A DNA stretch of 64,000 bases, from NCBI GenBank assembly GCA_023267435.1, contig JAHFNH010000002.1, forward strand, positions 4,219 through 68,218, written 5' to 3'. The translations under genes were made by a program, and so were the position numbers. This stretch comes from Candidatus Nomurabacteria bacterium. GTDB taxonomy: Bacteria > Patescibacteriota > Minisyncoccia > Phycocordibacterales > UBA9973. The notes under the pieces are model-generated. The model worked only from the letters and a program-made list of their open reading frames with translations, made no database searches and was not told the origin of the DNA. Of this stretch, positions 1-64,000 are shown piece by piece. The stretch's first letter is position 1. Each line of letters starts with the position of its first letter.

Positions 1-31
1 TCCTTTTCTCGAGTTAGTGTATTGTAGAATT

Positions 32-940
32 TTAAAGCCATTTTTTTAATCTAAAGAAAATAAAGGTGATGGTACTGGTTAAAAGCATTGCGCCCAATAT
101 TATATAAAAATCATTGTAAGTTTTGATAAGAGTGAAATCTGTATTCATCATAAAAATACTTGCGATAACTGTCACTGGAGTGAGGAGAAATGTGATTATT
201 GTCAGTATTCTCATTGTTTCATTTGTTTTAGAGGAAAGAAGGGAATCATTCGTTTCGCGTAGGTCTGTCAGAACATCTCGATGATTTTCCAAGATACTTT
301 TTATTTTATTATATTCACCTAGGATAGATTCAAGATAGAATGAAAATTCTGGTTCGAAGAATTTTTTTCCAGCTGTCTCGAAAGATTTCAACGTATCATA
401 ATGAAAACGTATAGATTGTCTGTAATCAATGAGATGTTTATTTAAATTAGAAATTGTTCTGACTGTCTCTGCTTCTTTACCTTCAAATATGTCGCGCTCT
501 ATTTTCTTTAGATCAGGATTAAATGAATCTAATTCTGTCATTACATTTTTATAAAGCTGTTTGATGATGTGGTAAAAAAGATGTCCCGCATGATTACCCA
601 TAGTATTTTTATCAAGCAAAGCATTCGCTTCGAATTTCTTGAAAAATTCATGCAGTGGATTTACTAATTCGTAATGTATTGTTATTAGAAAATTTTTGCC
701 GATTACGAAGTCTATTTCTTGTTCAGAAGCATTTTTTTTATGGTGATTGACAGGGAAGTGAAGAACCAAGAAGATTAAATCTTTATAAAGATCTACTTTC
801 GAGCGGACTGTTTCGGAAATAAATTCTTCGGCTACTAATTCGGGAATCGAGAATTCTTCAACTAAATGAGCAACCTCTTCTGGCGTGGGAGATTGTAAAT
901 CAACCCAGGTAATGTTGTTAAATGTGTATTTTGAAATCAT
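32..940 (-). CDS. corA: CorA-family Mg2+/Co2+ transporter
   Basis: 302 aa. The C-terminus has two TM helices bracketing 'FMMNTDF', a GMN-type motif variant; the soluble N-terminal domain is typical of CorA. Confidence 0.7.
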   Translation of the reverse strand: MISKYTFNNITWVDLQSPTPEEVAHLVEEFSIPELVAEEFISETVRSKVDLYKDLIFLVLHFPVNHHKKNASEQEIDFVIGKNFLITIHYELVNPLHEFFKKFEANALLDKNTMGNHAGHLFYHIIKQLYKNVMTELDSFNPDLKKIERDIFEGKEAETVRTISNLNKHLIDYRQSIRFHYDTLKSFETAGKKFFEPEFSFYLESILGEYNKIKSILENHRDVLTDLRETNDSLLSSKTNETMRILTIITFLLTPVTVIASIFMMNTDFTLIKTYNDFYIILGAMLLTSTITFIFFRLKKWL

Positions 941-1000
941 ATTAGTAGATTATAGCAAGAATACTTGCTTTTTTACAAATTCTCGTATAATATAGAACCT

Positions 1001-1318
1001 ATGGAATTTGCAGTTATACAAACAGGCGGAAAACAATATAAAGTCTCTAAAGGGGATCTTTTTTCCACCGAGAAAATGAAAGGGGAATATAAGAAAGGGG
1101 ACAAAGTTTCCTTTGATAAAGTTCTTCTAGTTGATGATGGGAAAGACACCACTATTGGCACTCCTTACATTTCAGGTGCGAAAGTTGATGCAGAACTTAT
1201 CGAAATCGGACGCACACGCAAGGTTATGGTTATTAAATATAAACAGAAATCTCGTTACCTCCGCCGAAATGGTCACCGCCAGCCTTACTTTAAATTTAAA
1301 ATACTTTCTATTGCTTAA
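1001..1318 (+). CDS. rplU: 50S ribosomal protein L21
   Basis: 'MEFAVIQTGGKQYKVSKGD...' matches the L21 N-terminal signature. I moved the start to the internal ATG at 1001; the ORF-track start at 965 adds a non-conserved leader. Confidence 0.85.
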   Translation: MEFAVIQTGGKQYKVSKGDLFSTEKMKGEYKKGDKVSFDKVLLVDDGKDTTIGTPYISGAKVDAELIEIGRTRKVMVIKYKQKSRYLRRNGHRQPYFKFKILSIA

Positions 1319-1328
1319 TAAATAAAAA

Positions 1329-1359
1329 ATCCTTCGCCAACTGGCGGAGGATTTTTTAT
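1329..1359 (+). terminator. Rho-independent terminator after rplU
   Basis: Hairpin atccttcgcc-aact-ggcggaggat (10 bp, one G·U) followed by TTTTTTA. Confidence 0.7.
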
Positions 1360-1454
1360 TGTACTTATACTTGACTTATAAGTAAGTTATATGATATAGT
1401 ATATCAAATAAAACTTTGATAAATCAATAACTAAAACTTATAGGAGGAAGTAAA

Positions 1455-1724
1455 ATGAAAACAAAAAATTATTTGGAAGCTTTTGGAACAATAAATTTAA
1501 CTTTAGCTATAATAGGATTATGTTTTTCGCAAATTATGTTTATTCCCAATATGGAAAGTACATCACAAAAACTTTCGGAAGTTAGCTTGCGAGAATTTGA
1601 AATGCTTATTGAATATATTGTTGCCAACTTTTCGAAAGCTTTCCTTTGCTTAATTGGAATGCTTGGAGCTATGAATGGTATGTTTTCGTTCTTTGTACGC
1701 TTCGATTGGAAAAGTCTTCACTAA
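1455..1724 (+). CDS. Small hypothetical membrane protein
   Basis: 89 aa, two hydrophobic segments, no recognisable motif. It sits in an intergenic gap, preceded by the AGGAGG at 1442. Confidence 0.35.
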   Translation: MKTKNYLEAFGTINLTLAIIGLCFSQIMFIPNMESTSQKLSEVSLREFEMLIEYIVANFSKAFLCLIGMLGAMNGMFSFFVRFDWKSLH

Positions 1725-1776
1725 TGTTTTACTAAACATCAAAGCTATTTATAGAAATATAAATAGCTTTTTTATT

Positions 1777-2406
1777 TTACCCACGATTTTTTAGGGCGTT
1801 TTTGAGAGTTTCATTATCAGAGTATTCGAGTTCGGTACCAGTAGAGAGTCCACGGCCTAATGATGAAATTTTTATATTTAATGAATCGGTAATATCTTTT
1901 AATTGTTGTCTGATATAAAAATCAGTATGGTCACCTTGAGGACTCAACGAAAAAGCTAAAATAATTTCTTGCAGATTATTTTCTTTGCCATTTTTAGCAC
2001 CTTCTTTTATTTTTTCTATAAGTTCATTTATGCGTATTCTGCTTTTGGTAGTTTTTTCAACGATTGGTACGAGTCCACCTAAGACAAAATATTTTCCATG
2101 ATAGGTGCGACTTTTTTTAATACTTTCCAAATCAGAATCTTTTTCGACAATCATTAAAGTAGACGCATCAGTCGAAGGGTTGATACATATTTCACATAAT
2201 TTTTCTTTATTTGGATTTAAAACAAAAAATTTAAAACAATCTTTACATTGCGAAACTTCTTTTTTTAAATCTAAAATAAGTTGAGATAAATTTTCTGCAT
2301 AATTTGGATTTCGAGACATTAAAAAATAAACAAAACGTTTTGCTTGTCTTTCACCGATACCAGGGAATTCTTTAAAAATTTCAGTTAATTGTTCTGAAGT
2401 GTCCAT
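1777..2406 (-). CDS. recR: Recombination protein RecR
   Basis: HhH segment 'FPGIGERQAKRFVYFL', the C4 zinc finger 'CKDC...CEIC', and a Toprim C-terminal domain. Confidence 0.85.
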   Translation of the reverse strand: MDTSEQLTEIFKEFPGIGERQAKRFVYFLMSRNPNYAENLSQLILDLKKEVSQCKDCFKFFVLNPNKEKLCEICINPSTDASTLMIVEKDSDLESIKKSRTYHGKYFVLGGLVPIVEKTTKSRIRINELIEKIKEGAKNGKENNLQEIILAFSLSPQGDHTDFYIRQQLKDITDSLNIKISSLGRGLSTGTELEYSDNETLKNALKNRG

Positions 2407-2418
2407 CTTATTAGAAAA

Positions 2419-3819
2419 TTAAAATTCACTTAAACTATCACCCATATTCGATGGAGTAAATTCGCTCAGGCTACTCTTTTCCAGATTTAAGAATGTTGTA
2501 GTTTTTTCGTCGAAGTAAAGTTCAACTTTTCCAACAGGTCCATTTCTGTGTTTTTCAACTAGAATTTCAGCGATGTTTGTTTTTTCAGATTCATCTTTAC
2601 CTTTATCTTCACGGTGAATAAACATAACAACATCCGCGTCTTGTTCAATAGAGCCTGAGTCACGAAGGTCTGAAAGTCTTGGTTTGCCTCCACGGGACTC
2701 CACGGCACGAGAAAGTTGGGAAAGAGCCAATACTGGCACGTTGAGCTCTTTGGCTAGACTCTTTAAAGATCTTGAAATTTCTGTTACTTGGTTGACCATC
2801 GAGTCGTAATTTTTGGAAGTAGTCATGAGTTGCAAGTAATCCACAACAATAAGATCTAAACCTTTTTCTGCTTTCAGTCTTCTTGCTAATGCTTTCATCC
2901 GTACAATAGAGTTTCCAGCTTGATCGTCGATATACATTTTTGCTTTTGCGAGCTTGTCTAATGAATCACGTAAATGTGAAAAATCTCTATCGGAAGATAA
3001 ATTTCCCGTACGCAAATTCCAAGCGTTCACTCGTGATTGAGCTGAGAGCATTCTATCGACTAATTGTTGAGAAGACATTTCTAAGGAAAATATTAAAACT
3101 GATTTGTCGTGCACAGTAGAAGCCATGCGAGCCATATCCAATGCTAAAGTAGTTTTACCGACACTGGGTCGTGCAGCAAGGATTATTAAATCTTGATTTT
3201 GAAGTCCAGAGAGGAGATTGTCTAAATCTCGAAAGCCGGTAGGTATTCCACGAAGCATTCCTTTTGTCTCGTGCAATTTTTCTAATCTTTCATACGCTTC
3301 AGGTAATTCATCTTTCAAGCTGACAAATTTTTGACTCTTTGGTGAAGAAACAACACTAAACATTTTTTTCTCCGCCATATCTAAAATATCATCCATGTGA
3401 TCGTCGCCTTCTTCAAAAGCGAGTTCGGAAACATAATCCGCGGCTTCGATCAAACTTCTCAATACATATTTTTTCTGAACTAGTTCAGCGTAGTGTTTGG
3501 CATTTGTAGAAGAAGGAACAATGTTTACTATTTCTGCGAGATATTGGTTGCCTCCGATATTCTCGAGTAATTTTTGTTCACCAAGTTTTGTAGACAAAGA
3601 AAGCATGTCTATCGGTTCATTTTTTGAAGATAGATCAAGCATCGCATTGAAAATTATTTTATGTTTTTCTGCATAAAAAGAATCAGGATTGATGACATCT
3701 TCTATTTCATGCATAGCTTCTTTACGAAGCATAATAGATCCAAGTACGGCTTTTTCGGATTCAATATTTTGGGGAGGAATGCGAATTTCATTTTTCTTTG
3801 TTTTTATCATTAGTGCCAT
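2419..3819 (-). CDS. dnaB: Replicative DNA helicase DnaB
   Basis: 466 aa. N-terminal DnaB domain, Walker A 'ARPSVGKTTLALDMA', and the RecA-like C-terminal motifs (IFSLEMS, LSDLRDSGSIEQDADVV). Confidence 0.85.
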   Translation of the reverse strand: MALMIKTKKNEIRIPPQNIESEKAVLGSIMLRKEAMHEIEDVINPDSFYAEKHKIIFNAMLDLSSKNEPIDMLSLSTKLGEQKLLENIGGNQYLAEIVNIVPSSTNAKHYAELVQKKYVLRSLIEAADYVSELAFEEGDDHMDDILDMAEKKMFSVVSSPKSQKFVSLKDELPEAYERLEKLHETKGMLRGIPTGFRDLDNLLSGLQNQDLIILAARPSVGKTTLALDMARMASTVHDKSVLIFSLEMSSQQLVDRMLSAQSRVNAWNLRTGNLSSDRDFSHLRDSLDKLAKAKMYIDDQAGNSIVRMKALARRLKAEKGLDLIVVDYLQLMTTSKNYDSMVNQVTEISRSLKSLAKELNVPVLALSQLSRAVESRGGKPRLSDLRDSGSIEQDADVVMFIHREDKGKDESEKTNIAEILVEKHRNGPVGKVELYFDEKTTTFLNLEKSSLSEFTPSNMGDSLSEF

Positions 3820-3924
3820 TCTAGCACAGCGATGAAATAGTCAAAAATATAAAAAGTGGGCAAAACTGTTACTAAAATGGGGAAATCATCTGCATCATAT
3901 AAAATATGTGTTATAATGGCAAAC

Positions 3925-4875
3925 ATGACAAAAAAGATATTATTATCCGGAATTCAGCCTTCAGGCAAACCACATATAGGTAATTATTTTGGAGCGATGA
4001 AACAATTTGTGGATTTGCAGGATCAATATGAAAGCTATGTCTTTATAGCTGATTATCATGCTCTGCATTCTTTAAGAAATGCAAAGGAAATGAGAGAAAA
4101 TATAATTGGTGTAATGCTTGATTATTTGGCTATTGGCCTTGATCCAGAAAAGGTGACTATTTTTAAACAGTCAGATGTTTCAGAACATACAGAGCTTTGT
4201 TGGATTTTCGATACTATTACAACTATGCCGTATCTTATGAGAGCTCACGCTTTCAAAGATGCTGAGGCAAAAAATAAAGAGATTGATGTCGGTACATTTA
4301 ATTATCCTGTTTTAATGGCAGCTGATATTTTATTATATAGTCCTGATATTGTGCCTGTTGGACAAGATCAGCAACAGCATGTCGAGATCGCTCGTGATAT
4401 TGCTCTTAAATTTAATAATACTTACGGTGATACATTTAAAATACCAGAGCATAAAATAATTAAAAACGTCGCTGTTGTTCCGGGTGTTGATGGGAGGAAA
4501 ATGTCTAAAAGCTATAAAAACACAATTCCACTTTTTGCTGATTATGAAGAAATAAAAAAGTGCGTGATGTCTATTGTGACAGATTCAAGCGGAGAGTTAC
4601 CAATAAATGTTTATTCTATTCATAAACTTTTCCGAGATGAAAAAGAATTAGAAAAAATTTACGAAGAAAAGAAAGGAAAATATAAAGAATTAAAAGAACT
4701 ACTTTTAGAGGATATAGAAAAATTTATTGCCCCGCTTCGTGAACGCAGGAAAGAATTTGAAAAGGATAAATCAAAAGTTCTAGAAATATTAAAAAAGGGA
4801 GCAGAGAAAGCTAAAAATATTTCTTCTAAAAAAATGGATTTAGTCAGAGAAAGAATAGGGGTTAAATTAGATTAA
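3925..4875 (+). CDS. trpS: Tryptophan--tRNA ligase
   Basis: Class I aaRS with HIGH-like 'PSGKPHIGNYFGA', 'KMSKS', and the conserved 'GQDQQQH' motif. Start placed at the internal Met of 'MTKKILLSGIQPSG'. Confidence 0.85.
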   Translation: MTKKILLSGIQPSGKPHIGNYFGAMKQFVDLQDQYESYVFIADYHALHSLRNAKEMRENIIGVMLDYLAIGLDPEKVTIFKQSDVSEHTELCWIFDTITTMPYLMRAHAFKDAEAKNKEIDVGTFNYPVLMAADILLYSPDIVPVGQDQQQHVEIARDIALKFNNTYGDTFKIPEHKIIKNVAVVPGVDGRKMSKSYKNTIPLFADYEEIKKCVMSIVTDSSGELPINVYSIHKLFRDEKELEKIYEEKKGKYKELKELLLEDIEKFIAPLRERRKEFEKDKSKVLEILKKGAEKAKNISSKKMDLVRERIGVKLD

Positions 4876-4893
4876 AAAAATAAATAATAAATT

Positions 4894-6225
4894 ATGCAAA
4901 ATAGAACATATATTAAAGATTTAGATAAAAAGGTTGGAGAAGAAGTTATTTTGGCTGGATGGGTAGATGTCCGTCGAGATCAGGGTAAAATGGTATTTTT
5001 TGATTTTCGCGATATGAGCGGCAAGATTCAATGTGTTACTTTGCCAGCCAGCGAAGCCATCACTCTAGCTAAAGAAATTCGTCCAGAATGGGTTTTGAAA
5101 ATTACAGGAAAAGTAAATGCTCGTCCAGAAAAAAATGTAAATAAAGAAATGCAGAATGGAACTATTGAGCTTGAAGTTTTAACTATTGAAGTTTTGGCTC
5201 AAGCTGCACCGCTTCCTTTCGATATGTCCCTCGAAGGATACAATCTAGATCTTGTTACAGAATTAGAAAATAGAGCATTAGCAATCAGACATCCAAAAAA
5301 TCAAGCAATATTTAAAATTCAAGAAACCGTCATAGATGCTTTCAGGGAATTTATGAAACAAAATAAGTTTTTTGAATTTCAGGCTCCAAGCATAGTGCCC
5401 GCTACGGCAGAAGGCGGAGCAGAAGTATTTCAAATTAATTATTTTGACAAAAAAGCTTTTCTTTCACAATCTCCACAATTATATAAACAAATAGTGATGA
5501 CAGCATTTGAAAGATGTTTTTCTGTAAACAAGGTTTTTCGCGCAGAACCTAGTACCACTACTCGTCATTTAACAGAAGTAGTTTCTCTTGATGCTGAAAT
5601 GGCATTTATTGATAGTTGGAAAGACGTGCGTGATATGGCAGAAGGTACGATTAAATATATTTTGGCACAAATAAAAGAAAGAAATGCAGAGCATTTGAAG
5701 ATTTTAAAAGTAGAACTGCCAGAAATGATAGATTATACGCCTACAATGTCATTGACTGAAGCTCATCAAAAAATATTTGAAGTTTACGGAAGAGATAATA
5801 GAGGAGATAAAGATTTAAGTTCTCAGGACGAAGTTGAAATTTGTGAAATTGTTAAAAAAGAGACTGGTTCTGATTTTGTGTTTGTTTATGGTTACCCAAC
5901 ACGTCAAAAACCATTTTATGTTTTTCCAAATGAAGAAAATCCAGAATTTAATGAAGGAGTAGACTTAGTTTGTCGTGGACGCGAGTTATTAAGTGGCGGA
6001 AGAAGAATAAATAAATACGATCAGCTTATGGATCATGTAAAAATATGGAATATGGATCCGAATAAGATAAAAATGTTCTTGGATGCATTTAAATATGGAG
6101 CTCCACCCGAAGGAGGTTTCGCTTTCGGTGCAGAACGCATCACAATGCAATTCCTAAATCTAGCAAACGTCCGCGAAGCGTGTATGTTTCCTCGTGATAT
6201 GAATAGAATTGATGAAAGTTTATAA
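4894..6225 (+). CDS. aspS: Aspartate--tRNA ligase, archaeal/short type (possibly non-discriminating)
   Basis: Class II motifs 'QSPQLYKQ', 'FRAEPSTTTRHLTEV' and 'GGFAFGAERITMQFL'; N-terminal OB fold. An AsnRS assignment cannot be excluded without a search. Confidence 0.7.
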   Translation: MQNRTYIKDLDKKVGEEVILAGWVDVRRDQGKMVFFDFRDMSGKIQCVTLPASEAITLAKEIRPEWVLKITGKVNARPEKNVNKEMQNGTIELEVLTIEVLAQAAPLPFDMSLEGYNLDLVTELENRALAIRHPKNQAIFKIQETVIDAFREFMKQNKFFEFQAPSIVPATAEGGAEVFQINYFDKKAFLSQSPQLYKQIVMTAFERCFSVNKVFRAEPSTTTRHLTEVVSLDAEMAFIDSWKDVRDMAEGTIKYILAQIKERNAEHLKILKVELPEMIDYTPTMSLTEAHQKIFEVYGRDNRGDKDLSSQDEVEICEIVKKETGSDFVFVYGYPTRQKPFYVFPNEENPEFNEGVDLVCRGRELLSGGRRINKYDQLMDHVKIWNMDPNKIKMFLDAFKYGAPPEGGFAFGAERITMQFLNLANVREACMFPRDMNRIDESL

Positions 6226-6232
6226 AAACTAA

Positions 6233-6985
6233 ATGGAAGAAATTTTAGAAAATTCTTATACAGTAAAAACAACAGGTTTTGAAGGGCCTTTTAATTTACT
6301 TTTACATTTAATCGAAGCACGAAAGCTTTTTATAAATGAAATTTCTTTATCCCAGGTAACAGAAGATTATATTCAGTATATGAAAAATTTAGGCGGATTA
6401 ACTCCCGCTGAAATTTCCAGTTTTATTGTTGTCGCAGCGACTTTGATTCTAATTAAATCTAAATCTCTTTTACCGAATATGAATCTAACTTCTGAAGAAG
6501 AGAGCGATATAAAAAATCTGGAAGACAGGTTGCGTTTATATGAACTTTATATGAGACTTTCTGGAAATGTAAAAGAAAAATTTGGAAAAAAAATAATCTT
6601 TGCACCGTTAGAAAGAAAAAATGAAACATTGGTATTTTTACCTGACGATCAAATTAATAAAGAAAGCATGATGCAATTTGCTCGTGATGCTTTGGTCAGA
6701 ATTCCTAAAAAAGTTTTTTTGCCGGAAGTAGAAATAAAAAAAGTTATCAGTATTGAAGAAATGATCGATAAATTAACAGATAGAATTCAAAATTCTTTAA
6801 AAATGAATTTTAGAGATTTTGCCGGTTCGGCAAAAAATCGAGAAGAAAAGGTAGTTGTAATTGTTGGATTTCTTGCTATGCTTGAATTAGTCAGACAGGG
6901 AATATTGAATGTGACGCAGGATGATAATTTTGACTCGATTATTATTGAAAAACAAACTTTAATAATTAACGAAGATTTTATATAA
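6233..6985 (+). CDS. scpA: Segregation and condensation protein A
   Basis: N-terminal 'FEGPFNLLLHLIEARKL' is the ScpA signature, and the gene is followed by scpB. Confidence 0.75.
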   Translation: MEEILENSYTVKTTGFEGPFNLLLHLIEARKLFINEISLSQVTEDYIQYMKNLGGLTPAEISSFIVVAATLILIKSKSLLPNMNLTSEEESDIKNLEDRLRLYELYMRLSGNVKEKFGKKIIFAPLERKNETLVFLPDDQINKESMMQFARDALVRIPKKVFLPEVEIKKVISIEEMIDKLTDRIQNSLKMNFRDFAGSAKNREEKVVVIVGFLAMLELVRQGILNVTQDDNFDSIIIEKQTLIINEDFI

Positions 6986-6989
6986 ATTT

Positions 6990-7556
6990 ATGGACTTAGA
7001 ATCAAAAATCGAAGCGATACTTTTTTGGAAAGGAGAACCTGTCTCTGTAAATTGGCTTGTCAATACTTTAAAAGTTTCAAAAGACGAGATTGCTTCAGCA
7101 ATTGTAAATCTTACAGAAAAATTATCTGGCAGGGGGATAGTGTTGCTGGCGCGCGAAGGTGAAATAACTCTCGGTACAAATCCAGAATTTTCGAGTTTAA
7201 TTGAATCAATGCAAAAAGAAGAATTAAATAAAGACCTTTCAAAATCAAGCTTGGAAACATTATCGATTGTGCTTTACAAGAATGGAGTGAGCCGAGCTGA
7301 GATCGATTATATCAGAGGAGTGAATTCAAGTTTCATATTGCGAGCCTTGTCAGTGCGTGGATTGGTAGAAAAGACAATTGATTCGAAGGATAGCCGACGT
7401 TACATTTACAAACCGACATTTGAATTATTGTCTTATATGGGAATAAAATCTACTGAAGAGTTACCTGATTTCAATGAAGTAAATAGTTCGATTGAAAGTG
7501 CAGCAGAAAATCTTGAAGAAGAATTAAAAAATGAAGCAAATGGAACAGCTGTATAA
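6990..7556 (+). CDS. scpB: Segregation and condensation protein B
   Basis: 'IEAILFWKGEPVSV' winged-helix ScpB signature, immediately downstream of scpA. Confidence 0.7.
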   Translation: MDLESKIEAILFWKGEPVSVNWLVNTLKVSKDEIASAIVNLTEKLSGRGIVLLAREGEITLGTNPEFSSLIESMQKEELNKDLSKSSLETLSIVLYKNGVSRAEIDYIRGVNSSFILRALSVRGLVEKTIDSKDSRRYIYKPTFELLSYMGIKSTEELPDFNEVNSSIESAAENLEEELKNEANGTAV

Positions 7557-8415
7557 CAAAAATTATTTTTTATTTTTTATTCTCATTATTCTTGCCCTAG
7601 AGGCAAGTTTGTTTTTTATCGGAAATAATAAATTAAATACTTCATTTCTGAACGAAGAAAATAAAATAGTACAAATACAAAATATGCTTGCCAGTGTTCC
7701 TGTTCAAGCAAAAGCATATTCTGTTTACGACATAACTTTAAATAGAGAATTATATGGCAAAGACCAAAACGAAATGCTACCATTTGCTTCTCTTGCAAAA
7801 ACCATGACAGTGCTGATAGCTCTTGCTGATCATGAGCCAGGTTCTATCTTGATTATATCTCAAAATGCTATAAATCAAGACGGAGATTATGGATTTTTTA
7901 TTAATGAAAAATGGAAGATAGAAGATCTTGCAAAGTTTACATTGGTAGGTTCTGTGAATGATGGAGCTTATGCTCTTTCTGAAAACAAATCTGATTTTAT
8001 AGAAAGAATGAATATTAAAGCTAGAAAAATTGGCATGGAAAATGCTTTATTTTTAAATTCTACCGGTTTGGATATTGATGGAGAAAAAGCAGGAGCTTAT
8101 GCATCTGCATTAGATGCTAATATCATGGCTATTTATGCTTTAAAGGCACATCCAGAAATTTTCAGTGCGACAGTATTACCTGAAATAAATTTAAAATCTG
8201 AGTCCGGTTCTAATCACGACATAAGAAATACTGATCTTGTTTTACATAAAATTCCAAATTTATATTTTTCTAAAACTGGATTTACCAGTCTAGCTGGAGG
8301 TAATCTGACTATAATTTTTAGAAACAAAGAAGGTCATATGATTGCTATAACCGTACTTGGTTCCACACTAGATGGTCGTTTTTCAGATATGGAAAAATTA
8401 GTAAATACATTATAA
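7531..8415 (+). CDS. D-alanyl-D-alanine carboxypeptidase (S11, PBP5-like)
   Basis: SxxK 'SLAK', SxN 'SVN' and KTG 'KTGFTS' motifs in canonical order, plus an N-terminal TM anchor. Confidence 0.65.
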   Translation: MKQMEQLYNKNYFLFFILIILALEASLFFIGNNKLNTSFLNEENKIVQIQNMLASVPVQAKAYSVYDITLNRELYGKDQNEMLPFASLAKTMTVLIALADHEPGSILIISQNAINQDGDYGFFINEKWKIEDLAKFTLVGSVNDGAYALSENKSDFIERMNIKARKIGMENALFLNSTGLDIDGEKAGAYASALDANIMAIYALKAHPEIFSATVLPEINLKSESGSNHDIRNTDLVLHKIPNLYFSKTGFTSLAGGNLTIIFRNKEGHMIAITVLGSTLDGRFSDMEKLVNTL

Positions 8416-8438
8416 TAATTTATTGCTATAATATCAGT

Positions 8439-9494
8439 ATGATTCTAAATCTAGTTAAAATATTTTTGCCGACAACATTAGCCTTTTTCTTGGGTATTTT
8501 GATCACACCTGTTGCTACTCATTTTTTCTATAAATATAAAATGTGGAAAAGGCATTCCAGGGGAGATGTTGTTTCAAGTGATGATTTTAAAAAGATTCAT
8601 AATAGAGAAAATGAATTAAAAACTCCCAGAGTGGGAGGTATCGTAGTCTGGGTATCAGTTTTAGTAACGACACTTTGTTTTTTTGTTGTTTCAATTTTAT
8701 TTCCATCAGATATAACTTTCAAAATGAATTTTTTAAGCAGGAATCAAACATTAATTCCTTTTTTTACTCTACTTTTGGGGTCTTTGATTGGACTTGCGGA
8801 TGACTTAATGCAAATATATGGAACCGGCAAAATATCGCATGATGATAAATCTTGGCGTAAAACAAAAGCTTTACTTGTCGGTCTACTTTCGCTTTTAGTA
8901 GCGATGTGGTTTTTCTATAAGCTTGGAATGCATGCCATTCATATTCCATTTGACGGTTTTTGGGAACTCGGAATCTTTTTCATACCCATTTTTATTGTTG
9001 TATCTTTGGCGACTTTTTCCGGAGGTGTGATCGATGGTATAGATGGACTTTCTGGAGGAGTATTGGCGTCGATTTTTTCAGCGTATGGAGCCATTGCTTT
9101 TGCGAATCACCAAATGGACTTAGCGGCCTTCTCAGGAGCGGTTACAGGGGCAATTTTGGCTTTTCTTTGGTTTAATATTCCGCCGGCAAGATTTTATATG
9201 GGAGAGACGGGTATTATGGGACTTACCATAACTCTGGCAACATTGGCATTTTTAACTGATTCAGTTCTAATTCTGCCTATTGTTGCACTGCCACTTGTAA
9301 TAACTTCATTATCTGTCATTTTACAAATTTCTTACAAAAAATTTACCGGCGGAAAAAAATTATTTAAACTCGCACCGATTCATCATCATTTTGAAGCTAT
9401 TGGTTGGCCATCTTATAAAGTCACAATGCGTTTTTGGATTTTGTCAGTTGTTTTTGCGATTATAGGCATAATTTTAGCAATTATTAGCCGATAG
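8439..9494 (+). CDS. mraY: Phospho-N-acetylmuramoyl-pentapeptide transferase
   Basis: Polytopic membrane protein with 'KTPRVGG' and the C-terminal 'APIHHHFEAIGW' signature. It lies in the dcw-type order mraY-ftsW-murG. Confidence 0.8.
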   Translation: MILNLVKIFLPTTLAFFLGILITPVATHFFYKYKMWKRHSRGDVVSSDDFKKIHNRENELKTPRVGGIVVWVSVLVTTLCFFVVSILFPSDITFKMNFLSRNQTLIPFFTLLLGSLIGLADDLMQIYGTGKISHDDKSWRKTKALLVGLLSLLVAMWFFYKLGMHAIHIPFDGFWELGIFFIPIFIVVSLATFSGGVIDGIDGLSGGVLASIFSAYGAIAFANHQMDLAAFSGAVTGAILAFLWFNIPPARFYMGETGIMGLTITLATLAFLTDSVLILPIVALPLVITSLSVILQISYKKFTGGKKLFKLAPIHHHFEAIGWPSYKVTMRFWILSVVFAIIGIILAIISR

Positions 9495-9499
9495 TAAAT

Positions 9500-10603
9500 A
9501 TGCGAGAAAAAAAACCAGATAAATTTTTATTGATAATAGTGTTTCTGTTAATTTTTATTGGAGCAGCTATGTTTATTTCTGCATCGCTCGGTATTCTCGC
9601 AAAAAATAGAGACATTTTTTATTCGATTCTTTTCAGTCAAATAGTTCTAGGTTTCGGTTTGGGATTTATTGGGATGTATTTAGCTCTAAAAATAGATTAT
9701 AAATTTTGGAGAAAAAATGCTTTTTATATTTTTTTAGGATCAATAATAGTAACAGGTTTAGTTTTTGTACCGCATGTAGGTTGGAATCACGGAGGAGCGA
9801 CTAGATGGATAAAATTAGGGCCTGTTTCATTTCAGCCTGCCGAATTGCTGAAATTCGGTTTTATTATTTATTTTGCTGCGTGGCTTTCTTGGGCAAAAAG
9901 CAGAGTACAAGATTTTAAATTTGGTATTTTGCCTTTGTGTGCAATGCTCACTATTATTGCTGTAATTCTATTGAAACAACCTGATACTAAAAGTTTTATT
10001 TTGATTACTGCCACCGGACTTTCAATGCTATTTATTTCCGGTGTTCCTGTAAAATATCTTTTTGGAGGGGGAGCAATTTTACTGGTTTTATTTGGATCTC
10101 TTGTTTTCTTTACTCCGTATTTAAGAAATCGAGTAAATACTTTTATAGATCCATCACAAGATCCTCGCGGAACATCTTATCAACTTCAACAATCACTCAT
10201 TGCGCTCGGTTCTGGCGGAATATTCGGGCGTGGTTTTGGTCAAAGCATACAAAAATTCAGTTACTTGCCAGAACCGCAAGGGGATTCTATTTTCGCAGTT
10301 ACAGGTGAAGAATTGGGCTTTGTTGGAACTGTAATAATAATATTGCTTTATTCTTTTTTTGCTTTGCGCGGATTGCGTATAGCCAATAATTCCCCGGATC
10401 TTTTTGGTAGACTTTTAGTCTCTGGAATTGTTATACTTATCACGTTGCAGTCGTTTATGAATATCGCTTCTATCACTGGGGTCTTTCCTTTGACGGGAGT
10501 GCCACTGGTGTTCATGAGCCAAGGAGGAACTTCGCTTATGATATATCTGGTGGCGATAGGAATTGTATTTCAAATATCAAAGTTTCAAAAACAAAGTGCT
10601 TAA
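9500..10603 (+). CDS. ftsW: SEDS-family peptidoglycan glycosyltransferase FtsW
   Basis: About 10 TM helices of the SEDS family; sits between mraY and murG. Confidence 0.7.
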   Translation: MREKKPDKFLLIIVFLLIFIGAAMFISASLGILAKNRDIFYSILFSQIVLGFGLGFIGMYLALKIDYKFWRKNAFYIFLGSIIVTGLVFVPHVGWNHGGATRWIKLGPVSFQPAELLKFGFIIYFAAWLSWAKSRVQDFKFGILPLCAMLTIIAVILLKQPDTKSFILITATGLSMLFISGVPVKYLFGGGAILLVLFGSLVFFTPYLRNRVNTFIDPSQDPRGTSYQLQQSLIALGSGGIFGRGFGQSIQKFSYLPEPQGDSIFAVTGEELGFVGTVIIILLYSFFALRGLRIANNSPDLFGRLLVSGIVILITLQSFMNIASITGVFPLTGVPLVFMSQGGTSLMIYLVAIGIVFQISKFQKQSA

Positions 10604-10615
10604 CAAATAAATCGC

Positions 10616-11746
10616 ATGAAAATAGTTTTTACAGGAGGTGGCACGGGCGGACATTTTTATCCGATCATTGCCGTCTCTCAAAAAGTCAATCAAATAATAG
10701 ATAATGAAAAGATAATAGGCGCGAAGCTTTATTATTTTTCTGATAGTCCTTATGATAAGGAAGCTCTTTTTGAAAATGGGCTTTTGTATGAGGAAATAAA
10801 CGCCGGAAAAATGCGTACTTATTTTTCTATAAAGAATTTTACCGACATTTTTAAAATGTTTTTCGGCGTTATCAATGCAATAATGAAATTATATTCAATC
10901 TATCCTGACGTTATTTTCGGTAAGGGTGGATACGCATCTTTTCCGACAATTCTCGCTGCTAGAATTTTAAACATACCTGTCATTATTCATGAATCAGATT
11001 CTGCACCGGGACGGGTAAATAAATGGGCGGGACGTTTTGCTAAAAGAGTGGCAGTATCATTCAACGAAGCGGCAGAATATTTTCCCAAAAATACCGTGGC
11101 TTGGATAGGTCAGCCGATAAGAACTGAAATAGAACATCCAGCTTTGCGCGAAGAAGCGCTTCAATATTTCAAATTAGAATCAGGTTTACCTGTCATTTTA
11201 ATCTTAGGAGGTTCTCAAGGAGCAGAACTTATAAATAATACTGTACTTGATGCTTTGCCAAGACTTGTAAAAAATTATCAAGTCATTCATCAGACTGGTG
11301 TTGTAAATTTTAAAATGGTTACAGGACGAGCTGATGTTGTTCTTTCTGATGATCCAAACAAATCAAGATACACCCCTGTCTCTTTTTTGAATCCTCTTGC
11401 GATGAAAATGGCTGCTGGTGCAGCGACAATCATCGTATCGAGAGCCGGTTCATTACTTTTTGAAATAGCTTCTTGGGGAGTGCCTTCAATTTTAATACCG
11501 ATAACCAAGACGAATATGGATCATCAAAGAAAAAATGCTTTCAATTATGCTCGCGCAGGCGCATGTAGCGTGGTAGAAGAAATGAATATGACTGCAAATA
11601 TTTTAAGTTCCGAAATCGAAAGAATAACAGGAGACAAGCAGACGTATGATCATATGGCTGAAAGCGCAAAAGCGTTCAACAAACCCGATGCAGCCGCTAA
11701 AATAGCCAGAGAGCTCGTAAATATCGCCCTTGGGCATGAGAAATAA
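10616..11746 (+). CDS. murG: Undecaprenyldiphospho-muramoylpentapeptide beta-N-acetylglucosaminyltransferase
   Basis: 'MKIVFTGGGTGGHFYPIIAV' is the GT28 MurG N-terminus, and there is a C-terminal 'GGSQGA' motif. Confidence 0.8.
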   Translation: MKIVFTGGGTGGHFYPIIAVSQKVNQIIDNEKIIGAKLYYFSDSPYDKEALFENGLLYEEINAGKMRTYFSIKNFTDIFKMFFGVINAIMKLYSIYPDVIFGKGGYASFPTILAARILNIPVIIHESDSAPGRVNKWAGRFAKRVAVSFNEAAEYFPKNTVAWIGQPIRTEIEHPALREEALQYFKLESGLPVILILGGSQGAELINNTVLDALPRLVKNYQVIHQTGVVNFKMVTGRADVVLSDDPNKSRYTPVSFLNPLAMKMAAGAATIIVSRAGSLLFEIASWGVPSILIPITKTNMDHQRKNAFNYARAGACSVVEEMNMTANILSSEIERITGDKQTYDHMAESAKAFNKPDAAAKIARELVNIALGHEK

Positions 11747-11748
11747 AA

Positions 11749-11778
11749 AAACACTATATTATTATAGTGTTTTTTTTG
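11749..11778. terminator. Bidirectional intrinsic terminator (murG / convergent minus-strand gene)
   Basis: Perfect hairpin aacactata-ttatt-tatagtgtt flanked by an A-run and a T-run. Confidence 0.7.
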
Positions 11779-11792
11779 ATTTAAATTATTTT

Positions 11793-12107
11793 TTACATTT
11801 TTACTACCAAAGAAATTTTTCCAAGAGTGTGTTTATTTCTAAGTAAATCATAAGGAATACTTATCCCTTTATTAATAGAAATTCTTTTTTCTTTGGAAAT
11901 ACGGCCAAGTCCTAAAGCATTAATTTTACCTTTTAAAGAGTGTTTTTTCTTCCATTCTTTAAGTTGCATTTTAGATGCATCTGTTAGATATTGAATAGCT
12001 TTTTCTTTTTCGGGTGCATTAAAGCAAAGTTCGAGTTGAGGTGCAAAAGCTACTTGTTGTCCAGATTCCTCGAAGAGGACATAATCAATAGTTAGTTTTC
12101 TGTTCAT
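11793..12107 (-). CDS. Hypothetical protein with a possible HicB-like fold
   Basis: 104 aa. The N-terminus 'TIDYVLFEESGQQVAFAPQLELCFNAPEKEKAIQ' resembles the HicB/RNaseH-like antitoxin N-domain pattern. No toxin partner is seen. Confidence 0.3.
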   Translation of the reverse strand: MNRKLTIDYVLFEESGQQVAFAPQLELCFNAPEKEKAIQYLTDASKMQLKEWKKKHSLKGKINALGLGRISKEKRISINKGISIPYDLLRNKHTLGKISLVVKM

Positions 12108-12228
12108 TTTTTTTAGTTTTTATGTTAAGTAACAATTAAATTTCTAATACAACAGTATCATGTAGTAATAAATAGGTCAATTCTTTATAATTCTTTTCCT
12201 AATCACTGAAAAATGCTAAAATATATGA

Positions 12229-13644
12229 ATGGAAAATAAAGTTGTCACAAGATTTGCCCCTTCGCCCACAGGTTTTATGCATGTGGGTAATTTGCGTACA
12301 GCTTTATATTCTTGGCTTTGGGCTAAGAAAAATAACGGCACTTTTATTTTAAGAATTGAAGATACAGACAAGGAAAGGGAAGTTGCAGGTGCTGAAGAAC
12401 ATATTATAAAAGTTTTAAAATGGGTTGGTTTGAATTGGGACGAAGGCCCGATTGTCGGCGGTCCGCAAAATTCCTACAAGCAATCAGAAAGATTAGATTT
12501 ATATAAAAAATACGCACAAACTTTAATAGATAAAGGCTTGGCTTATCCTGATCCTTACACAGCAGAGGAAGTTGAAGAATTTCGCAAAAAAGCTGAAGCA
12601 GATAAAAAAGCTTTTTTATATCGCGAACACAGGCCAGAAACTTTCGGAGTTTGGGATGGCACTAAACCTCTGCGTTTTAAAATTGAAAATATAAAACGCT
12701 ATGAATGGAATGATGTAGTTTTTGGCGATCTTTCGGCTGGACCAGAAGCATTGGACGATTTTATCTTAATTAAAAGCGATGGTTACCCGACTTATAACTT
12801 TTGTCACATTGTGGATGATATTGAAATGAATATTACTCATGTGATTCGCGGTCAAGAATACATCCCTTCTATTCCAAAATTTTTAGCTCTTTATGAAGCA
12901 TTAGGAGTGAAACCTCCAATTTTTGCCTGTTTACCTCACATTATGGGCAAAGATGGCCATAAAAAACTTGGTAAACGTGATGGAGCAAAAGATGCTTTTG
13001 AATATAAAGAAGAAGGTTATTTACCAGAAGCTTTAATAAACTTTTTAGCTTTATTGGGTTGGCATCCAAGTAGTGATCAAGAAGTGTTTACAGTCGAAGA
13101 ATTAATAAAAAGTTTTGAATTAGAAAGAATTCAAAAATCTGGAGCTCAGTGGAATGATGAAAAATTAGATTGGATAAATAAAGAACACATCAAAAAACTT
13201 TCTTCAGAAGAACTCCAGAAAAATATTTTTGAATGGCTACCGGAGAATTTGAGAATACAAAAAATTATTCCTCTTATAACAGAGAGAATTTCAAAGTTTG
13301 GAGATATTAAAAAAATGATTGAAATAGGGGAGTTAGACTTTTTGGTTAAACAGCCTGAGTATGCCAAAGAAAAATTAATTTTCAAAAACACTGCACCTGA
13401 AAAAATAAAGTCTAATTTACAACAGGCAATAAAAGCCTTAGAAAATATAGCTGAAAATGAGTTTACGTCCGAGAACGTTAAGGCTGCTTTAATGCAAATA
13501 GCTGACACACTAGAGAGTCGAGGAGAATTATTGCATCCAGTTCGTTTCGCATTGTCAGGACTGGATAAATCTCCCGATCCTTTTATTATTGCGGATATTT
13601 TAGGAAAAAATGAAACTATATCACGCTTACAAAAAGCAATTTAA
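12229..13644 (+). CDS. gltX: Glutamate--tRNA ligase
   Basis: 'RFAPSPTGFMHVGNLRTALYSWLWA...ILRIEDTD' class I GluRS signature, plus 'KLGKRDG' (KMSKS-like). Confidence 0.85.
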   Translation: MENKVVTRFAPSPTGFMHVGNLRTALYSWLWAKKNNGTFILRIEDTDKEREVAGAEEHIIKVLKWVGLNWDEGPIVGGPQNSYKQSERLDLYKKYAQTLIDKGLAYPDPYTAEEVEEFRKKAEADKKAFLYREHRPETFGVWDGTKPLRFKIENIKRYEWNDVVFGDLSAGPEALDDFILIKSDGYPTYNFCHIVDDIEMNITHVIRGQEYIPSIPKFLALYEALGVKPPIFACLPHIMGKDGHKKLGKRDGAKDAFEYKEEGYLPEALINFLALLGWHPSSDQEVFTVEELIKSFELERIQKSGAQWNDEKLDWINKEHIKKLSSEELQKNIFEWLPENLRIQKIIPLITERISKFGDIKKMIEIGELDFLVKQPEYAKEKLIFKNTAPEKIKSNLQQAIKALENIAENEFTSENVKAALMQIADTLESRGELLHPVRFALSGLDKSPDPFIIADILGKNETISRLQKAI

Positions 13645-14908
13645 TTTTTTTCTTTTAGTTATTATTTTGGTATTAATGCCAATCGTTTTTTCTTATGCGC
13701 AAACAGCGACAGAATTAAATAGTAAGATAGATCAAAAGAGCAAAGACATCGCGGCTTTGGAGCAAGAAATTAAGCAATATCAATCACAGCTTGATGATTT
13801 AGGTAAACAAAAAAGTTCCTTGAATGGTTCTTTGAAAGAACTTGATATCACTCGCAAAAAATTAATTGCTGATATTTCTGTAACTCAAAATAAAATTGAT
13901 CAAACAAATTACAAGATCGAAGATTTAAATTCTCAGATAGGCAATAAAGAAGATATTATTTCAAGTGATATTGTTGCCATAAAAGATCAAATAGTTAAGA
14001 CCAATGAGCTTGAGCTTGATTCGATAGTTGTAAACGTTCTTTCTGAAAAAAATATCAGTGATGCGTGGAATGATATAGACAATATGGCCACAGTCCGTGA
14101 AAAAATAAGACAAAAAATTGTTGAATTAAAACAAATAAAAGGAGAATTGGAAGATACAAGAAAAGAAACAACGGATGCCAGAAATCAATTGGTTTCTCTT
14201 AAGAATGAGTTGGCTGATCAGAAAAAGATAGTCGATCAAAATACTAATGATAAAAAGAAACTTTTAGCGCAAACAAAAAACAATGAAGCCAATTATCAGA
14301 AATTATTAAAAGATAGATTGGCTAAAAAAGATGCTTTTGAAAAAGATTTGCGTGATTATGAATCACAATTGAAATTTATTCTTGATCCTTCTAAGCTTCC
14401 TAGTAGCGGAGTTTTGAGCTGGCCGTTGGATAATATTTTTATAACTCAAATGTTCGGTAAAACTGAGGCCGGTAAGCGCTTATATGCCAACGGTACGCAT
14501 AATGGAATGGATTTTCGTGCTTCTGTCGGTACACCAGTGAAAGCTATGGCAGACGGTGTTGTGGCTGGTATTGGTGATACTGATGTTCAGTGTCCAGGAG
14601 TTTCTTTTGGACGTTTTACTCTCATTAAGTATGATAACGGTCTAGCAAGCACTTATGGGCACTTGTCGCTTATAAAAGTAGCCACTGGAGATAGAGTCTC
14701 TCGGGGCCAAATTGTTGGTTATAGTGGAAATACTGGATATTATACAGGACCGCATTTACATGTCTCGGTTTATGCGCGTGACGCCGTTAATTTGAAGACT
14801 TTGCCAAGTAAATCATGTCCCGGCCATGTTTTGACTCAACCAATATCTGCTGTTAATGCATATCTTGATCCGGCTTATTATCTGCCTCCTTATAATTATA
14901 AAAATTAA
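13610..14908 (+). CDS. M23-family metallopeptidase with N-terminal coiled coil (EnvC/NlpD-like)
   Basis: Signal peptide; ~230 aa coiled-coil region; C-terminal 'HNGMDF...GTPV...YGHLS...GNTGYYTGPHLH' LytM/M23 motifs. The start overlaps the gltX 3' end by 35 nt. Confidence 0.75.
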   Translation: MKLYHAYKKQFNFFLLVIILVLMPIVFSYAQTATELNSKIDQKSKDIAALEQEIKQYQSQLDDLGKQKSSLNGSLKELDITRKKLIADISVTQNKIDQTNYKIEDLNSQIGNKEDIISSDIVAIKDQIVKTNELELDSIVVNVLSEKNISDAWNDIDNMATVREKIRQKIVELKQIKGELEDTRKETTDARNQLVSLKNELADQKKIVDQNTNDKKKLLAQTKNNEANYQKLLKDRLAKKDAFEKDLRDYESQLKFILDPSKLPSSGVLSWPLDNIFITQMFGKTEAGKRLYANGTHNGMDFRASVGTPVKAMADGVVAGIGDTDVQCPGVSFGRFTLIKYDNGLASTYGHLSLIKVATGDRVSRGQIVGYSGNTGYYTGPHLHVSVYARDAVNLKTLPSKSCPGHVLTQPISAVNAYLDPAYYLPPYNYKN

Positions 14909-14959
14909 TTAACAATTTGTGTGTTGTTTTGAGCTGATGTTTGATGATATAATGTGATT

Positions 14960-15112
14960 ATGAATATAAAGAATATAGAAAATAAAGAAGGCGGATTTTT
15001 AAGAATAATCCTTTTCATAATTGTAGTTGTGTTTTTGATGAGTTATTTTCATATTACCGTAACTATGGTTTTCCATTGGTTTGTAACGATGTTCCATAAT
15101 GTTTTTTCATAA
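14960..15112 (+). CDS. Small single-pass membrane protein, truncated paralog of the next two genes
   Basis: 50 aa and not in the ORF track. 'KEGGFLRIILFIIVVVFLMSYFHITV' parallels 'KKGGISILGILFLTVILIFVLSYFNISL' in the next gene. Confidence 0.4.
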   Translation: MNIKNIENKEGGFLRIILFIIVVVFLMSYFHITVTMVFHWFVTMFHNVFS

Positions 15113-15115
15113 AAC

Positions 15116-15445
15116 ATGAAAAATAAATCAAATAAAAAAGGCGGAATAAGCATACTAGGAATATTGTTTCTAACTGTTATTTTAATTTTTGTTTTAAGTT
15201 ATTTCAATATAAGTTTGAAAGCTATTGTTGAGAATCCTAATACCCAAAATAATTTCAGTTATGCTGGTTATGTCGGTAGAAGTTTATGGAATGATTATTT
15301 ATCAAAACCAGTATCAGATGTATTAGGCGGAATTACAGTGAAAACAATTTGGGATGGTTTTATTTCAAATATGCAAAATATTCATGATGGCAAGCCTACA
15401 GACTTTCAAAAACTAGCTCCAATTGTCAAATTTAATTCAAATTGA
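15116..15445 (+). CDS. Small single-pass membrane protein (paralog family, C-terminal SNMQxIHDGKPTD motif)
   Basis: 109 aa with an N-terminal TM helix. The C-terminal 'FISNMQNIHDGKPTDFQKLAP' is shared with the downstream gene. Confidence 0.5.
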   Translation: MKNKSNKKGGISILGILFLTVILIFVLSYFNISLKAIVENPNTQNNFSYAGYVGRSLWNDYLSKPVSDVLGGITVKTIWDGFISNMQNIHDGKPTDFQKLAPIVKFNSN

Positions 15446-15475
15446 TTTTTCTATACTAGGGGTTATAATTTAAGT

Positions 15476-15676
15476 ATGAAAAGAATAGGTGATCAGAGCA
15501 GGGGATTTATCCAGGCCATGATCTCCATCGCCATAATGGTGATTATCTTTTATCTCGTTGTAAATACGGCCTTATTCAAGTTCTTTTGGAATTCTTTTGT
15601 CTCAAATATGCAAAGAATTCACGATGGTAAACCGACAGATTGGCAACTCGCTGCACCTAGAGCAGTGTTTAAATAA
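15476..15676 (+). CDS. Small single-pass membrane protein (paralog family)
   Basis: 66 aa with a TM helix. The C-terminal 'FVSNMQRIHDGKPTDWQLAAP' is nearly identical to the motif in the upstream gene. Confidence 0.5.
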   Translation: MKRIGDQSRGFIQAMISIAIMVIIFYLVVNTALFKFFWNSFVSNMQRIHDGKPTDWQLAAPRAVFK

Positions 15677-15677
15677 T

Positions 15678-15712
15678 TTGACTATTATATTTTTATATGT
15701 TAGAATTCTAAC
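15678..15712 (+). promoter_or_regulatory. Sigma70-like promoter (TTGACT-17-TAGAAT) with a 14-bp perfect palindrome GTTAGAATTCTAAC over the -10
   Basis: Read directly: TTGACT at 15678-15683, a 17-bp spacer, then TAGAAT inside the palindrome at 15699-15712. It lies upstream of the gene at 15765. Confidence 0.4.
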
Positions 15713-15764
15713 GAAGGGAAGTTAGCTCTTTTAAAAATAAATATAAACCAAAAATAAAACGAAA

Positions 15765-16601
15765 ATGAGGAAAGTAATTTTTTTGTTGTGCTTGTTAACT
15801 CAGACAGTTAGCGCGCAACACGGTAAGATGTCGGTGTCGTTTTGTTCTGGCACAGATAAAATAAATTTTAACGGAGGTGATTTTATTAATCAGGATTCAA
15901 TAAATTTTTACGATCATTCGACTGGTAAAATTACCAAATGGAAATGGGAATTCGATGGAGCGGAAAATCCTGTTCTGGAATATGACAAATTTCGTCCAGT
16001 AGTGAGTGCTAAATGGAAAAAAGATGGTCGCTATAAAGTGAAGTTAACAACTTTTAATTCAAAAGGTGATTACAGTACTTTTGGTGTAACAATCTATGTA
16101 AAATTTATTAGCACAGAACCAGAAGAAAAAAAACAGAAAAAAGATTACCTTTCTTTGTTTGTTGGTCCTACAGCTGAATTCATTTTTCCGACACAAAAAG
16201 GGAATTCAAATGAAACTTTTTTAGGTGGAATGAGTGGACTTATAATCAAACCGCATAGTAAATGGACTTCGAATATTACAGTGGGTTATTTTTTGGAACA
16301 TAATATTGGATCATCAGTATCTAAGAAATTTTCGGGATTATATACCAATATAATGGTTCCTGTATCAAAAAAGGGTCATGTAATGTTCGGACCTACATTT
16401 CGGGTCGGAAAATACGTTCAAGGGTCTACAAAAGGGTTCGCTAAGGCATTTGGGTTACAAATGAATTATTTACCTAATAAGACTTTAACACCTAAAGGAC
16501 CAATCGATATGCGATTACAGATCGCTTCAGCCGTTGAAGTTTTTAATGTCAGCGATGTTTCTGGTTCCTTAACAGTTTTATTTGATTTTGGTTTGAGATA
16601 G
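15765..16601 (+). CDS. Secreted protein with an N-terminal PKD-like domain
   Basis: Signal peptide 'MRKVIFLLCLLTQTVSAQ'. 'WKWEFDGAENP...GRYKVKLTTFNSKGDYS' follows the PKD pattern W.FGDG...G.Y.V.L. The C-terminal half is beta-rich. Confidence 0.45.
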   Translation: MRKVIFLLCLLTQTVSAQHGKMSVSFCSGTDKINFNGGDFINQDSINFYDHSTGKITKWKWEFDGAENPVLEYDKFRPVVSAKWKKDGRYKVKLTTFNSKGDYSTFGVTIYVKFISTEPEEKKQKKDYLSLFVGPTAEFIFPTQKGNSNETFLGGMSGLIIKPHSKWTSNITVGYFLEHNIGSSVSKKFSGLYTNIMVPVSKKGHVMFGPTFRVGKYVQGSTKGFAKAFGLQMNYLPNKTLTPKGPIDMRLQIASAVEVFNVSDVSGSLTVLFDFGLR

Positions 16602-16755
16602 TTAGTTTAATTTAGTTTTATTACAGAAAAGCCTTCTTTTAATTAAGAGGGCTTTTTTATTATCTTTATTATATATGCTATGTCGCAAAGATATATTGTG
16701 CGACATCCTCATAATAATTCCCCTTTAAAAAATAAAGCTATAAAACCGGCTTTTA

Positions 16756-17706
16756 TTATATTGCAGGCTCATGTTTAGTAATGCAATCATTATAAAGTTT
16801 CACTTGCCTATTATATTCGGCAGTTTCTTCTTTTAGTTTTATAATTTCTTGATTATAAACGCCAATTCTATCATTGTAGTTATTTATGTCTTTTTCGTAT
16901 TCAGGATTCGTTTTATCTAAAATGTTCTCTATAGAGCTTTTTAATGCGTTTAAATTAACTGATTCAGCATCTAACTGTATCTTTTTACTGCTTGCTTCTT
17001 CTTTTAACTTTAAATCAACTCCCGGGCAAATATTTGAGGATAAACCGAAATGTTGCACGGCGACCCAAATATTTTTTCCTTGATAAAATCCTTTCTTAAC
17101 TGATACCCCAATCTCTTTATACTGACTCTTTAAAATATTTGCGCGATGACCTGGGCTTGCCATCCAAGCATCCACCAAATCGCGATCATTTTCAAAATCA
17201 CCCATTGCAAGATTTTCGCCGATTAAAATGAAATCATACTCACTCTCCTTGCTCAAATCTTCTATTGTCGTGCCATTTGGCGAAACATGCTCGAAATATT
17301 GTTTTTGAAAAATATCATTTAATTTTATTTCAGCAGAATTGTCTAATTTTGAATTCTCAGAAAGAGATGTAAATCCATAACGTTCTCTCTGAATATTTGT
17401 CAGTAAAATAATTCCTTTTGCATCTAAAAAACCGGAATTTTCAAAAAGATAGCTTGGGCTAGATATTTCTTCTGTTTTTGTTTTTAAAAGTGGCGGAGGC
17501 GTGAATAATTCTTTTTGTTTAGCTTGTATCACCTCTTGTTTTACTTCTGTTTTAGTATCTGGCTGTACATTTTGTTTTATTTCTTCTTGATTACTATTTC
17601 CAAAATAAACTGGATTAGAAAATTGCAAAAATAAAAATCTGATGCCAAGCAACAAAAAAATTCCAATTAAAAAAGAAACTCTTATTTTTCTGTTAATTTT
17701 TTTCAT
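16756..17706 (-). CDS. Membrane-anchored CAP/SCP/PR-1 (YkwD-like) domain protein with C-terminal coiled coil
   Basis: N-terminal TM, a Pro-rich linker, and the CAP motifs 'VDAWMASPGHRANIL...YKEIGV'. Confidence 0.6.
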   Translation of the reverse strand: MKKINRKIRVSFLIGIFLLLGIRFLFLQFSNPVYFGNSNQEEIKQNVQPDTKTEVKQEVIQAKQKELFTPPPLLKTKTEEISSPSYLFENSGFLDAKGIILLTNIQRERYGFTSLSENSKLDNSAEIKLNDIFQKQYFEHVSPNGTTIEDLSKESEYDFILIGENLAMGDFENDRDLVDAWMASPGHRANILKSQYKEIGVSVKKGFYQGKNIWVAVQHFGLSSNICPGVDLKLKEEASSKKIQLDAESVNLNALKSSIENILDKTNPEYEKDINNYNDRIGVYNQEIIKLKEETAEYNRQVKLYNDCITKHEPAI

Positions 17707-17708
17707 TT

Positions 17709-18086
17709 TTATTTACAAGAACTTGAAAGCTCATAACCGGCTTTTTCAGCTTCGGCTGGTGAGTTAAAATAAATTTTATTACCATCTTTAATGGTTTTTC
17801 CAGCTGAACATCCAGAGGGATAATATTTGTGTCCATTTTTAGATGCAAAATAATTTTGGGAAGTTTTTGTAGAAATAATGCTATTTGGAGACGTATTTAG
17901 TGTAGTATTCGACAAACCAACGGTGGCATTTTCCTGGGTTGGATATTCTATTTTGATACCCGAAGATGAACTTTCTTTTGATAATCTGCCAATTCCAAAA
18001 CAGCTCAAGCCCACCAGAACAACGATAAGAATCGTCAAAGCATCCTTTCCCCCATCACTTTCTATAAATTGCTTGATTTTTTTCAC
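17709..18086 (-). CDS. Membrane-anchored protein with a C-terminal Cys motif (YYPSGC...IYFNSPAEAEKAGYE...C)
   Basis: 125 aa with one TM. The C-terminal pattern loosely resembles Ada-type metal-binding modules. It abuts the CAP protein, so probably one operon. Confidence 0.35.
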   Translation of the reverse strand: MKKIKQFIESDGGKDALTILIVVLVGLSCFGIGRLSKESSSSGIKIEYPTQENATVGLSNTTLNTSPNSIISTKTSQNYFASKNGHKYYPSGCSAGKTIKDGNKIYFNSPAEAEKAGYELSSSCK

Positions 18087-18155
18087 GGAATTGTTTATAC
18101 TCTATCTACGTTAGTTATAAAAGAATTTTACCATTAAATAATATAAAAGCAATAT

Positions 18156-18428
18156 ATGGCACATAGAAAGGCCGGCGGAACCGCCAAAAATTTAAGAGAC
18201 TCCAATCCAAAGTACCTAGGTACTAAACTTGCTGATGGCCAAAAAGCTCAGTCTGGTTCTATTATTATTCGTCAGAGAGGTACAGCTATTATGGCTGGTA
18301 CTAATGTCGGTATCGGTAAAGATCATACTCTTTTCGCTCTAAAACCAGGAACTGTAAAATTTGGTTCCAAACGAAAAACATCTTTCAATGGAAAGACTAC
18401 AGTTAAGAAAGTGGTAAACGTAATATAA
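18156..18428 (+). CDS. rpmA: 50S ribosomal protein L27
   Basis: '[29 protein letters not shown]...IIIRQRGT...GKDHTLFAL' is the canonical L27. Confidence 0.9.
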
Positions 18429-18444
18429 AAATTTCAATAAAAAA

Positions 18445-18475
18445 ATCCTCTGCTAGCTAGCAGAGGATTTTTTTA
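18445..18475. terminator. Bidirectional intrinsic terminator (rpmA / rplI)
   Basis: 24-nt perfect palindrome atcctctgctag|ctagcagaggat with an A-run upstream and a T-run downstream. Confidence 0.75.
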
Positions 18476-18916
18476 TATTTCTTCTACTTTTAGTTTAAAA
18501 GAAGATTTCTTTCCTTTTATTTGGATTGGTATTTCAAACTCCCCTATTTCTTTTATTGGTTTTTCTAAAACGATGAATTCTTCGTTGATTTCAGCTCGGT
18601 GTTCTAATTTCATCGCATCTACAATTTCTTTTTTATGAATTGCAGAAAAAAGATTTCCCTTCTCATTCGCCTTCCCTTTTATAGTGATTACTTTTCCTTT
18701 TATTTCCTCTAAATTTTTCATTAAAAGTTCTTCCTGAATTTCTCTTTCAACTACAATTTCTTTTTTTCTTTTTTCAAGATCTGATATTGCTTGAGCTGTA
18801 GCTGGTATTGCAAGTTGCCTTGGCAATAAAAAATTTGCGGCATAACCGTCGTTTACTTCTTTTATGTCGTGTCTTTTTCCAACTTTCGGAACATCTTTTG
18901 TTAAGATTACTTTCAT
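18473..18916 (-). CDS. rplI: 50S ribosomal protein L9
   Basis: 'MKVILTKDVPKVGKRHDIKEVNDGYAANFLLPRQLA' is the L9 N-domain. Confidence 0.85.
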   Translation of the reverse strand: MKVILTKDVPKVGKRHDIKEVNDGYAANFLLPRQLAIPATAQAISDLEKRKKEIVVEREIQEELLMKNLEEIKGKVITIKGKANEKGNLFSAIHKKEIVDAMKLEHRAEINEEFIVLEKPIKEIGEFEIPIQIKGKKSSFKLKVEEI

Positions 18917-18933
18917 TTTATTGATTATTTTAA

Positions 18934-20142
18934 TTAATTCTTTAATAATTCAACTGCTTTGTCTAATTGTGGATCTTTTTTCTGATCAGCATCTTTCTGT
19001 GTATACTCTACAGCATAATCTGGTGTTAACCCTTTTTCAGAGATTGAATTACCTTTTGGTGTCAACCATTTTGCTACTGTAATTTTCAAAATAGTATCTG
19101 GTGTTATGTTTACGACTTCCTGTACAGATCCCTTGCCATAACTCTTAGTACCAACTAACTTTGCTTTTCCATAGTCCTGCATAGCGCCAGCAAGAATTTC
19201 TGATGCTGAGGCTGATCCGCTATCAATCAAAATTACAAACTTTAATTGATCACTAAAAATGTTGTAACCCGCACTTCTATAATCTTTAGAAGGTTCATTG
19301 TTTCCATAATCTTCAGTCACTACAACTTTGCCTGGTGGCAAAAACCAACTAGCCATGCTTACTGCAGCATCAAGATAACCACCTGGATTTCCCCTCAAAT
19401 CAAGAAGTAGTTTGTCGCTCTTTGAATCAACAAATTTTTTCATTGCATCTTGGAAAAGACTAGCTGAGTTGGCAGAGAAACTGTAAAGTTTTATCACAAA
19501 AATTCCATCAGAACGGACTTCAGTATCAAGTGTTGGAATATTAATAGTATCACGCACAAGTTTTATTTCTCTTGGCTGTTTTTCACCATTGCGGAAAATA
19601 GTAAGTGCAACCGTTGTGCCTTTTTCACCACGGATAAGTTTTATTGCTTTTTCAATACTCAAATCAGAAGTTACTTTTGAATCAATTTTTAAAATTTTGT
19701 CTCCTGGCTTTATATTAGCTTTGTAGGCTGGACTATCTTTAAGTGGAGCTATGACTGTGAGTATTTTGTCTTTAATGCCGACTTCCATTCCCACACCGCT
19801 GAAATTTCCAGCTATACTATCTTCAAACATCTTTGCTTCGTCTGGAGAAAAGAATACGCTATATGGATCATTTAAAGAGCCCATGAGGCCTGAAATTGCC
19901 CCATAAACCCTATCTTGGTCACTTACTTTAGAAGCTCCCGGATATTTTTCATTGATAGTGTTCCAAACTTTCCAAAATGGTGAAAAATCAGCTTGTGTTT
20001 GGACAGCAGTGTCTTTGCTGGATAATTCTACTTTGCTTATTTCAGGGCGATTATGAAAACCTACATAAACTCCAAAAGCGAAAAAAATCGCAATTACCAA
20101 GATTAAGGAATCGGTTATTTTATTTTTTAAATTTTCGAACAT
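18934..20142 (-). CDS. ctpA: Carboxyl-terminal processing protease (S41) with PDZ domain
   Basis: N-terminal TM; PDZ 'GVGMEVGIKDKILTVIAPLKDSPAYKANIKPGDKI'; S41 core 'DLRGNPGGYL' with 'SASASE'. Confidence 0.8.
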   Translation of the reverse strand: MFENLKNKITDSLILVIAIFFAFGVYVGFHNRPEISKVELSSKDTAVQTQADFSPFWKVWNTINEKYPGASKVSDQDRVYGAISGLMGSLNDPYSVFFSPDEAKMFEDSIAGNFSGVGMEVGIKDKILTVIAPLKDSPAYKANIKPGDKILKIDSKVTSDLSIEKAIKLIRGEKGTTVALTIFRNGEKQPREIKLVRDTINIPTLDTEVRSDGIFVIKLYSFSANSASLFQDAMKKFVDSKSDKLLLDLRGNPGGYLDAAVSMASWFLPPGKVVVTEDYGNNEPSKDYRSAGYNIFSDQLKFVILIDSGSASASEILAGAMQDYGKAKLVGTKSYGKGSVQEVVNITPDTILKITVAKWLTPKGNSISEKGLTPDYAVEYTQKDADQKKDPQLDKAVELLKN

Positions 20143-20166
20143 GTAAAGGTGATTATATCAGATTTT

Positions 20167-21423
20167 TTAGTTAGGCAAAAGAGCGTCTTCGGTGTAAGTA
20201 TTTGCCGGATCCCAGAGCATCCATGAATCAAGTCCGACATCAGATACTGCTTTAATTTGAGCGTCAACTAATTCTTTTGTATAAATTGCTCCGAGATTGA
20301 AATCTTGAAGCCAAGGTCGGAGTTTTTTAGGATCCTGACTCATTGCTTTCATGCGCGCAACACCTTTTTCCATTGAAACTTTAATAACTTCGTATGGCTT
20401 GGTTGCGGGTTTTTTAAAATTATTCCAACCTGGCGGAAAATGCGATGGATATACCATAGGTGCAAGATAGTCTACATAAGGCGCATCATGTTCTAATTGC
20501 TGTCCGATATTTAAGTCGTCTGTATTTGTCATAGTCATGCCAAAGACATCAGCTGATAGTTTTGGTCGCGGAGTTATTTCATTTTGTTCTCCGATAAAGT
20601 GATCATGTAAATATTTAAAGAAACTTGTCATTACATCTACTTTCGCTTTGCCATTTGAAACTGGGAAATAAATATCTTTCATATTTCCATCTGCCGGAAA
20701 ACGAATGTAATCATAATTTATTTCATCGAAACCATCCGCATACGCTTCTTGTCCTAAAGCAACTACATAATCCCAGACTTTTTGTGAACCAGAATCAAGC
20801 CAGTATGTACATTGGCTTTCCTTGTTTCTTTTGATTTCTCTTTTACATTTATCGTCTTCCCAAAGAGCATTTTTATCTGTTAATTTTTTAACAGCCAGAT
20901 CTTTCCATTTTTTAGCTAAGAATGGATCTTGGAAAGTTGCAATACGGCCGATAACGTAAATATTGTTGGCGTGCAGTTCTGCTATAAAACTTTTTATATC
21001 TGTGATTCTATTTTGTGCGGAGCCAACTTCTATGAGCTTAGGATCTTTAACCGGAAAAGAAATTCTACCTGTATAATCTTTTACATCTATTACGACAGCA
21101 TTCAACTCTGTACGTTTTATAACACCCACGATTTTGTTTCTAAAAGAAGGTGTTCCGGCTACCCAAGACGACATATAAACAGCTTTGAGTGGTACAGGAG
21201 TATCTAAATGAGTCACGACAACACTATCCTCCTTACTTAAGATTGGAACGGGTATGGTCACTGGAGGTGATACGATATCTTTCGGTGGAGGTACTTCGTA
21301 ATTGGATTGAGCTTCATATTGCAGATTATCAATTTCTGGCACCACAAAATAAGCAATAACAATCAAAAGAAAACAGGCCGAAACTCCTAGCCAAAAATTT
21401 CTTTTTTTAATTATTTTCTTCAT
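20167..21423 (-). CDS. Membrane-anchored putative TIM-barrel glycoside-hydrolase-like protein (GHL/DUF4015-type)
   Basis: N-terminal TM. 'KAVYMSSWVAG...LNAVVIDVKDYTG' and alternating beta/alpha segments resemble hypothetical GH-like families. I could not verify this without a search. Confidence 0.4.
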   Translation of the reverse strand: MKKIIKKRNFWLGVSACFLLIVIAYFVVPEIDNLQYEAQSNYEVPPPKDIVSPPVTIPVPILSKEDSVVVTHLDTPVPLKAVYMSSWVAGTPSFRNKIVGVIKRTELNAVVIDVKDYTGRISFPVKDPKLIEVGSAQNRITDIKSFIAELHANNIYVIGRIATFQDPFLAKKWKDLAVKKLTDKNALWEDDKCKREIKRNKESQCTYWLDSGSQKVWDYVVALGQEAYADGFDEINYDYIRFPADGNMKDIYFPVSNGKAKVDVMTSFFKYLHDHFIGEQNEITPRPKLSADVFGMTMTNTDDLNIGQQLEHDAPYVDYLAPMVYPSHFPPGWNNFKKPATKPYEVIKVSMEKGVARMKAMSQDPKKLRPWLQDFNLGAIYTKELVDAQIKAVSDVGLDSWMLWDPANTYTEDALLPN

Positions 21424-21745
21424 TTAAATTTTCCTGATGTTTATTTACGTTATTTATGTCAGAATATTCTCTTTCTGTTTTATGTTGATTTGCGTCAAAA
21501 TTTTGATTTTCTGAAAAATTGTCGAAAGTTTCTTGTTTCTTACCTCCTACTGTCATTTTAAATTCTTTATATAAAATATAAGAAAAATACATCAAACAAA
21601 GACCTGTTAGTGTAAATAAAGTATTTTTCCAAAAATACGGAAAACCCAAGTAAGGTAGTATTGCCACCCAAGTTCCAAATATTAAAAGTATTCTTGCTTT
21701 TCGCATCTGAGTATTATACCGCGTGCACCTACAAATATGCAACAA
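21407..21745 (-). CDS. Small membrane protein (likely internal start near 21706)
   Basis: Two TM helices and an Asn/Glu-rich tail. The 5' end overlaps the upstream gene's 3' end. Confidence 0.35.
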   Translation of the reverse strand: MLHICRCTRYNTQMRKARILLIFGTWVAILPYLGFPYFWKNTLFTLTGLCLMYFSYILYKEFKMTVGGKKQETFDNFSENQNFDANQHKTEREYSDINNVNKHQENLNEENN

Positions 21746-21768
21746 TAAAATTGTTATATAATACTTTA

Positions 21769-23487
21769 CTATTTAAAATATTCTGGCGTGTTAACAGACA
21801 TCCAGTCTAGGAGTTCACGCATTATAAAAGGAGCCCCGACACCATTGGTAGATGGTCCAGCTTCCATCAGGATGGTAAAGGAATATTCTGGATTTTCGTA
21901 AGGAAAAAAACCCATCACCCAAGAGTTAACTTTATTTTTAGCGACACCGAGCTGAGCGGTACCTGTTTTAGAAGCGATATGCACATAAGGCACATTGAGC
22001 GCGACAGAAGTACCCACCAAGACACTTTGTCTCATTCCTTCATGCACGACATCGTAATCTTCTTTTTTAAAATCTATTTTTGAAATTTCATTTTCTTTTG
22101 TCGTATCTCCCAAAATAAAATGTGGAGTTACGAGTGTTCCGTAGTTTGCAATAGCTCCGACTGCTCGCACCATTTGAAGTGGTGTTACTTGAAATCCGTA
22201 TTGTCCGATGGCGGTGTGGTAAGTGTCTCCAATGCGCCATGGATCATTTTTAAATTTCTTCGCTTTCCATTCTGGGCTCGGTATCGTTCCTCCTGCTTCA
22301 TCCGGTAAATCAACATTCGTCTTTTCCCCTATCTTAAAAATATTGGCGTATTTTTCAATATTGGCGATACCAAGACCATGCTGTCCTTCGAATCCCCCGC
22401 CTATTTCATAAAAATAAACATCAGAAGATACAGCGAGAGCTTGTCGCATATCTACCCAACCTTGAGCTCTCCAGTCTTTGAAAACTGTTTTTTGATCTGG
22501 GAAATATGGGTTTTGAATCGAGATGGATCCTGTAGATAAAATCTTTTTTAAAGGATCGATAACTCCTTCATTGAGCGCGCCTAAGGCGAAAAATGGTTTG
22601 ACTATCGAACCTGGTGTATAGAGTCCAGAGAGAGTTCTGTCCATAAAAACGTTCCTTTTGTCTGTTAAATAACTTTTTATTGTCGCTGTGTCTTTTCCTT
22701 GTGAAAGAACTTCAGAATCATATTCAGGGAAACTGACTGATGTGACTATTTCTCCAGTTTTTACATTCATAATTACGCCGGCACCGCCTTTAAATGAATT
22801 GCTTTCAGATAATTTTTTTATTAAAGTGAATAATTGAGCCTGAATTCTAGAATCAAGTGTTGTTACTAGTTCTGTGCCATGTTGCGGAGCGTTGATTGTA
22901 TTTTCTGACTGAACTTTTTTGCGTGCATCTGTTTCAACAATTTTAGTTCCATTTTCTCCTTGAAGCTTGTCATTATATTCTTTTTCAAGCCCATCTTTTC
23001 CCTTAAATTCACTTTGCCAGTAATTTCCAGATTTGTCTTTAGCGGGATAAGTCACATAACCTAAAAGATGTGAAAAGCCTGGCGTCAAATATGCGCGAGT
23101 GGAAAAATCAGCACTTTCTTCTGTTTGCGCAGGTGAATCCCCCGCTTTTTTATTCCAGGCCAATTCTACTTTATTTCTGTCATAGATTATACCCCTGTCA
23201 GCAAAAATAATTTGTTTTTCCAGACTATTATTTTCGCTTCTATCAAAATACGTTTTACCTTTTTGTATTTGGAGATATATGAGTCGCACTGAGAACATTC
23301 CAGCGCAAACAAAAAAGAATATGCTTAGAAACAAGATGGTTCTTTTAGAAATTGGTTTTTCGATTCTTCCTTCAAACTGTTGTCTATCAAAATTTTGAAA
23401 ATTTTTTGAATCTAAAAAAATTTCGTCCGGTTCCACGAAAGAATTGATATTTTTTATTCTATTTTTTTTGATTATTCTACGGATCAT
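21769..23487 (-). CDS. mrdA: Class B penicillin-binding protein (PBP2/FtsI-type transpeptidase)
   Basis: N-terminal TM, SxxK 'GSIVKPF', 'SSDVYF', KTG 'SKTGTAQ'. The gene is adjacent to small mre-like membrane genes. Confidence 0.8.
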   Translation of the reverse strand: MIRRIIKKNRIKNINSFVEPDEIFLDSKNFQNFDRQQFEGRIEKPISKRTILFLSIFFFVCAGMFSVRLIYLQIQKGKTYFDRSENNSLEKQIIFADRGIIYDRNKVELAWNKKAGDSPAQTEESADFSTRAYLTPGFSHLLGYVTYPAKDKSGNYWQSEFKGKDGLEKEYNDKLQGENGTKIVETDARKKVQSENTINAPQHGTELVTTLDSRIQAQLFTLIKKLSESNSFKGGAGVIMNVKTGEIVTSVSFPEYDSEVLSQGKDTATIKSYLTDKRNVFMDRTLSGLYTPGSIVKPFFALGALNEGVIDPLKKILSTGSISIQNPYFPDQKTVFKDWRAQGWVDMRQALAVSSDVYFYEIGGGFEGQHGLGIANIEKYANIFKIGEKTNVDLPDEAGGTIPSPEWKAKKFKNDPWRIGDTYHTAIGQYGFQVTPLQMVRAVGAIANYGTLVTPHFILGDTTKENEISKIDFKKEDYDVVHEGMRQSVLVGTSVALNVPYVHIASKTGTAQLGVAKNKVNSWVMGFFPYENPEYSFTILMEAGPSTNGVGAPFIMRELLDWMSVNTPEYFK

Positions 23488-23747
23488 TTTGGATAAAATT
23501 TTAATTTCTTTTTTAAGAATTCAAGTAATATTAAAATCAAAACAGAAATAATTAAAGATACAAAAACAGAATGAAAGAACCTTATTTCTTTTACTCCAAA
23601 AAGAAGATCAGAAATTAAAAATAATAAGACAGCTTCCCAAAAGAAAGAAAACAAAATCATGCCTAAAATTGATAAAACAAAAAATACCCAAAAAGGCATA
23701 AATAGGGCTGAAAATAGAAGTATAATAAAAGCTAAAATTCTAAGCAT
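23484..23747 (-). CDS. Small polytopic membrane protein (possible MreD-like)
   Basis: 87 aa, entirely hydrophobic, immediately upstream of PBP2 as in mreCD-mrdA operons. It is short for a canonical MreD. Confidence 0.3.
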   Translation of the reverse strand: MLRILAFIILLFSALFMPFWVFFVLSILGMILFSFFWEAVLLFLISDLLFGVKEIRFFHSVFVSLIISVLILILLEFLKKKLKFYPK

Positions 23748-23785
23748 TACATTCCTATATTACACGCTTAGTATAAAAAAACAAA

Positions 23786-24085
23786 CTAAAAGATTCGACG
23801 CCATATAAAACGCACAAGAAAGAAAATTATTACAGCTAAAAGTCCATAAAATACAAGTTTATTATTAAAGCCTATTTGTTTTCTGAATCCATCGATTACA
23901 TTCGCAGTCATTGTGATGGGTTTGGCAATAAAATCTGGAGTATTTCTTGTTACTATGTTTTGAATATTTTGTATAGAGTCTAAACTGGAAGAATTTTCAG
24001 CTCGAGCTATTTCGTTTAAAAATCTTGCAGGATAAAAGGAGGATAAAAGAATAAATATTACTAAAATAATTTTTTCTTTTCTCAT
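23786..24085 (-). CDS. Hypothetical bitopic membrane protein
   Basis: 99 aa with hydrophobic segments at both the N- and C-termini. Confidence 0.3.
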   Translation of the reverse strand: MRKEKIILVIFILLSSFYPARFLNEIARAENSSSLDSIQNIQNIVTRNTPDFIAKPITMTANVIDGFRKQIGFNNKLVFYGLLAVIIFFLVRFIWRRIF

Positions 24086-24194
24086 ATAGATATTTTACCA
24101 TAAAATTAATAGTTAAAAATAATAGTTGTTAACACTAAAAAACACCCATTTTATTGAGCGTTTTTTAGTGTTTAGAATATTAAGTTAATTTGGT

Positions 24195-24668
24195 TTATCT
24201 TGTTACAGAGATCGCTGCGCCGAGTTCAGCATTTGGAGCTGCTACGGTTACGCGATTATTTGCTGATTTCATAATAGTATAACAAACACCAACTGCGCTA
24301 CACACACCATTAGGGTCAGATGGCATAGATACTATATATTTTTCTGCAGCAGTAAGAACATTTAAATCAACAGTTGCACCACAAACTATTATACCGTTAC
24401 TTTTACAGATTTCTGTTGCAGCACCAGTAATGAATGCAGGTAATGCTCCGCCATTATCAATAGCATACTGATAAGTAGCATTCAAGATAGTGTTGACATC
24501 AGATCGTCTCTGAGCATTTCTTGATTCAGCTAATTGTTTGGCTGGGTTGATGGCTATAATGACGATTGCCGCTAAGATGGCGATCATCGCTATCACCAAC
24601 AAAACTTCCAAGAGAGTGAATCCTTTTTGTTGCTTAAATTTATTTTGAAACAAATTAAACATTTTCAT
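24195..24668 (-). CDS. Type IV pilin (prepilin-type N-terminal cleavage/methylation)
   Basis: 'KGFTLLEVLLVIAMIAILAAIV' prepilin signature, a conserved E5, and a C-terminal Cys pair. Confidence 0.7.
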   Translation of the reverse strand: MKMFNLFQNKFKQQKGFTLLEVLLVIAMIAILAAIVIIAINPAKQLAESRNAQRRSDVNTILNATYQYAIDNGGALPAFITGAATEICKSNGIIVCGATVDLNVLTAAEKYIVSMPSDPNGVCSAVGVCYTIMKSANNRVTVAAPNAELGAAISVTR

Positions 24669-24776
24669 ATGATTTTTTTTTATTAATAATAATTACTCTT
24701 CTAATACTTTAATCATAACAAGCATATTTTTTATGCACAAATATTTTATGGGGATAAAGTGGATAAATAAAAGTTT

Positions 24777-25187
24777 TTAAGAAACTTCCTGCCATGATGT
24801 CACATTGATCGATGGATTTATCTGGTCGATAGTTATTAAAATTTTTCTAACGACGGTTCCAACTGTTCCAGTTGATGTGATTGTCCTGTTTTCAGCTCCA
24901 TTATCTACAACATCATAAGTACAAGAGTCTGGCCCAATACTTATAGTATTAGTGCCGACGAATGCTGTTGAATTTCTTATCTCTTGTAGAGCGGATTCAG
25001 CACACAAATTGGCTAAAGATTTAGCTTTACTTGATTCTTCTATGATAAAACCTGTTTTAGAAGATCCGAGTCCTATAAGTAAAACTGAACTGGCTATCGC
25101 TATAGCCACGGCGCCAAAAACTAAGACGGCGAACATCGTCACAAACCCTTTTTCATTATTAAATTTATTTTTTCTAAATAATTTCAT
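24777..25187 (-). CDS. PilX-N-like minor pilin / pilus assembly protein
   Basis: 'EKGFVTMFAVLVFGAVAIAIAS' is a PilX_N-style hydrophobic N-terminus, and the gene is in the pilus cluster. Confidence 0.4.
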   Translation of the reverse strand: MKLFRKNKFNNEKGFVTMFAVLVFGAVAIAIASSVLLIGLGSSKTGFIIEESSKAKSLANLCAESALQEIRNSTAFVGTNTISIGPDSCTYDVVDNGAENRTITSTGTVGTVVRKILITIDQINPSINVTSWQEVS

Positions 25188-25202
25188 AAATTTTTCACTT
25201 AA

Positions 25203-25733
25203 TTAGTGATGCAAAGTAGCACTTCCATAAAACGTTCGCGAATAATTATATTCATTCCTACTGCTTGGATTTAAATAAGACAAAGTAAAAGAAATCCCTA
25301 CAGTGCCAGGCGTTAATGGGCGTGATAAATTCTCAAACGATAGACTAGAAGCCGAAACTTGCAAGTTATTTGTTAAAGATATTGCAGGATCAAATCCTTC
25401 TCTTATTCTAATTTCATTTCCTGATAAACTGAAAACTGTTGGATCTTTCAATGGATTAACAACACTGAGCGATAAAGAAACGTCATTTATTCCAGTTGAA
25501 GGAGAATTAATACTATTTGCATTGCGGATAGTCTGAGTCATAAGTTGCATTATTTGAGTTCCCTCCCCATCTACTTCGGATATAACTTGGTTTTTAATTC
25601 TTGATTCTAAAAAAGTAGAAAGCATCATAGATATGGCTAGAAGCATAATAGCTGACAAACTGATATATAAAATCAATTCGACTAAAGTATAGCCTTTATC
25701 TTCTTTTAAATATTTTTTGAAATTATTTTTCAT
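25203..25733 (-). CDS. Pseudopilin (prepilin-type N-terminal domain)
   Basis: 'DKGYTLVELILYISL' prepilin motif. Confidence 0.6.
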   Translation of the reverse strand: MKNNFKKYLKEDKGYTLVELILYISLSAIMLLAISMMLSTFLESRIKNQVISEVDGEGTQIMQLMTQTIRNANSINSPSTGINDVSLSLSVVNPLKDPTVFSLSGNEIRIREGFDPAISLTNNLQVSASSLSFENLSRPLTPGTVGISFTLSYLNPSSRNEYNYSRTFYGSATLHH

Positions 25734-25743
25734 ATTTTTTTAT

Positions 25744-26181
25744 TTAAAACGGCTTCCAATTTGTCAGATAAGTAGTTAAAACAACATTGCCAGTTCTTTG
25801 TAGATTTTGTTGCCAATCAACCGTAGATTTTATTAATTTTGTATTCGCATCAACGGTTGAAATATTTATTGTTCGAGTGAATATGCCATTTGTATCTGGT
25901 GTCACATCAAGTGTCCACTGACTCGCAACTTTTGTAAGACCATACGATCCGTCTGTTAAATTTGCAAAATTTTCATCTCGAATATTTCTAACAGCTTCAA
26001 GCCCTTCTTCAGACAAAAATACCGCTTGTGAATGTTTTCCGCCTAAAGATGAAGTTTCTTCGCCGAGACTTAAAATACCAACTAAAGACATTATTAATGT
26101 TGAAAAAATTACCGCAGTCAATAAAACCTCAATGAGGCTGAAACCAGAATTATTATTAATATGTAAGCGCCCCTTTTTCAT
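25744..26181 (-). CDS. Pseudopilin (prepilin-type N-terminal domain)
   Basis: 'NSGFSLIEVLLTAVIFS' prepilin motif. Confidence 0.6.
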   Translation of the reverse strand: MKKGRLHINNNSGFSLIEVLLTAVIFSTLIMSLVGILSLGEETSSLGGKHSQAVFLSEEGLEAVRNIRDENFANLTDGSYGLTKVASQWTLDVTPDTNGIFTRTINISTVDANTKLIKSTVDWQQNLQRTGNVVLTTYLTNWKPF

Positions 26182-26596
26182 TGATTGATATTGTACGAAT
26201 ATTTCCAGCAGTTGATAATGTTAAGATACCGGCACTATTTGGAAATCCATCTAATTTTGAAAAAACTATTTCTGTCAGACCAGTTGCAGAAATAATTGCG
26301 GGCATGTCAGATACTTCGTCGAAATCTACATCTCTAGTGGCGAAACCAGCACCCTTGAATAAGGTTATAGTGTCACTAGCAATATTTACACCCCAAGTAG
26401 AATCTCCATCGACTGCTTCAGACAATACTTGAGCTCTTCTTAAATTTTCCACGATAGTTCCGATAGTAGTATCGACATTATTACGGATTTGATAATCCTG
26501 ATAGATCGGAGCTGAGATACCAAAAATTAGAACAATGACGGATATAGATAAAATGACTTCGATCAATGTAAAACCTTTTGAGAAATTTTTGATCAT
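26156..26596 (-). CDS. Pseudopilin (prepilin-type N-terminal domain)
   Basis: 'SKGFTLIEVILSISV' prepilin motif. Confidence 0.65.
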   Translation of the reverse strand: MIKNFSKGFTLIEVILSISVIVLIFGISAPIYQDYQIRNNVDTTIGTIVENLRRAQVLSEAVDGDSTWGVNIASDTITLFKGAGFATRDVDFDEVSDMPAIISATGLTEIVFSKLDGFPNSAGILTLSTAGNIRTISINEKGALTY

Positions 26597-26607
26597 ATTT
26601 TTATAAT

Positions 26608-27789
26608 TTACCTTACAATCACATTAGTAACAGGGATGCTTGGTGCAATTTCCTTATTCATTCCCCCTATCAAGCTATAAATAGGCATTATTATGGATAA
26701 TGCCACAGCCATGACTCCAAACCATACGAAAATCAGAAGAATCGGTTCGAGTGCCACAGTTAAGTTTTTGATAGTATTATCTGATTTATTTTCAAAAGCT
26801 TCACCAATATTTTTTAAAACACCTGACAAATTTCCAGATTGTTCTCCGACGACGATCATTTGCACTATTGTGCTTGGAATCATTTTGTTTGTATTATGGA
26901 AAAGCAAAAAAGATTTTTGTAAAGAATTACCTTCTTCTACATGTTTTCTTATGCTTCCATATAATTTTTTATAATTTTCAAGATTAGTCGAATCATAAAG
27001 TACAGAAAGTGAATCATTCAAAGATACGCCAGCGCTTAGTAGATTGCCTAAGATATATCCGAATCTGGATATTTCTATTTCTCTCATTAATTTTTTAATT
27101 CCTGGAATAGAAAATAAAAAGGCTTGGCCTATGAATTTTGTCTGTTGGTTATAAAAAATAAAATAACTTACTAGGATTATAAAAAATAATAAAGCTGGAA
27201 TAAAAATCAATCCATAATTTACCAAGAATGAACTGAAAGCAATAAATATTTTTGTTATAAGAGGAAGCTGAACATTCAATTCTGTGAATACTGGAATTAG
27301 TTTCGGCAAGATAAACCAAAAAATTCCAATCGCGACAATCAGTGTGACTGACAAAACTAAAATCGGATATGCCATAGCGCTCTGTATTCGCGATAATGCA
27401 ACTCTATCTTTTTGCTGTTGCACAGCTATAGCGTTTAAGTTGGCGCCGAGTTGTCCTGATTTCTCCCCTATTTTTATAAGCGTTATAGTAGACGCGCTGA
27501 AAATTCCAGCTTCTTTAAGAGCCTGCCAAAGCGGTGCACCTTGTTCTACTTCGTTCTTTACGTCTAAAATTATTCTTCTGATTTTTTTAGAACGTATTCC
27601 ACTGGTGATTATTCCTAAAGATTCTGTTATACCTACACCTGCATTTACAAGCATGGCTAAGTTTTCAATAAAATAATTTCTCTCTTCTCCGAGATTAATT
27701 TTTGAAAAAATATTTAATTTCTTCTTTTTATTTTTTTTCATAAATATTTTGAGCATGAATTGGAGAAGCGACTCGGAGCAATTCTTCAA
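26608..27789 (-). CDS. pilC: Type IV pilus / T2SS platform protein (GspF/PilC family)
   Basis: Two GspF repeats and 3 TM helices. It overlaps pilB, so the true start is likely the internal Met 'MKKNKKKK'. Confidence 0.75.
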   Translation of the reverse strand: MKNCSESLLQFMLKIFMKKNKKKKLNIFSKINLGEERNYFIENLAMLVNAGVGITESLGIITSGIRSKKIRRIILDVKNEVEQGAPLWQALKEAGIFSASTITLIKIGEKSGQLGANLNAIAVQQQKDRVALSRIQSAMAYPILVLSVTLIVAIGIFWFILPKLIPVFTELNVQLPLITKIFIAFSSFLVNYGLIFIPALLFFIILVSYFIFYNQQTKFIGQAFLFSIPGIKKLMREIEISRFGYILGNLLSAGVSLNDSLSVLYDSTNLENYKKLYGSIRKHVEEGNSLQKSFLLFHNTNKMIPSTIVQMIVVGEQSGNLSGVLKNIGEAFENKSDNTIKNLTVALEPILLIFVWFGVMAVALSIIMPIYSLIGGMNKEIAPSIPVTNVIVR

Positions 27790-29443
27790 GTGTTGTGATT
27801 CCAGCTTTTACTTTTTCTAATCCATCTTGAAATAAAGATTTTGAACCTTGGCTTTTTGCTAAATCCCAAATTTGTTTAGCAGAAGGATTTTTTAGAACTA
27901 AATCATGAATTTCGGGCGTAATGTGAATAATTTCAAAAAGAGCAGTTCTTCCATGATAGCCTGTATTGTCACAAGATTTGCAACCTGCGCCTTTATAAAG
28001 AATCATTCCTTTATCCATATATTCTCCTGTAAAGAATTTTTTTATATCATTTTCCTTAGACTCATCGACTACGCGACATTTGTCGCAAATTTTTTGTACT
28101 AGGCGTTGAGCAACGATTAATTCTAATGTTGAAGCTAAAAGAAACGGACTGATGCCAAGGTCGATAAATCTAGGTATCGCAGTGGCTGCATCATTTGAGT
28201 GAAAAGTTGATAATAAAAGATGGCCTGTCAAAGCTGCTCCGATGGCTATTTGAGCTGTTTCTTCATCGCGAACTTCTCCGACTAAAATAATATTTGGATC
28301 TTGTCTGACAATAGATTGCAGTCCTTTTGCAAAAGTAAGATTGGTTAGTGGATTTACTTGGACTTGGTTTATGCCTGGAATTTTATATTCTACCGGATCT
28401 TCTATTGTTGTTATGTTAACCTCAGAATTATTCAACACTTTTAATATTGAATAAACTGTAGTGGTTTTTCCAGATCCAGTCGGACCAGTGACTACGATCA
28501 TCCCAAATGGTTTTTTTGAGGCTTCCATTATCATAGCTTGATGATCTGAAGAAAGTCCTATGTCGCTGAGTGAGAAGCTTCGAATATTTTCTGAAAGTAT
28601 GCGAATAGCTATTTTTTCTCCATCGAGTGTTGGCAATATCGAAACTCTCATATTGATTGTTTCGCCATTTTTAACATAACGGATAGCGCCGTCTTGCGCT
28701 GAAAAATGTTCGTCTGTTCGCAAATATGCTTGAACTTTAATTCTGTTTAATATGTTTTCATAATATTTTTTAGAAAAACGTCCCACTTCGCGCAATATTC
28801 CATCAATACGAAAACGCACAACAACTTCATTTTCCTGAGGTTCGAAATGTATGTCTGAACTCGAATATTGGAGAGCATCATTAAATATTTCTTCTATGAT
28901 CTCCGGAGCGATACCCCGACCGGAATTTATTATTTCGATAAAGCGAGCTTTGAGTGATCGTTTGTATTGCTTTAGAGCTGTATCGATATCTTCGGGCAAG
29001 GAATAATTTAATTCAATTATTTTTTTAGTAAAAAACTGTTTTAATACTGAGGCATTTTTTTTCAATTCTTTTGGATTGTCTGTAGTAATTATTACAGTTT
29101 TATCATTTCCTTTAATAAAAATAACCCTATGTTTTTTTGCTATTTCTTCTGGAATTTCTAACACTTGTTCTGAAGTTACCGGTTTGGAACCTAGGTTAAA
29201 ATAAGGGACATCAAACCATAAAGCTATAGATTCACCTAAAGTATTATTATTAATAATTCCCTTCATTAATAAATATTCAATAACAGATATATTGTTTTTA
29301 TTGGAAAATTCCTTAGCTTTTTTAAGTTCGATAGGCGTGATATGTTTATCGCGCAATAAAACATCTTCAATAAATAACTCTCCCTCTGAATTATCATTAT
29401 TAGTTTTCATATTATTATTAAGGATATCACAGAACTTTCCCAT
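27728..29443 (-). CDS. pilB: Type IV pilus assembly ATPase (GspE/PilB family)
   Basis: Walker A 'GPTGSGKTTT', Asp box, Walker B, a His box, and the tetracysteine 'CDKC...CKSC'. Confidence 0.85.
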   Translation of the reverse strand: MGKFCDILNNNMKTNNDNSEGELFIEDVLLRDKHITPIELKKAKEFSNKNNISVIEYLLMKGIINNNTLGESIALWFDVPYFNLGSKPVTSEQVLEIPEEIAKKHRVIFIKGNDKTVIITTDNPKELKKNASVLKQFFTKKIIELNYSLPEDIDTALKQYKRSLKARFIEIINSGRGIAPEIIEEIFNDALQYSSSDIHFEPQENEVVVRFRIDGILREVGRFSKKYYENILNRIKVQAYLRTDEHFSAQDGAIRYVKNGETINMRVSILPTLDGEKIAIRILSENIRSFSLSDIGLSSDHQAMIMEASKKPFGMIVVTGPTGSGKTTTVYSILKVLNNSEVNITTIEDPVEYKIPGINQVQVNPLTNLTFAKGLQSIVRQDPNIILVGEVRDEETAQIAIGAALTGHLLLSTFHSNDAATAIPRFIDLGISPFLLASTLELIVAQRLVQKICDKCRVVDESKENDIKKFFTGEYMDKGMILYKGAGCKSCDNTGYHGRTALFEIIHITPEIHDLVLKNPSAKQIWDLAKSQGSKSLFQDGLEKVKAGITTLEELLRVASPIHAQNIYEKK

Positions 29444-29496
29444 ATAAAATCAATTAATGTGGATAATATAAAAATATAATGCGAATTTCGTTTATT

Positions 29497-30981
29497 CTAT
29501 TCTACGTGAACTTGTATATCAGTGCGTTCTTTTTTTAACTTAAGAAAAAGTGCGGCAAATGATCCAATAAATATTATTATTGCAGCGACTATAAAGACAT
29601 AATCATAAGCGTCTATTTGAGCCTTCAGAGTTATAAGTGAAATATATTTTTGTATATCAAATGGAGTATGACTGTTTAGTTTACTGAAGCTGTTTATAGT
29701 GAGCATATTTGTTTTTATTCTATTATTTAAAATTGTCGCGAAGATAGCTATGCCGAATGCGCCGGAAATATTTCGTACTAATGCGAGGATAGACGAAGCA
29801 ATACCTATTTCACTTTGAGGTACAGCTGAGGCGATTATGTTTGTACGCTGAGCCATACCGAATCCTAGTCCGAACGCCATGATTGATAAAGGAATGATAA
29901 TATCGAGTGCGGTTGATTTTGGATCAAGATAGGAAAACATGAAAATACCTATCGCTGCTACGAGAGTACTGGCAAATATTACGTATCGAGATTGCACTTT
30001 CCCTGTCAGATAACCACCGAGCGGTGCAGCAAACATCATGGCGGCAGCCATCGGCATAAAAAGATACCCTGATTCAGCAGCATTGTATCCCAAGAAAGTC
30101 TGAGCAAAAACTGGAATAAGAAAAACACCTCCCATCATTCCCATGAATACAATAAAGTTATTGAGAAGTGCGTTGACGAATGCTGGAATTTTGAAAAACT
30201 TAAGATCCACAATCGGTTCAGGAACTTTTTGTTCAATTTTTATGAAAAGACCTAGAAGTACAATAGTTGAGAAATAACACACGAAGCTGCCTATTGAAAA
30301 CCATCCCCAATCAGCTCCTTTGTCTAGAACTAATACCAAAGCAGAAAGCATACCTCCTAAAGTTATAGCTCCCCACCAGTCGAAGAATTTAGTTTTTACT
30401 TCCGAGCGAGATTCATTGATAAATTTAAGTGCCATGTATATACCCAATATTCCAATCGGTAAATTAACTAAGAAGACAGATCGCCATCCGAAAGTATCAA
30501 TCAACGGTCCGCCCAATAATGGCCCAAAAACTGTCGCAGCGGCAAACGATGATGACCATATTCCGAGTGCTTGCGCACGTTCCTTTCCTTCTTTAAAAGT
30601 TACGGCGATTATCGCCATGGCTGTGGGATAATCCGCTGATCCAGCAATAGCTTGGATTATGCGAAAGACAATCATAGATGAAAGATTCCAAGCAAAACCA
30701 GCGAGCACTGATCCTAAAATAAAAATAGAAAATCCTATTATGTAAACTTTTTTTCTTCCGATTGTATCTCCGAGTTTACCCCAGATAGGAACGAAAACAG
30801 CATTCGCTAAAATATAGGCTGTAGCGATCCATCCAGCCGAAGAAACAGTGATACTGAAATCATTAATTATTTTTGGTAATGCTAAGTTAACAATAGTTTG
30901 GTCAAGTCTGCCTAGAAAAGTACCTATGATAACGGTAAGTAAAATCCACCAGCGTAGATTGTTTTTAGGTTGTGTATTCAT
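29497..30981 (-). CDS. MFS transporter, DHA2 (EmrB/QacA) family, 14 TM
   Basis: 494 aa with 'GRLDQTIVNLALP' motif A. Confidence 0.8.
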   Translation of the reverse strand: MNTQPKNNLRWWILLTVIIGTFLGRLDQTIVNLALPKIINDFSITVSSAGWIATAYILANAVFVPIWGKLGDTIGRKKVYIIGFSIFILGSVLAGFAWNLSSMIVFRIIQAIAGSADYPTAMAIIAVTFKEGKERAQALGIWSSSFAAATVFGPLLGGPLIDTFGWRSVFLVNLPIGILGIYMALKFINESRSEVKTKFFDWWGAITLGGMLSALVLVLDKGADWGWFSIGSFVCYFSTIVLLGLFIKIEQKVPEPIVDLKFFKIPAFVNALLNNFIVFMGMMGGVFLIPVFAQTFLGYNAAESGYLFMPMAAAMMFAAPLGGYLTGKVQSRYVIFASTLVAAIGIFMFSYLDPKSTALDIIIPLSIMAFGLGFGMAQRTNIIASAVPQSEIGIASSILALVRNISGAFGIAIFATILNNRIKTNMLTINSFSKLNSHTPFDIQKYISLITLKAQIDAYDYVFIVAAIIIFIGSFAALFLKLKKERTDIQVHVE

Positions 30982-31037
30982 ATGATTTAGTTTATAGCCT
31001 AGCTACGAATTTACTAATTCGAATCACGCTTGGCGCT

Positions 31038-31682
31038 TTATTTTGTATAAATCGTAACTTTTGCAGACATACCATTTTTAAGTTCTGGATATAGAGCGAC
31101 ATTGAAACGAACTTTCACGTCAAATTTTTTAATAGGACGTTTGTCAGAAATAGAAAATATTACTCCAGTATTGTTTGCAGTGGGGCTTACATTTTCAACA
31201 ACACCAAAGTATGTCTTACCAGTAAATGCATCTACGGTAAAACTGGCTTGTTGACCAGGTTTTATGTTTTCCAATCCTTTATTTTCATCAATTGATCCGA
31301 TTACACGCATATCTTCATTGTGTATCATTGAGACTACAGTTTCTCCAGGAGTAAAAAATTCACCTATATTATTTTTAACACTTATGACTGTGCCATTTTG
31401 TTTTGAAGTGACAATTGTGGTTCCTACTAATGCAACAGGAGTATTTGTTGATATTGTGTCCCCTTCTTTAATATAAAGTGCGTTCAGTGTGCCAGCCATA
31501 TTTGTTGAAAGGTTTATAACAGGAGCATTGATCTCTGAATTTTCAATAAATAAAGTACCGTGGTTTGTTTGCCAAAAAATAAATCCTCCTAAAACTAGAA
31601 AGATGGTAACAATACCGATAATACTTTGCGTGATTGGTTTTTTTAATATATTTTCTTTTTTTGTGTTTTGTTCTTCGTGCAT
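31038..31682 (-). CDS. HlyD/EmrA-family membrane fusion protein (short)
   Basis: N-terminal TM, a biotin-lipoyl-like segment 'AGTLNALYIKEGDTIS', and a beta-barrel domain. Confidence 0.6.
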   Translation of the reverse strand: MHEEQNTKKENILKKPITQSIIGIVTIFLVLGGFIFWQTNHGTLFIENSEINAPVINLSTNMAGTLNALYIKEGDTISTNTPVALVGTTIVTSKQNGTVISVKNNIGEFFTPGETVVSMIHNEDMRVIGSIDENKGLENIKPGQQASFTVDAFTGKTYFGVVENVSPTANNTGVIFSISDKRPIKKFDVKVRFNVALYPELKNGMSAKVTIYTK

Positions 31683-31699
31683 ATTATTTTAAATAAAAA

Positions 31700-32785
31700 T
31701 TATTTTGATAAAAGTTCAATTACCGGAATATTCGGTGTAGCAACTTGTCCAGTTGTTATTAATATATTAGTTATTGTTCCATCTACTGGAGCTACAATAA
31801 GAGTATTGTTGTAAGCACCTTGAGCTATTTGAAGCGCACCTTGAGTACTTTCGACTTGTGCCTTGGCCATTGTTAAATCTTCAGAACGAGCTCCAGCTAC
31901 TTTTTGATCCAAGACAGCTTGTGCTGCATCAATAGCTCCTTGAGCGGTTGCGATAGTTTGAGTTTGATTTTGCAAAGCTGAATTATATGCATTGTAATAA
32001 GTTAAATAATTAGCAGATTGAGTGTTTGGAATTGAAATTGTCCAAGTGGTATTTATATTGGAAACAAAATTATCCGGGAATTTAATATAAAGTCCATGAG
32101 TACCAAGAGGCACAGCTACAGCACCGACGACACCATTTCCTTTTTCAAGTCCAGAGATATTAAAATAACTTCCGTTCCCCATTGTGTATACTGAAACACT
32201 ATAAGTGCCTTCTTCAGTTCCAGTATAAGTGCCGGAAATTGTCGGTGAAGCTTGAGTTGTCGTTCCATTTATTAAAGGAATAGCGACAAGTCCGGAATTA
32301 AGCGTTGCGGAAAGTGTATTTGCAACTAAAACTTTTTGCGAAGCTACAGTATTGTTATAGGAACTTTTTGCATTATTTAAGGCAACTCTGGCTATTTCTA
32401 TGTCAGGTGTCGAAGTGCCGTTTATTAATTTATCATAAGCTGTCTGCGCTGATGTGTAAGCGCCTTTGGCTTGATTGATCGCACCTAGGGTGTTTTCAGC
32501 GTCTAGGCTCGCTAAAATTGTTCCAGCTTTAACTTTATCGCCAATTTTAACTAGTACATTTTTAATTCGTCCTCCCATTGGAAAAGCCAGAGTTAAATCC
32601 TGCACAGCTGTATTACTATTTTTAATATTAGAATCTGTTAATTCTGTTGTAATTTTTTTAGATCTTTCCGTCTTTGTTTTATTATAAATATTCGAACTTA
32701 TTATACCTATAACAAGAGCAATAATAAGTGCGACACTTATTGAGATCTTTGGGTTTGCAAGTATTTGGGTTAATTTTTGTTTCAT
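31700..32785 (-). CDS. HlyD-family membrane fusion protein with a long Thr/Asn/Gly-rich insert
   Basis: TM; lipoyl-like 'GRIKNVLVKIGDKVKAGTILASLD'; coiled-coil; C-terminal 'LIVAPVDGTITNI'. Confidence 0.55.
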   Translation of the reverse strand: MKQKLTQILANPKISISVALIIALVIGIISSNIYNKTKTERSKKITTELTDSNIKNSNTAVQDLTLAFPMGGRIKNVLVKIGDKVKAGTILASLDAENTLGAINQAKGAYTSAQTAYDKLINGTSTPDIEIARVALNNAKSSYNNTVASQKVLVANTLSATLNSGLVAIPLINGTTTQASPTISGTYTGTEEGTYSVSVYTMGNGSYFNISGLEKGNGVVGAVAVPLGTHGLYIKFPDNFVSNINTTWTISIPNTQSANYLTYYNAYNSALQNQTQTIATAQGAIDAAQAVLDQKVAGARSEDLTMAKAQVESTQGALQIAQGAYNNTLIVAPVDGTITNILITTGQVATPNIPVIELLSK

Positions 32786-32789
32786 ATTT

Positions 32790-33224
32790 TTAATCTTTAA
32801 TTAATATATTAAGTATTTTAGTAAATTGTTTTCTTTCAGCATCATTTAATTTTGAAAGCATTTTTGTAAATACAGTGAATTTCTTTTCGTGAATCGATTT
32901 AAAGAATTTCCAGGCTGTTGGAGTCAACGCTACTCGTATACTTCTTCTGTCTTTATCATTTGAAACACGAGTGATGAGTTTCTTTTTTTGCATTATCTCC
33001 ACAATAGCTGTGGCAGAAGGCGGGGTTATTTTTAAATGATTTGCGATATCTTTCATCGAAGGTTCACCTTTTTCAGCGATATATGTCAGGGTATCGATAT
33101 GCGATATGGGACACTTTAGGTCTTCAGCCTCTTTTCGCAACATATCCGAAAACTTACGGCGGAAGGCGAAAAGTGTTTTTTCTAAAGAAAGCTCATCCCC
33201 TCTTAATGTAGGTTGTTTTTTCAT
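32790..33224 (-). CDS. MarR-family transcriptional regulator
   Basis: A winged HTH of the MarR type. It is the first gene of the marR-MFP-MFP-MFS operon. Confidence 0.8.
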   Translation of the reverse strand: MKKQPTLRGDELSLEKTLFAFRRKFSDMLRKEAEDLKCPISHIDTLTYIAEKGEPSMKDIANHLKITPPSATAIVEIMQKKKLITRVSNDKDRRSIRVALTPTAWKFFKSIHEKKFTVFTKMLSKLNDAERKQFTKILNILIKD

Positions 33225-33344
33225 ATTTTATATTTAATTAACTAATAGTTAGTTAGGCTAACAATCTAACATAATATATTTAAAAAGGCAAATAAAAAAG
33301 CACTGAACATCGTAATGAGAGGTGTGCTTTAATACTATTAAATA

Positions 33345-33800
33345 TTACTTACTTTCTAATACTTTAAGTACCCTAAGTTTGTCTTCTTCCGTCATTCTTT
33401 CCAAAAGAAGATTGTTTTTATCTTTAGTATATTTGTTTAATACCCAAAAAATAAAATTAGGGTCATCAGATAAGCAATTATTACTTTCTATAAAATTAAT
33501 ATCTTCCATTAAGGCATTAATTAATTTTGTAATAAATTCGTCCGATCTTAATACTTCTTCTTTTACAAATTCAGGTGAAATTACACCGACACTCAACTGT
33601 AAGGATTTAACATTAAGAATTACAAGAGTTTTTGTTTTAAGGTCAGACCAATCTGGGCTTTCGGTTTGATTCAAAATATCCTCTAACTTTTTATACATAT
33701 TGCTTATCCAATAATTAAAATTTTGTTCATGTTCTTTGGAAAGAGAACTAAAGACTTCTCTTGTTTTCCATACATGTGGTGTTTCATTTTTTTCTTCCAT
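33345..33800 (-). CDS. Hypothetical protein (island cassette 1, minus-strand arm)
   Basis: 151 aa, no recognisable motif. Driven by the palindromic promoter at 33865 and carries the conserved leader. Confidence 0.4.
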   Translation of the reverse strand: MEEKNETPHVWKTREVFSSLSKEHEQNFNYWISNMYKKLEDILNQTESPDWSDLKTKTLVILNVKSLQLSVGVISPEFVKEEVLRSDEFITKLINALMEDINFIESNNCLSDDPNFIFWVLNKYTKDKNNLLLERMTEEDKLRVLKVLESK

Positions 33801-33864
33801 AATATTAGATTTTTATATTGATTAAGAACTTTTGTTTATTTTTCCTTATACTACAAACAAATCA

Positions 33865-33876
33865 TTGACTTGTCAA
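33865..33876. promoter_or_regulatory. Palindromic shared -35 element TTGACTTGTCAA (bidirectional promoter 1)
   Basis: Plus strand: TTGACT-17-TATTGT. Minus strand: TTGACA-17-TAGTAT. Confidence 0.55.
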
Positions 33877-33950
33877 TGGGTTCGTGATATTGTTTGGTTA
33901 AATAGATTTCAGAAAACTAACCGAGCCTAGCTCATTAAAAAACAAAAAAT

Positions 33951-34274
33951 ATGAAAAATCTGTTACAGGAACTTTTATTAACTCATCAAAGTGTGAGAGG
34001 AGTTCAATTAAAAATTGTAAAACTTGCCGTTAATCGCTTAAACAGGTTATGTAAAAGAAAAATAGAATTTTCTGTACATGAAGATATAGAAGATAATTAT
34101 TATTGGATTTTTATTCCCAATAAAGTAGCTTTTGTTAAAAAAGTTAAACAACTTAATGAACAAATAAGAAAAGAATTAAAAGATGCGGATGCTAAATTTA
34201 ATCTCAGCTTTATGCCTCAAGCTACTAAAAGAAACATTCTCGATAGAAATGTAAACAAAGAAATTGTTTTTTAA
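33951..34274 (+). CDS. Hypothetical protein (cassette 1, plus-strand arm)
   Basis: 107 aa. Its conserved leader contains GAGCCTAGCTC. Confidence 0.4.
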   Translation: MKNLLQELLLTHQSVRGVQLKIVKLAVNRLNRLCKRKIEFSVHEDIEDNYYWIFIPNKVAFVKKVKQLNEQIRKELKDADAKFNLSFMPQATKRNILDRNVNKEIVF

Positions 34275-34293
34275 GAAAAATTATTTTTCAAAA

Positions 34294-34321
34294 AGCTCCA
34301 CAGAAATGTGGTGCTTTTTTA
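34294..34321 (+). terminator. Intrinsic terminator
   Basis: agctccaca-gaaa-tgtggtgct (one mismatch) followed by TTTTTT. Confidence 0.55.
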
Positions 34322-34395
34322 TTTATACTTACTCTAAACTTTAAAGATATTTCAGACAAATAAAAAAGCCTCCCCTTGCGGTTCGGCTTAATTGA

Positions 34396-34788
34396 CTAAA
34401 AAATATCTGTGTAATTATAAGAAGTGTTATTAGATGAATTTATTTCACCTGTACCTCCACATTTTCTACATTCAGAAATATAATATGGATCACCTCCACC
34501 TCCACCACACCTTTTGCATTTTTTCGCTTTCTTTTTATTGTCATAAAAACCATCTTCTATGTTCAATAATTTTTTTGTATTAAGAAGTTCGTGGTCATAA
34601 GGCAAAAAAGTACAAACTCTGTTATAGAATATCAAACTATTTTGCTGTTCTTTCCATGCATTAGTTAGAGCGTCAGAAGAACCAGCTATTACTATCCTTG
34701 GCATTAAAGGAGAATGGCTTGATTGTAACATTGCCATTACACCACCAGATTTATCGGATGTGATTAGAAGAATTGTGTATATTTCCAT
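34396..34788 (-). CDS. Hypothetical protein with two DnaJ-type CxxCxGxG zinc-finger repeats (cassette 2, minus-strand arm)
   Basis: 'CKRCGGGG...CRKCGGTG' at the C-terminus. The N-terminal 'ILLITSDKSGG...RIVIAGSSDALTNAW' looks like a small alpha/beta fold. Confidence 0.45.
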   Translation of the reverse strand: MEIYTILLITSDKSGGVMAMLQSSHSPLMPRIVIAGSSDALTNAWKEQQNSLIFYNRVCTFLPYDHELLNTKKLLNIEDGFYDNKKKAKKCKRCGGGGGDPYYISECRKCGGTGEINSSNNTSYNYTDIF

Positions 34789-34851
34789 TTGTATATAGTA
34801 TTTAATTGTTTAAGGACTCTGTTTATTTAACTTCACATTACCAAAAATTTG

Positions 34852-34863
34852 TTGACATGTCAA
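34852..34863. promoter_or_regulatory. Palindromic shared -35 element TTGACATGTCAA (bidirectional promoter 2)
   Basis: A perfect 12-bp palindrome. Plus strand: TTGACA-17-TAATGT. Minus strand: TTGACA-17-TAATGT through the 'cattaccaaa' block. Confidence 0.55.
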
Positions 34864-34906
34864 TTAGTCTATGTTAATGTTTAGTAAACCAAATAAAACT
34901 TGTACA

Positions 34907-35344
34907 ATGACAACAATAGAAAATTTAATCCTAGTCGGTGAAATTGAAAAACTCTTCAATGCTGACGCAAAAGCTAAAAAATATATTAAGGATGCAAAAT
35001 TCATATTAGTCTCTACAGATAATGTAAAGTACAAAATGATAATGCATTTAGCAAGCTATCCGTATGAATATCACTCCCAGGCGGTATTAAAATATATGGA
35101 AGACAACAATTTAAATGAAATCTATTCTTACGGTGGTGCTAAAATTGTATTAGGTACGATAGATGACGTATTGTGTCACGGAAAATCATACGCATTAAAA
35201 ACTGCCAATGATGAAAAGCTTACAGAAGTAGTAAAAAGTATTTGGCCAAATGCCGAATTAGAAATTATGACTTCTGGTGTAAAAGTTAAAGAGGCTATGC
35301 TTTTTCCAAAAGAACGAATTCAGTATTTTGCTGAACATCCTTAA
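34907..35344 (+). CDS. Hypothetical protein (cassette 2, plus-strand arm)
   Basis: Start moved to 34907 (MTTIENL) because the ORF-track start at 34871 lies inside the -10 element. Confidence 0.4.
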   Translation: MTTIENLILVGEIEKLFNADAKAKKYIKDAKFILVSTDNVKYKMIMHLASYPYEYHSQAVLKYMEDNNLNEIYSYGGAKIVLGTIDDVLCHGKSYALKTANDEKLTEVVKSIWPNAELEIMTSGVKVKEAMLFPKERIQYFAEHP

Positions 35345-35386
35345 GGTGATTTTAATTTATTAAATACGCTATTACAAAAACAAAAA

Positions 35387-35417
35387 ACTTGTCTGAATAT
35401 TCAGACAAGTTTTTTTA
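35387..35417. terminator. Bidirectional intrinsic terminator
   Basis: Perfect hairpin acttgtctga-atat-tcagacaagt flanked by an A-run and a T-run. Confidence 0.75.
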
Positions 35418-35422
35418 ATTTT

Positions 35423-35929
35423 TTAATTCAAAGGTTCTTTGTTTCTAATTAGTCTCAAGATCATTCTTATTGATTTAACTTGTTCATCAGAAAGAGAAAC
35501 CTGATATGATCCTACATTACATCTCTTTTGACCATTAAAATCTCGATATACATTCCCACATTTATCTTTAGACATCAAAGGCAGAATACCAAATCCAACA
35601 AGAGTTAGACTATGGCTATCAAGTAAAATCTTTTTACTTCCGTTATCATGAAGCATTTTATGTAAAAGAAATTTTACAATGTACTCAATATTACTACTGT
35701 GGTGCTCGATATTGTCATTGCAACCATAAAAAAATAATTGATTATTATTATCTCTCTTTATATGCAGAAGCGAACCCTGACTTTTGTAAAAAGTTAAGAT
35801 TTCATCAATTCCAAAAGTATTAATAAAATTATTAAATAATTTTACAATTTGATCATTTATTTCCTGAGGTCTTTTTTTATCGATTTTTGCAAAATCAATT
35901 GGCCTACTAAAATCTAGTTGTGATTCCAT
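35423..35929 (-). CDS. Hypothetical protein (cassette 3, minus-strand arm)
   Basis: 168 aa, no recognisable motif. Confidence 0.4.
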   Translation of the reverse strand: MESQLDFSRPIDFAKIDKKRPQEINDQIVKLFNNFINTFGIDEILTFYKSQGSLLHIKRDNNNQLFFYGCNDNIEHHSSNIEYIVKFLLHKMLHDNGSKKILLDSHSLTLVGFGILPLMSKDKCGNVYRDFNGQKRCNVGSYQVSLSDEQVKSIRMILRLIRNKEPLN

Positions 35930-35991
35930 TTTTATATATATTAAATTGTTTACGAACTCCGTTTATTTAACCTTAAACTACCAAAAAATTC

Positions 35992-36003
35992 TTGACCTGT
36001 CAA
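35992..36003. promoter_or_regulatory. Palindromic shared -35 element TTGACCTGTCAA (bidirectional promoter 3)
   Basis: Plus strand: TTGACC-17-TATTGT. The minus-strand -10 lies in the 'aaactaccaaaaa' block. Confidence 0.55.
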
Positions 36004-36107
36004 TGTTTTTGTGATATTGTTTGTTTAAATTTGTTGAGACAAAATCTCGTTAAACAAAACCTATATATCCCCCAACAATATTGTTTAATCCTTAAAAACT
36101 AAATATC

Positions 36108-36644
36108 ATGAAAAAACTATCAATGCTTTTATATCAAACTCAGGGCATTATCAAATTTTGTGAAGAAATAAATGCTGAATTAGTGAGATTGAAATTAACA
36201 AGAAAAACAACAGGTGGTTATCTGACCATCGTTGAACGCGATACAGGAGCTATTGTGTTAACAATCCTTATTGGAACACTCCAATTTGAAAGGACGGCAA
36301 AACATCGCAGATTATCCATTGAACAAGCAAAGAGGGTGTTTGATGAAAAACTTTCTTCCTCATTCCAAAACAGAAATATCGAACAAGGGAAATCGGCAGG
36401 AGCTGTTTCAGGAGAGAAATTTATCTATTCATTTTCCGGTCACTGTGAAGAAATAAATGAAGTTGTTTCCATACTTTCGTGTATTGAAAACGAACAATAT
36501 TTAAATCCTGAGTTTCAGGCAAATTTACGGCAAGGTGAAGATCCCAAGCCAATGGATGTAATCCTGAAAAAAATGGACCTTGAATCAAAATTTATGATGG
36601 TTTCTGGTATTCGCAGTTTTATCAGCAAAATATTTGTTTGGTAA
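36108..36644 (+). CDS. Hypothetical protein (cassette 3, plus-strand arm; GC noticeably higher than neighbours)
   Basis: 178 aa with a long 113-nt leader. Confidence 0.4.
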   Translation: MKKLSMLLYQTQGIIKFCEEINAELVRLKLTRKTTGGYLTIVERDTGAIVLTILIGTLQFERTAKHRRLSIEQAKRVFDEKLSSSFQNRNIEQGKSAGAVSGEKFIYSFSGHCEEINEVVSILSCIENEQYLNPEFQANLRQGEDPKPMDVILKKMDLESKFMMVSGIRSFISKIFVW

Positions 36645-36664
36645 GTTCTTTGGTAAAAATTAGA

Positions 36665-36696
36665 AAGCCACTGGTGAAAATCAGTGGCTTTTTTTA
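36665..36696. terminator. Bidirectional intrinsic terminator
   Basis: aagccactg-gtgaaaat-cagtggctt followed by TTTTTTT. Confidence 0.75.
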
Positions 36697-37959
36697 TTTA
36701 ATTACTGCATTCGTTCCTGCCACAAAACCCGTCGTCCAGCATATTTGCAGACTATATCCTCCAGATGGACGGTCTATGTTTAATAAATCTCCAATTATAT
36801 AAAGATTTGGATATAATCTGGAACGCATAGTTTTGAAATCAATTTCATTTAACGCTACACCTCCGCTAGAAACTATTGCTTTATCTAAACCCAAAAGTTT
36901 ATCGATATTTATTGGAATTCCTTTTAATAAAGAAATTAATTTTATGCGTTCTTCACGAGTCACACTATTGCATTGAATTTCTGGATCAATGCCGGATAAT
37001 TCCACTACAACTGGTACGACAGATGATAAAATCAAACCAGCTAAACAATTTTTAAATTTCTTTTTATCATTTTCTTTAAATATTTCTAAAAGCTTTAGAT
37101 TAAGTTTTTCTTGATCGAAATTTGGTAAAAGATCTAATTTTATTACCACATCGCCATAGCCTAACAATCCACCTATATCTTTGCTCATATTTAAAATAGT
37201 GGGTCCACTGACGCCGACATGGGTAAATAGAATTTTACCTGTTTTTGAAATAGGACGTTTTTTGATAAATTGTTTTACATCATCCAAGTAAACAGTGAGT
37301 TTTACATTATCAAGACTGACTCCAGCTAATTTTTTAATCCATTTATCTTTCGTAGCGAGTGGCACAAGCGAAGGTATCGGTTCGATGATTGTATGCCCGA
37401 TATTTTTTAGCCATTTGAATGCGTCCCCTGTCGAACCTGTTTCTGGATGAGATTTACCTCCAGTAGCGACGATAATAGAACGAGCATAAATTATTTTATC
37501 TACAATTTTTACACCAATGATATTTTTATTTTCTATAACAAAATCAACAACTGGAGAATTTGATAATATTGTTACTTTTTCTTTTTTAATATATTCCACC
37601 ATAACATTCCAAACGGATTGAGATTTATTACTAACAGGGAAAACTCTTTGTCCTGGTTCTATTTTTGTTTCCATATTTCTGTTATGGAAAAAATCCAATG
37701 TTTCCTTTACGCTATATTGTGAAAAAGCTGAAAATAAGAATTTTCCGTCGTCTTTGAATTTTTCCAGAAGTTTCCTGTTGTCGAATTCTGCATTGGTGAC
37801 ATTACATCTGCCTCCGCCTGTAATAAGGAGTTTCTTGCCTAGAGAGTCATTTTTCTCAATTAAAATAACTTTTGCGCCGAGTTCAGCTGCTCGTCCTGCC
37901 GCCATCATTCCAGACGGTCCGCCTCCTATTATAACCACATCCCAAACATTTTCTTTCAT
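36694..37959 (-). CDS. HI0933/YhiN-family FAD-dependent flavoprotein
   Basis: 'DVVIIGGGPSGMMAAGRAAELGAKVILIEKNDSLGKKLLITGGGRCNVTN' is the signature of this family. Confidence 0.7.
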   Translation of the reverse strand: MKENVWDVVIIGGGPSGMMAAGRAAELGAKVILIEKNDSLGKKLLITGGGRCNVTNAEFDNRKLLEKFKDDGKFLFSAFSQYSVKETLDFFHNRNMETKIEPGQRVFPVSNKSQSVWNVMVEYIKKEKVTILSNSPVVDFVIENKNIIGVKIVDKIIYARSIIVATGGKSHPETGSTGDAFKWLKNIGHTIIEPIPSLVPLATKDKWIKKLAGVSLDNVKLTVYLDDVKQFIKKRPISKTGKILFTHVGVSGPTILNMSKDIGGLLGYGDVVIKLDLLPNFDQEKLNLKLLEIFKENDKKKFKNCLAGLILSSVVPVVVELSGIDPEIQCNSVTREERIKLISLLKGIPINIDKLLGLDKAIVSSGGVALNEIDFKTMRSRLYPNLYIIGDLLNIDRPSGGYSLQICWTTGFVAGTNAVIK

Positions 37960-38078
37960 TTTTATATGTTAGCACAAAAAATTTAAAGAAAATAAATAGA
38001 TTGACATATCGTATGTTTTATGATATCATCTCTATCAGAAATAGAATTGTTGTTTAACATAATATAAAAACCAAAAAA

Positions 38079-38513
38079 ATGAAAACTTTAATTATTTTAG
38101 ATAATTTAATAGGATTACAAAATTCCTTAATTATCGCTTGTGTTTGTATTGCAGTTGGCTTCGTTGTCTTTATTTATTTATTTTTGCTTTTTAAAGCAGC
38201 GTCATCAGCTCCATTGAAACCACTTATAACCAAACCGCGCAAAACGGTTGGACTTCCGGAATTACCGGATGGAACAAATCTGATCATTTTAGACAATAAA
38301 GAAGATTTGCCGATCGCACAAGATATTAAAGATTACAATATTGGTTTGAAAAAAAATGTTCTTGAAAATACTTTCTATCTTGCTAATTTTGGCAAAGAGA
38401 AATTGGAAGTAAATCAGGTTTATATCGTCAAACTGATAGGTAGTGGCAAGATCCATACTTTATGCAAAGTTGAAATTATGTTCAGCCCGGAGTACAACAC
38501 ACATCTAAATTAA
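38079..38513 (+). CDS. Hypothetical membrane-anchored protein
   Basis: 144 aa with one TM. Confidence 0.35.
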   Translation: MKTLIILDNLIGLQNSLIIACVCIAVGFVVFIYLFLLFKAASSAPLKPLITKPRKTVGLPELPDGTNLIILDNKEDLPIAQDIKDYNIGLKKNVLENTFYLANFGKEKLEVNQVYIVKLIGSGKIHTLCKVEIMFSPEYNTHLN

Positions 38514-38581
38514 GTTTTAAAGAACCAATCGTTAATAATGATTGGTTCTTTTATTTTTATATATAATGCTATAATAAAAAA

Positions 38582-39142
38582 ATGAAAAAACTTGCCAGTA
38601 AAATGTCTTTTTTAAAAACAATGGTGTGTGATTTCAAAGTAGCTGCTGTCGCCAGCAGTTCGTCTTATGTTGTTAATCGCGTTATTAGTAAAATTGACGA
38701 TGGTTTGAATTTGATTATTGAACAAGGTTCTGGAGATGGAGTTATGACTAAAGCTTTGCTTACAAAGCTTTCCCCTGATGGAGCTTTAATCCTAATAGAA
38801 ACTAATCCAGAATTTGTAAAACAATTAAAAAAAATTGAAGACAAAAGAATCACAATATTTTTTGGTACTGTCCAAGATTTTTATAAAAAAATAGATGCAA
38901 ATCATTCTAAAGCAGATCTTGTCATATCCAGCATCCCCTTTTCTTTTCTAAAAACATCAGAAAGAGATGAAGTAATTAAAAAAAGTTTCGAAGTGCTTTC
39001 TGATTCTGGAAGTATGGTTATTTTTCATCAATACAGTCTCCTAATGCACAAATATGTTAAAAAATATTTCAAACATGTTTCAATCTTTTTTGAACCTAGA
39101 AATGTGATGCCGTGTTTTATAATTTTCGGTAAGAAAAAATAA
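38582..39142 (+). CDS. Class I SAM-dependent methyltransferase
   Basis: Motif I 'IIEQGSGDGVMT', an acidic residue after beta2 'LIETNPEF', and motif IV 'VISSIPF'. Confidence 0.55.
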   Translation: MKKLASKMSFLKTMVCDFKVAAVASSSSYVVNRVISKIDDGLNLIIEQGSGDGVMTKALLTKLSPDGALILIETNPEFVKQLKKIEDKRITIFFGTVQDFYKKIDANHSKADLVISSIPFSFLKTSERDEVIKKSFEVLSDSGSMVIFHQYSLLMHKYVKKYFKHVSIFFEPRNVMPCFIIFGKKK

Positions 39143-39146
39143 AAAA

Positions 39147-39176
39147 AGACTTATTTAAACAATAAGTCTTTTTTTA
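39147..39176. terminator. Bidirectional intrinsic terminator
   Basis: agacttatt-taaac-aataagtct followed by TTTTTTT. Confidence 0.7.
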
Positions 39177-39179
39177 TTT

Positions 39180-39743
39180 TTATATTTTTCCGATTAAATC
39201 AACACCTGGCGTTAAAACATCTTTGCCTGGCTCCCAGTTTGCTGGGCAGACATTTCCTTTATGTTCTCTTACGAATTTAGCCGCTTCTAATTTTCTAACC
39301 ATTTCCTTTGCACTTCGGCCAATGTTATTGTCATGAATTTCTATTGTCTTTAAAACTCCATCTGGATCAATAATAAAAGTCCCTCTTAAGGCCAATCCTT
39401 CAGTTTCAATATAAGTCCCAAATGCTCTAGAAATATTACCTGTCGGATCAGCCAGCATTGGATATTGTATTTTACCTATAGCAGGAGAAGTATCATGCCA
39501 AGCTTTATGCGCGAAAGCTGTATCAGTACTAATACTCATAATCTCTCCTCCTAATTTTTTTATTTCTTCGTAATGTACGGTTGCATCTTCTAATTCTGTC
39601 GGACAAACGAAAGTAAAATCTGCAGGATAAAAAATTAGTACTACCCATTTGCTTTTATAATCAGAAAGCTTGATTTTCTTTATCTCATTATTTTGATACG
39701 CATCCAGCTCAAAATCTGGAACAATTGAATTTATATTTATCAT
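39180..39743 (-). CDS. Peroxiredoxin (typical 2-Cys, AhpC/TSA family)
   Basis: 'FYPADFTFVCPTE' peroxidatic Cys motif and a resolving Cys near the C-terminus 'GNVCPANW'. Confidence 0.85.
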   Translation of the reverse strand: MININSIVPDFELDAYQNNEIKKIKLSDYKSKWVVLIFYPADFTFVCPTELEDATVHYEEIKKLGGEIMSISTDTAFAHKAWHDTSPAIGKIQYPMLADPTGNISRAFGTYIETEGLALRGTFIIDPDGVLKTIEIHDNNIGRSAKEMVRKLEAAKFVREHKGNVCPANWEPGKDVLTPGVDLIGKI

Positions 39744-39826
39744 AGTATTATTATACTCCCAATTTCTTAGATTGTAATCAATCTGTAGAAATTGCAGTCC
39801 TTTAGGGCTAATAAAAAGTATTAAAT

Positions 39827-41056
39827 CTATAAGCGTTCTTTTTCTTCTTCTTCTATTCTTTCTAGTGCTAAGATAAAAGCTGCACGGCGCAGATCTGTTT
39901 TGAGCGAGTTTGCTTTTTCGTAAATTTCCAACGCCTCGTTAACCATGATTGTTTTTAATTTCGCAAAAACATCAATTTCATTCCAATGCTCGCCTTTTAG
40001 ATTTTGTTCCCATTCAAAAGTTGAGACCGTAACTCCTCCGGCATTTGCAAGGATATCTGGAATAACTGAAATACCGCGTCCAAACAAAATATCATCAGCT
40101 TCTGGAGTAGTTGGGCCGTTAGCAAGCTCCATGACAAGTTTCGTTTTTATATCATTAGCATTTTTCTCTGTAATCTGGCTTTCCATTGCGGCAGGAATAA
40201 GAACATCGCATTCCAGGATTAGAAGTTCATTGTTGGATATTTTTCTAGATCCCGGGAATCCTTCAATTTTTCCATTTACTTTTTTATACTCGTTTAGTGC
40301 ATTTATATCAATTCCATCTTCTTTTAAAATTGCTCCATCTACTTCTGAGATAGCTATTATTTTATGTCCATTTTGAAATAAAATATTTGCAGCATTTCCC
40401 CCAACATTTCCAAATCCTTGAATTACAATCTTACAAGATTCGGGTAAATGTAATTTACTGCGAAGTGTATCAAAAACATAAAATCCTCCGAGTCCTGTAG
40501 CTGGACCCCTGCCTTCTGATCCGCCAGCTTCTATCGGTTTTCCAGTAAATGTCGCATTTGTTTTATCGCCAGTAATTTTTACATATTCATCAGCCATCCA
40601 AGCCATAATTTCCGGAGTCGTATTCATATCAGGCGCTGGCACGTCTATTTTTGGACCAATATCTCTTGCCATCATTTTTACCCAACCACGTGAAAGTTTT
40701 TCTATTTCACCTTTTGATAATTCTCTTGGGTCAACAGTCACACCGCCTTTACCACCACCCATCGGAATGTTTACCACAGCGCATTTGAGCGCCATCCAAA
40801 ATGCCAACGCTTTAACTTCATTAATATCAGTATCTTTGTGGTATCTAATACCACCTTTGTATGGACCACGGGCATTATTGTATTGAACACGATAACCCTC
40901 AAAAACCTTTAAAGAGCCATTATCCATAGTTATTGGAATAGATATTCTAATTTCACGTTCTGGTTGTGTTAGAAGTGAAATAAATTCAGGGTTAAATTGT
41001 TTTACTTTTGTAGCTCTTTCGAGCTGATTCATTGCATTTTGAAATGGATTATTCAT
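39827..41056 (-). CDS. gdhA: Glutamate dehydrogenase (Glu/Leu/Phe/Val dehydrogenase family)
   Basis: 'GPYKGGIRYH', the 'GGGKGG' active-site region, and the Rossmann 'GFGNVG'. Confidence 0.85.
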   Translation of the reverse strand: MNNPFQNAMNQLERATKVKQFNPEFISLLTQPEREIRISIPITMDNGSLKVFEGYRVQYNNARGPYKGGIRYHKDTDINEVKALAFWMALKCAVVNIPMGGGKGGVTVDPRELSKGEIEKLSRGWVKMMARDIGPKIDVPAPDMNTTPEIMAWMADEYVKITGDKTNATFTGKPIEAGGSEGRGPATGLGGFYVFDTLRSKLHLPESCKIVIQGFGNVGGNAANILFQNGHKIIAISEVDGAILKEDGIDINALNEYKKVNGKIEGFPGSRKISNNELLILECDVLIPAAMESQITEKNANDIKTKLVMELANGPTTPEADDILFGRGISVIPDILANAGGVTVSTFEWEQNLKGEHWNEIDVFAKLKTIMVNEALEIYEKANSLKTDLRRAAFILALERIEEEEKERL

Positions 41057-41141
41057 AGATATTTTTATTAATTATTTTAATAGAAATATCATATACTTTC
41101 TTTATGAAGCTGCCATGAAGATAAATTTAAAAATAAAAAAG

Positions 41142-43514
41142 TTAAATAACTTTTAAAGTTTGTAGTTTGTCGTTGGGGTTTAGTAATTTCATTTTGAAAA
41201 ACCAATGACTAATACTATATTGAGCAAGAGCGTAAAGAATAGTGAGCGGTATTATTTCTATAATATTATGTAATGATGCGCTTTCTAGATTGTAAAAATT
41301 AGCGATGAATGGGATTTTAAAGAAAAGAATAATAAATATAAATTCAACTACAATAAGCAGGAAAAATTGTTTTTTCTTGTTTTTTGTAGTTGGTCTACCA
41401 AATACGTTGGGTGTATACATAAAAAATATAACTCCTAGAATAATGAACGAGAGTACCACAAGACTTGTCGGACCATGGTTTTTCATATACTCAAAGCTTT
41501 CATAAAATGCAAAAATAGCGACCAGTGCCTGAGGAATAGCCGATATGAGTGTAAAAGGAATTACTTTTCGCAAAAAAGATTTATTATAATCCACGACACT
41601 ATTTTTAATAGGTCGAATAATCCAATAAAAAACAAGAAGTGATGGCAGGCCTACAGTAAAATAATTAATAAAAGTTATATTGAGTGGAGTAAATGGAAAT
41701 GAATGACTTGTTATCGCGACAATTATAAAAAAGAAAAAAGTTACGAATACTTGATTGAAAATAACACTAGCGCATATTTCAAGATTTTGAATTATACTAT
41801 CAGCAAGTTTTACGCCATTTGGCAGATCAGAGAAACTATTTTTTACCAATACCACTGAAGCAACTTGTCGAGTAGCTTGCGCACCGTCAAATAAGGCAAT
41901 ACCTAGATCGGCTTTTTTAATAGCTAGTGCGTCGTTTGCACCGTCACCTACCATTGCTGTAAAACCATCTTGTTTTAAGATTTCAATTATTTTTTCTTTT
42001 TGTTCAGGTTTTATTCTCGCAAATATAGTATATTTATGAATATTTTTTAAGAAATCAATATATGTCCAAGTTTCTAATTCAGCACCCGTTATAACATTTT
42101 GATAGTTATTTATACCAACTGCAGCAGCGACAGCTTGAACAGTTTTAGGATTATCACCGGAAATAATTCTGATTGTTACACCTCGTGCTTGAAAGAATTG
42201 TATGGCTTCTTTAACTCCTTCGCGAAGATTGTTGTTGAGTACAAATATAGATATGGCCTTCAATTTAATTCCGGAAAGATTTTTAGGTAAAACATTTAAA
42301 TCCGATCCGACAAAACAGATAAGTCGTTTACCGATTTTTGCTTCAGTTTCTATGAATTTTTGTACCCATGCTTTGTCTTCTTCTTTTGATAAATATGGCA
42401 AGAAAAGATCGGGTGCTCCAGCCAATACGACACGCTCGCCAAAATCATCCTTTATATGAACAGCTCCAAACTGGAGCGATGAAGAAAAAGTCAGATCATC
42501 TATCGTGGTGCCTAAATACTCGCTTGTAAACATTTTCTTTATAGCTCTAATAGTTTGAGATGAATCCCCTGTACTTTTAATGTATGCAGCGATAGATTCT
42601 TTGACAAATTTTTCACTTAGATCTGATATATTATGCATATGTTCAACGATCAAGTTATTATCGGTCAATGTTCCAGTCTTATCCATACAAAGATTTTTAA
42701 TTCTGCCAATTTTCTCAGTAGCGTTTATTTCTTGAAGCAATACATTTCTGCGATAAAGATGAGTTGCACCATATGAATAAACAAGTGTAACAATCACCAC
42801 CATACCTTGTGGTAAAAGAGCACTCGTTAACGCTCCTATATTTCGGATAATATCTACTGTAGATTCATGAATTAAAAAACCTCTACCGATAACAAAAAGA
42901 ATTATGAGCATAAGCACATAACCGGTGTATTTAATAACCATACTGATAGATTCCTGAATTGGACTTTGTATTAAAGAATATTTTTTTATATCCTTTGTCA
43001 TAAGAGAAATTCTACTTTCAGCAAATATTTTTTCAACTTCCAAAACGCCTAATCCTGATGTGATAATACTTCCAGCTAGTACATGATCATTAGGTTTCTT
43101 TAGAAATGTCGTAGGTTCACCTGTAATTAGTGCTTCATTTACTCCAAATCCATGCGAAGACGCCAAGATACCATCACAAGGTACTTGGTCTCCTGTTTTG
43201 AGTTTAATTTTATCTTTTTCTTTTATTTCTTCAATAAGAACAACTGATTCGGTACCGTTTTTGTTAATTCTGATTACTCTGGGAGCAGCCAGTAATTGCA
43301 ATTTTTCAAGAGTTAACCATGCATTAATTTCCTGAACACATCCAATGATGATATTTAATAAAGCAATTAATCCAAGAAACATTCCTTCTTGAGTGTCTCC
43401 AAATGTCGTAAGGAGAATTACAACAGAAAAAATAATTCCATTTACAAGAAGGAAGACATTACGATAAATAATATTTATAACAGTATTTAGTTTACTTAAA
43501 CGGATTTTGTCCAC
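41142..43514 (-). CDS. P-type cation-transporting ATPase (no N-terminal metal-binding domain; P2-like)
   Basis: 'DKTGTLT' phosphorylation site, 'GDGANDALAIKKADLGIA', and ten predicted TM helices. It starts at GTG. Confidence 0.8.
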   Translation of the reverse strand: MDKIRLSKLNTVINIIYRNVFLLVNGIIFSVVILLTTFGDTQEGMFLGLIALLNIIIGCVQEINAWLTLEKLQLLAAPRVIRINKNGTESVVLIEEIKEKDKIKLKTGDQVPCDGILASSHGFGVNEALITGEPTTFLKKPNDHVLAGSIITSGLGVLEVEKIFAESRISLMTKDIKKYSLIQSPIQESISMVIKYTGYVLMLIILFVIGRGFLIHESTVDIIRNIGALTSALLPQGMVVIVTLVYSYGATHLYRRNVLLQEINATEKIGRIKNLCMDKTGTLTDNNLIVEHMHNISDLSEKFVKESIAAYIKSTGDSSQTIRAIKKMFTSEYLGTTIDDLTFSSSLQFGAVHIKDDFGERVVLAGAPDLFLPYLSKEEDKAWVQKFIETEAKIGKRLICFVGSDLNVLPKNLSGIKLKAISIFVLNNNLREGVKEAIQFFQARGVTIRIISGDNPKTVQAVAAAVGINNYQNVITGAELETWTYIDFLKNIHKYTIFARIKPEQKEKIIEILKQDGFTAMVGDGANDALAIKKADLGIALFDGAQATRQVASVVLVKNSFSDLPNGVKLADSIIQNLEICASVIFNQVFVTFFFFIIVAITSHSFPFTPLNITFINYFTVGLPSLLVFYWIIRPIKNSVVDYNKSFLRKVIPFTLISAIPQALVAIFAFYESFEYMKNHGPTSLVVLSFIILGVIFFMYTPNVFGRPTTKNKKKQFFLLIVVEFIFIILFFKIPFIANFYNLESASLHNIIEIIPLTILYALAQYSISHWFFKMKLLNPNDKLQTLKVI

Positions 43515-43644
43515 GGATGATACGAATTAAGAATAGGATAACAGCTAAGACAAGAAGAATATGAATAAATCCACCTAAAACATGAAATCCAATAAAACCA
43601 ACAACCCATAAAACAAATAAGATAATTGCAATTAATGTAAGCAT
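43495..43644 (-). CDS. lmo0937-family small membrane protein
   Basis: 50 aa, 'MLTLIAIILFVLWVVGFIGFHVLGGFIHILLVLAVILFLIRIIRG', found by manual translation. Its 3' end overlaps the ATPase start by 20 nt in another frame. Confidence 0.4.
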
Positions 43645-43682
43645 ATAAATATAATATTAGATAATAAATTATTAATAAAAAA

Positions 43683-43868
43683 TTACTTTTTGGTTTTTTC
43701 CTTGATTACTTTGGTATTTTTAAAATACTCTACAACACCCCAAATTAGAGCTATAACACCTATAATTTTTAAAACAAAACCTATAACACCTATACTGACC
43801 AGAATATTTAGTCCTAGACAAATTCCGGCAGTTATTAATAAAACTTGATAAGAAGGCGATTTTTTCAT
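43683..43868 (-). CDS. Small two-TM membrane protein
   Basis: 61 aa, hydrophobic. Confidence 0.3.
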   Translation of the reverse strand: MKKSPSYQVLLITAGICLGLNILVSIGVIGFVLKIIGVIALIWGVVEYFKNTKVIKEKTKK

Positions 43869-43957
43869 ATTTTTAAATTAAAATTAACTAATAATAAATG
43901 TTGCATAAATTATAACATATTTGCGCAAACTGACATATTTTTTTAGGGATAATTTAT

Positions 43958-43993
43958 AAAAAACAAAAAGCCATATCTGTATAAGATATGGCT
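43958..43993 (-). terminator. Intrinsic terminator (minus strand)
   Basis: agccatatc/gatatggct 9-bp stem with a T-run on the minus strand. Confidence 0.65.
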
Positions 43994-44005
43994 TTAAAAC
44001 TAATT

Positions 44006-44497
44006 TTAACTAACAATTTTTTTACCTAAAACAATATACATCCTATCTGGTATATGAGTAACTGAATGGTTTGAACTATTAAGGTGTCCTTCATTATTCT
44101 CTGATACGAAATATGGGACAGCTGCATGTTTCCAATAATCTTCAAGAGACAATATTCTATTTGGAGACAAAATCCAAGAATCTTTTGGTAATTCTTTATT
44201 ATTATTTAAAAATAATAAAGCGATACCTTTTACTCCAGTAAGAATATATCCTTCATCTTTAGCTTCCAATAGGAATTTATATGTAGGACATATTTCTTGC
44301 TTTACTTTAAAAATAAAGAAATCAATTTTTCCTTCAAAATCTTGTTCCAGGGGGAAATTTTGATCATTCACGCCATTCGTAATTGAGCGTAAATTTTTTC
44401 CGTGTTTTTCAATAAATTCGTTTATTGAAAAACCAGGTTCAACGCGTAATGTAATATTTTTTATACATTCGAGCGAGTATCTTTCTAGTAGATTCAT
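44006..44497 (-). CDS. Hypothetical protein
   Basis: 163 aa ORFan with its own terminator. Confidence 0.4.
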   Translation of the reverse strand: MNLLERYSLECIKNITLRVEPGFSINEFIEKHGKNLRSITNGVNDQNFPLEQDFEGKIDFFIFKVKQEICPTYKFLLEAKDEGYILTGVKGIALLFLNNNKELPKDSWILSPNRILSLEDYWKHAAVPYFVSENNEGHLNSSNHSVTHIPDRMYIVLGKKIVS

Positions 44498-44575
44498 TTT
44501 ATGTAGGTTTTAAGTTGTTTAAGAACTAAATAGTTTATTTAATTTAAAAATAACAATAAAAAATATGTTTGTCAA

Positions 44576-44929
44576 TTAGAAACCTGAAGCTCGAGTCGTC
44601 GCGTCTAAATCTATTTCTCTAGCATAATCTTTAGTTGTTATGAGCTCTTTTAAGAGCACATATAGATCTGTTAGTTCAGAGTTTACCTTATTAGATTCTA
44701 AAAATATTCCAAGCTCTGGAGTAATTCTTTGTTTGGTTATAATTTCTTCTATTTTTTCAGCTTCTGTTCCATTAAAAAATGTTTGGTAGTTTTTCAAAGT
44801 ATCTTCGATATTGTATTTAGTTTTGTATAACTCATCCGATTTTAACAACTCTAAATTACCTAATGAAAGCATTTTGCTCACACTTTGATAATGAGATAAT
44901 AGTTTTCTTACCAATTCTTGATCTGTCAT
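44576..44929 (-). CDS. Hypothetical protein
   Basis: 117 aa ORFan. Confidence 0.35.
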   Translation of the reverse strand: MTDQELVRKLLSHYQSVSKMLSLGNLELLKSDELYKTKYNIEDTLKNYQTFFNGTEAEKIEEIITKQRITPELGIFLESNKVNSELTDLYVLLKELITTKDYAREIDLDATTRASGF

Positions 44930-44974
44930 ACAGAAAACTATTCTAACATTTTTAAATAAAAATTACCGCAATAA

Positions 44975-45008
44975 AAAATAAAAAAACACCTAACATAATA
45001 TCAGGTGT
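44975..45008 (-). terminator. Intrinsic terminator (minus strand)
   Basis: aacacct/aggtgtt stem with a T-run on the minus strand. Confidence 0.6.
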
Positions 45009-45021
45009 TTTTAATGCTTAC

Positions 45022-45510
45022 TTAAATTTTTGACAATAAAAATTTGTAACAATTTTCAATGATTTCGGTGTCCTTTACACTATTGAAAGAAATTCCCTCC
45101 GTGCTGATGTAAAAATGAAAAGAATGTTCATTATCAACAATCCCCTTATTAAACAAAAATACGGAGATTTTTTTAACTGAGCCGTTCATTGAATCTTCCC
45201 CATTTTTGCCGATCTTAATTGTGGTCATCATATACTTATTTTTATTCTCGTCAAAGAAAGAATAAGTGCGAGCGCATGGACCCATTCCGTCAGGTATTTT
45301 TCCATTTTTTTCAACATAAGTTAAAAATTTTTCAAATTTTTCTTTACCTACAAGGATTTGTGGTTGTGGTCCAGAAGTATTGATATCAATACTAGGTTTT
45401 TTAATGTTTATGTGGGTATTATCAGCAGAAACATTTTGGTCTTCTTTTTGTGAACAATTTGTCAAAACAAGAGACATAAAAATTACGATTGAAATTAAGA
45501 TTCTTCTCAT
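45022..45510 (-). CDS. Putative lipoprotein
   Basis: Signal peptide ending 'VLTNCS' (lipobox-like). Confidence 0.4.
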   Translation of the reverse strand: MRRILISIVIFMSLVLTNCSQKEDQNVSADNTHINIKKPSIDINTSGPQPQILVGKEKFEKFLTYVEKNGKIPDGMGPCARTYSFFDENKNKYMMTTIKIGKNGEDSMNGSVKKISVFLFNKGIVDNEHSFHFYISTEGISFNSVKDTEIIENCYKFLLSKI

Positions 45511-45697
45511 TGTGTTTATTTTTTGGTTTAGTTTATGTATTTGTTAGGTCATTTCTAGTTCCTTAAAGAAACAGAAATAACCCAACAAATCAAAACCAAA
45601 ATTTAATGTAAAGAACTTTTACTTTTCATATAGTATAATATATACATTGATTTGTCAAATAATAATCATTTATATAGATGAAATATATTCATTGTTG

Positions 45698-45735
45698 GTA
45701 AAAAACAAAAAAACACCCCTGATAATAAGGGATGT
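45698..45735 (-). terminator. Intrinsic terminator (minus strand)
   Basis: aacacccc/gggatgtt stem (one mismatch) with a T-run on the minus strand. Confidence 0.55.
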
Positions 45736-46179
45736 TTAATTACTGATTAGATTCAAAATATCATTTGATAACTCTGGGTCATCGATGTATCTTAAATCTC
45801 TGATCAACCTGGTTTTGTAGTTTTCAATGATTTTTTGCGGTGTTTTTAAAAAAGCGACAAAAGTTTCTTGCTCTCTTAAAAACAATTCTCTGTATCTTAG
45901 ATCATTTTGAAGCCTTCGTCCTATAATATAATCTTCTTCACTCGTTTGATTATCAAAATACTCGGCTGAAGTAGGAATTTCATAAAGAGAATGATCTTCA
46001 TCATAAAATTCTTCTGAGCTTAAATAATCTTTGAGTTCCCCACTTGCTTCGTTCCATGCTTTATGTGCCTCGTCTACTACTTTTTGTTTAAAGTAAGGTT
46101 CAAGTAAAACATAATACAAAGTTACAAACATAATTATAAAATACAAAACTGTCGATACCTCTTGTAATATAAAAAACAT
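45736..46179 (-). CDS. Hypothetical membrane-anchored acidic protein
   Basis: 147 aa with an N-terminal TM. Confidence 0.4.
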   Translation of the reverse strand: MFFILQEVSTVLYFIIMFVTLYYVLLEPYFKQKVVDEAHKAWNEASGELKDYLSSEEFYDEDHSLYEIPTSAEYFDNQTSEEDYIIGRRLQNDLRYRELFLREQETFVAFLKTPQKIIENYKTRLIRDLRYIDDPELSNDILNLISN

Positions 46180-46262
46180 AGTTGCCTCCTTTTTTAAAGT
46201 TTAACTAATTCTATTTAAAGATTACCATAATAATGGTATTAGTCAATGAAGTTTGTGTGAAT

Positions 46263-46296
46263 AAAAAAACCCCCTCATAACATATATAAGGGGGTT
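46263..46296 (-). terminator. Intrinsic terminator (minus strand)
   Basis: aaccccct/agggggtt stem with a T-run on the minus strand. Confidence 0.7.
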
Positions 46297-46324
46297 GGAC
46301 ACTAGAGAGAAACGGCAACAACTT

Positions 46325-46630
46325 TCATTGGTCTTTGAGTAGTTCTTTCATGGAATTGATTTGTAAAAAAGGTATAAGTTCAATTTTTAAAGCCACCTCT
46401 ATCTTACTTATTTCAATCAAAGAAAAATTATGTGACCCTGAAGTCCAGTATGAAAGTTTTCTGGGAGTAGTCTTTAATTTATTCGCCATTGTTTTTTCGT
46501 CAATTTTATTTTGACTCATGTAATGGTTTATTAAAGAAGCAATATTCGAGGAATGTGCGGTTTGAACGCATCCTACTTGGTCTTTTTTAGCTTCTGCTAA
46601 TATGTTTTCAAAACGAGTGCTGTTGTTCAT
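46325..46630 (-). CDS. Small protein with a C-terminal XRE-like helix-turn-helix
   Basis: 'KTMANKLKTTPRKLSYWTSGSHNFSLIEISKIEVAL' follows an XRE HTH pattern. Transcribed from promoter 4 (TTGACTCGTCAA). Confidence 0.4.
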   Translation of the reverse strand: MNNSTRFENILAEAKKDQVGCVQTAHSSNIASLINHYMSQNKIDEKTMANKLKTTPRKLSYWTSGSHNFSLIEISKIEVALKIELIPFLQINSMKELLKDQ

Positions 46631-46701
46631 TTTTGCAGGTTTTTAGTGTTAGACATTTATTTCAAGTAACTAAATCTTTTTATCACATTACCAAATATCC
46701 G

Positions 46702-46713
46702 TTGACTCGTCAA
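46702..46713. promoter_or_regulatory. Palindromic -35 element TTGACTCGTCAA (promoter 4, minus strand only)
   Basis: Minus strand: TTGACG-17-TAATGT. There is no -10 on the plus side. Confidence 0.5.
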
Positions 46714-46721
46714 TGTTGAAA

Positions 46722-46758
46722 TAAAAAAGCACCTCAGTTATATCGAGATGCTTTTTAT
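46722..46758 (-). terminator. Intrinsic terminator (minus strand)
   Basis: gcacctc/gagatgc stem (one mismatch) flanked by an A-run and a T-run. Confidence 0.5.
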
Positions 46759-46772
46759 TTAATTCTTTGTGA

Positions 46773-47324
46773 TCAACTTATTAATTTTTCAATAAATTCT
46801 TTTTTGAAAACAATTGCGTAATCACGATTTTCAAACCAATGATCTGTGGCTTCAAATGGTCTTAAAACTGGAATTTTATCGCTAAATATTTGATATTCAA
46901 AACAAAGAATATTTAAATACTTTTCATCATTAATTGGTGTCGCCATCGAACCAAAAAAGTTGATTGTATTTAATTTATTTGGATTATGAATACCTCCTAT
47001 TTCATTCCACCATTTTGATTTTAACTCTATTAATATTTCACGATCTTCCAATATTGCCCTTGCGCAAAATACATCAAGTGGAATATGTTTCTCATCTATT
47101 ACTTGCTGTCTGAATTCTAATCCAGTAACAAATCGTTTTTTAACAGGAATAAAACACGTATCATCAAGTGTAAAAGGAATGTGCCAAATAAAATTCATTA
47201 ATTGGTATTGTTTTAAAATAAAGAAATCTCCATACTCATCAGTAATCTTATTACTAAAAGTAAAAGGTTTGTCTGTATTGATAACTATTTTTTTCATTTT
47301 ATTAAGTTTTAGAGTATTTATCAA
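46773..47324 (-). CDS. Hypothetical protein
   Basis: 183 aa ORFan. Confidence 0.4.
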   Translation of the reverse strand: MINTLKLNKMKKIVINTDKPFTFSNKITDEYGDFFILKQYQLMNFIWHIPFTLDDTCFIPVKKRFVTGLEFRQQVIDEKHIPLDVFCARAILEDREILIELKSKWWNEIGGIHNPNKLNTINFFGSMATPINDEKYLNILCFEYQIFSDKIPVLRPFEATDHWFENRDYAIVFKKEFIEKLIS

Positions 47325-47429
47325 AGATCTATGCTTGTTTGTATAATAAAATTATTATACACAAAAGTCAATTTCTGACCTAAAGTTTTACTACTAGACA
47401 AGACCTAGTCGATTAAAATAAGGTTTAAA

Positions 47430-48092
47430 TTACCAAGCCATTTTCTCCCCTTTGAACCAAAATTGTCCAGTTTCAACTTTTGATATAGCTAAATCATAAA
47501 TATAACCAGCTGATTCTTCGGTGGTCATAGGTGCGTCACTACCACCCATATCTGTTTTTACCCAGCCAGGGTGATATGAGGATACAGTTATTTTATCTTT
47601 CAAGTGAATAGCCAGTGTTCGAGTATACATATTGAGTGCAGTTTTTGAAATTCTGTAACTTGGATATTCATCGTCATCTATTTCTTGAGTCTTAGCCAGA
47701 GATCCAGCCGAAGACGCAGCATTTAATATATGAGCTCCAATACTAAGAACAGAAATAATTTGTTCTGTAAAAGTAATAGTTCCAATTAAATTTACTTCAA
47801 GTGTTTTTCTTAAATTTTCTATATTTACTGTGTTGAAATTTCTATCAACAAGAATTCCAGCATTATTAATTAAAATATCTATTTTTTTATTTAAAAATTT
47901 AATTTCATTAACACACTCTGTGATACTTTCCGAGTTTGATAAATCTATCTTAACAATTTTTAGATTGTCACTTTTAATATCAGAATTTCCATCAGTAGAA
48001 GTTCCGATCACATAATGACCTTCTTTTAAAAACTTTTCTGTCAGAGCTTTTCCTATTCCTCTACTAACTCCTGTTATTAATACTGTTTTCAT
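47430..48092 (-). CDS. Short-chain dehydrogenase/reductase (SDR)
   Basis: 'TGVSRGIGKA' cofactor site, 'NNAG', and catalytic 'YRISKTALN'. Confidence 0.8.
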   Translation of the reverse strand: MKTVLITGVSRGIGKALTEKFLKEGHYVIGTSTDGNSDIKSDNLKIVKIDLSNSESITECVNEIKFLNKKIDILINNAGILVDRNFNTVNIENLRKTLEVNLIGTITFTEQIISVLSIGAHILNAASSAGSLAKTQEIDDDEYPSYRISKTALNMYTRTLAIHLKDKITVSSYHPGWVKTDMGGSDAPMTTEESAGYIYDLAISKVETGQFWFKGEKMAW

Positions 48093-48159
48093 AATTATGT
48101 ATTATATCAAAAATTGTTTCTGGATGTTGAACATACGGAAACATATTACCAAAGATTCG

Positions 48160-48171
48160 TTGACTCGTCAA
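48160..48171. promoter_or_regulatory. Palindromic shared -35 element TTGACTCGTCAA (bidirectional promoter 5)
   Basis: Plus strand: TTGACT-17-TATTGT, with a leader containing GAGCAATTGCTC (48217-48228). Minus strand -10 lies in 'cattaccaaag'. Confidence 0.55.
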
Positions 48172-48245
48172 TGTTTTTGTGATATTGTTCAGGTAAATAA
48201 TTTCTGAGTATAAACCGAGCAATTGCTCATTAAAAATATAATATT

Positions 48246-48911
48246 ATGAGAAGAGAAAGAATTAATAACTTTATGGAACTTTATTTCCCTGGAATTAAGG
48301 AGTGGCATTCGAAGCCGATTTTTAAATTTTATTTTGAATTTGAATTTAATGGAGTAAAAAATATATCTGCAACAGCCTATTTTTTCTGCATTCATCATGT
48401 TACAGATGTTTACAACGATGAATGGGAAATAAAATCTGATGATATATTTTTAGATCTCATGGGTAAAATTTATTTATTAAAAAATATTACAACTAATTAT
48501 GATATGGAAATAATATTTAATGGGTATCAAAGAAGTTTTAAATATTTTTACGAAGAAGAAAAAGTGCAAATTGGTTACAGTATAAATAGCAAAAGTGGGA
48601 CGAATTTAAAACCATTTGATACCTTTGACATTCCGAAATCTAAATGGAAATTAGTTAAACTCTTATTAGAAATAACTGAACTCCCTAAAGGATCTGAACC
48701 AGAAGAAATAAGAAAATTACTTATAGGAGAAAAGTTTCCTCTCAGTACTTGTTGTAATCTGGCTTATAGAAAGGATGGGTGTATTTTTATTCCACGAGGA
48801 GATGTTGTTGAAACATTAGAAAAATCTGGGAAAAATGAAAGTGCTGATTATTATCATAATCAAAATAAAGATTATATTTCTTTCAATTCCGGGTGCTATA
48901 AATTATTATAA
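48246..48911 (+). CDS. Hypothetical protein
   Basis: 221 aa ORFan whose leader is conserved with the gene at 33951. Confidence 0.4.
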   Translation: MRRERINNFMELYFPGIKEWHSKPIFKFYFEFEFNGVKNISATAYFFCIHHVTDVYNDEWEIKSDDIFLDLMGKIYLLKNITTNYDMEIIFNGYQRSFKYFYEEEKVQIGYSINSKSGTNLKPFDTFDIPKSKWKLVKLLLEITELPKGSEPEEIRKLLIGEKFPLSTCCNLAYRKDGCIFIPRGDVVETLEKSGKNESADYYHNQNKDYISFNSGCYKLL

Positions 48912-48923
48912 AAAAAGCCAAAA

Positions 48924-48956
48924 AGCTGATAACTATATCGTTGTCAGCTTTTTTTA
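48924..48956 (+). terminator. Intrinsic terminator (plus strand)
   Basis: agctgataac/gttgtcagct stem (one mismatch) followed by TTTTTTT. Confidence 0.65.
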
Positions 48957-48962
48957 TTTCTT

Positions 48963-48995
48963 AAAAATAAAAAAACGCCCAACATTGTTGGACGT
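48963..48995 (-). terminator. Intrinsic terminator (minus strand)
   Basis: cgcccaaca/tgttggacg stem with a T-run on the minus strand. Confidence 0.55.
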
Positions 48996-49018
48996 TAATT
49001 GTGATTTTGTTTCAAGAT

Positions 49019-49519
49019 TTATTCAGATGGCACTATAAACTTGTGCAGTTCATCTATGTTTATCATAAGATATTTGTATTGTTTGCAAAACGTAATACTT
49101 TTAATAAATTTCTCTTTATTAAGGAGAATCTTAATAGCTTCAGACAAAGACCCACTAAGATAATCAAGGCTTTTTAGTTCATCGATTGTACCGCTACTGC
49201 TTAGTAAAACATTTTCAATATCTTCAAGGTAAGCCTGAGCACTGTCTACTTTCTTTAAATCAATTGCTTCATAGACTGAGTCAGATTTCAAACGATTAGC
49301 ATTAGATTTAAATAATTCTAATTGTTTTTTTAAATCTTTATTGGTTTTCTTGTAAGTTTTAAGCCAATTTTTAAACTCAGGAGAATCAACTGATAAAGTT
49401 TTTTTCTTGTAGTTTAATTGTGTTAAAGAATCCTGGGCAACCAATGAAGTCTCCTGGGAATAAACCATCTTTACATACAATGTAAGACAGATTACGAAAA
49501 ATAGTTTTATCGCTTTCAT
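49019..49519 (-). CDS. Secreted hypothetical protein (coiled-coil)
   Basis: Start placed at 'MKAIKLFFVICLTLYVKMVYSQ' (signal peptide). The ORF-track start at 49585 would span the upstream inverted repeat. Confidence 0.4.
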   Translation of the reverse strand: MKAIKLFFVICLTLYVKMVYSQETSLVAQDSLTQLNYKKKTLSVDSPEFKNWLKTYKKTNKDLKKQLELFKSNANRLKSDSVYEAIDLKKVDSAQAYLEDIENVLLSSSGTIDELKSLDYLSGSLSEAIKILLNKEKFIKSITFCKQYKYLMINIDELHKFIVPSE

Positions 49520-49547
49520 ATTTATATAGTTTAGAATTGTTAGATTG

Positions 49548-49600
49548 ATTGATTTAGTTACTTTAGTCTCCGTGTAGAAGTTCAAAGTAACTAAATCAAT
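49548..49600. repeat. Perfect 17-bp inverted repeat attgatttagttacttt / aaagtaactaaatcaat with a 19-nt spacer
   Basis: Read directly. It lies 29-82 nt upstream of the 49519 start codon. Confidence 0.6.
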
Positions 49601-49715
49601 AACAACTAAAACCTAATATCAAAGATCTATAACCAATGAAAGTATAGCATATTATATTAAAAAGTCAATAGATAAAATCCTTATAAAATAAGGCTAATTA
49701 AGACAATTAAACAAA

Positions 49716-50471
49716 TTAATTACTCTTCGAGTCCCCTTTCAATGTAGCAAAAGCTTCTTGCACTGTAGTCATAAACTGAGCTGGGAAGATAATTGTTGAA
49801 TTCTTTTCAGTTGCTATTTCAGACATTGTTTGAAGTGTTCGAAGTTGTAATGCCACTGGATGAGCAGCAATAAGATCTGCTGCTTGTCCCAATTTCTCAG
49901 CAGCCTGGAATTCACCTTCAGCTGCGACAATTTTCGCACGACGTTCACGTTCTGCTTCGGCTTCTTTTGCCATGGCTCGTTGCATATTGTCAGGTAAAGT
50001 AATGTCTTTTATTTCGACTGCTGTTACCTGAGCTCCCCATGGTTCTGTATGGGAATCGATTACATCTTTGATTTGAATATTAATATCACTTGTTTGTGAA
50101 AGTAGTTGATCAAGAGAAAAACGGCCTACTACGTTTCGCACTGTCGTCTGACTGATTTGGTTAACAGCATCATAAACATTTTCAATTGCCACGACAGACT
50201 TTTGAGGATCAACAATGTGATAATACGCTACTGCAGCAATATCTATCGAAACATTATCTTTAGTAATAATTTTCTGTGACGGAATATTCATAGTAATTGT
50301 ACGTAAAGTGACTTTAGTCATACGTTCAAAAACTGGAACTAGAATAATAAGTCCAGGGCCACGCACTCCTGTGCATTTACCAAGGAAAAATATAACACCT
50401 CGGTCATATTCTTTGACCACTTTTAGTGATAATGAAAGCAATACTACTATTAATATGATTATGTATAACAT
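49716..50471 (-). CDS. SPFH/Band-7 (stomatin/prohibitin-like) protein
   Basis: N-terminal TM, '[12 protein letters not shown]', and an Ala/Glu-rich coiled coil '[22 protein letters not shown]'. Confidence 0.8.
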
Positions 50472-50791
50472 AAAGTGAGTATAGCACTTTCAGCTACTTC
50501 TTCAAATTTTTCTTGATTATCCATCAATTCATCAGGGACTTTCCAGTAACACATTGAAATAACTTTGCCGTCTGTTCTTTTGTAATTAAATTTATTCCAG
50601 CCTAAAGATGCGAGTTTATCAGCTAGTTCCCCTTTTGCTTTAAAATAAACTTGATTATCAATAATTAAAGAAAAAGGTATTCCTTTAGAATAAATACACC
50701 AGCCACCCATCATAGCTCGTGAAGTTATATGAGAGAGATTATTCATGAGGTCATAAACGACATAATCATGATATGAGGTATCTTTTTTCAT
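50459..50791 (-). CDS. TfoX N-terminal-domain-like protein
   Basis: '[26 protein letters not shown]' fits the TfoX_N pattern. It overlaps the SPFH gene by 13 nt, so the two are an operon. Confidence 0.4.
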
Positions 50792-50887
50792 TTTTTAATT
50801 ATAACAAATTTCCGAATTTCGCAAGGAACATTCTTGTAAATTAGAGTAGTAATCTTATAAGTTTTTTTATCTTGTTTTTCGTGCTAT

Positions 50888-51046
50888 TTAAAAAACAGCA
50901 ATACTTATAATTAACATTATAACAAAACTTAAAAATGAATTTAATAAAATTTGACTAAAACCATGTCCAGTAGAAAATCCAATCATTATAGATATAATAG
51001 CAAGAATTATAAATAACTTATTATTTTGTTTTTTATTATTTTCCAT
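50888..51046 (-). CDS. Small membrane protein
   Basis: 52 aa, 'MENNKKQNNKLFIILAIISIMIGFSTGHGFSQILLNSFLSFVIMLIISIAVF', found by manual translation of an intergenic gap. Confidence 0.3.
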   Translation of the reverse strand: MENNKKQNNKLFIILAIISIMIGFSTGHGFSQILLNSFLSFVIMLIISIAVF

Positions 51047-51092
51047 ATAATTTATATTATATCACATATCGTTAATACAAAAGTCTTACTCG

Positions 51093-51707
51093 TTAAACTT
51101 TTTTTTGAAGTTCAGAATCAAACCAAATAGCCTTCTTTTTTCCTATTAATCTAGAAAATATAGCGATTCTCTCTCTGCGCTTTAGGCTAAACACTTTTTC
51201 TATTTCTATAGTTTTTAATCTATGAGATTGTTCTTCACTAATACAATTACCATTATGTGTACAAATTTTTTCAACTTTAATCACCCCTCTTTTTTTATAA
51301 TATTTTTTTGAGCATTCAATATCACAAAATAGTGTATTTGGAGCTCTGCTATATAAAGACTTGTTACAATTTAAACAAAACATAAACGAACGAATATTAT
51401 TAACTCTTTGTTTCTTTTCTTCCCTTTTTATTTTTATCCAACATTCTATGCATAATGAATAATAGGTGTCTCTTCCACATGTACTACATTTATAAATTGG
51501 TCTGTATTCAGTGTTTTGAGTTATAGGTTTTACATAAAAATTATTTTTTATCTTTAAAATTCTTTCATATGCGTTATAAACTAACGTAAAAGAAGAATCA
51601 TTACCACCTTTGTCTGGGTGGGTTTTCTTTGCTTTTTCAAGGTATGCTTTTTTAATTTCTTCTAATGATGAGTACTGTGACACACCTAGAATTTCATAAT
51701 CATTCAT
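51093..51707 (-). CDS. J-domain protein with Cys-rich (zinc-ribbon-like) C-terminal region
   Basis: 'DYEILGVSQYSSLEEIKKAYLEKAKKTHPDKGG' with the HPD motif. Cys pairs follow: CSTC...CIEC, CLNC...CDIEC. Confidence 0.6.
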   Translation of the reverse strand: MNDYEILGVSQYSSLEEIKKAYLEKAKKTHPDKGGNDSSFTLVYNAYERILKIKNNFYVKPITQNTEYRPIYKCSTCGRDTYYSLCIECWIKIKREEKKQRVNNIRSFMFCLNCNKSLYSRAPNTLFCDIECSKKYYKKRGVIKVEKICTHNGNCISEEQSHRLKTIEIEKVFSLKRRERIAIFSRLIGKKKAIWFDSELQKKV

Positions 51708-51710
51708 AAA

Positions 51711-52460
51711 TTATTTCTTCTTTAAAATATTTAATACTGTTGACACTTCATCAATAAATTGTGCGTTTGCGGGCTTTAATTCATGAGGCATAAATTTAGT
51801 TCTTAAAATATTTTTAGTTGAATATCTTTCTTTTTTCATTGGAAGCAATGGACCACGTCCGTTATGATAAAGTTGCCATAGTGCTTCATGAATACCTTCT
51901 AAAAGGATACAAAATTTTTCCAATTCACTAATATTAACTTTATCAAAAAGAATTTTAACTTCTTCATTGGTAGAATATTTCTTATGTCCGAACTGGTGTC
52001 TTATTGGACGATATATATTTTCATAAATTTTCTGTTGTTTTGAAATAAATTTTTTAAATTTTCTAAAATCATCATCAGTTGGCTCATAAAAACTTTCCAT
52101 ATATTTTTTTAAATAGCTATTCATTTTATCAGTTTTTTTATCTTCATTGTTTACCCATCTTTTTTTAAATGATTTTTTAGAAAAAAGAGATTTATTATTT
52201 TCAACAACTTTAAATAAAGTATGGATGTTGTGCTTGGATTCATTATCAAAAATCCTTCCAATTGTTATGAAAGTTGAATTTTGAAAACCACTAAGAACTG
52301 TATTCCAAAATGTCGGAGTTCTATTCATGGTACTAAGGATATGTTTATTTTTATTAACAATAACATGAATTGCTAACTCCATATATAGATATTTAGAAAG
52401 AAGAATAACTTCATTTCTAAAAATATTTAATTCTAGTAAGAATTTTTCTTCCGAAGACAT
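51711..52460 (-). CDS. Hypothetical all-alpha protein with an Rx4H (HEPN-like) motif
   Basis: 'YRPIRHQFGHKK' matches R-x4-H. It is co-oriented with, and 3 nt from, the J-domain gene. Confidence 0.3.
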   Translation of the reverse strand: MSSEEKFLLELNIFRNEVILLSKYLYMELAIHVIVNKNKHILSTMNRTPTFWNTVLSGFQNSTFITIGRIFDNESKHNIHTLFKVVENNKSLFSKKSFKKRWVNNEDKKTDKMNSYLKKYMESFYEPTDDDFRKFKKFISKQQKIYENIYRPIRHQFGHKKYSTNEEVKILFDKVNISELEKFCILLEGIHEALWQLYHNGRGPLLPMKKERYSTKNILRTKFMPHELKPANAQFIDEVSTVLNILKKK

Positions 52461-52641
52461 AGAACTATTTTACCATTTTTTAATTTTTGTAAACTAAAAA
52501 ATATATTTTATTAAGCATTTTAAGTGCGTGGACCTAATTCAAACTGGCTAGCATCCTCTGTCTCAGATACTCCAAGACTTTGCAGTATAAAGGTTTCAGG
52601 ATGATTCTTAGTATACCATTTTGACGCTCTTCGGAATAACT

Positions 52642-53163
52642 TTAAAAACAGAAATTAATGAAAGAAACCAAAATTAGTGCTAACCCAACAAATGCAGCAA
52701 TAAACACATAATTTAATATCGAATCAATAAATTTAACTCTGATTATTCTTGGTTTAATTTCTGTATCATTAACTAAACCAACGAACTCATCTGCGTATTT
52801 CTTCATGGCTTCTTCCTCCTTCTCTAGAATTGCCTTTTTAATCTTTGCCGCATCATCTTGGTAGTCATAAATTAAATTAGATGTTGAAATTGTGGAATTT
52901 ACTAGAGAATGTTTGAGGCTGAAAGCCAAATAAAGTATGGAACCAATCATTAACAACTCACCAAATAAAAATAATTCTAAATTTTCTATGAATTGAAAAG
53001 CAGTAAATCCAAATCCAGCAATAAGACCGAGAATACCCATAAGTGTATTCGCAAGTGAAATAACCTGCTGAACCTCACTATTTTCTCTCTCAGCAAGTTT
53101 TTCTCTTATGGCAATACTGAACTGAGCTCTGTTTGTTAAATTTTTTATTTGTTCTTCATTCAT
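52642..53163 (-). CDS. Hypothetical membrane protein
   Basis: 173 aa with three or four TM segments. Confidence 0.4.
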   Translation of the reverse strand: MNEEQIKNLTNRAQFSIAIREKLAERENSEVQQVISLANTLMGILGLIAGFGFTAFQFIENLELFLFGELLMIGSILYLAFSLKHSLVNSTISTSNLIYDYQDDAAKIKKAILEKEEEAMKKYADEFVGLVNDTEIKPRIIRVKFIDSILNYVFIAAFVGLALILVSFINFCF

Positions 53164-53208
53164 GACCTTTTGCTATGCTCCGCGGACTCCGAACTTACCT
53201 CAACTTTG

Positions 53209-53279
53209 CTGGGAGACATGGACTCGAACCATGATTCACGGCTTCAAAGGCCGCTGTCCTACCATTAGACGATCTCCCA
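53209..53279 (-). tRNA. tRNA-Gln (anticodon UUG)
   Basis: Manual fold: acceptor TGGGAGA/TCTCCCA (7 bp), D-stem GTCT/GGAC, anticodon stem GCGGC/GCCGT with loop CTTTGAA, T-arm CATGG-TTCGAGT-CCATG, discriminator G. No encoded CCA. Confidence 0.8.
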
Positions 53280-53285
53280 ATTTTA

Positions 53286-53522
53286 TTATAACTTTAACTT
53301 CAATGCTCTCTTTCCTTTGGCTGTTTTGTAATATCTTTCCATATTAAATGCTTCGTACTTGTCATTATATGCTTCAGAATACAAAATTCCAAACGGAACA
53401 CGAGACTTAGTAGATCTAACTCTGCCTGAATTATGATACTTAAGTCGCTCTTCTATATCTTGGGTACAACCAATATATAAGTTACCATCTTTCTCGCTTT
53501 TTAATACATAAACATAATGCAT
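53286..53522 (-). CDS. GIY-YIG nuclease-family protein (small, YhbQ-like)
   Basis: 'YVYVLKSEKDGNLYIGCTQDIEERLKYHNSG' is the GIY-YIG core. Confidence 0.75.
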   Translation of the reverse strand: MHYVYVLKSEKDGNLYIGCTQDIEERLKYHNSGRVRSTKSRVPFGILYSEAYNDKYEAFNMERYYKTAKGKRALKLKL

Positions 53523-53530
53523 ATATATTA

Positions 53531-53600
53531 TGTCCTACCATTAGCCTCGCCCGTAGGTTGGAGCCTACTGGCTACGGCCGAGGGACAATCTTCCCAATAA
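53531..53600 (-). repeat. Degenerate partial copy of the tRNA-Gln 5' half carrying a GC-rich nested hairpin
   Basis: The minus strand reads TTGGGAAGAT...CTAATGGTAGGACA and matches the tRNA 5' end and D-loop. The ~40-nt insert CCCTCGGCCGTAGCCAGTAGGCTCCAACCTACGGGCGAGG forms two nested stems. Confidence 0.5.
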
Positions 53601-53615
53601 AGCCCTCAAAACCTT

Positions 53616-54683
53616 TTAATCTTTACTTATTATCTCAATAAGTGCAAGTTCTAAAGGTAATTCTGATACAAACGCTCTATCTATGTTTTGGTACGCTTCG
53701 AGCAATACCGAAAGCTGTGCTGACCTGAGCATTCCTATCTTATCCTTTTTTACCAATTCTTTCAAGAAGTCTAAGTCCGCACTAGATAATACACCAGTCA
53801 TTTCTTCTTCGAGTTTTGGCGCGTATTTCAAAATTATTGCCATGCGGAATTTTTGAATGATTAGTTTTAGATACAATTTCATATCCAAATTCTCACCAGA
53901 TGCTTTTTGGACAGCCATGATTCCCTCTTCTAAATTTTTATCTGCTATTGCAGAAATAAAATTATTTACTAAAGTTGTTTTTGGCGCACCAGTTATTTTT
54001 TCTACATCTTCTCTTTTTATTACGCCTCCACGGCGTATCGCCGAAGAGGCGATTTTTCCAGAAGAGAAGTTTAAAACTTTCTGCAAAGCGCCTTCAGTAT
54101 CACGAAAAGATCCATCGCCTAATATTGCGATGAGTTCTGCAGATCCGGCATCAAGTTCAAAACCTTCTTTCTCGGCAATATCTAAAATAACATTTTTTAA
54201 AATAATGTCAGATGGTTTTCTAAAAGTAAAAACCTGACATCGAGAAACAATTGTCTCAGGAACTTTGTGTAATTCTGTGGTAGCTAAAATAAATATGACG
54301 TGTGCTGGTGGTTCTTCTAAAGTTTTCAATAATGCACCCCAAGCATCTTTGGAAAGCATATGTACCTCATCGATAATATAAACTTTGTATTTTGAGTCGA
54401 AAGGAAGAGTGCGCACACCATCACGTAGAGTTCGAATATCTTCGATTCCTCTGTTTGAAGCGGCATCTATCTCATATAAGTCATTTTCGGAAACTCCGAT
54501 CTGTGTGGCGAAGATTCTAGCGACAGAAGTCTTACCTGTACCGCGAGAACCGACAAAAAGGTACGCATGAGAGACCTTTCCAGTGTCTACGGAGCTTTCC
54601 AACACTTTTACGATATGATCTTGTCCTAGCACCTCTTTGAAGGTTTTAGGACGATATTTGCGGTATAAAGCTAAATCGTGCAT
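53616..54683 (-). CDS. dnaX: DNA polymerase III subunit gamma/tau (short form)
   Basis: 'YRPKTFKEVLGQDHIV', Walker A 'GSRGTGKTS', and 'SRCQ' in the sensor region. Confidence 0.85.
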   Translation of the reverse strand: MHDLALYRKYRPKTFKEVLGQDHIVKVLESSVDTGKVSHAYLFVGSRGTGKTSVARIFATQIGVSENDLYEIDAASNRGIEDIRTLRDGVRTLPFDSKYKVYIIDEVHMLSKDAWGALLKTLEEPPAHVIFILATTELHKVPETIVSRCQVFTFRKPSDIILKNVILDIAEKEGFELDAGSAELIAILGDGSFRDTEGALQKVLNFSSGKIASSAIRRGGVIKREDVEKITGAPKTTLVNNFISAIADKNLEEGIMAVQKASGENLDMKLYLKLIIQKFRMAIILKYAPKLEEEMTGVLSSADLDFLKELVKKDKIGMLRSAQLSVLLEAYQNIDRAFVSELPLELALIEIISKD

Positions 54684-54790
54684 TGGTTTATTCTAGCAAA
54701 TTTCCCCTGAAAATTCAAAAGATTTTAAGAGTCGTGGGTTCCCTTTCCTATTTTTTCTGAGGGCGAAGGCTCAGAAATCTTTTTGAATTT

Positions 54791-55813
54791 TTAAAGGTTT
54801 AAAAATTCATTAATTAATTTTTCTATTTGTTTGGCATTTTCTGCTTCCATAAGTTTTACTCGCAATTCCTTTGCACCGTCAAAGCCATTGCAATATGCTT
54901 TATAGTGCTTTTTCATAATTGCGAAATTTTTCTCTTTGCCAAGTTTTTTTTCAAAAAGTTTTGTATGTTCTATTAAGACTTTTAATTTTTCTTTTATTGT
55001 CGGCGTTGTTTTTCTTTTACCATCAAAAAGCCATGGGTTACCAAAAATTCCTCTGCCAATCATCACTCCATCACATCCGTATTTTTTAATTTTTTCTTTA
55101 GCATCAGTTAGATCTACAACATCACCATTGCCGATGATTAAAATATTTTTGTTTATTTTATTTCGTAGTTCAACAATTTTTGGCATCAAATCCCAATGAG
55201 CTGGAACGAGAGACATCTCTTTACGAGTACGCAAATGCACTGTGAGTGCTACGATATCTTCTTTAAGTAATTCTGGTATCCAAGTATCAATTTCATTTTT
55301 ATTGTAACCAATGCGCGTCTTTACAGAGACAGGTAAATTCCCTGCTCCTTCTTTCGCAGCGCGTATTATATCTATTGCGAGTTTTGGATCACGCATTGAG
55401 GCTGCACCGGAGCGTTGTTTTTCAATAGACCTGTCTGGACAACCCATATTTATATCAATTCCATCAAAACCAAGTTTGGCACAAAGTTTAACTGCGTTTT
55501 TTATATTCTTTGGATTGGATCCAAAAATCTGCGCCACTATCGGATGTTCATTTTTACTAAATTTTAAATCAATAATGAGCTTTTTGCGTGCTTCCGGATG
55601 AGCTAGACCATCGGCTGAAACAAATTCAGTCCAAAAAACATCTGGTCCGCCATTTATTTTTCCATGACGCGAATATTTAGCGATTATCTGCCTAAAAGCA
55701 TAATCAGTCACATCCGCCATGGGAGCCAAGCAAAAGAATGGCTTGTTTAATTTTTGCCAGAAATTTTTATTTTGGAGTTTCATTTTGGAATTTGTAATAG
55801 ACTTTATTGCCAA
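54791..55813 (-). CDS. tRNA-dihydrouridine synthase
   Basis: 'CLAPMADVTDYAFR' Dus signature and a TIM-barrel FMN site. Confidence 0.8.
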   Translation of the reverse strand: MAIKSITNSKMKLQNKNFWQKLNKPFFCLAPMADVTDYAFRQIIAKYSRHGKINGGPDVFWTEFVSADGLAHPEARKKLIIDLKFSKNEHPIVAQIFGSNPKNIKNAVKLCAKLGFDGIDINMGCPDRSIEKQRSGAASMRDPKLAIDIIRAAKEGAGNLPVSVKTRIGYNKNEIDTWIPELLKEDIVALTVHLRTRKEMSLVPAHWDLMPKIVELRNKINKNILIIGNGDVVDLTDAKEKIKKYGCDGVMIGRGIFGNPWLFDGKRKTTPTIKEKLKVLIEHTKLFEKKLGKEKNFAIMKKHYKAYCNGFDGAKELRVKLMEAENAKQIEKLINEFLNL

Positions 55814-56669
55814 ACCTTAAATCAATATACAAAAGTGAAGGACCTTTTTTATCAAAATAAGATTTCAACGGTTCCACTGTCATAACTGCTTGTAAATTTT
55901 CAGCTAATTTTTCAAAATCCGCATCAGACTTGAAAATTATTTTAGGCGCATTTGTTAAAACAGGATCAGATGAAAGATAAAATTCCATATCTCCATCTTC
56001 TTTTGCCAAGAATGCAGACAATTTTATGTTCATACCCTCAAGTGTGTTTTTAAATGAAGTAATTTTTTCAAAACTATCAGGCATAAAATAAGATCCGGAT
56101 GGATTATCGATACTCTGTTTTATTTTACCGAAAAATCTGAAATAAACATTACCAGAAAAATATGGCGCTTCGTCGAAAATATATCCGGCATTATCCATAA
56201 AATAGCATTTGTTGTCTTTGGGATTTGAATTATCCGCAGGTATGTCATTTCCACACCAAGTGTATTTATTTTCTCTTTCTGTTATATCCACAACAAGATT
56301 GCTGAAATTTTCCTTGTAAACATTAAAAGATTTTATGCGAGGAATACTAGAAAGTTGTTTTTTTATTTTCTTTTCTGGATAAAGAAAAACATTATGTTTG
56401 GAAAAGAGGTAAAAATAATTTCCGTTTAATGCAAGATTTACATTGTCTTTAATGCTTTGCGGATCCAAAATATTAGCACCACGAATTTCTACTGATTTAA
56501 TAGAAAGAGAGGAAATTTTAGAAAGAAAACTTAAACCTGTTACGAAAATTAAAAATCCAAAGACACAAAGAAGTATTTTATTTCTTGTAGCACGTCGCCT
56601 CTTTTTTTTAAGTTCTTCTAAATGCGGAGTCTTTAAAACACTTCGTTCTTTTGGTTTCATTTTAAGCAA
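55767..56669 (-). CDS. ftsQ: Cell division protein FtsQ/DivIB-like (POTRA)
   Basis: Basic N-terminus, one TM, then a POTRA-like 'IKSVEIRGANILDPQSIKDNV...' segment. It overlaps the dus gene. Confidence 0.55.
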   Translation of the reverse strand: MLKMKPKERSVLKTPHLEELKKKRRRATRNKILLCVFGFLIFVTGLSFLSKISSLSIKSVEIRGANILDPQSIKDNVNLALNGNYFYLFSKHNVFLYPEKKIKKQLSSIPRIKSFNVYKENFSNLVVDITERENKYTWCGNDIPADNSNPKDNKCYFMDNAGYIFDEAPYFSGNVYFRFFGKIKQSIDNPSGSYFMPDSFEKITSFKNTLEGMNIKLSAFLAKEDGDMEFYLSSDPVLTNAPKIIFKSDADFEKLAENLQAVMTVEPLKSYFDKKGPSLLYIDLRFGNKVYYKFQNETPK

Positions 56670-57927
56670 TAAATTCTTTTCCGCCCATATATTTCTTTAA
56701 CACTTCTGGAATTTTTACAGAACCATCAGCTTGCTGGTAATTCTCGATAAGAGCCGCAGGTAAACGAGTAGTAGCACAAGCGGTATTATTTAAAGAGTGC
56801 GCAAAACGTAACTTACCATCATCATCTTTATATCTAATACTCAAACGACGAGTTTGAAAATCATGAAAGTAACTCGATGAATGTGTTTCTCGATATTTAT
56901 TCTGTGAAGGCATCCAAGCTTCTATATCATATTTTTTAACTTGACCTAGTCCTAAATCTCCACCACAGTTTAATACTACATGATATGGTATTTTTAACGT
57001 TTGCATTAGATACTCCACATGTGCTGTGATTTCTTCATGCCATTTCACTGATTCTTCATGTGAGGCTTCAGTGAGAATAACTTGTTCAATTTTAAAAAAT
57101 TCGTGTACACGAATTATTCCTTTAACATCTTTACCATGTTTTCCAGCTTCTGCGCGAAAACAAGGAGAAAAAGAAATAAATTTTTTCGGAAGATCTTTTT
57201 TGTCTAAAATTTCATTCATATAATATCCCATAGTGGCAACTTCTGCAGTTCCAGCTAAATACTCATTTTCACCAACTTTGTATAAATCTTCTTCTGATTG
57301 TGGAAGCATCCCAGTTCCAATAAGAGATTCTTTACGTACAAGTGATGGCACAATCATTGGTGTATAACCTTTTTCTATAAAATAATTTAAAAAGTATTGC
57401 CATAACGCAAAAAATAAAGTAGCTCCATCATTCTTTATGAAATAACCTCGGAATCCAGATACTTTTATTCCTCTTTCAAAATCAACCATATTTAAATTTT
57501 CCATCAACTCTACGTGATTTTTAGGCACAAAAGAAAACTGTGGTTTTTCTCCCCAAACACGAATTTCTAAATTTTGTTCATCGCTATCTCCATCTGGTAC
57601 AGATATGTCAGGAATATTAGGTACCTGGATCATAATTTTTTGCCATTCTTCGGTAATTGTTTTTAATTTTTCTTCTTTCGCTTTAATATCGTCTTTCACG
57701 ATACGCATTTCTTCAATGAGCTGGATTTTTAGAGCCGGATCTTGATCACGAGCAATGTCATTGGAAACTCTATTGACTTCGCTCCTTAATTCCTCGACTT
57801 CTTTCAAGACTATTAAACGCTCATCATCGAGCGTAACTAATTTTTGTATATCAATATCAACGCGTTTCTTTTTAGCGCCAGCTTGCACTATTTCTTTATT
57901 TTCACGAATAAATTTTATGTCTAACAT
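56662..57927 (-). CDS. serS: Serine--tRNA ligase
   Basis: N-terminal coiled coil plus class II motifs 'FRAEAG' and 'GYYMNE'. Start placed at 'MLDIKFIREN' (57927). Confidence 0.85.
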   Translation of the reverse strand: MLDIKFIRENKEIVQAGAKKKRVDIDIQKLVTLDDERLIVLKEVEELRSEVNRVSNDIARDQDPALKIQLIEEMRIVKDDIKAKEEKLKTITEEWQKIMIQVPNIPDISVPDGDSDEQNLEIRVWGEKPQFSFVPKNHVELMENLNMVDFERGIKVSGFRGYFIKNDGATLFFALWQYFLNYFIEKGYTPMIVPSLVRKESLIGTGMLPQSEEDLYKVGENEYLAGTAEVATMGYYMNEILDKKDLPKKFISFSPCFRAEAGKHGKDVKGIIRVHEFFKIEQVILTEASHEESVKWHEEITAHVEYLMQTLKIPYHVVLNCGGDLGLGQVKKYDIEAWMPSQNKYRETHSSSYFHDFQTRRLSIRYKDDDGKLRFAHSLNNTACATTRLPAALIENYQQADGSVKIPEVLKKYMGGKEFIA

Positions 57928-58062
57928 GCTTGCCATTATAACATAATGGCTTATATACACAAAAGTTGTTCCCTAAAGGGACTTCATTTAGCAAAATGAC
58001 CTACTGAGTCGTTTTCAACAGATTGATTACAATCTAAGAAAACGGGAGTATAATATACAAAT

Positions 58063-58923
58063 ATGGAAATAAGAAAATTATCAAAAGATAAATTTCCGAA
58101 GGCCTTGTTAGAAATTCCTCAGCCTCCCGAGGATCTTTGGATTATAGGAGATTTACCCGACCAAGACCTTATTTATTTATGCGTCGTCGGTTCTCGTAAA
58201 TTTACTTCGTATGGAAAAGAAGTATGTGAAAAATTAGTGGCGGGTTTGAAAGGCTACCCGATAGCAATTGTCTCCGGTTTTGCGATGGGCATCGATACTA
58301 TTGCTCATAAGAAAGCGATGGAAGTCGGACTCAAAACTTTAGTTTTCCCTGGTTCCGGACTTTCGAAAGAAGCGATGTATCCGAAAACAAATGTTCAGCT
58401 GATGGAGGAAGTCGTTAGAAATGGCGGATGCTTGATTTCAGAATTTGAACCAGACTTCAAAGCAACGCAGTGGAGCTTCCCAATGCGCAACAGACTTATG
58501 GCGGGTATTTCTAAAGCTGTGCTTGTGATAGAGGCTGAAGAAAAATCCGGCACGCTCATCACTGCTCGCCTCACTACCGAATACAATCGTGATCTACTCG
58601 CAGTGCCAGGATCAATTTATTCTCCAAATTCAAAAGGAACAAATAGATTAATCCGCCAAGGCGCGACACCGATAACTTGCGTGGAAGATGTTTTAGAAGC
58701 ACTCGGTTTCGAATTAGAAAAAGATGAAGACAAGCAGATGAAACTCTTTGCGGATTTATCTCCAGAAGAAAAAAAGGTTATTGAATTATTGCGTGAACCA
58801 ATAGAAAGAGATGAATTAGTCAGAGCAATGAAAATGCAAATCTCCGCCGCGAATTCCCTGCTTTCCGTAATGGAAATAAAAGGACTCATAAAAGAAGAAT
58901 TAGGAGAAATTCGATTGGCGTAA
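58063..58923 (+). CDS. dprA: DNA processing protein DprA (Smf)
   Basis: 'VVGSRKFTSYG...IVSGFAMGIDTIAHK...FPMRNRLMAGIS...VIEAEEKSGTLITA' is the DprA Rossmann signature. Confidence 0.8.
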   Translation: MEIRKLSKDKFPKALLEIPQPPEDLWIIGDLPDQDLIYLCVVGSRKFTSYGKEVCEKLVAGLKGYPIAIVSGFAMGIDTIAHKKAMEVGLKTLVFPGSGLSKEAMYPKTNVQLMEEVVRNGGCLISEFEPDFKATQWSFPMRNRLMAGISKAVLVIEAEEKSGTLITARLTTEYNRDLLAVPGSIYSPNSKGTNRLIRQGATPITCVEDVLEALGFELEKDEDKQMKLFADLSPEEKKVIELLREPIERDELVRAMKMQISAANSLLSVMEIKGLIKEELGEIRLA

Positions 58924-59086
58924 TTTGCCAAAAAATTATGTTTCGTGTAATACTGGTACTTAATGAATCCCGTTAGAAGCCGCGGTCGCAGTTTTAAACG
59001 GTATTTAATTAAGAGATTATTATTTTAAATTAAATTATTAGCAGATAAAGGTTTTTAAAAAAGACCGCGACCTGCTTCTAAACGGG

Positions 59087-61294
59087 ATGAAACTATTAAT
59101 TGTGGAATCACCTTCAAAAGCAAAGACTATTGAGAAATATCTCGATGGCGCATTTACCGTGCGCGCATCTGTCGGACATATTCGCGATTTACCAAAATCA
59201 AATAAACTTGCTATTGATATTCCCGCTGGATTCGTGCCTCATTATGAAATATCAAAAGGTAAAGAAAAAGTCGTCCACGAACTCCAAAGCCTCGCAGAAA
59301 AAGCAACAGAAATAATGTTGGCGACAGACCCCGACCGCGAAGGAGAAGCTATCGCTTGGCATATCGAAGAATTATTGAAACAAGATAAAAAAGTAAAAGC
59401 TCCGATGCAACGCGTGGCTTTTCATGAAATCACTAAAGAAGCCGTGGAAGAAGCTTTGAAGCACCCTCGTGCAATAGATACTGATTTACGCAAAGCTCAA
59501 GAAGCTCGCAGAGTACTAGACAGGCTCGTGGGTTATGATTTGTCAGGTTTAATTTGGAAAAAAGTTCGCTACGGACTTTCAGCAGGACGCGTGCAATCCC
59601 CAGCTCTCCGCATAATCATGGAACGCGAAAGAGAAATTCGCGCATTTATTCCAGAAAAATATTGGAGACTCTACGGACTTTTTGAAACTCTAAAAAAAGA
59701 AAAAATATCTTTAGAATGTTCCAAAGAACCAAGAGACAAAGAACTTGTTGATAAAATTCTTCATGAAGGCAAGAATGGTAATTGGAAAATTTCTGGAGTA
59801 AAAGAATCAGAACAAAAGCGTTCACCTCGTGCGCCTTTTACCACTTCCACTTTGCAACAGACAGCGAGTTCTCGTCTGGGATACTCACCTTCTCGCACAA
59901 TGCAAATAGCGCAGAAGCTTTATGAAGCTGGACATATCACATACATGAGAACAGATAGTACAAATTTGTCTGTAGCAGCTCAAACACAAATCGTCGCACT
60001 GATTGAAAAAGAATACGGTGGAAAATATGCGGAAGCGAGAGTTTATAAAACAAAATCAAAAAATGCGCAGGAAGCTCACGAAGCTATTCGTCCAACACAT
60101 GTCGAACATTTTGAAGCTGGTAGTGATGATCAACAAAAACTTTATAGACTTATCTGGGAACGTGCAGTTTCTTCACAGATGACTGATGCGAAACTTTTAA
60201 AAACAAAAGTCACCGCAAATATCGAAAGTCACGAAGACTTGCCTGATTTTTCCATTGTCGGCTCAAGAGTTCTTTTTTCTGGCTGGCTCGAAGTAGACAA
60301 AGATGCGCGCGGAGATGATGTAGAACTTCCAGAAGTAAAAGAAGGTGAAAAATTAAAACTGTTGGAATTATTAAGTGAAGAGAAATTTACCGAACCACCA
60401 AACAGATATTCTGAAGCAGGACTTGTGAAAGAACTAGAATCCCGTGATATCGGTAGACCTTCGACTTACGCTGCTATTATGCGCACTTTGGAAGACAGAG
60501 AATATGTTCGAAAAGAAGGTAAGACATTATTCCCGACTGATACCGGTGAAGTCGTCTCTGATTTCTTGGAAAATAATTTCCCTACATATATTTCAGATAC
60601 ATTCACCGCAGAGATGGAAGATAAACTCGATGAAATTTCTCGTGGTGAACGCGAATATGAAAAAACATTGAAAGATTTCTATGGTCCATTCTTAAAAGAA
60701 GTTAAAGAAAAAGATAAACTAGAAAAAGCGACAAATCTCGGTGAAGCACCGGAAGATATAAAATGTCCAAAGTGTGGAGGTAAAATGATAATAAAATTAT
60801 CAAAAAATGGTAAATTTTATTCTTGTGCAAATTATCCAGATTGTGAAGGAGCATTGAAACTAGATGGTACGGAAATGGCTGGTCCAAAAGAAACTGGTGA
60901 AATGTGTCCAAAATGCGGAGATAAAAAAGGAAAATCTGGTGGAGGAAAACTTGTTGTGCGAGAAGGTAAATTCGGCACATTCATCTCCTGCTCTCGTTAT
61001 CCAAAATGTAAATTTATCAAACAAGATGAAGAAGAAGTAAAAAGAAAAATGACTGATGTCACCTGTCCAACTTGTAAAAATGGCAAGATGATGGAACGCC
61101 GCGGAAGATTTGGAATATTTTATTCTTGTTCCAATTACCCTGATTGTAAAAATGCTATAAAAGCAAAACCCACCGGCCGCATCTGCGAACTCTGCCAATC
61201 GCTCATGATGGAAGGCACAAAAACAATTCCTGAGCGTTGTTCAAACAAAGCTTGCAAGAATCACAATCCACATAAACTAAATAAAATGGAATAA
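59087..61294 (+). CDS. topA: DNA topoisomerase I
   Basis: Toprim N-terminus 'LLIVESPSKAKTIEKYLDG...VGHIRDLP', the active-site Tyr region, and three C-terminal C4 zinc ribbons. Confidence 0.9.
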   Translation: MKLLIVESPSKAKTIEKYLDGAFTVRASVGHIRDLPKSNKLAIDIPAGFVPHYEISKGKEKVVHELQSLAEKATEIMLATDPDREGEAIAWHIEELLKQDKKVKAPMQRVAFHEITKEAVEEALKHPRAIDTDLRKAQEARRVLDRLVGYDLSGLIWKKVRYGLSAGRVQSPALRIIMEREREIRAFIPEKYWRLYGLFETLKKEKISLECSKEPRDKELVDKILHEGKNGNWKISGVKESEQKRSPRAPFTTSTLQQTASSRLGYSPSRTMQIAQKLYEAGHITYMRTDSTNLSVAAQTQIVALIEKEYGGKYAEARVYKTKSKNAQEAHEAIRPTHVEHFEAGSDDQQKLYRLIWERAVSSQMTDAKLLKTKVTANIESHEDLPDFSIVGSRVLFSGWLEVDKDARGDDVELPEVKEGEKLKLLELLSEEKFTEPPNRYSEAGLVKELESRDIGRPSTYAAIMRTLEDREYVRKEGKTLFPTDTGEVVSDFLENNFPTYISDTFTAEMEDKLDEISRGEREYEKTLKDFYGPFLKEVKEKDKLEKATNLGEAPEDIKCPKCGGKMIIKLSKNGKFYSCANYPDCEGALKLDGTEMAGPKETGEMCPKCGDKKGKSGGGKLVVREGKFGTFISCSRYPKCKFIKQDEEEVKRKMTDVTCPTCKNGKMMERRGRFGIFYSCSNYPDCKNAIKAKPTGRICELCQSLMMEGTKTIPERCSNKACKNHNPHKLNKME

Positions 61295-61368
61295 AAAAGT
61301 GTCCCCTAAAGGGACTGCGATTTCTACAATCTTTGAAGATTAAGAAATCGGGAGTATAATATCTATCT

Positions 61369-62838
61369 ATGACAGACGTAAAGCAAATATTTAATTCAAT
61401 ACAAGGAAAAGTTCCAAAGAAAGACGAGGAGCTAATCATTAAAGCTTACGAATTTTCTAAAAAAGCACATGAAGGACAGAAACGAATGAGTGGTGAACCA
61501 TATTTCATTCACGTTTTTGAAACTGCGAAACTTATTGCGAAGCTCGGCATGGATGCCAAGACTATTGCGGCTGGACTTTTGCACGATGTATTAGAAGATA
61601 CACTCATAAAAGAATCTGAAATGGAAAAAGAATTCGGAAAAGATATCGTCTTCTTGGTAAGGGGTGTGACGAAACTCGGAACCTTAAAATATCGCGGACA
61701 TGAAAGACATGTAGAGAGTCTGCGTAAATTTTTCGTTGCTATAGCAAACGACCTCCGTGTAGTTATCATAAAATTCGCTGATAGAATGCACAATCTCAGT
61801 ACACTGCAACACGTACGAGAAGATAAAAGAAAAAGAATAGCCATAGAATCAATCGAGGTTTACGCTCCCCTGGCGAATCGTCTCGGAATGGGAAAATTAA
61901 AAGGTGAAATAGAAGACGCGGCTTTTCCTTACGCTTATCCGGAAGAATACGCACAAGTAGAAGAATTGATAAAAGGAAAAAAAGAATTGTATGAAAAATA
62001 TTTAACTGAAGTCCGCAATGATCTCGAAAAAGAATTAAAGAAAAATAAAATAAAATATGTCGAGATTGATTACCGAATGAAGCATAAATACAGTCTTTAC
62101 AAAAAACTTGTTCAGCATGATATGGATATAGATAAGATTTATGACATCGTCGCTTTGCGCGTCGTTGTGGAGACTGTCGAAGATTGTTATCGAGTTCTTG
62201 GTTTAGTGCATTCTATATGGAAACCACTACCAGGTAGAATTAAAGATTATATTGCAGTACCAAAACCAAACGGTTATCGTTCGATTCATACCACTATCTT
62301 TACTGGTTCCGGTGGAATTGCCGAGATACAAATACGAACGAGAGAAATGCATGCTGAAGCGGCTTATGGTATCGCTGCGCACTTCGCATACAAAGAACAA
62401 GGCGATAAAAAAGCCCAAGATGATAAATCGAAATTTAAGTGGATTAAAGATCTGAAAGATTTAAAACATATTCCGGAAGATCCATCGAAGTTTATTGAGA
62501 ATTTAAAAATGGACGTTTTTAATGATCGCATCTTCGTTTTCACTCCCGAAGGAGATGTTGTAGATTTACCAGAAGGCTCTAGCCCGATTGATTTCGCTTA
62601 TACAATTCATTCCGATATAGGAAATCATATTGCAAGCGCAAAAGTAAGCGGTAAAATGACACCAATCAGTACGAAATTGCACAATGGCGATATTGTAGAA
62701 ATAGTAACCAAAAAAGACGCTCACCCATCAAATAAATGGCTGGAGTATACTAAGACAACCTTAGCGAAAAAACATATTAGAATCTACGGTGAAAAACATA
62801 GTCTGCTTTCTATTTTGAAATCTTTCGGTCAAAAATAA
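61369..62838 (+). CDS. rel: Short RelA/SpoT-homolog (p)ppGpp synthetase/hydrolase (HD + synthetase + TGS)
   Basis: HD motif 'LLHDVLEDT', synthetase motif 'GYRSIHTTI', and a TGS domain at the C-terminus. There is no ACT domain. Confidence 0.85.
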   Translation: MTDVKQIFNSIQGKVPKKDEELIIKAYEFSKKAHEGQKRMSGEPYFIHVFETAKLIAKLGMDAKTIAAGLLHDVLEDTLIKESEMEKEFGKDIVFLVRGVTKLGTLKYRGHERHVESLRKFFVAIANDLRVVIIKFADRMHNLSTLQHVREDKRKRIAIESIEVYAPLANRLGMGKLKGEIEDAAFPYAYPEEYAQVEELIKGKKELYEKYLTEVRNDLEKELKKNKIKYVEIDYRMKHKYSLYKKLVQHDMDIDKIYDIVALRVVVETVEDCYRVLGLVHSIWKPLPGRIKDYIAVPKPNGYRSIHTTIFTGSGGIAEIQIRTREMHAEAAYGIAAHFAYKEQGDKKAQDDKSKFKWIKDLKDLKHIPEDPSKFIENLKMDVFNDRIFVFTPEGDVVDLPEGSSPIDFAYTIHSDIGNHIASAKVSGKMTPISTKLHNGDIVEIVTKKDAHPSNKWLEYTKTTLAKKHIRIYGEKHSLLSILKSFGQK

Positions 62839-62841
62839 ATT

Positions 62842-63834
62842 TTAGACACTAAAATTAGAAATATCGTAGAGATTCGCGTCGTCACTTTCTATTTCATCTT
62901 TTGTTCGATCATCAATAGGCGCTTCTAGTTTTTCTTCTGATGAAGTTTCTGAGGCAGGAACATTTTGAGCAATATAATTCTCAAGCATCTGCTCAGGCAT
63001 TTTTTGTGCACCTGTCTTGTTTATTAAATCTAAAATAGCTCGCAAATCTTCCGTTGAAAAGAAATCGATTTTAATCTGCCCGCCTAATTCTTTTCGGTCT
63101 ATATGCACGCGAGTGCCGAGTTTGTCTTGAAATTCTTCTTCGAGTTCGGTTATTTCCGGATCAGGCATAAACTCTTTCTTGCGAACACGATCAAAGGCTA
63201 TTTTTCTAGCCAATCTTTCCGCTTCACGCACGGTTATCTTTTTGAATAATATTTCTTTAAACAAAACGATCTGTTCTTCTGGATGATCTGCAAGCATCAA
63301 TATCGGTCGAGTATGTCCTTCGGTAATTCTGCCTTCAGAAAGAGCGTCAAGAATTTCATTTGGTAATGAAAGTATGCGCAGTGAGTTTGAAACATATTCT
63401 CGACTGCGTCCCATTTTTTTAGCAATTTCATTATGAGTAAATTTAAATTCACTCGCTAAGCGAAAAAAAGCTCTAGCGCGATCAACAGAATTCAAATCCT
63501 CGCGTTGCAAGTTTTCTATAATAGCAAGCTCAAGCTTCATCATAGAAGTATCACCTGTTCTTATGATCGCTGGCACTTGAGCGACTCCAGCGATCTTGGC
63601 AGCACGCAGTCTGCGTTCTCCGGCAATGAGTTCATATTCAGTCACAAGTCCTCCGTCTTCTTTTTCCACTTCCATGCGAGAAACTGTCAGTGGCTGAAGC
63701 ACTCCATATTGTTTTATAGAATCAGCCAAATCTTGAAGACGCGCTTCTTCGAATTCCCTTCTTGGTTGGTAAGGGTTTGGTTTAATTTTGTCTGTGTCGA
63801 TCCAGAAAATTGAATTGGAATAAATGTTAGACAT
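62842..63834 (-). CDS. parB: ParB/Spo0J-family partition protein
   Basis: ParB N-terminal box 'KIKPNPYQPRREF...VLQPLTV' and HTH 'FTHNEIAKKMGRSREYVSNSLRIL'. Confidence 0.75.
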   Translation of the reverse strand: MSNIYSNSIFWIDTDKIKPNPYQPRREFEEARLQDLADSIKQYGVLQPLTVSRMEVEKEDGGLVTEYELIAGERRLRAAKIAGVAQVPAIIRTGDTSMMKLELAIIENLQREDLNSVDRARAFFRLASEFKFTHNEIAKKMGRSREYVSNSLRILSLPNEILDALSEGRITEGHTRPILMLADHPEEQIVLFKEILFKKITVREAERLARKIAFDRVRKKEFMPDPEITELEEEFQDKLGTRVHIDRKELGGQIKIDFFSTEDLRAILDLINKTGAQKMPEQMLENYIAQNVPASETSSEEKLEAPIDDRTKDEIESDDANLYDISNFSV

Positions 63835-63908
63835 GGCACTATTTTAGCATATTTTTAAAAAGTAAAAAATTGATTTTGTGATTAATTTAGGGTAAAATTC
63901 TGTTTAAT

Positions 63909-63992
63909 GCCCAGATGGCGGAATTGGTAGACGCGATGGACTCAAAATCCATTGATGGCAACATCATGAGAGTTCGATTCTCTCTCTGGGCA
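63909..63992 (+). tRNA. tRNA-Leu (anticodon CAA), class II with long variable arm
   Basis: Acceptor GCCCAGA/TCTGGGC, anticodon stem ATGGA/TCCAT with loop CTCAAAA, variable arm GATG...CATC, T-arm GAGAG-TTCGATT-CTCTC. Confidence 0.8.
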
Positions 63993-64000
63993 CATATTAT

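Follow-up and report, generated by a model that had tools for sequence, protein, structure and literature searches.

The layout in which two divergent promoters have crossed -35 hexamers is already known. At the mtrR/mtrCDE locus of Neisseria gonorrhoeae, sigma-70 promoters on opposite strands have adjacent -35 hexamers inside an inverted repeat, with one -35 lying in the spacer of the other promoter, and changes in the -35 were proposed to move RNA polymerase between the two promoters (bioRxiv 10.1101/448712). The bidirectional promoters of Warman, Grainger and colleagues share a -10 element and have starts 7-25 bp apart, most commonly 18 (bioRxiv 10.1101/2020.01.31.928960; PMC12825309). Putative mobile promoters are homologous upstream sequences of 50-100 nt located in front of non-homologous and mostly hypothetical genes, in some cases across genomes; they are defined in one direction and by similarity alone (Matus-Garcia, Nijveen and van Passel, 2012; PMC3488235). 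Almost nothing is known of transcription control in the Patescibacteria (CPR bacteria), because very few can be grown.

The window analysed here is a 64,000-nucleotide stretch from Candidatus Nomurabacteria. Exact matches to TTGACNNGTCAA were located in silico at 33865, 34852, 35992, 46702 and 48160 (sites 1 to 5), the five positions named in the original prediction, and all are intergenic. Shuffled sequence gave an expectation of 0.08 and a maximum of 1, and TTGAC/GTCAA with any other gap of 0 to 15 was absent from the window. These statistics overstate the support, as the five palindromes are homologous copies of one repeat and are not independent; what is enriched is thus a cassette that was propagated, rather than the outcome of five separate events. 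The palindrome is a perfect 5+2+5 form in which symmetry stops at the five -35 bases TTGAC/GTCAA. It occupies four of the 10 divergent gaps in the window, with orphan genes beside all four. The divergent setting claimed for every site holds for sites 1, 2, 3 and 5, which lie in gaps of 150, 82, 178 and 153 bp respectively.

The promoter elements at the five sites were as follows.

33865..33876, no strand: palindrome 1, TTGACTTGTCAA, two abutting -35 hexamers
33865..33893, plus: promoter 1+, TTGACT-17-(TGA)TATTGT, upstream of 33951-34274
33848..33876, minus: promoter 1-, TTGACA-17-TAGTAT, the sole half without TGn, upstream of 33345-33800
34852..34880, plus: promoter 2+, TTGACA-17-(TGT)TAATGT
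34835..34863, minus: promoter 2-, TTGACA-17-(TGG)TAATGT, upstream of 34396-34788
35992..36020, plus: promoter 3+, TTGACC-17-(TGA)TATTGT, upstream of 36108-36644
35975..36003, minus: promoter 3-, TTGACA-17-(TGG)TAGTTT, upstream of 35423-35929
46685..46713, minus: promoter 4-, TTGACG-17-(TGG)TAATGT, upstream of the HTH gene 46325-46630
48160..48188, plus: promoter 5+, TTGACT-17-(TGA)TATTGT, upstream of 48246-48911
48143..48171, minus: promoter 5-, TTGACG-17-(TGG)TAATAT, directed toward the SDR gene 47430-48092

Each palindrome can be read, as had been predicted, as two abutting -35 hexamers of divergent promoters, at positions 1-6 and 12-7 of the 12-mer. TTGACN was present in all 10 half-sites and a -10 of the form TAnnnT in nine, each time with a spacer of exactly 17 bp, which places the -10 hexamers where they had been proposed. 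Plus-side hexamers were TATTGT (sites 1, 3 and 5) and TAATGT (site 2), and those of the minus side, from site 1 to site 5, were TAGTAT, TAATGT, TAGTTT, TAATGT and TAATAT. Eight of the nine halves with a -10 also carried the TGn of an extended -10, promoter 1- being the exception; this feature had been overlooked in the original prediction. Each -35 is situated inside the spacer of the opposite-strand promoter, so that the two core promoters have 12 bp in common; the inner edges of paired -10 elements are 34 bp apart and the predicted starts ∼60 bp apart. The one-sided pattern including the -10 matched six half-sites against 0 expected. All 15 matches to TTGAC-N14-16-TGnTAnnnT in the window were intergenic, where intergenic DNA makes up 12% of the sequence, and this pattern is therefore taken as the real promoter pattern of the host. 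The imperfect -10 hexamers TATTGT and TAGTTT count against the promoter reading. Besides the -35, the conserved positions were the T/G at -15/-14 and TA...T; conservation of the -10 across metagenome loci is biased, because the pattern used to fetch those loci already required TACCAA and TGnTA.

The conserved unit is larger than the palindrome. Homology among the five sites extends over a 140-150-nt cassette, which comprises the promoters and both 5' leaders and has one orientation in all copies. Behind the sites are an 84-nt (D1) and a 34-nt (D3) repeat family, and an nhmmer profile recovered all five copies with E values from 3e-13 to 4e-27.

33796..33946, plus: cassette copy 1, E=3e-22, member of D1
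34784..34930, plus: cassette copy 2, E=2e-23, D1 and D3
35931..36070, plus: cassette copy 3, central node of the family, E=4e-27
46634..46772, plus: cassette copy 4, truncated, E=3e-13, repeat pairs D10 and I1
48095..48240, plus: cassette copy 5, E=1e-21, D1 and D3

Copy 3 is linked to copies 1, 2 and 5 by identities of 80% or more across 50 nt. Three of the 10 possible pairs reached at least 80% over at least 50 nt (1-3, 82%; 2-3, 82%; 3-5, 80%), the others ranging from 60 to 76%, and no pair involving site 4 reached 80% over 50 nt. Sites 4 and 5 have an identical 12-mer and match at 91% across 34 nt. Site 4 has no plus-side -10, and the right half of copy 4 is replaced by a terminator-like hairpin (∼46719-46758), a GC-stem with a T-run that was read by eye and was unlisted in the terminator scan. 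Site 4 is therefore one-sided, in agreement with the earlier reading, and would drive solely 46325-46630 on the minus strand.

Conservation spans both leaders up to the ATGs, which promoter function alone leaves unexplained. For 17 of the 23 cassette sides, the -10 and the ATG are 38-57 nt apart, and three copies carry a small hairpin in the plus-strand leader.

33923..33933, plus: 5'-leader hairpin GAGC-CTA-GCTC, followed by ATTAAAAA
36036..36048, plus: 5'-leader hairpin GAGA-CAAAA-TCTC, followed by GTTAAAC
48217..48228, plus: 5'-leader hairpin GAGC-AATT-GCTC, followed by ATTAAAAA

Both sides of the stem at 36036..36048 are altered relative to copies 1 and 5. Rfam gave nothing credible for the leaders in 33700-36200 at E<1, and its matches in the window that reached the gathering score were two tRNAs only.

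The proteins flanking the cassettes are mutually unrelated. Sites 1 to 3 are situated within one tandem array.

33345..36644, no strand: three tandem divergent orphan-gene pairs (151/107, 130/145 and 168/178 aa), one cassette per pair

Two-way terminator-like hairpins lie between and after these pairs at 35382-35415 and 36662-36693, with weaker ones near 34298-34389. The gene to the right of site 2 is likely to start at ATG 34907 (145 aa) and not at 34871, which adjoins the -10.

The cassette, including its leaders, was also found in five Patescibacteria-like metagenome contigs (L144, L139, L136, L138 and L152), with other orphan genes beside it. In the orthologous pair L152 and L138 the cassette was 88-96% identical, against 40-60% for the flanking ORFs. 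A serine recombinase is encoded ∼9 kb from the L152 copy. The cassette was absent at orthologues of two cassette-driven genes, those of the SDR and of a 221-aa protein, so the link between gene and cassette is not stable.

These data suggest, with a probability of about three in four, that the palindromes are the core of a repeated two-way promoter cassette of ∼140 bases serving lineage-specific gene pairs of unknown function in a small-genome bacterium of the Patescibacteria. Two promoters for the housekeeping sigma factor (sigma-70/sigma-A type) would diverge from each palindrome, each built from TTGACN as -35, a spacer of 17 bp that contains TGn and a T-rich tract, and TAnnnT as -10. Each -35 hexamer would form the first six bases of the opposite promoter's spacer; abutting hexamers on opposite strands give rise to TTGACNNGTCAA from the arrangement alone, and explaining the palindrome needs no site-specific regulator. 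The predicted transcripts would have a leader of 35-50 nt without a Shine-Dalgarno sequence, and the putative order in the cassette is left leader, two promoters and right leader. On a chromosome of Patescibacteria (Minisyncoccia-like) type, the cassette has probably spread to positions before lineage-specific genes that are unrelated to one another, and selection would keep it as an expression module. The sequence itself establishes the pattern, its positions and the homology and conservation of the copies; promoter firing, the start positions and the interplay of two polymerases are deduced from it and should be read as predictions.

The cassette resembles mtrR/mtrCDE in its crossed -35 hexamers, each within the spacer of the opposite promoter. 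mtr is a single locus with sites for the MtrR repressor and the MtrA activator, whereas in the window the cassette is repeated and has a perfect 5+2+5 palindrome, an extended -10 on both sides, conserved leaders and no recognised regulator site. Like putative mobile promoters, the copies are homologous and front non-homologous genes; unlike them, the cassette faces both ways, takes in the two leaders and has diverged further, three of 10 pairs passing 80% over 50 nt. A symmetric element read on both strands, with predicted divergent transcripts, recalls the promoters of Warman, Grainger and colleagues, but membership of that class was rejected, since in this case the common part is the -35 region, and the -10 elements and predicted starts are too widely separated. 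The common skeleton TAnCA-N8-TTGACnnGTCAA-N8-TGnTA was present in 110 viral contigs from IMG/VR, representing 23 sequence clusters of uncultured phages, mostly with TGnTATAAT on both sides of a central two-way promoter. None of these phage promoters is characterised. They differ from the window in their near-perfect TATAAT -10 boxes and in that 4-bp gaps are equally common, and outside the consensus elements they have no homology to the cassette. The survey of phages points to a common -35 region, instead of a common -10, as a recurring way of building a two-way promoter.

The gene behind site 4 was assessed as a candidate regulator.

46325..46630, minus: 101-aa divergent Cro/C1 (XRE) HTH protein, identified from remote homologues, profile and PADLOC

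The XRE-like identity proposed from the sequence has indirect support: there was no direct Pfam match at E<0.1, but 28 of 31 remote homologues matched HTH_3, their profile matched HipB and C.BclI (PDB), and the PADLOC model PDC-M64C scored 2.6e-12. The structure model was unusable (pLDDT 44). A wider role as regulator of the whole set found no support: the protein is a singleton with no close homologue among 5.8 billion proteins, no homologue of it is encoded in the other cassette-bearing loci, which are short, and the symmetry is limited to the -35. It is possibly an autoregulator, and no link to the other sites was found.

The palindrome could be mainly an operator, at which a dimeric regulator, either the 101-aa protein or another lineage-wide factor, would cover both -35 boxes and silence both directions together. 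This is compatible with the promoter reading, and the perfect inverted repeat, the 12-mer that sites 4 and 5 share within a 91% match across 34 nt, the usual autoregulation layout of a Cro/C1-type gene behind site 4 and a conservation exceeding the need of promoter elements alone would all fit. It is nevertheless unlikely, given the lack of symmetry past TTGAC/GTCAA, the lack of homologues of the 101-aa protein at close range and in the other, short cassette-bearing loci, and half-site centres a mere 7 bp apart, which is short for HTH dimers. The same palindrome also recurs in many unrelated phage lineages, together with 4-bp gaps, which points to a cause at the promoter level. The shared core has also been viewed as an either/or switch, in which polymerase bound one way excludes the other and the paired genes alternate. 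The 12-bp overlap, with each -35 in the other's spacer, is consistent with this, as are the polymerase shift proposed for the gonococcal -35 changes (bioRxiv 10.1101/448712) and the competition demonstrated at shared -10 promoters when activity is high (PMC12825309). At basal activity, however, no competition occurred (PMC12825309), and divergent transcription can couple neighbours positively through supercoiling, as described for ilvY/ilvC in work cited by PMC4469952. By geometric estimate the -35 centres, 6-7 bp apart, are separated by ∼205-240 degrees round the helix, so region 4 of the two sigma factors would come in from almost opposite sides of the DNA, with the enzymes extending in opposite directions. 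Alternation is thus conceivable but rather doubtful, and nothing in the analysis shows involvement of a dedicated regulator or of such a switch.

A MITE-like non-autonomous mobile element, or a recombination site, that merely resembles promoters would account for a family of repeats scattered next to unrelated genes, both in one genome and across genomes, for orthologous genes with and without the cassette, and for the recombinase near the L152 copy. It appears very improbable. The distance to the start codon is fixed on both sides, all five copies share one orientation, apart from the mirrored -10 regions (I3) and the promoter core there is no inverted symmetry, and no integrase or transposase was found in the window. 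Conservation reaching the ATGs is what leaders predict and also counts against it.

If the two-way promoter cassette is considered jointly with the phage promoters, a broader and distinctly speculative reading emerges, in which the cassette is a lineage-wide portable module of Patescibacteria and crossed -35 two-way promoters, with a 2- or 4-bp gap, are a widespread class. That class would extend to phages and would lack a systematic description. The cassette would provide fast-evolving accessory genes with a -35-dependent promoter and a conserved leader, marked on one side by GUUC and on the other by a small hairpin with UUAAA, in genomes whose housekeeping genes appear mostly leaderless, and the module may be more constrained than the genes it drives, perhaps through a factor that reads it. 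The data further suggest two expression regimes side by side in the window: in housekeeping genes an extended -10 lies immediately ahead of the ATG, implying leaderless messages, whereas orphan accessory genes have the repeated two-way cassette with its -35 box and conserved leaders. Should transcript mapping bear this out, accessory and possibly host-interaction genes of such genomes could be recognised by the cassette, which would also offer synthetic biology a compact, naturally occurring two-way promoter.

The SDR gene to the left of site 5 has, in addition, a promoter of its own.

48101..48130, minus: proximal extended -10 promoter of the SDR gene, TGATATAAT, ending 8 nt before the ATG

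Promoter 5- may therefore be redundant. In cassette-free SDR orthologues, a proximal extended -10 of this kind likewise stands directly before the ATG.

The palindrome TTGACNNGTCAA was present in exactly five copies in the window, each at the position reported by the original prediction, against 0.08 expected from dinucleotide-preserving shuffles of the window. TTGAC and GTCAA were not found paired within the window at any other gap length from 0 to 15, and the literal 12-mers had no occurrence in the searchable literature. The sites and the two genes most often referred to are listed here.

33865: site 1, palindrome of two abutting -35 hexamers
34852: site 2, likewise
35992: site 3, likewise
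46702: site 4, likewise, beside the gene for the 101-amino-acid helix-turn-helix (HTH) protein
48160: site 5, likewise, beside the SDR gene
46325-46630, minus strand: gene for the 101-amino-acid HTH protein
47430-48092, minus strand: SDR gene

Read outward, nine of the ten palindrome halves consisted of TTGACN, 14 nt, TGn or TTG, and TAnnnT, which corresponds to putative -35 and -10 hexamers separated by a 17-bp spacer. Eight of these nine complete halves also have the TG that marks an extended -10 element, a feature overlooked in the original prediction. The tenth, the plus side of site 4, enters a terminator-like hairpin at ~46719-46758 directly (this hairpin was read by eye from the sequence and is absent from the terminator scan listing); site 4 is therefore one-sided, as had been predicted. 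The one-sided pattern TTGACNNGTCAA-N8-TGNTANTGT, which includes the -10 element, matched six half-sites in the window with none expected. The -35 of the plus promoter occupies positions 1-6 of the 12-mer and that of the minus promoter positions 12-7, so the two hexamers abut and each lies within the first six spacer bases of the opposite promoter, an arrangement here called crossed. With the palindrome's first base as reference, the ends of the -10 elements fall at +28 and -17, and the predicted start sites would be ~60 bp apart, assuming a start ~7 nt past each -10. Symmetry was limited to the five bases that define the -35; the right flank is mostly TG, the left flank is variable, and further strongly conserved positions were the T-rich tract, the TG and TA...T. 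In this comparison the metagenome loci were chosen by a portion of the same pattern, and the unbiased set is the window sites only.

The same promoter form extends to other genes of the organism. All 15 window matches to TTGAC-N14-16-TGnTAnnnT were intergenic, intergenic DNA making up 12% of the window; eight of them are palindrome halves and the remainder lie upstream of other genes. A generic sigma-70 scan of the window gave no overall enrichment (88 found, 93 expected), and the signal thus resides in the specific extended form. We consider it probable, at roughly three chances in four, that the cassettes (the repeated two-way promoter units built around the palindromes) are two-way housekeeping-sigma promoters expressing accessory gene pairs.

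An independent repeat search returned an 84-nt family of direct repeats at sites 1, 2, 3 and 5, all in the same orientation and 62-79% identical, and a second family, of 34 nt, at sites 2-5, whose members at sites 4 and 5 share 91% identity. When a profile was made from the copies, it recovered all five over 140-150 nt (E 3e-13 to 4e-27), and no sixth copy was detected with it in the window. A near-palindrome, TTGATTTGTCAA at 45647-45658, was not recovered by this profile; its minus half, TTGACA-17-TACTAT, is intact and lies upstream of 45022-45510 on the minus strand, and the site is possibly a relative of the cassette core that has decayed or is one-sided. The window has ten divergent gaps; four of them contain a cassette, each bordered by orphan genes. 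The proteins flanking the cassettes are unrelated to each other and, apart from the SDR, had no convincing Pfam, PHROG or PADLOC (phage or defence) match. Three divergent gene pairs stand in tandem at 33.3-36.6 kb, and terminator-like hairpins lie between and after them.

35382-35415: two-way terminator-like hairpin
36662-36693: two-way terminator-like hairpin
near 34298-34389: weaker terminator-like hairpins

The -10 and the ATG were 38-57 nt apart on 17 of 23 cassette sides. Left leaders have AAAUAAAC...AGUUCUUAAACAA in common, and this left-type leader, as carried by cassettes 1-3, recurs at a single promoter (not two-way) at 44498-44575 on the minus strand, TTGACA-17-TATTTT with TG. At sites 1, 3 and 5, and in the metagenome locus L144, the right leader contains a 4-5-bp hairpin followed by UUAAA. 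Within 195 kb this motif had four occurrences, each with a palindrome 44-58 nt to its left. Its stem is GAGC/GCUC or, with both sides changed, GAGA/UCUC, and the loop varies from 3 to 6 nt; this variation in length argues for an element acting as RNA rather than a protein operator, although the hairpins are weak (-4 to -5 kcal/mol, z-scores -1.4 to -2) and number only four. The leaders matched no Rfam family.

A metagenome scan gave ten loci, four of which (L144, L139, L136 and L138) have cassettes belonging to this family, complete with leaders, next to further orphan genes; the cassette is also present in L152 and L153, contigs retrieved via the SDR. L152 and L138 carry orthologous modules in which the cassette is 88-96% identical over ~170 nt, compared with 40-60% DNA identity in the flanking ORFs, whose proteins show 52% and 32% identity. 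Either the cassette is thus more strongly constrained than its genes, or it has been homogenised by exchange. Beside it in both contigs is a 41-amino-acid lysine-rich ORF (L152:13189-13314) with 94-100% DNA identity, far above its neighbours. The link between gene and cassette is not stable. Orthologues of the SDR (90-71% identity) have, in place of a cassette, just an extended -10 that precedes the ATG by a few bases; the window's SDR has this element also. The one homologue of the 221-amino-acid gene (44% identity) has a different repeat upstream.

The crossed -35 layout also recurred in viral sequences. The pattern TAnCA-N8-TTGACnnGTCAA-N8-TGnTA was found in 110 IMG/VR contigs, most sites having TGnTATAAT on both sides; after sites too near a contig end were dropped, 108 sites remained, in 23 sequence clusters spanning 33% to 63% GC. 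Viral contigs were then counted with both spacers fixed at 17 bp and the TTGAC-GTCAA gap varied; for the clusters, a stricter filter kept sites 250 nt or more from the end of a contig.

Viral contigs and sequence clusters with crossed -35 two-way promoters, by gap length
0 bp: 2 contigs, 2 clusters
1 bp: 10 contigs, 8 clusters
2 bp: 110 contigs, 22 clusters
3 bp: 16 contigs, 5 clusters
4 bp: 96 contigs, 30 clusters
5 bp: 26 contigs, 15 clusters
6 bp: 17 contigs, 10 clusters

These counts indicate that crossed -35 two-way promoters are recurrent, with a 2-bp gap frequent among them but not the sole one. One sample (3300045988) contributed, as 12-18-kb contigs, many of the clusters with 2-bp and 4-bp gaps, and the two peaks are thus not independent evidence for a preferred geometry. 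That sample holds a sizeable set of short contigs from uncultured phages, ~12-18 kb long (e.g. L106, L105, L188 and L198), whose crossed -35 two-way promoter has a gap of 2 or 4 bp and a near-consensus TGnTATAAT in each direction. Two representatives were queried for annotated phage matches: for L106 the sole match was partial and to a fecal phage record lacking annotation, and L072, from another group, gave none. The presence of ORFs flanking the phage sites on either side was checked and had no discriminating value. The one-sided pattern had 27 matches in viral contigs, in promoter-like sites and coding sequence, and no relative of the window cassette was among them.

In the bidirectional promoters described by Warman, Grainger and colleagues, one -10 serves both directions and the starts are 7-25 bp apart (bioRxiv 10.1101/2020.01.31.928960; PMC12825309); the window cassettes lack this defining arrangement. 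By analogy, the closest characterised counterpart is gonococcal mtrR/mtrCDE, in which the -35 hexamers are adjacent, one inside the spacer of the other, and changes in the -35 region are proposed to move polymerase between the promoters (bioRxiv 10.1101/448712). Like the 'putative mobile promoters' (PMC3488235), the cassette is homologous upstream DNA dispersed before non-homologous hypothetical genes, and three of the ten cassette pairs reached the threshold of 80% over 50 nt used for that class. The finding is real and well organised and belongs to known kinds; more original are two observations: leaderless and cassette-driven genes appear to form separate sets in a CPR genome, and -35-sharing promoters are broadly distributed among phages.

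Two polymerases at one cassette may exclude each other, be indifferent or stimulate each other through supercoiling. By our own estimate, an offset of 6-7 bp would leave sigma region 4 of one polymerase almost across the helix from that of the other, so the earlier statement that both promoters cannot be occupied at once is not established. A regulator bound to the palindrome is possible and is required by nothing here. The 101-amino-acid protein beside site 4, put forward as regulator of the whole set, had no direct Pfam match and no close homologue among 5.8 billion proteins. An exhaustive HMMER search gave 93 remote homologues; HTH_3 was matched by 28 of the 31 that were aligned, and their profile matches HipB, C.BclI and MBF1. 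The protein itself matched the PADLOC candidate defence system PDC-M64 (PDC-M64C, 2.6e-12; PDC-M64B, 4.6e-11); nothing in PADLOC was matched by its neighbours 45736-46179 and 46773-47324. A single-sequence structure model was unusable (pLDDT 44). The matches indirectly indicate a divergent HTH of Cro/C1 type, in agreement with the XRE-like assignment. The half-sites of the 12-mer are nearer each other than is usual for dimers of this type. The protein could plausibly regulate its own gene at site 4; nothing in the analysis ties it to the other sites, and no homologue is encoded in the other cassette-bearing loci, which are short.

The window is chromosomal DNA. It encodes DnaB, several aminoacyl-tRNA synthetases, PBP2, PilB, a short DnaX, TopA, RelA/SpoT and ParB, and the closest named relatives of the SDR are from Minisyncoccia, Parcubacteria, Pacebacteria and 'Patescibacteria group' MAGs. 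The host is thus placed among the Patescibacteria (CPR); its GC is ~32%. Genes lacking a Shine-Dalgarno sequence had prompted a reading as Bacteroidota-type -33/-7 promoters; this was rejected on the misfit of the TAnnTTTG register and on the SDR homologue names, which are Patescibacteria. At many housekeeping genes an extended -10 (TGnTAnAAT) ends 6-10 nt before the ATG, with no Shine-Dalgarno and no TTGAC -35, and leaderless messages may thus be the default in this lineage. The same extended -10 lies close to the ATG of the SDR orthologues in L148, L150, L152 and L154.

Example gene starts in the window with an extended -10 near the ATG: 940(-), 8439(+), 12229(+), 20142(-), 38582(+), 39743(-), 48092(-)
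Further gene starts: 50791(-), 52460(-), 54683(-), 58063(+), 61369(+), 63834(-)

Another intergenic repeat, GGTTCCnACTTCGTCCCA, absent from the window, was seen in related Patescibacteria contigs, where it precedes several unrelated genes by ~65-130 nt, and may be another propagated upstream module or an alternative-sigma-factor promoter.

L323: 461, 1114, 2021 and 3620
L324: 604 and 2203
L325: 922
L150: 9935
L151: 2394

About a dozen minus-strand genes, mostly orphans with no recognised domain, occupy 43683-52460 between a P-type ATPase gene and tRNA-Gln (53208-53279). Up to ~49.6 kb they are separated by gaps of 78-225 nt, several have a promoter-like site, a terminator-like hairpin or both, and no integrase was seen in the run. 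On exact-sequence look-up, the other listed members of the cluster containing the 735-amino-acid TopA (59087-61294, plus strand) were 52-amino-acid Flp pilins, which looks like a database clustering artefact. The 130-amino-acid orphan at 34396-34788 on the minus strand ends in a glycine-rich, zinc-finger-like CxxCGGGGG...CxxCGGTG and has only weak similarity to the central domain of DnaJ and to three PHROGs with no assigned function.

Follow-up and report, generated by a model that had tools for sequence, protein, structure and literature searches.

A small GIY-YIG nuclease gene between a palindrome-split 5' copy and an intact copy of tRNA-Gln: a probable homing-like cassette of Patescibacteria

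Layout of the locus and its nuclease

The window is the whole stretch of DNA that was analysed, 64 kb of a Candidatus Nomurabacteria contig. Its minus strand carries, in this order, dnaX, a 5' copy of tRNA-Gln that a palindrome (P) splits, a GIY-YIG ORF of 78 aa and an intact tRNA-Gln(UUG). A preliminary description had given this order, and all of its features were recovered with small corrections. The displaced tRNA copy had been placed at 53600-53531; the end of this interval stands, and the first part of the copy begins at 53597. Part 1 (53584..53597, minus strand; TTGGGAAGATTGTC) corresponds to tRNA positions -1 to 12 with one A inserted and one C>T change, and lies 18 nt past the dnaX stop codon, where the real tRNA starts in relatives. 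Part 2 (53531..53544, minus strand; CTAATGGTAGGACA) matches tRNA positions 12-26 exactly and is an exact 14-mer repeat of 53268-53255. Between the two parts, inserted after the GTC of the D-stem, sits P (53545..53583, minus strand), an imperfect, GC-rich palindrome of 39 nt (CCTCGGCCGTAG...CTACGGGCGAGG; the full insert between the copy parts, 53583-53545, reads CCTCGGCCGTAGCCAGTAGGCTCCAACCTACGGGCGAGG). P is followed by one extra, duplicated C, so that the insert first described as 40 nt comprises 39 nt plus this residue; its high GC content was borne out (69%, compared with ~33% locally).

In most related loci the part 2 segment adjoins the start codon (0-12 nt). Here a leader of 8 nt (53523..53530, minus strand; TAATATAT) runs from the tRNA-like segment to the ATG, and the corresponding leaders of related loci measure 0 to 12 nt. 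The D-loop motif TAGGA was considered as a Shine-Dalgarno sequence and dropped, its distance to the ATG ranging from 1 to >10 nt across loci. The ORF (53286..53522, minus strand) is separated from the tRNA by a spacer of 6 nt (53280..53285, minus strand) that contains a second in-frame TAA, and beyond the spacer its reading frame enters the tRNA as AAT TGG GAG ATC GTC TAA. The intact, rebuilt tRNA-Gln(UUG) (53208/9..53279, minus strand) was identified by ARAGORN and matches Rfam RF00005 over its full length (64.2 bits, threshold 29). It was the sole Rfam match between 52900 and 53900 at E ≤ 10; no group I/II intron or other RNA family was found there, and the upstream partial copy gave no match even at this cut-off. 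No terminator-like site or T-tract was found at the locus, promoter-like matches were at background level, and the 64-kb window holds no further copy of P or of the GIY-YIG gene.

A distance of 317 bp, which accommodates one ORF (78 aa), separates the two 5' tRNA repeats, and no integrase was found between the copies in the ORF list or by Pfam. Genes for tRNA are classic integration sites that are left with partial tRNA copies (PMC9897764), and the region past the tRNA 3' end is variable: as had been proposed, nothing beyond it is shared with the related loci L162, L164, L165, L008 or L002. The locus might on this basis be read as the scar of an ordinary integrase island, or even as a chance repeat. 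Both readings are refuted by the duplication of the 5' end rather than the 3' end, by the lone ORF that the copies bracket within ~300 bp, by the lack of an integrase and by recurrence of the pattern in >40 loci, and they retain next to no probability.

The ORF product is a GIY-YIG protein (Pfam PF01541, E = 1.9e-15), and Y5, Y16, G18, R26, H30 and E62, which are invariant in 53 homologues, are all kept in it. An AlphaFold model (pLDDT 96.3) has the order E-E-H-E-H-H, and Foldseek places it closest to the UPF0213 protein BH0048 (1zg2) and to Slx1 (TM 0.68-0.72), followed by the catalytic domain of I-TevI (TM 0.50-0.54). By both Pfam and AlphaFold all 78 aa belong to the catalytic domain, of SLX1/UPF0213 type, and there is no DNA-binding module. 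In characterised homing enzymes of the GIY-YIG type, I-TevI and the Seg proteins among them, DNA binding is the task of a separate domain, and SLX1 needs SLX4 and has a RING/PHD domain. The family is large (3,946 protein clusters at 50% identity and E ≤ 1e-10), and no relatives of the ORF were found in IMG/VR viral contigs.

Recurrence of the module and its distribution among related genomes

Recurrence was examined in 80 metagenome loci picked by protein motif alone. The module of ORF, 5' tRNA copy and palindrome is present in >40 independent loci, from dozens of Patescibacteria/CPR, and because of this recurrence its architecture cannot be put down to chance. Of the 46 close homologues that are non-redundant, 45 either adjoin a tRNA gene or overlap it (41 Gln, 2 Glu and 2 Ser), and in 34 of these 45 the ORF enters the tRNA. 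The modal overlap is 15 nt, with the D-loop TAA serving as stop codon. More distant GIY-YIG clades precede tRNA-Leu, tRNA-His or tRNA-Ser, each with a cognate 5' duplication and a different palindrome. In total, duplication of the cognate 5' end was seen for both Gln isoacceptors, Glu, Leu(UAA), Leu(GAG), His, Ser(UGA) and Ser(GGA). The upstream context is variable (at least 23 kinds, with dnaX in 15 loci and ftsX in 14, among others). In 22 of 31 loci the left segment is identical to positions 1-12 of the tRNA at that locus, compared with 14% for random pairs; in ~10 loci (L100, L127, L137 and others) it matches a different yet valid tRNA-Gln allele. The module of GIY-YIG gene, tRNA 5' duplication and palindrome is not described in the open-access papers and preprints searched.

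Among the window, L149, L162, L008, L002, L165 and L164, at DnaX identities of 76-92%, the gene is present in some and absent from others at one conserved site. Full modules are present in L149 and L162 (DnaX 76-78%). In L008, L004, L005 and L006 dnaX is followed directly by an intact tRNA-Gln, with neither a GIY-YIG gene nor a partial copy, L002 has no cassette, and L165 (DnaX 92%), where the arrangement is an unrelated one, has no P, ORF or relic. L164 (also DnaX 92%) has a tRNA-Gln identical to that of the window without P or ORF; upstream of the tRNA lies only a degenerate TTGGGAGA..AATGGTAG relic. Overall, the cassette is absent or reduced to a relic in related genomes with DnaX 51-92% identical to that of the window, and the tRNA-Gln genes of cassette-free and cassette-bearing genomes do not differ consistently. 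A partial copy standing without the GIY-YIG gene, the observation that the preliminary description had set against its own reading, was seen only as this degenerate L164 relic, for which decay of a cassette is a better reading than an ancient remnant of unrelated origin. The closest contrast between a filled and an empty site is at 92% DnaX identity, with no near-identical empty site among closer DnaX relatives, and gain is consequently not separable from loss. Taken together, the cassette-free relatives, the L164 relic and the cognate duplications in Gln, Glu, Leu, His and Ser support the original suggestion of a nuclease-associated insertion that rebuilt the tRNA.

A different GIY-YIG element is also present in L164; it has inverted repeats of 22 nt, and 19 nt of the tRNA 3' end are duplicated with it. 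A 3' tRNA repeat of this kind was not found in L007, L091, L094, L104, L106, L114 or L138, in which a second GIY-YIG gene lies 3' of the tRNA.

Sequence evolution of the ORF bears on whether the gene is still a guest. The protein is under purifying selection (dN/dS about 0.08-0.15, so about 0.1), it is conserved above DnaX (65% vs 50%), and its identity rises with that of the host DnaX (Spearman 0.38). These three observations fit long vertical residence or domestication as well as they fit a selfish element. In the domestication account a small SLX1-like repair nuclease was inserted before tRNA-Gln long ago, is now inherited vertically and is co-transcribed with the tRNA, and the 5' copy and P form a leader kept tRNA-like by gene conversion or selection. 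Conserved chromosomal positions (after dnaX and after ftsX) are in line with this. So are left copies that remain near-perfect despite saturated synonymous sites in the ORF (third-codon positions 46% identical, 31% expected from composition), as expected of a functional or homogenised leader. The account has to contend, however, with the patchy distribution at 77-92% DnaX identity (the window, L149 and L162 with the gene; L008, L002, L165 and the relic-bearing L164 without it), with a left copy that in the window itself is decaying (one indel, one substitution) and with the ~10 loci in which the left copy comes from a different tRNA-Gln allele. Moreover, seven or more tRNA species host the same design, each time with palindromes that differ, and tandem and nested P copies together with second, P-disrupted tRNA copies resemble selfish turnover. 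We regard domestication as unlikely. Resolution in a neighbour-joining tree of the proteins (74 aa) is too weak to tell vertical from horizontal descent, and the tree was used only for the coarse co-variation of clade and palindrome.

The palindrome P

No other GC-rich hairpin in the 64-kb window has a stem of 8 bp or more, and P is single-copy there even with 3 mismatches allowed (0 expected). The loci of relatives contain 0-2 weak GC-rich hairpins. The 12-nt arms of P are inverted repeats that are 99.2% identical across loci, the centre being 71% identical, and this constraint contrasts with the ORF, whose third-codon positions share 46% identity and whose dS is saturated; the ORF of the type-1 element is itself not bounded by inverted repeats. 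The outer stem consists of CCTCG/CGAGG and CCGT/ACGG with a conserved G.G mismatch. The inner stem GTAGG/CCTAC of the preliminary description competes with the outer stem and is replaced in the minimum-energy fold by AGCC/GGCT. The folding energy is -13.7 kcal/mol as DNA (z = -4.7) and -19.5 kcal/mol as RNA.

Within 200 nt upstream of 44 of the 48 non-redundant close GIY-YIG homologues a copy of P is found. Insertion follows the C of GTC, ATC, TTC or CTC and leaves one extra C, and the sites include dnaX coding sequence, T-arms and other copies of P. P is inverted in 11 loci; it also occurs nested, in tandem, and in second tRNA copies at the same 12/13 site. In L002 it is in frame in dnaX. P is a sequence-conserved, REP-like palindromic repeat (a palindrome with GTAG and conserved arms, present in one copy in the window), and palindromes of this type are able to appear at new sites. 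A view of the hairpin as decay of the half-copy is not supported, given the 99.2% identity of the arms and the inverted, nested, tandem and coding-region copies. No Y1 transposase was found among the ORFs examined around the locus, where the gene adjoining P is the GIY-YIG gene, and IMG/VR viral contigs contain no copies with exact arms.

The preliminary description had also raised the possibility of a structured RNA. Hairpin and tRNA fragment could act mainly at this level, stabilising or regulating the GIY-YIG mRNA, insulating it from dnaX read-through or modulating RNase P processing, and such a role is compatible with a mobile cassette. The hairpin always lies between the upstream gene and the ORF, it is stable as RNA (and forms in either orientation), and the overlap of ORF and tRNA implies competition between processing and translation. 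Covariation lends no support: an alignment of 20 copies of P contains 0 compensatory pairs, the arms are conserved as sequence, and Rfam recognises the intact tRNA only. In addition, the whole 96-nt region folds no better than shuffled sequences (z = -0.61), the locus lacks a T-tract or terminator-like site, and P also occurs in coding regions and T-arms, where a role as mRNA leader is impossible. A principal function as RNA is very improbable.

The diversity of its sites raises the question of whether P depends on the nuclease at all. It might be an independent REP- or MITE-like palindrome that is moved by another enzyme, prefers TC sites such as the D-stem GATCGTC and survives in dead DNA only; its association with the GIY-YIG gene would then be indirect, the cassette creating the sole dead tRNA copies. 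The many kinds of insertion site and the two orientations are as such an element would leave them, and there are known cases both of REPs inside replication/repair genes and of REP families that lack a transposase of their own (PMC3733652). Furthermore, dnaX of L002 and L008 contains P or P2, and no GIY-YIG gene was seen in 9 kb there, so that the link between P and the nuclease is statistical. However, a MITE active enough to fill 44 of 48 targets as small as 26 nt would be expected often in intergenic DNA, and GC-rich hairpins are otherwise nearly absent from the window and from the loci of relatives. Palindrome type also follows GIY-YIG clade and tRNA type, and across six tRNA types the distance from the palindrome to the end of the left fragment stays within 7-17 nt, which argues for mechanistic coupling. 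An independent origin of P is accordingly thought quite unlikely.

A probable tRNA-borne cassette and its known counterparts

The reading that we favour, with a probability of roughly 60%, is that the locus is one copy of a widespread selfish, homing-like GIY-YIG cassette of Patescibacteria that inhabits tRNA genes. The cassette consists of P, the short tRNA-like leader and the ORF of ~80 aa, lodged within the 5' portion of tRNA-Gln, whose 5' end occurs twice: an upstream copy is dead and split by P, and a downstream copy completes the tRNA after the ORF. We infer cleavage, target and movement as follows. The cassette may spread like a free-standing homing endonuclease or a mitochondrial 'mobile ORF', the nuclease making a break in or near a tRNA gene that is repaired from a cassette-bearing copy, with tRNA sequence providing the homology. 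P may be the cognate DNA site, as the 5' terminus of the cassette and/or the structure that the nuclease recognises; alternatively, it may be an insert that destroys the target in the dead copy. The ORF is probably transcribed from the promoter of the tRNA, and overlapping ORFs would be translated in full only from unprocessed precursor RNA.

Besides the signs of vertical residence, some observations weigh against such a cassette: the protein has no DNA-binding module, and IMG/VR viral contigs yielded no vector for the ORF or for P. Immunity is a further difficulty. The rebuilt tRNA is complete and the same as that of the cassette-free L164, and P disrupts only the dead left copy. With the presumed target thus retained in full, site disruption cannot confer immunity in the classical way.

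A broader and more tentative proposal is that small SLX1-like GIY-YIG nucleases and their cognate GC-rich palindromes together form an unrecognised two-part mobile system that colonises tRNA genes of Patescibacteria, a nuclease-based analogue of the RAYT-REP pairing. Copies of the element would enter a specific tRNA gene in the region of its D-arm or anticodon arm, the palindrome serving as structured DNA site and terminus and the 5' duplication sparing the tRNA. The tRNA would in turn supply promoter, last codons and stop, RNase P would limit expression, and the same palindromes would at times land in frame in genes such as dnaX.

Known ways into essential genes are splicing (introns, inteins) and integrase-mediated integration at the 3' end. 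If the cassette is selfish, duplication of the 5' end around a minimal nuclease ORF would represent a third. If the pairing of nuclease clade and palindrome family is real, it would offer a candidate enzyme for 'orphan' palindromes and would provide a compact system for testing how palindromes of the REP-like or GC-cluster-like kind arise and move. It would also explain several features of CPR genomes, namely partial tRNA copies, in-frame palindromes in core genes, and N-terminally over-extended GIY-YIG gene calls that read through P. Nuclease-palindrome pairs could, in addition, be a source of compact sequence- or structure-specific DNA tools.

Several known systems share part of this design. 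In the same radiation, rRNA genes of CPR bacteria contain insertion sequences that encode GIY-YIG proteins and are not group I/II introns, so that a GIY-YIG ORF likewise lies inside a gene for a stable RNA; those insertions are sparse, confined in that account to rRNA and judged to fall outside homing, and tRNA is not mentioned (0 occurrences; PMC11270868), nor therefore any duplication of a tRNA 5' end. Integrase islands resemble the locus in that a complete and a partial tRNA copy flank the inserted DNA (PMC9897764). They differ in spanning kilobases and encoding an integrase, whereas the present insert measures 0.3 kb, lacks an integrase gene and has the 5' part of the tRNA duplicated. The tRNA part duplicated by integrase islands is usually the 3' one.

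The best sequence and fold matches of the protein are UPF0213/YhbQ and the SLX1 domain (PDB 1zg2, 1ywl, 6seh, 7cq3), and UPF0213 proteins share its domain-only size. The UPF0213/YhbQ members of model organisms are not known to be linked to tRNA. SLX1 cleaves branched DNA in a structure-specific manner, and this points to hairpins or cruciforms as possible substrates.

The Seg proteins are ~200 aa or more and have DNA-binding domains. In T-even phages their genes provide a precedent for an intronless GIY-YIG gene among tRNA genes (SegB in the T4 tRNA cluster), and the family is propagated through double-strand breaks, with flanking DNA being co-converted (PMC2988022, PMC13096335). No tRNA 5' duplication or cognate palindrome is described for Seg, and the window protein is nearer to SLX1/UPF0213 than to I-TevI.

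With respect to P, the closest parallels are REPtrons (RAYT), Rickettsia palindromic elements and GTAG/CGTC-tagged REPs, which are GTAG palindromes of 20-40 nt present singly, as dimers or in arrays; REP-type palindromes are sometimes in frame in replication/repair genes, and one nearby protein gene is thought to mobilise them (PMC3733652). Unlike these, P has a low copy number (one in 64 kb) and carries its GTAG within the stem rather than as an unpaired tag, its partner gene encodes a GIY-YIG protein and not an HUH/Y1 transposase, and it sits in a tRNA fragment.

Finally, the 'mobile ORFs' (mORFs) of fungal mitochondria (Allomyces atp6; Glomus atp6, atp9, cox2 and nad3) are free-standing LAGLIDADG ORFs, or GIY-YIG in atp9, that are inserted in a gene. 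They bring a replacement gene terminus, and the native one persists close by as a second copy; the host gene keeps its function, and in some cases the ORF shares its reading frame (PMC3630166). The combination of an endonuclease ORF in a gene, a duplicated terminus and a functional host gene is common to mORFs and the present locus, and mORFs are a precedent for the reading favoured here. The differences are that here the setting is bacterial, the host is a tRNA gene, the 5' end is the duplicated one, the ORF is a bare catalytic domain of ~80 aa for which the tRNA often supplies the final codons and the stop, and a conserved palindrome splits the displaced copy.

Organization of the insertion and its distribution among relatives

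On the minus strand of the window, dnaX ends at 53616 and is followed by a displaced partial 5' copy of tRNA-Gln (the left copy), present in two parts (TTGGGAAGATTGTC, 53597-53584, and CTAATGGTAGGACA, 53544-53531) on either side of a 39-nt GC-rich palindrome, P (53583-53545). An 8-nt leader (53530-53523) precedes a GIY-YIG ORF of 78 aa (53522-53286), and a 6-nt spacer (53285-53280) separates the latter from an intact tRNA-Gln(UUG) (53279-53208). The first part of the left copy corresponds to tRNA positions -1 to 12, apart from an inserted A and a C>T substitution, and the second is an exact 14-mer covering positions 12 to 26. Within its 5' portion, the tRNA gene accommodates an intact small nuclease gene with its leader and a conserved palindrome, and the 5' duplication keeps the tRNA whole. 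These data confirm, with slightly corrected coordinates, the preliminary description of a GIY-YIG gene between an intact tRNA-Gln and a partial 5' copy with a GC-rich hairpin. The intact tRNA was the sole Rfam match at the site, even at E <= 10.

The palindrome has a GC content of 69%, compared with ~33% for the genome, occurs once in the window and is the sole GC-rich hairpin in the 64 kb to reach a stem length of 8 bp. The outer stem proposed previously was found (CCTCG/CGAGG and CCGT/ACGG, around a G.G mismatch), but the small inner stem had to be corrected to AGCC/GGCT.

The gene neighbourhood (dnaX, serS, an ftsQ-like gene and dus) is that of Patescibacteria (Nomurabacteria/Paceibacterota/Minisyncoccia-like). 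In four related genomes (L008, L004, L005 and L006) an intact tRNA-Gln(UUG) lies 20-80 nt after dnaX, and neither a GIY-YIG gene nor a partial tRNA copy is present at the junction. The partial copy of the window stands where these relatives have the start of their tRNA, so the window differs from them by a 317-bp insertion that includes a second copy of the tRNA 5' end. Relatives are polymorphic for this arrangement. The full module is present in L149 (DnaX ~78% identical to that of the window) and L162 (GCA_049287305.1; 76-78%). The cassette is missing from L008 (78-80%), from L002 (~78%), where the tRNA is inverted, and from L165-L167 (92%), where dnaX is separated from a different tRNA-Gln by an unrelated ORF of 241 aa. 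L164 (GCA_049287045.1; 92%) has a tRNA of the same sequence as the window's and, upstream of it, only 63 nt containing a degenerate TTGGGAGA..AATGGTAG relic. Such patchiness at 76-92% DnaX identity is what a selfish insertion undergoing gain, decay and loss should produce, gain and loss being indistinguishable at these distances. A small rubredoxin-like ORF (MYRYQCSDCGWIYDEALGYPEKG...; L149:1456-1620) lies between dnaX and the cassette in L149 and in no other relative.

Recurrence of the module on several tRNA species

Two peptide motifs of the window protein alone retrieved 80 metagenome loci with 69 distinct GIY-YIG sequences, 50 of which are close homologues (at least 56% identical to the window protein). 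A co-oriented tRNA was found at the stop codon in 45 of the 46 close homologues with enough downstream sequence, the adjoining tRNAs being 41 Gln (UUG and CUG), two Glu and two Ser. In 34 of these 45 loci the ORF runs into the tRNA with a modal overlap of exactly 15 nt, such that tRNA positions 1-15 double as the codons for the four C-terminal residues (C/W-G-I/V-V) and as the stop, which is the D-loop TAA. The window ORF stops 6 nt earlier, at TAA TAA, with the overlap frame still kept (AAT TGG GAG ATC GTC TAA). P lies within 200 nt upstream of the ORF in 44 of 48 close homologues, and the usual layout, window included, is tRNA 1-12, P, tRNA 12 to ~26, 0-12 nt and ATG. At least 23 groups of upstream genes can be distinguished, with dnaX before tRNA-Gln(UUG) in 15 loci and ftsX before tRNA-Gln(CUG) in 14; the cassette thus occupies resident tRNA genes at normal chromosomal places.

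More distant GIY-YIG clades lie before tRNA-Leu(UAA), Leu(GAG), His, Ser(UGA), Ser(GGA) and a further Gln, each with a 5' copy (23-47 nt) of its own tRNA. These copies are split by different palindromes (CCTGCCTGCCGGCAGGCAGG, termed P2, or pairs of small GC hairpins), always 7-17 nt before the end of the copy, and the palindrome type tracks the GIY-YIG clade. The protein family is large, an HMM search yielding 17,654 clusters (50% identity) when the cut-off was E <= 1e-3 and 3,946 when it was E <= 1e-10. Database entries of the family are often 100-140 aa long (P0011, P0030, P0031 and P0071 among them), probably owing to gene predictions that begin upstream and so extend across P and the tRNA fragment; in P0011, for example, the N-terminal part includes GRSSLGRS, a string resembling translated P. 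One further database protein, P0124 (1390 aa), has 20 matched GIY-YIG stretches.

All residues invariant in 53 homologues, including Y5, Y16, G18, R26, H30 and E62, are kept in the window protein, the structure model of which has a pLDDT of 96. The closest solved structures are, in order, the domain-only UPF0213 proteins BH0048 and EF2693, the SLX1 nuclease domain and the I-TevI catalytic domain; a DNA-binding domain is absent, and there is no room for one. The ORF has a dN/dS of ~0.08-0.15. At dnaX-linked loci the mean identity is 65% for the GIY-YIG protein versus 50% for DnaX, and the two identities are moderately correlated (Spearman 0.38). This conservation and partial co-phylogeny with the host would fit a domesticated gene and a selfish cassette equally well.

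Comparison of the left copy with the intact downstream tRNA in 31 unique loci of the window's type showed that left positions 1-12 equal those of the locus' own tRNA in 22, versus 14% for random pairs, acceptor stems varying widely among loci. Positions 12-24 do so in 18 loci, versus 41% for random pairs. The better agreement of segment 1-12 would place the boundary between host and element at the left edge of P. In ~10 loci, including L100, L127, L137, L132 and L126, the left copy is a different but valid tRNA-Gln allele, and in the window its decay has begun. Given the saturation of neutral sites in the ORF next to them, left copies that are still almost perfect cannot be neutral scars of great age; they are either recreated by repeated insertion or conversion, or kept by selection.

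Copies of the palindrome and elements on the tRNA 3' side

Across 20 loci the 12-nt arms of P (CCTCGGCCGTAG / CTACGGGCGAGG), G.G mismatch included, are 99.2% identical and the 15-17-nt centre 71%; third-codon positions of the ORF in the same loci are 46% identical, versus 31% expected from base composition, with dS saturated. No compensatory changes in P pairs were found across loci. The arms are therefore constrained at the sequence level or continually renewed, and conservation of an RNA helix alone does not account for them.

P shows the behaviour of mobile DNA. Inverted copies occur in 11 loci, at tRNA 6/7 and not 12/13; P is also nested within another P in L124, L088 and L138, and arrayed in L105/L106, L132, L098 and L091/L094. 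Four copies lie head to tail in L105/L106 (L105:2329-2487), and 81-nt units (tRNA 1-12, P, tRNA 13-26 and spacer) are repeated between ORF stop and tRNA in L091:2744-2830 and L094:869-1036; these arrays are a sign of frequent local recombination. A second, nearly full-length tRNA-Gln disrupted by P at 12/13 follows the intact one at L088:2840-2920, L128:2835-2935 and L130:1575-1745, and in L130 the D-arm of this copy holds P twice and the T-arm a further palindrome. P is found in T-arms in L127 and L130, and at L002:4612-4637 it lies in-frame within a variable linker of dnaX, encoding SLGHRPTGEA. Every P insertion is preceded by C (GTC, ATC, TTC or CTC) and followed by one extra C. Apart from these copies the genomes contain very few GC-rich hairpins, a scarcity that argues against a hyperactive independent MITE filling neutral DNA and for a direct link between P and the cassette.

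Other in-frame insertions were observed in dnaX. At L008:4879-4896 an 18-nt P2-type palindrome (CCTGCCTGCGCAGGCAGG) adds LPAQAG in a variable linker; the L002 and L008 cases are like Rickettsia palindromic elements and intragenic REPs. The window dnaX has a 30-nt insertion (54024-54053, minus strand; aa 211-220, IASSAIRRGG) built from a pair of small GC hairpins (ATCGCCTCTTCGGCGAT and ACGCCGTGGAGGCGT). This insertion is missing from L164/L165 (92%-identical DnaX) and L162, these DnaX proteins all being 345-349 aa, and resembles the double hairpins splitting tRNA-Ser 5' copies in L136 and L146.

A variable region had also been placed directly beyond the tRNA 3' end. This is supported, in that nothing downstream of the window tRNA is shared with any of L162, L164, L165, L008 and L002. 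The genes that follow (49716-53163, minus strand) encode a 173-aa membrane protein, a HEPN AbiU2-family protein (51711-52460, minus strand) and DnaJ-domain/zinc-ribbon, TfoX-N and SPFH/band-7 proteins; none of the membrane protein, HEPN AbiU2, DnaJ-domain, TfoX-N and SPFH genes lies downstream of tRNA-Gln in five relatives checked. Directly 3' of the same tRNA-Gln, L164 carries an element (L164:4193-4594) with a different, 95-aa GIY-YIG gene (4227-4514). Its boundaries are marked by imperfect inverted repeats of 22 nt (CTTCGGCAGGCTCAGTGTAAAC / GTTAACCCTGAGTTTACCGAAG) and by a direct repeat of 19 nt from the tRNA 3' end (GGAGTCCATGTCTCCCAGC), beyond which the DNA matches that beyond the window tRNA. 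The element is a transposon-like mirror image of the 5' cassette, so both ends of this tRNA gene would be landing sites for small GIY-YIG elements.

In six loci (L007:7341-7568, L091:3040-3291, L104:1536-1805, L106:605-883, L114:510-752 and L138:3033-3293) a second GIY-YIG gene of 33-47% identity lies downstream of the same tRNA-Gln, which is thus flanked by nuclease genes on both sides; a 3' tRNA repeat was looked for in these loci and none was found. Another clade lies just after tRNA-Gly(UCC) in Thr-Gly-Tyr tRNA clusters (L144, L145, L152, L153, L155 and L156; at about 2501-2755 in L144, L145 and L156), and a further member (L159:2501-2764) precedes a tmRNA gene (L159:2838-3218) by 74 nt.

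Proposed mechanism and known systems

Overall, the unit is considered to be a selfish, homing-like cassette with a probability of about 0.6, this general statement being surer than its details. A nuclease-dependent break in or beside the tRNA gene would be repaired from a cassette-bearing copy, with tRNA sequence as the homology, and only products with a matching acceptor stem would yield a working tRNA. P may be the cognate site or terminus of the cassette. Flanked by tRNA sequence, P could alone convert other tRNA-Gln copies, which would explain the P-disrupted second tRNAs. Transcription from the tRNA promoter, together with the ORF/tRNA overlap, would make nuclease expression dependent on unprocessed precursor RNA. 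The main difficulties for this model are that a rebuilt tRNA retains any target inside the tRNA and that the enzyme is without a DNA-binding domain, and the conservation and partial co-phylogeny noted above count as a further one; a putative SLX1-like structure-specific activity on the palindrome could be an alternative route to the break.

Several parts of the module have known counterparts. Free-standing GIY-YIG endonucleases, the Seg enzymes, are located among the T4 tRNA genes (PMC2988022, PMC13096335), and rRNA genes of CPR bacteria contain non-intron inserts carrying GIY-YIG ORFs (PMC11270868). P resembles REP, RPE or GC-cluster palindromes; REPs inside replication genes and REP families without a known transposase exist (PMC3733652). 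No description of the tRNA-linked module was found in open-access papers and preprints, and it is a well-populated family, seemingly overlooked so far, and not a categorically new mechanism. The nearest functional analogue is provided by fungal mitochondrial mobile ORFs, one of them GIY-YIG, which enter atp6, atp9, cox2 or nad3 together with a substitute for the gene's terminus, the native one remaining as a duplicate (PMC3630166).
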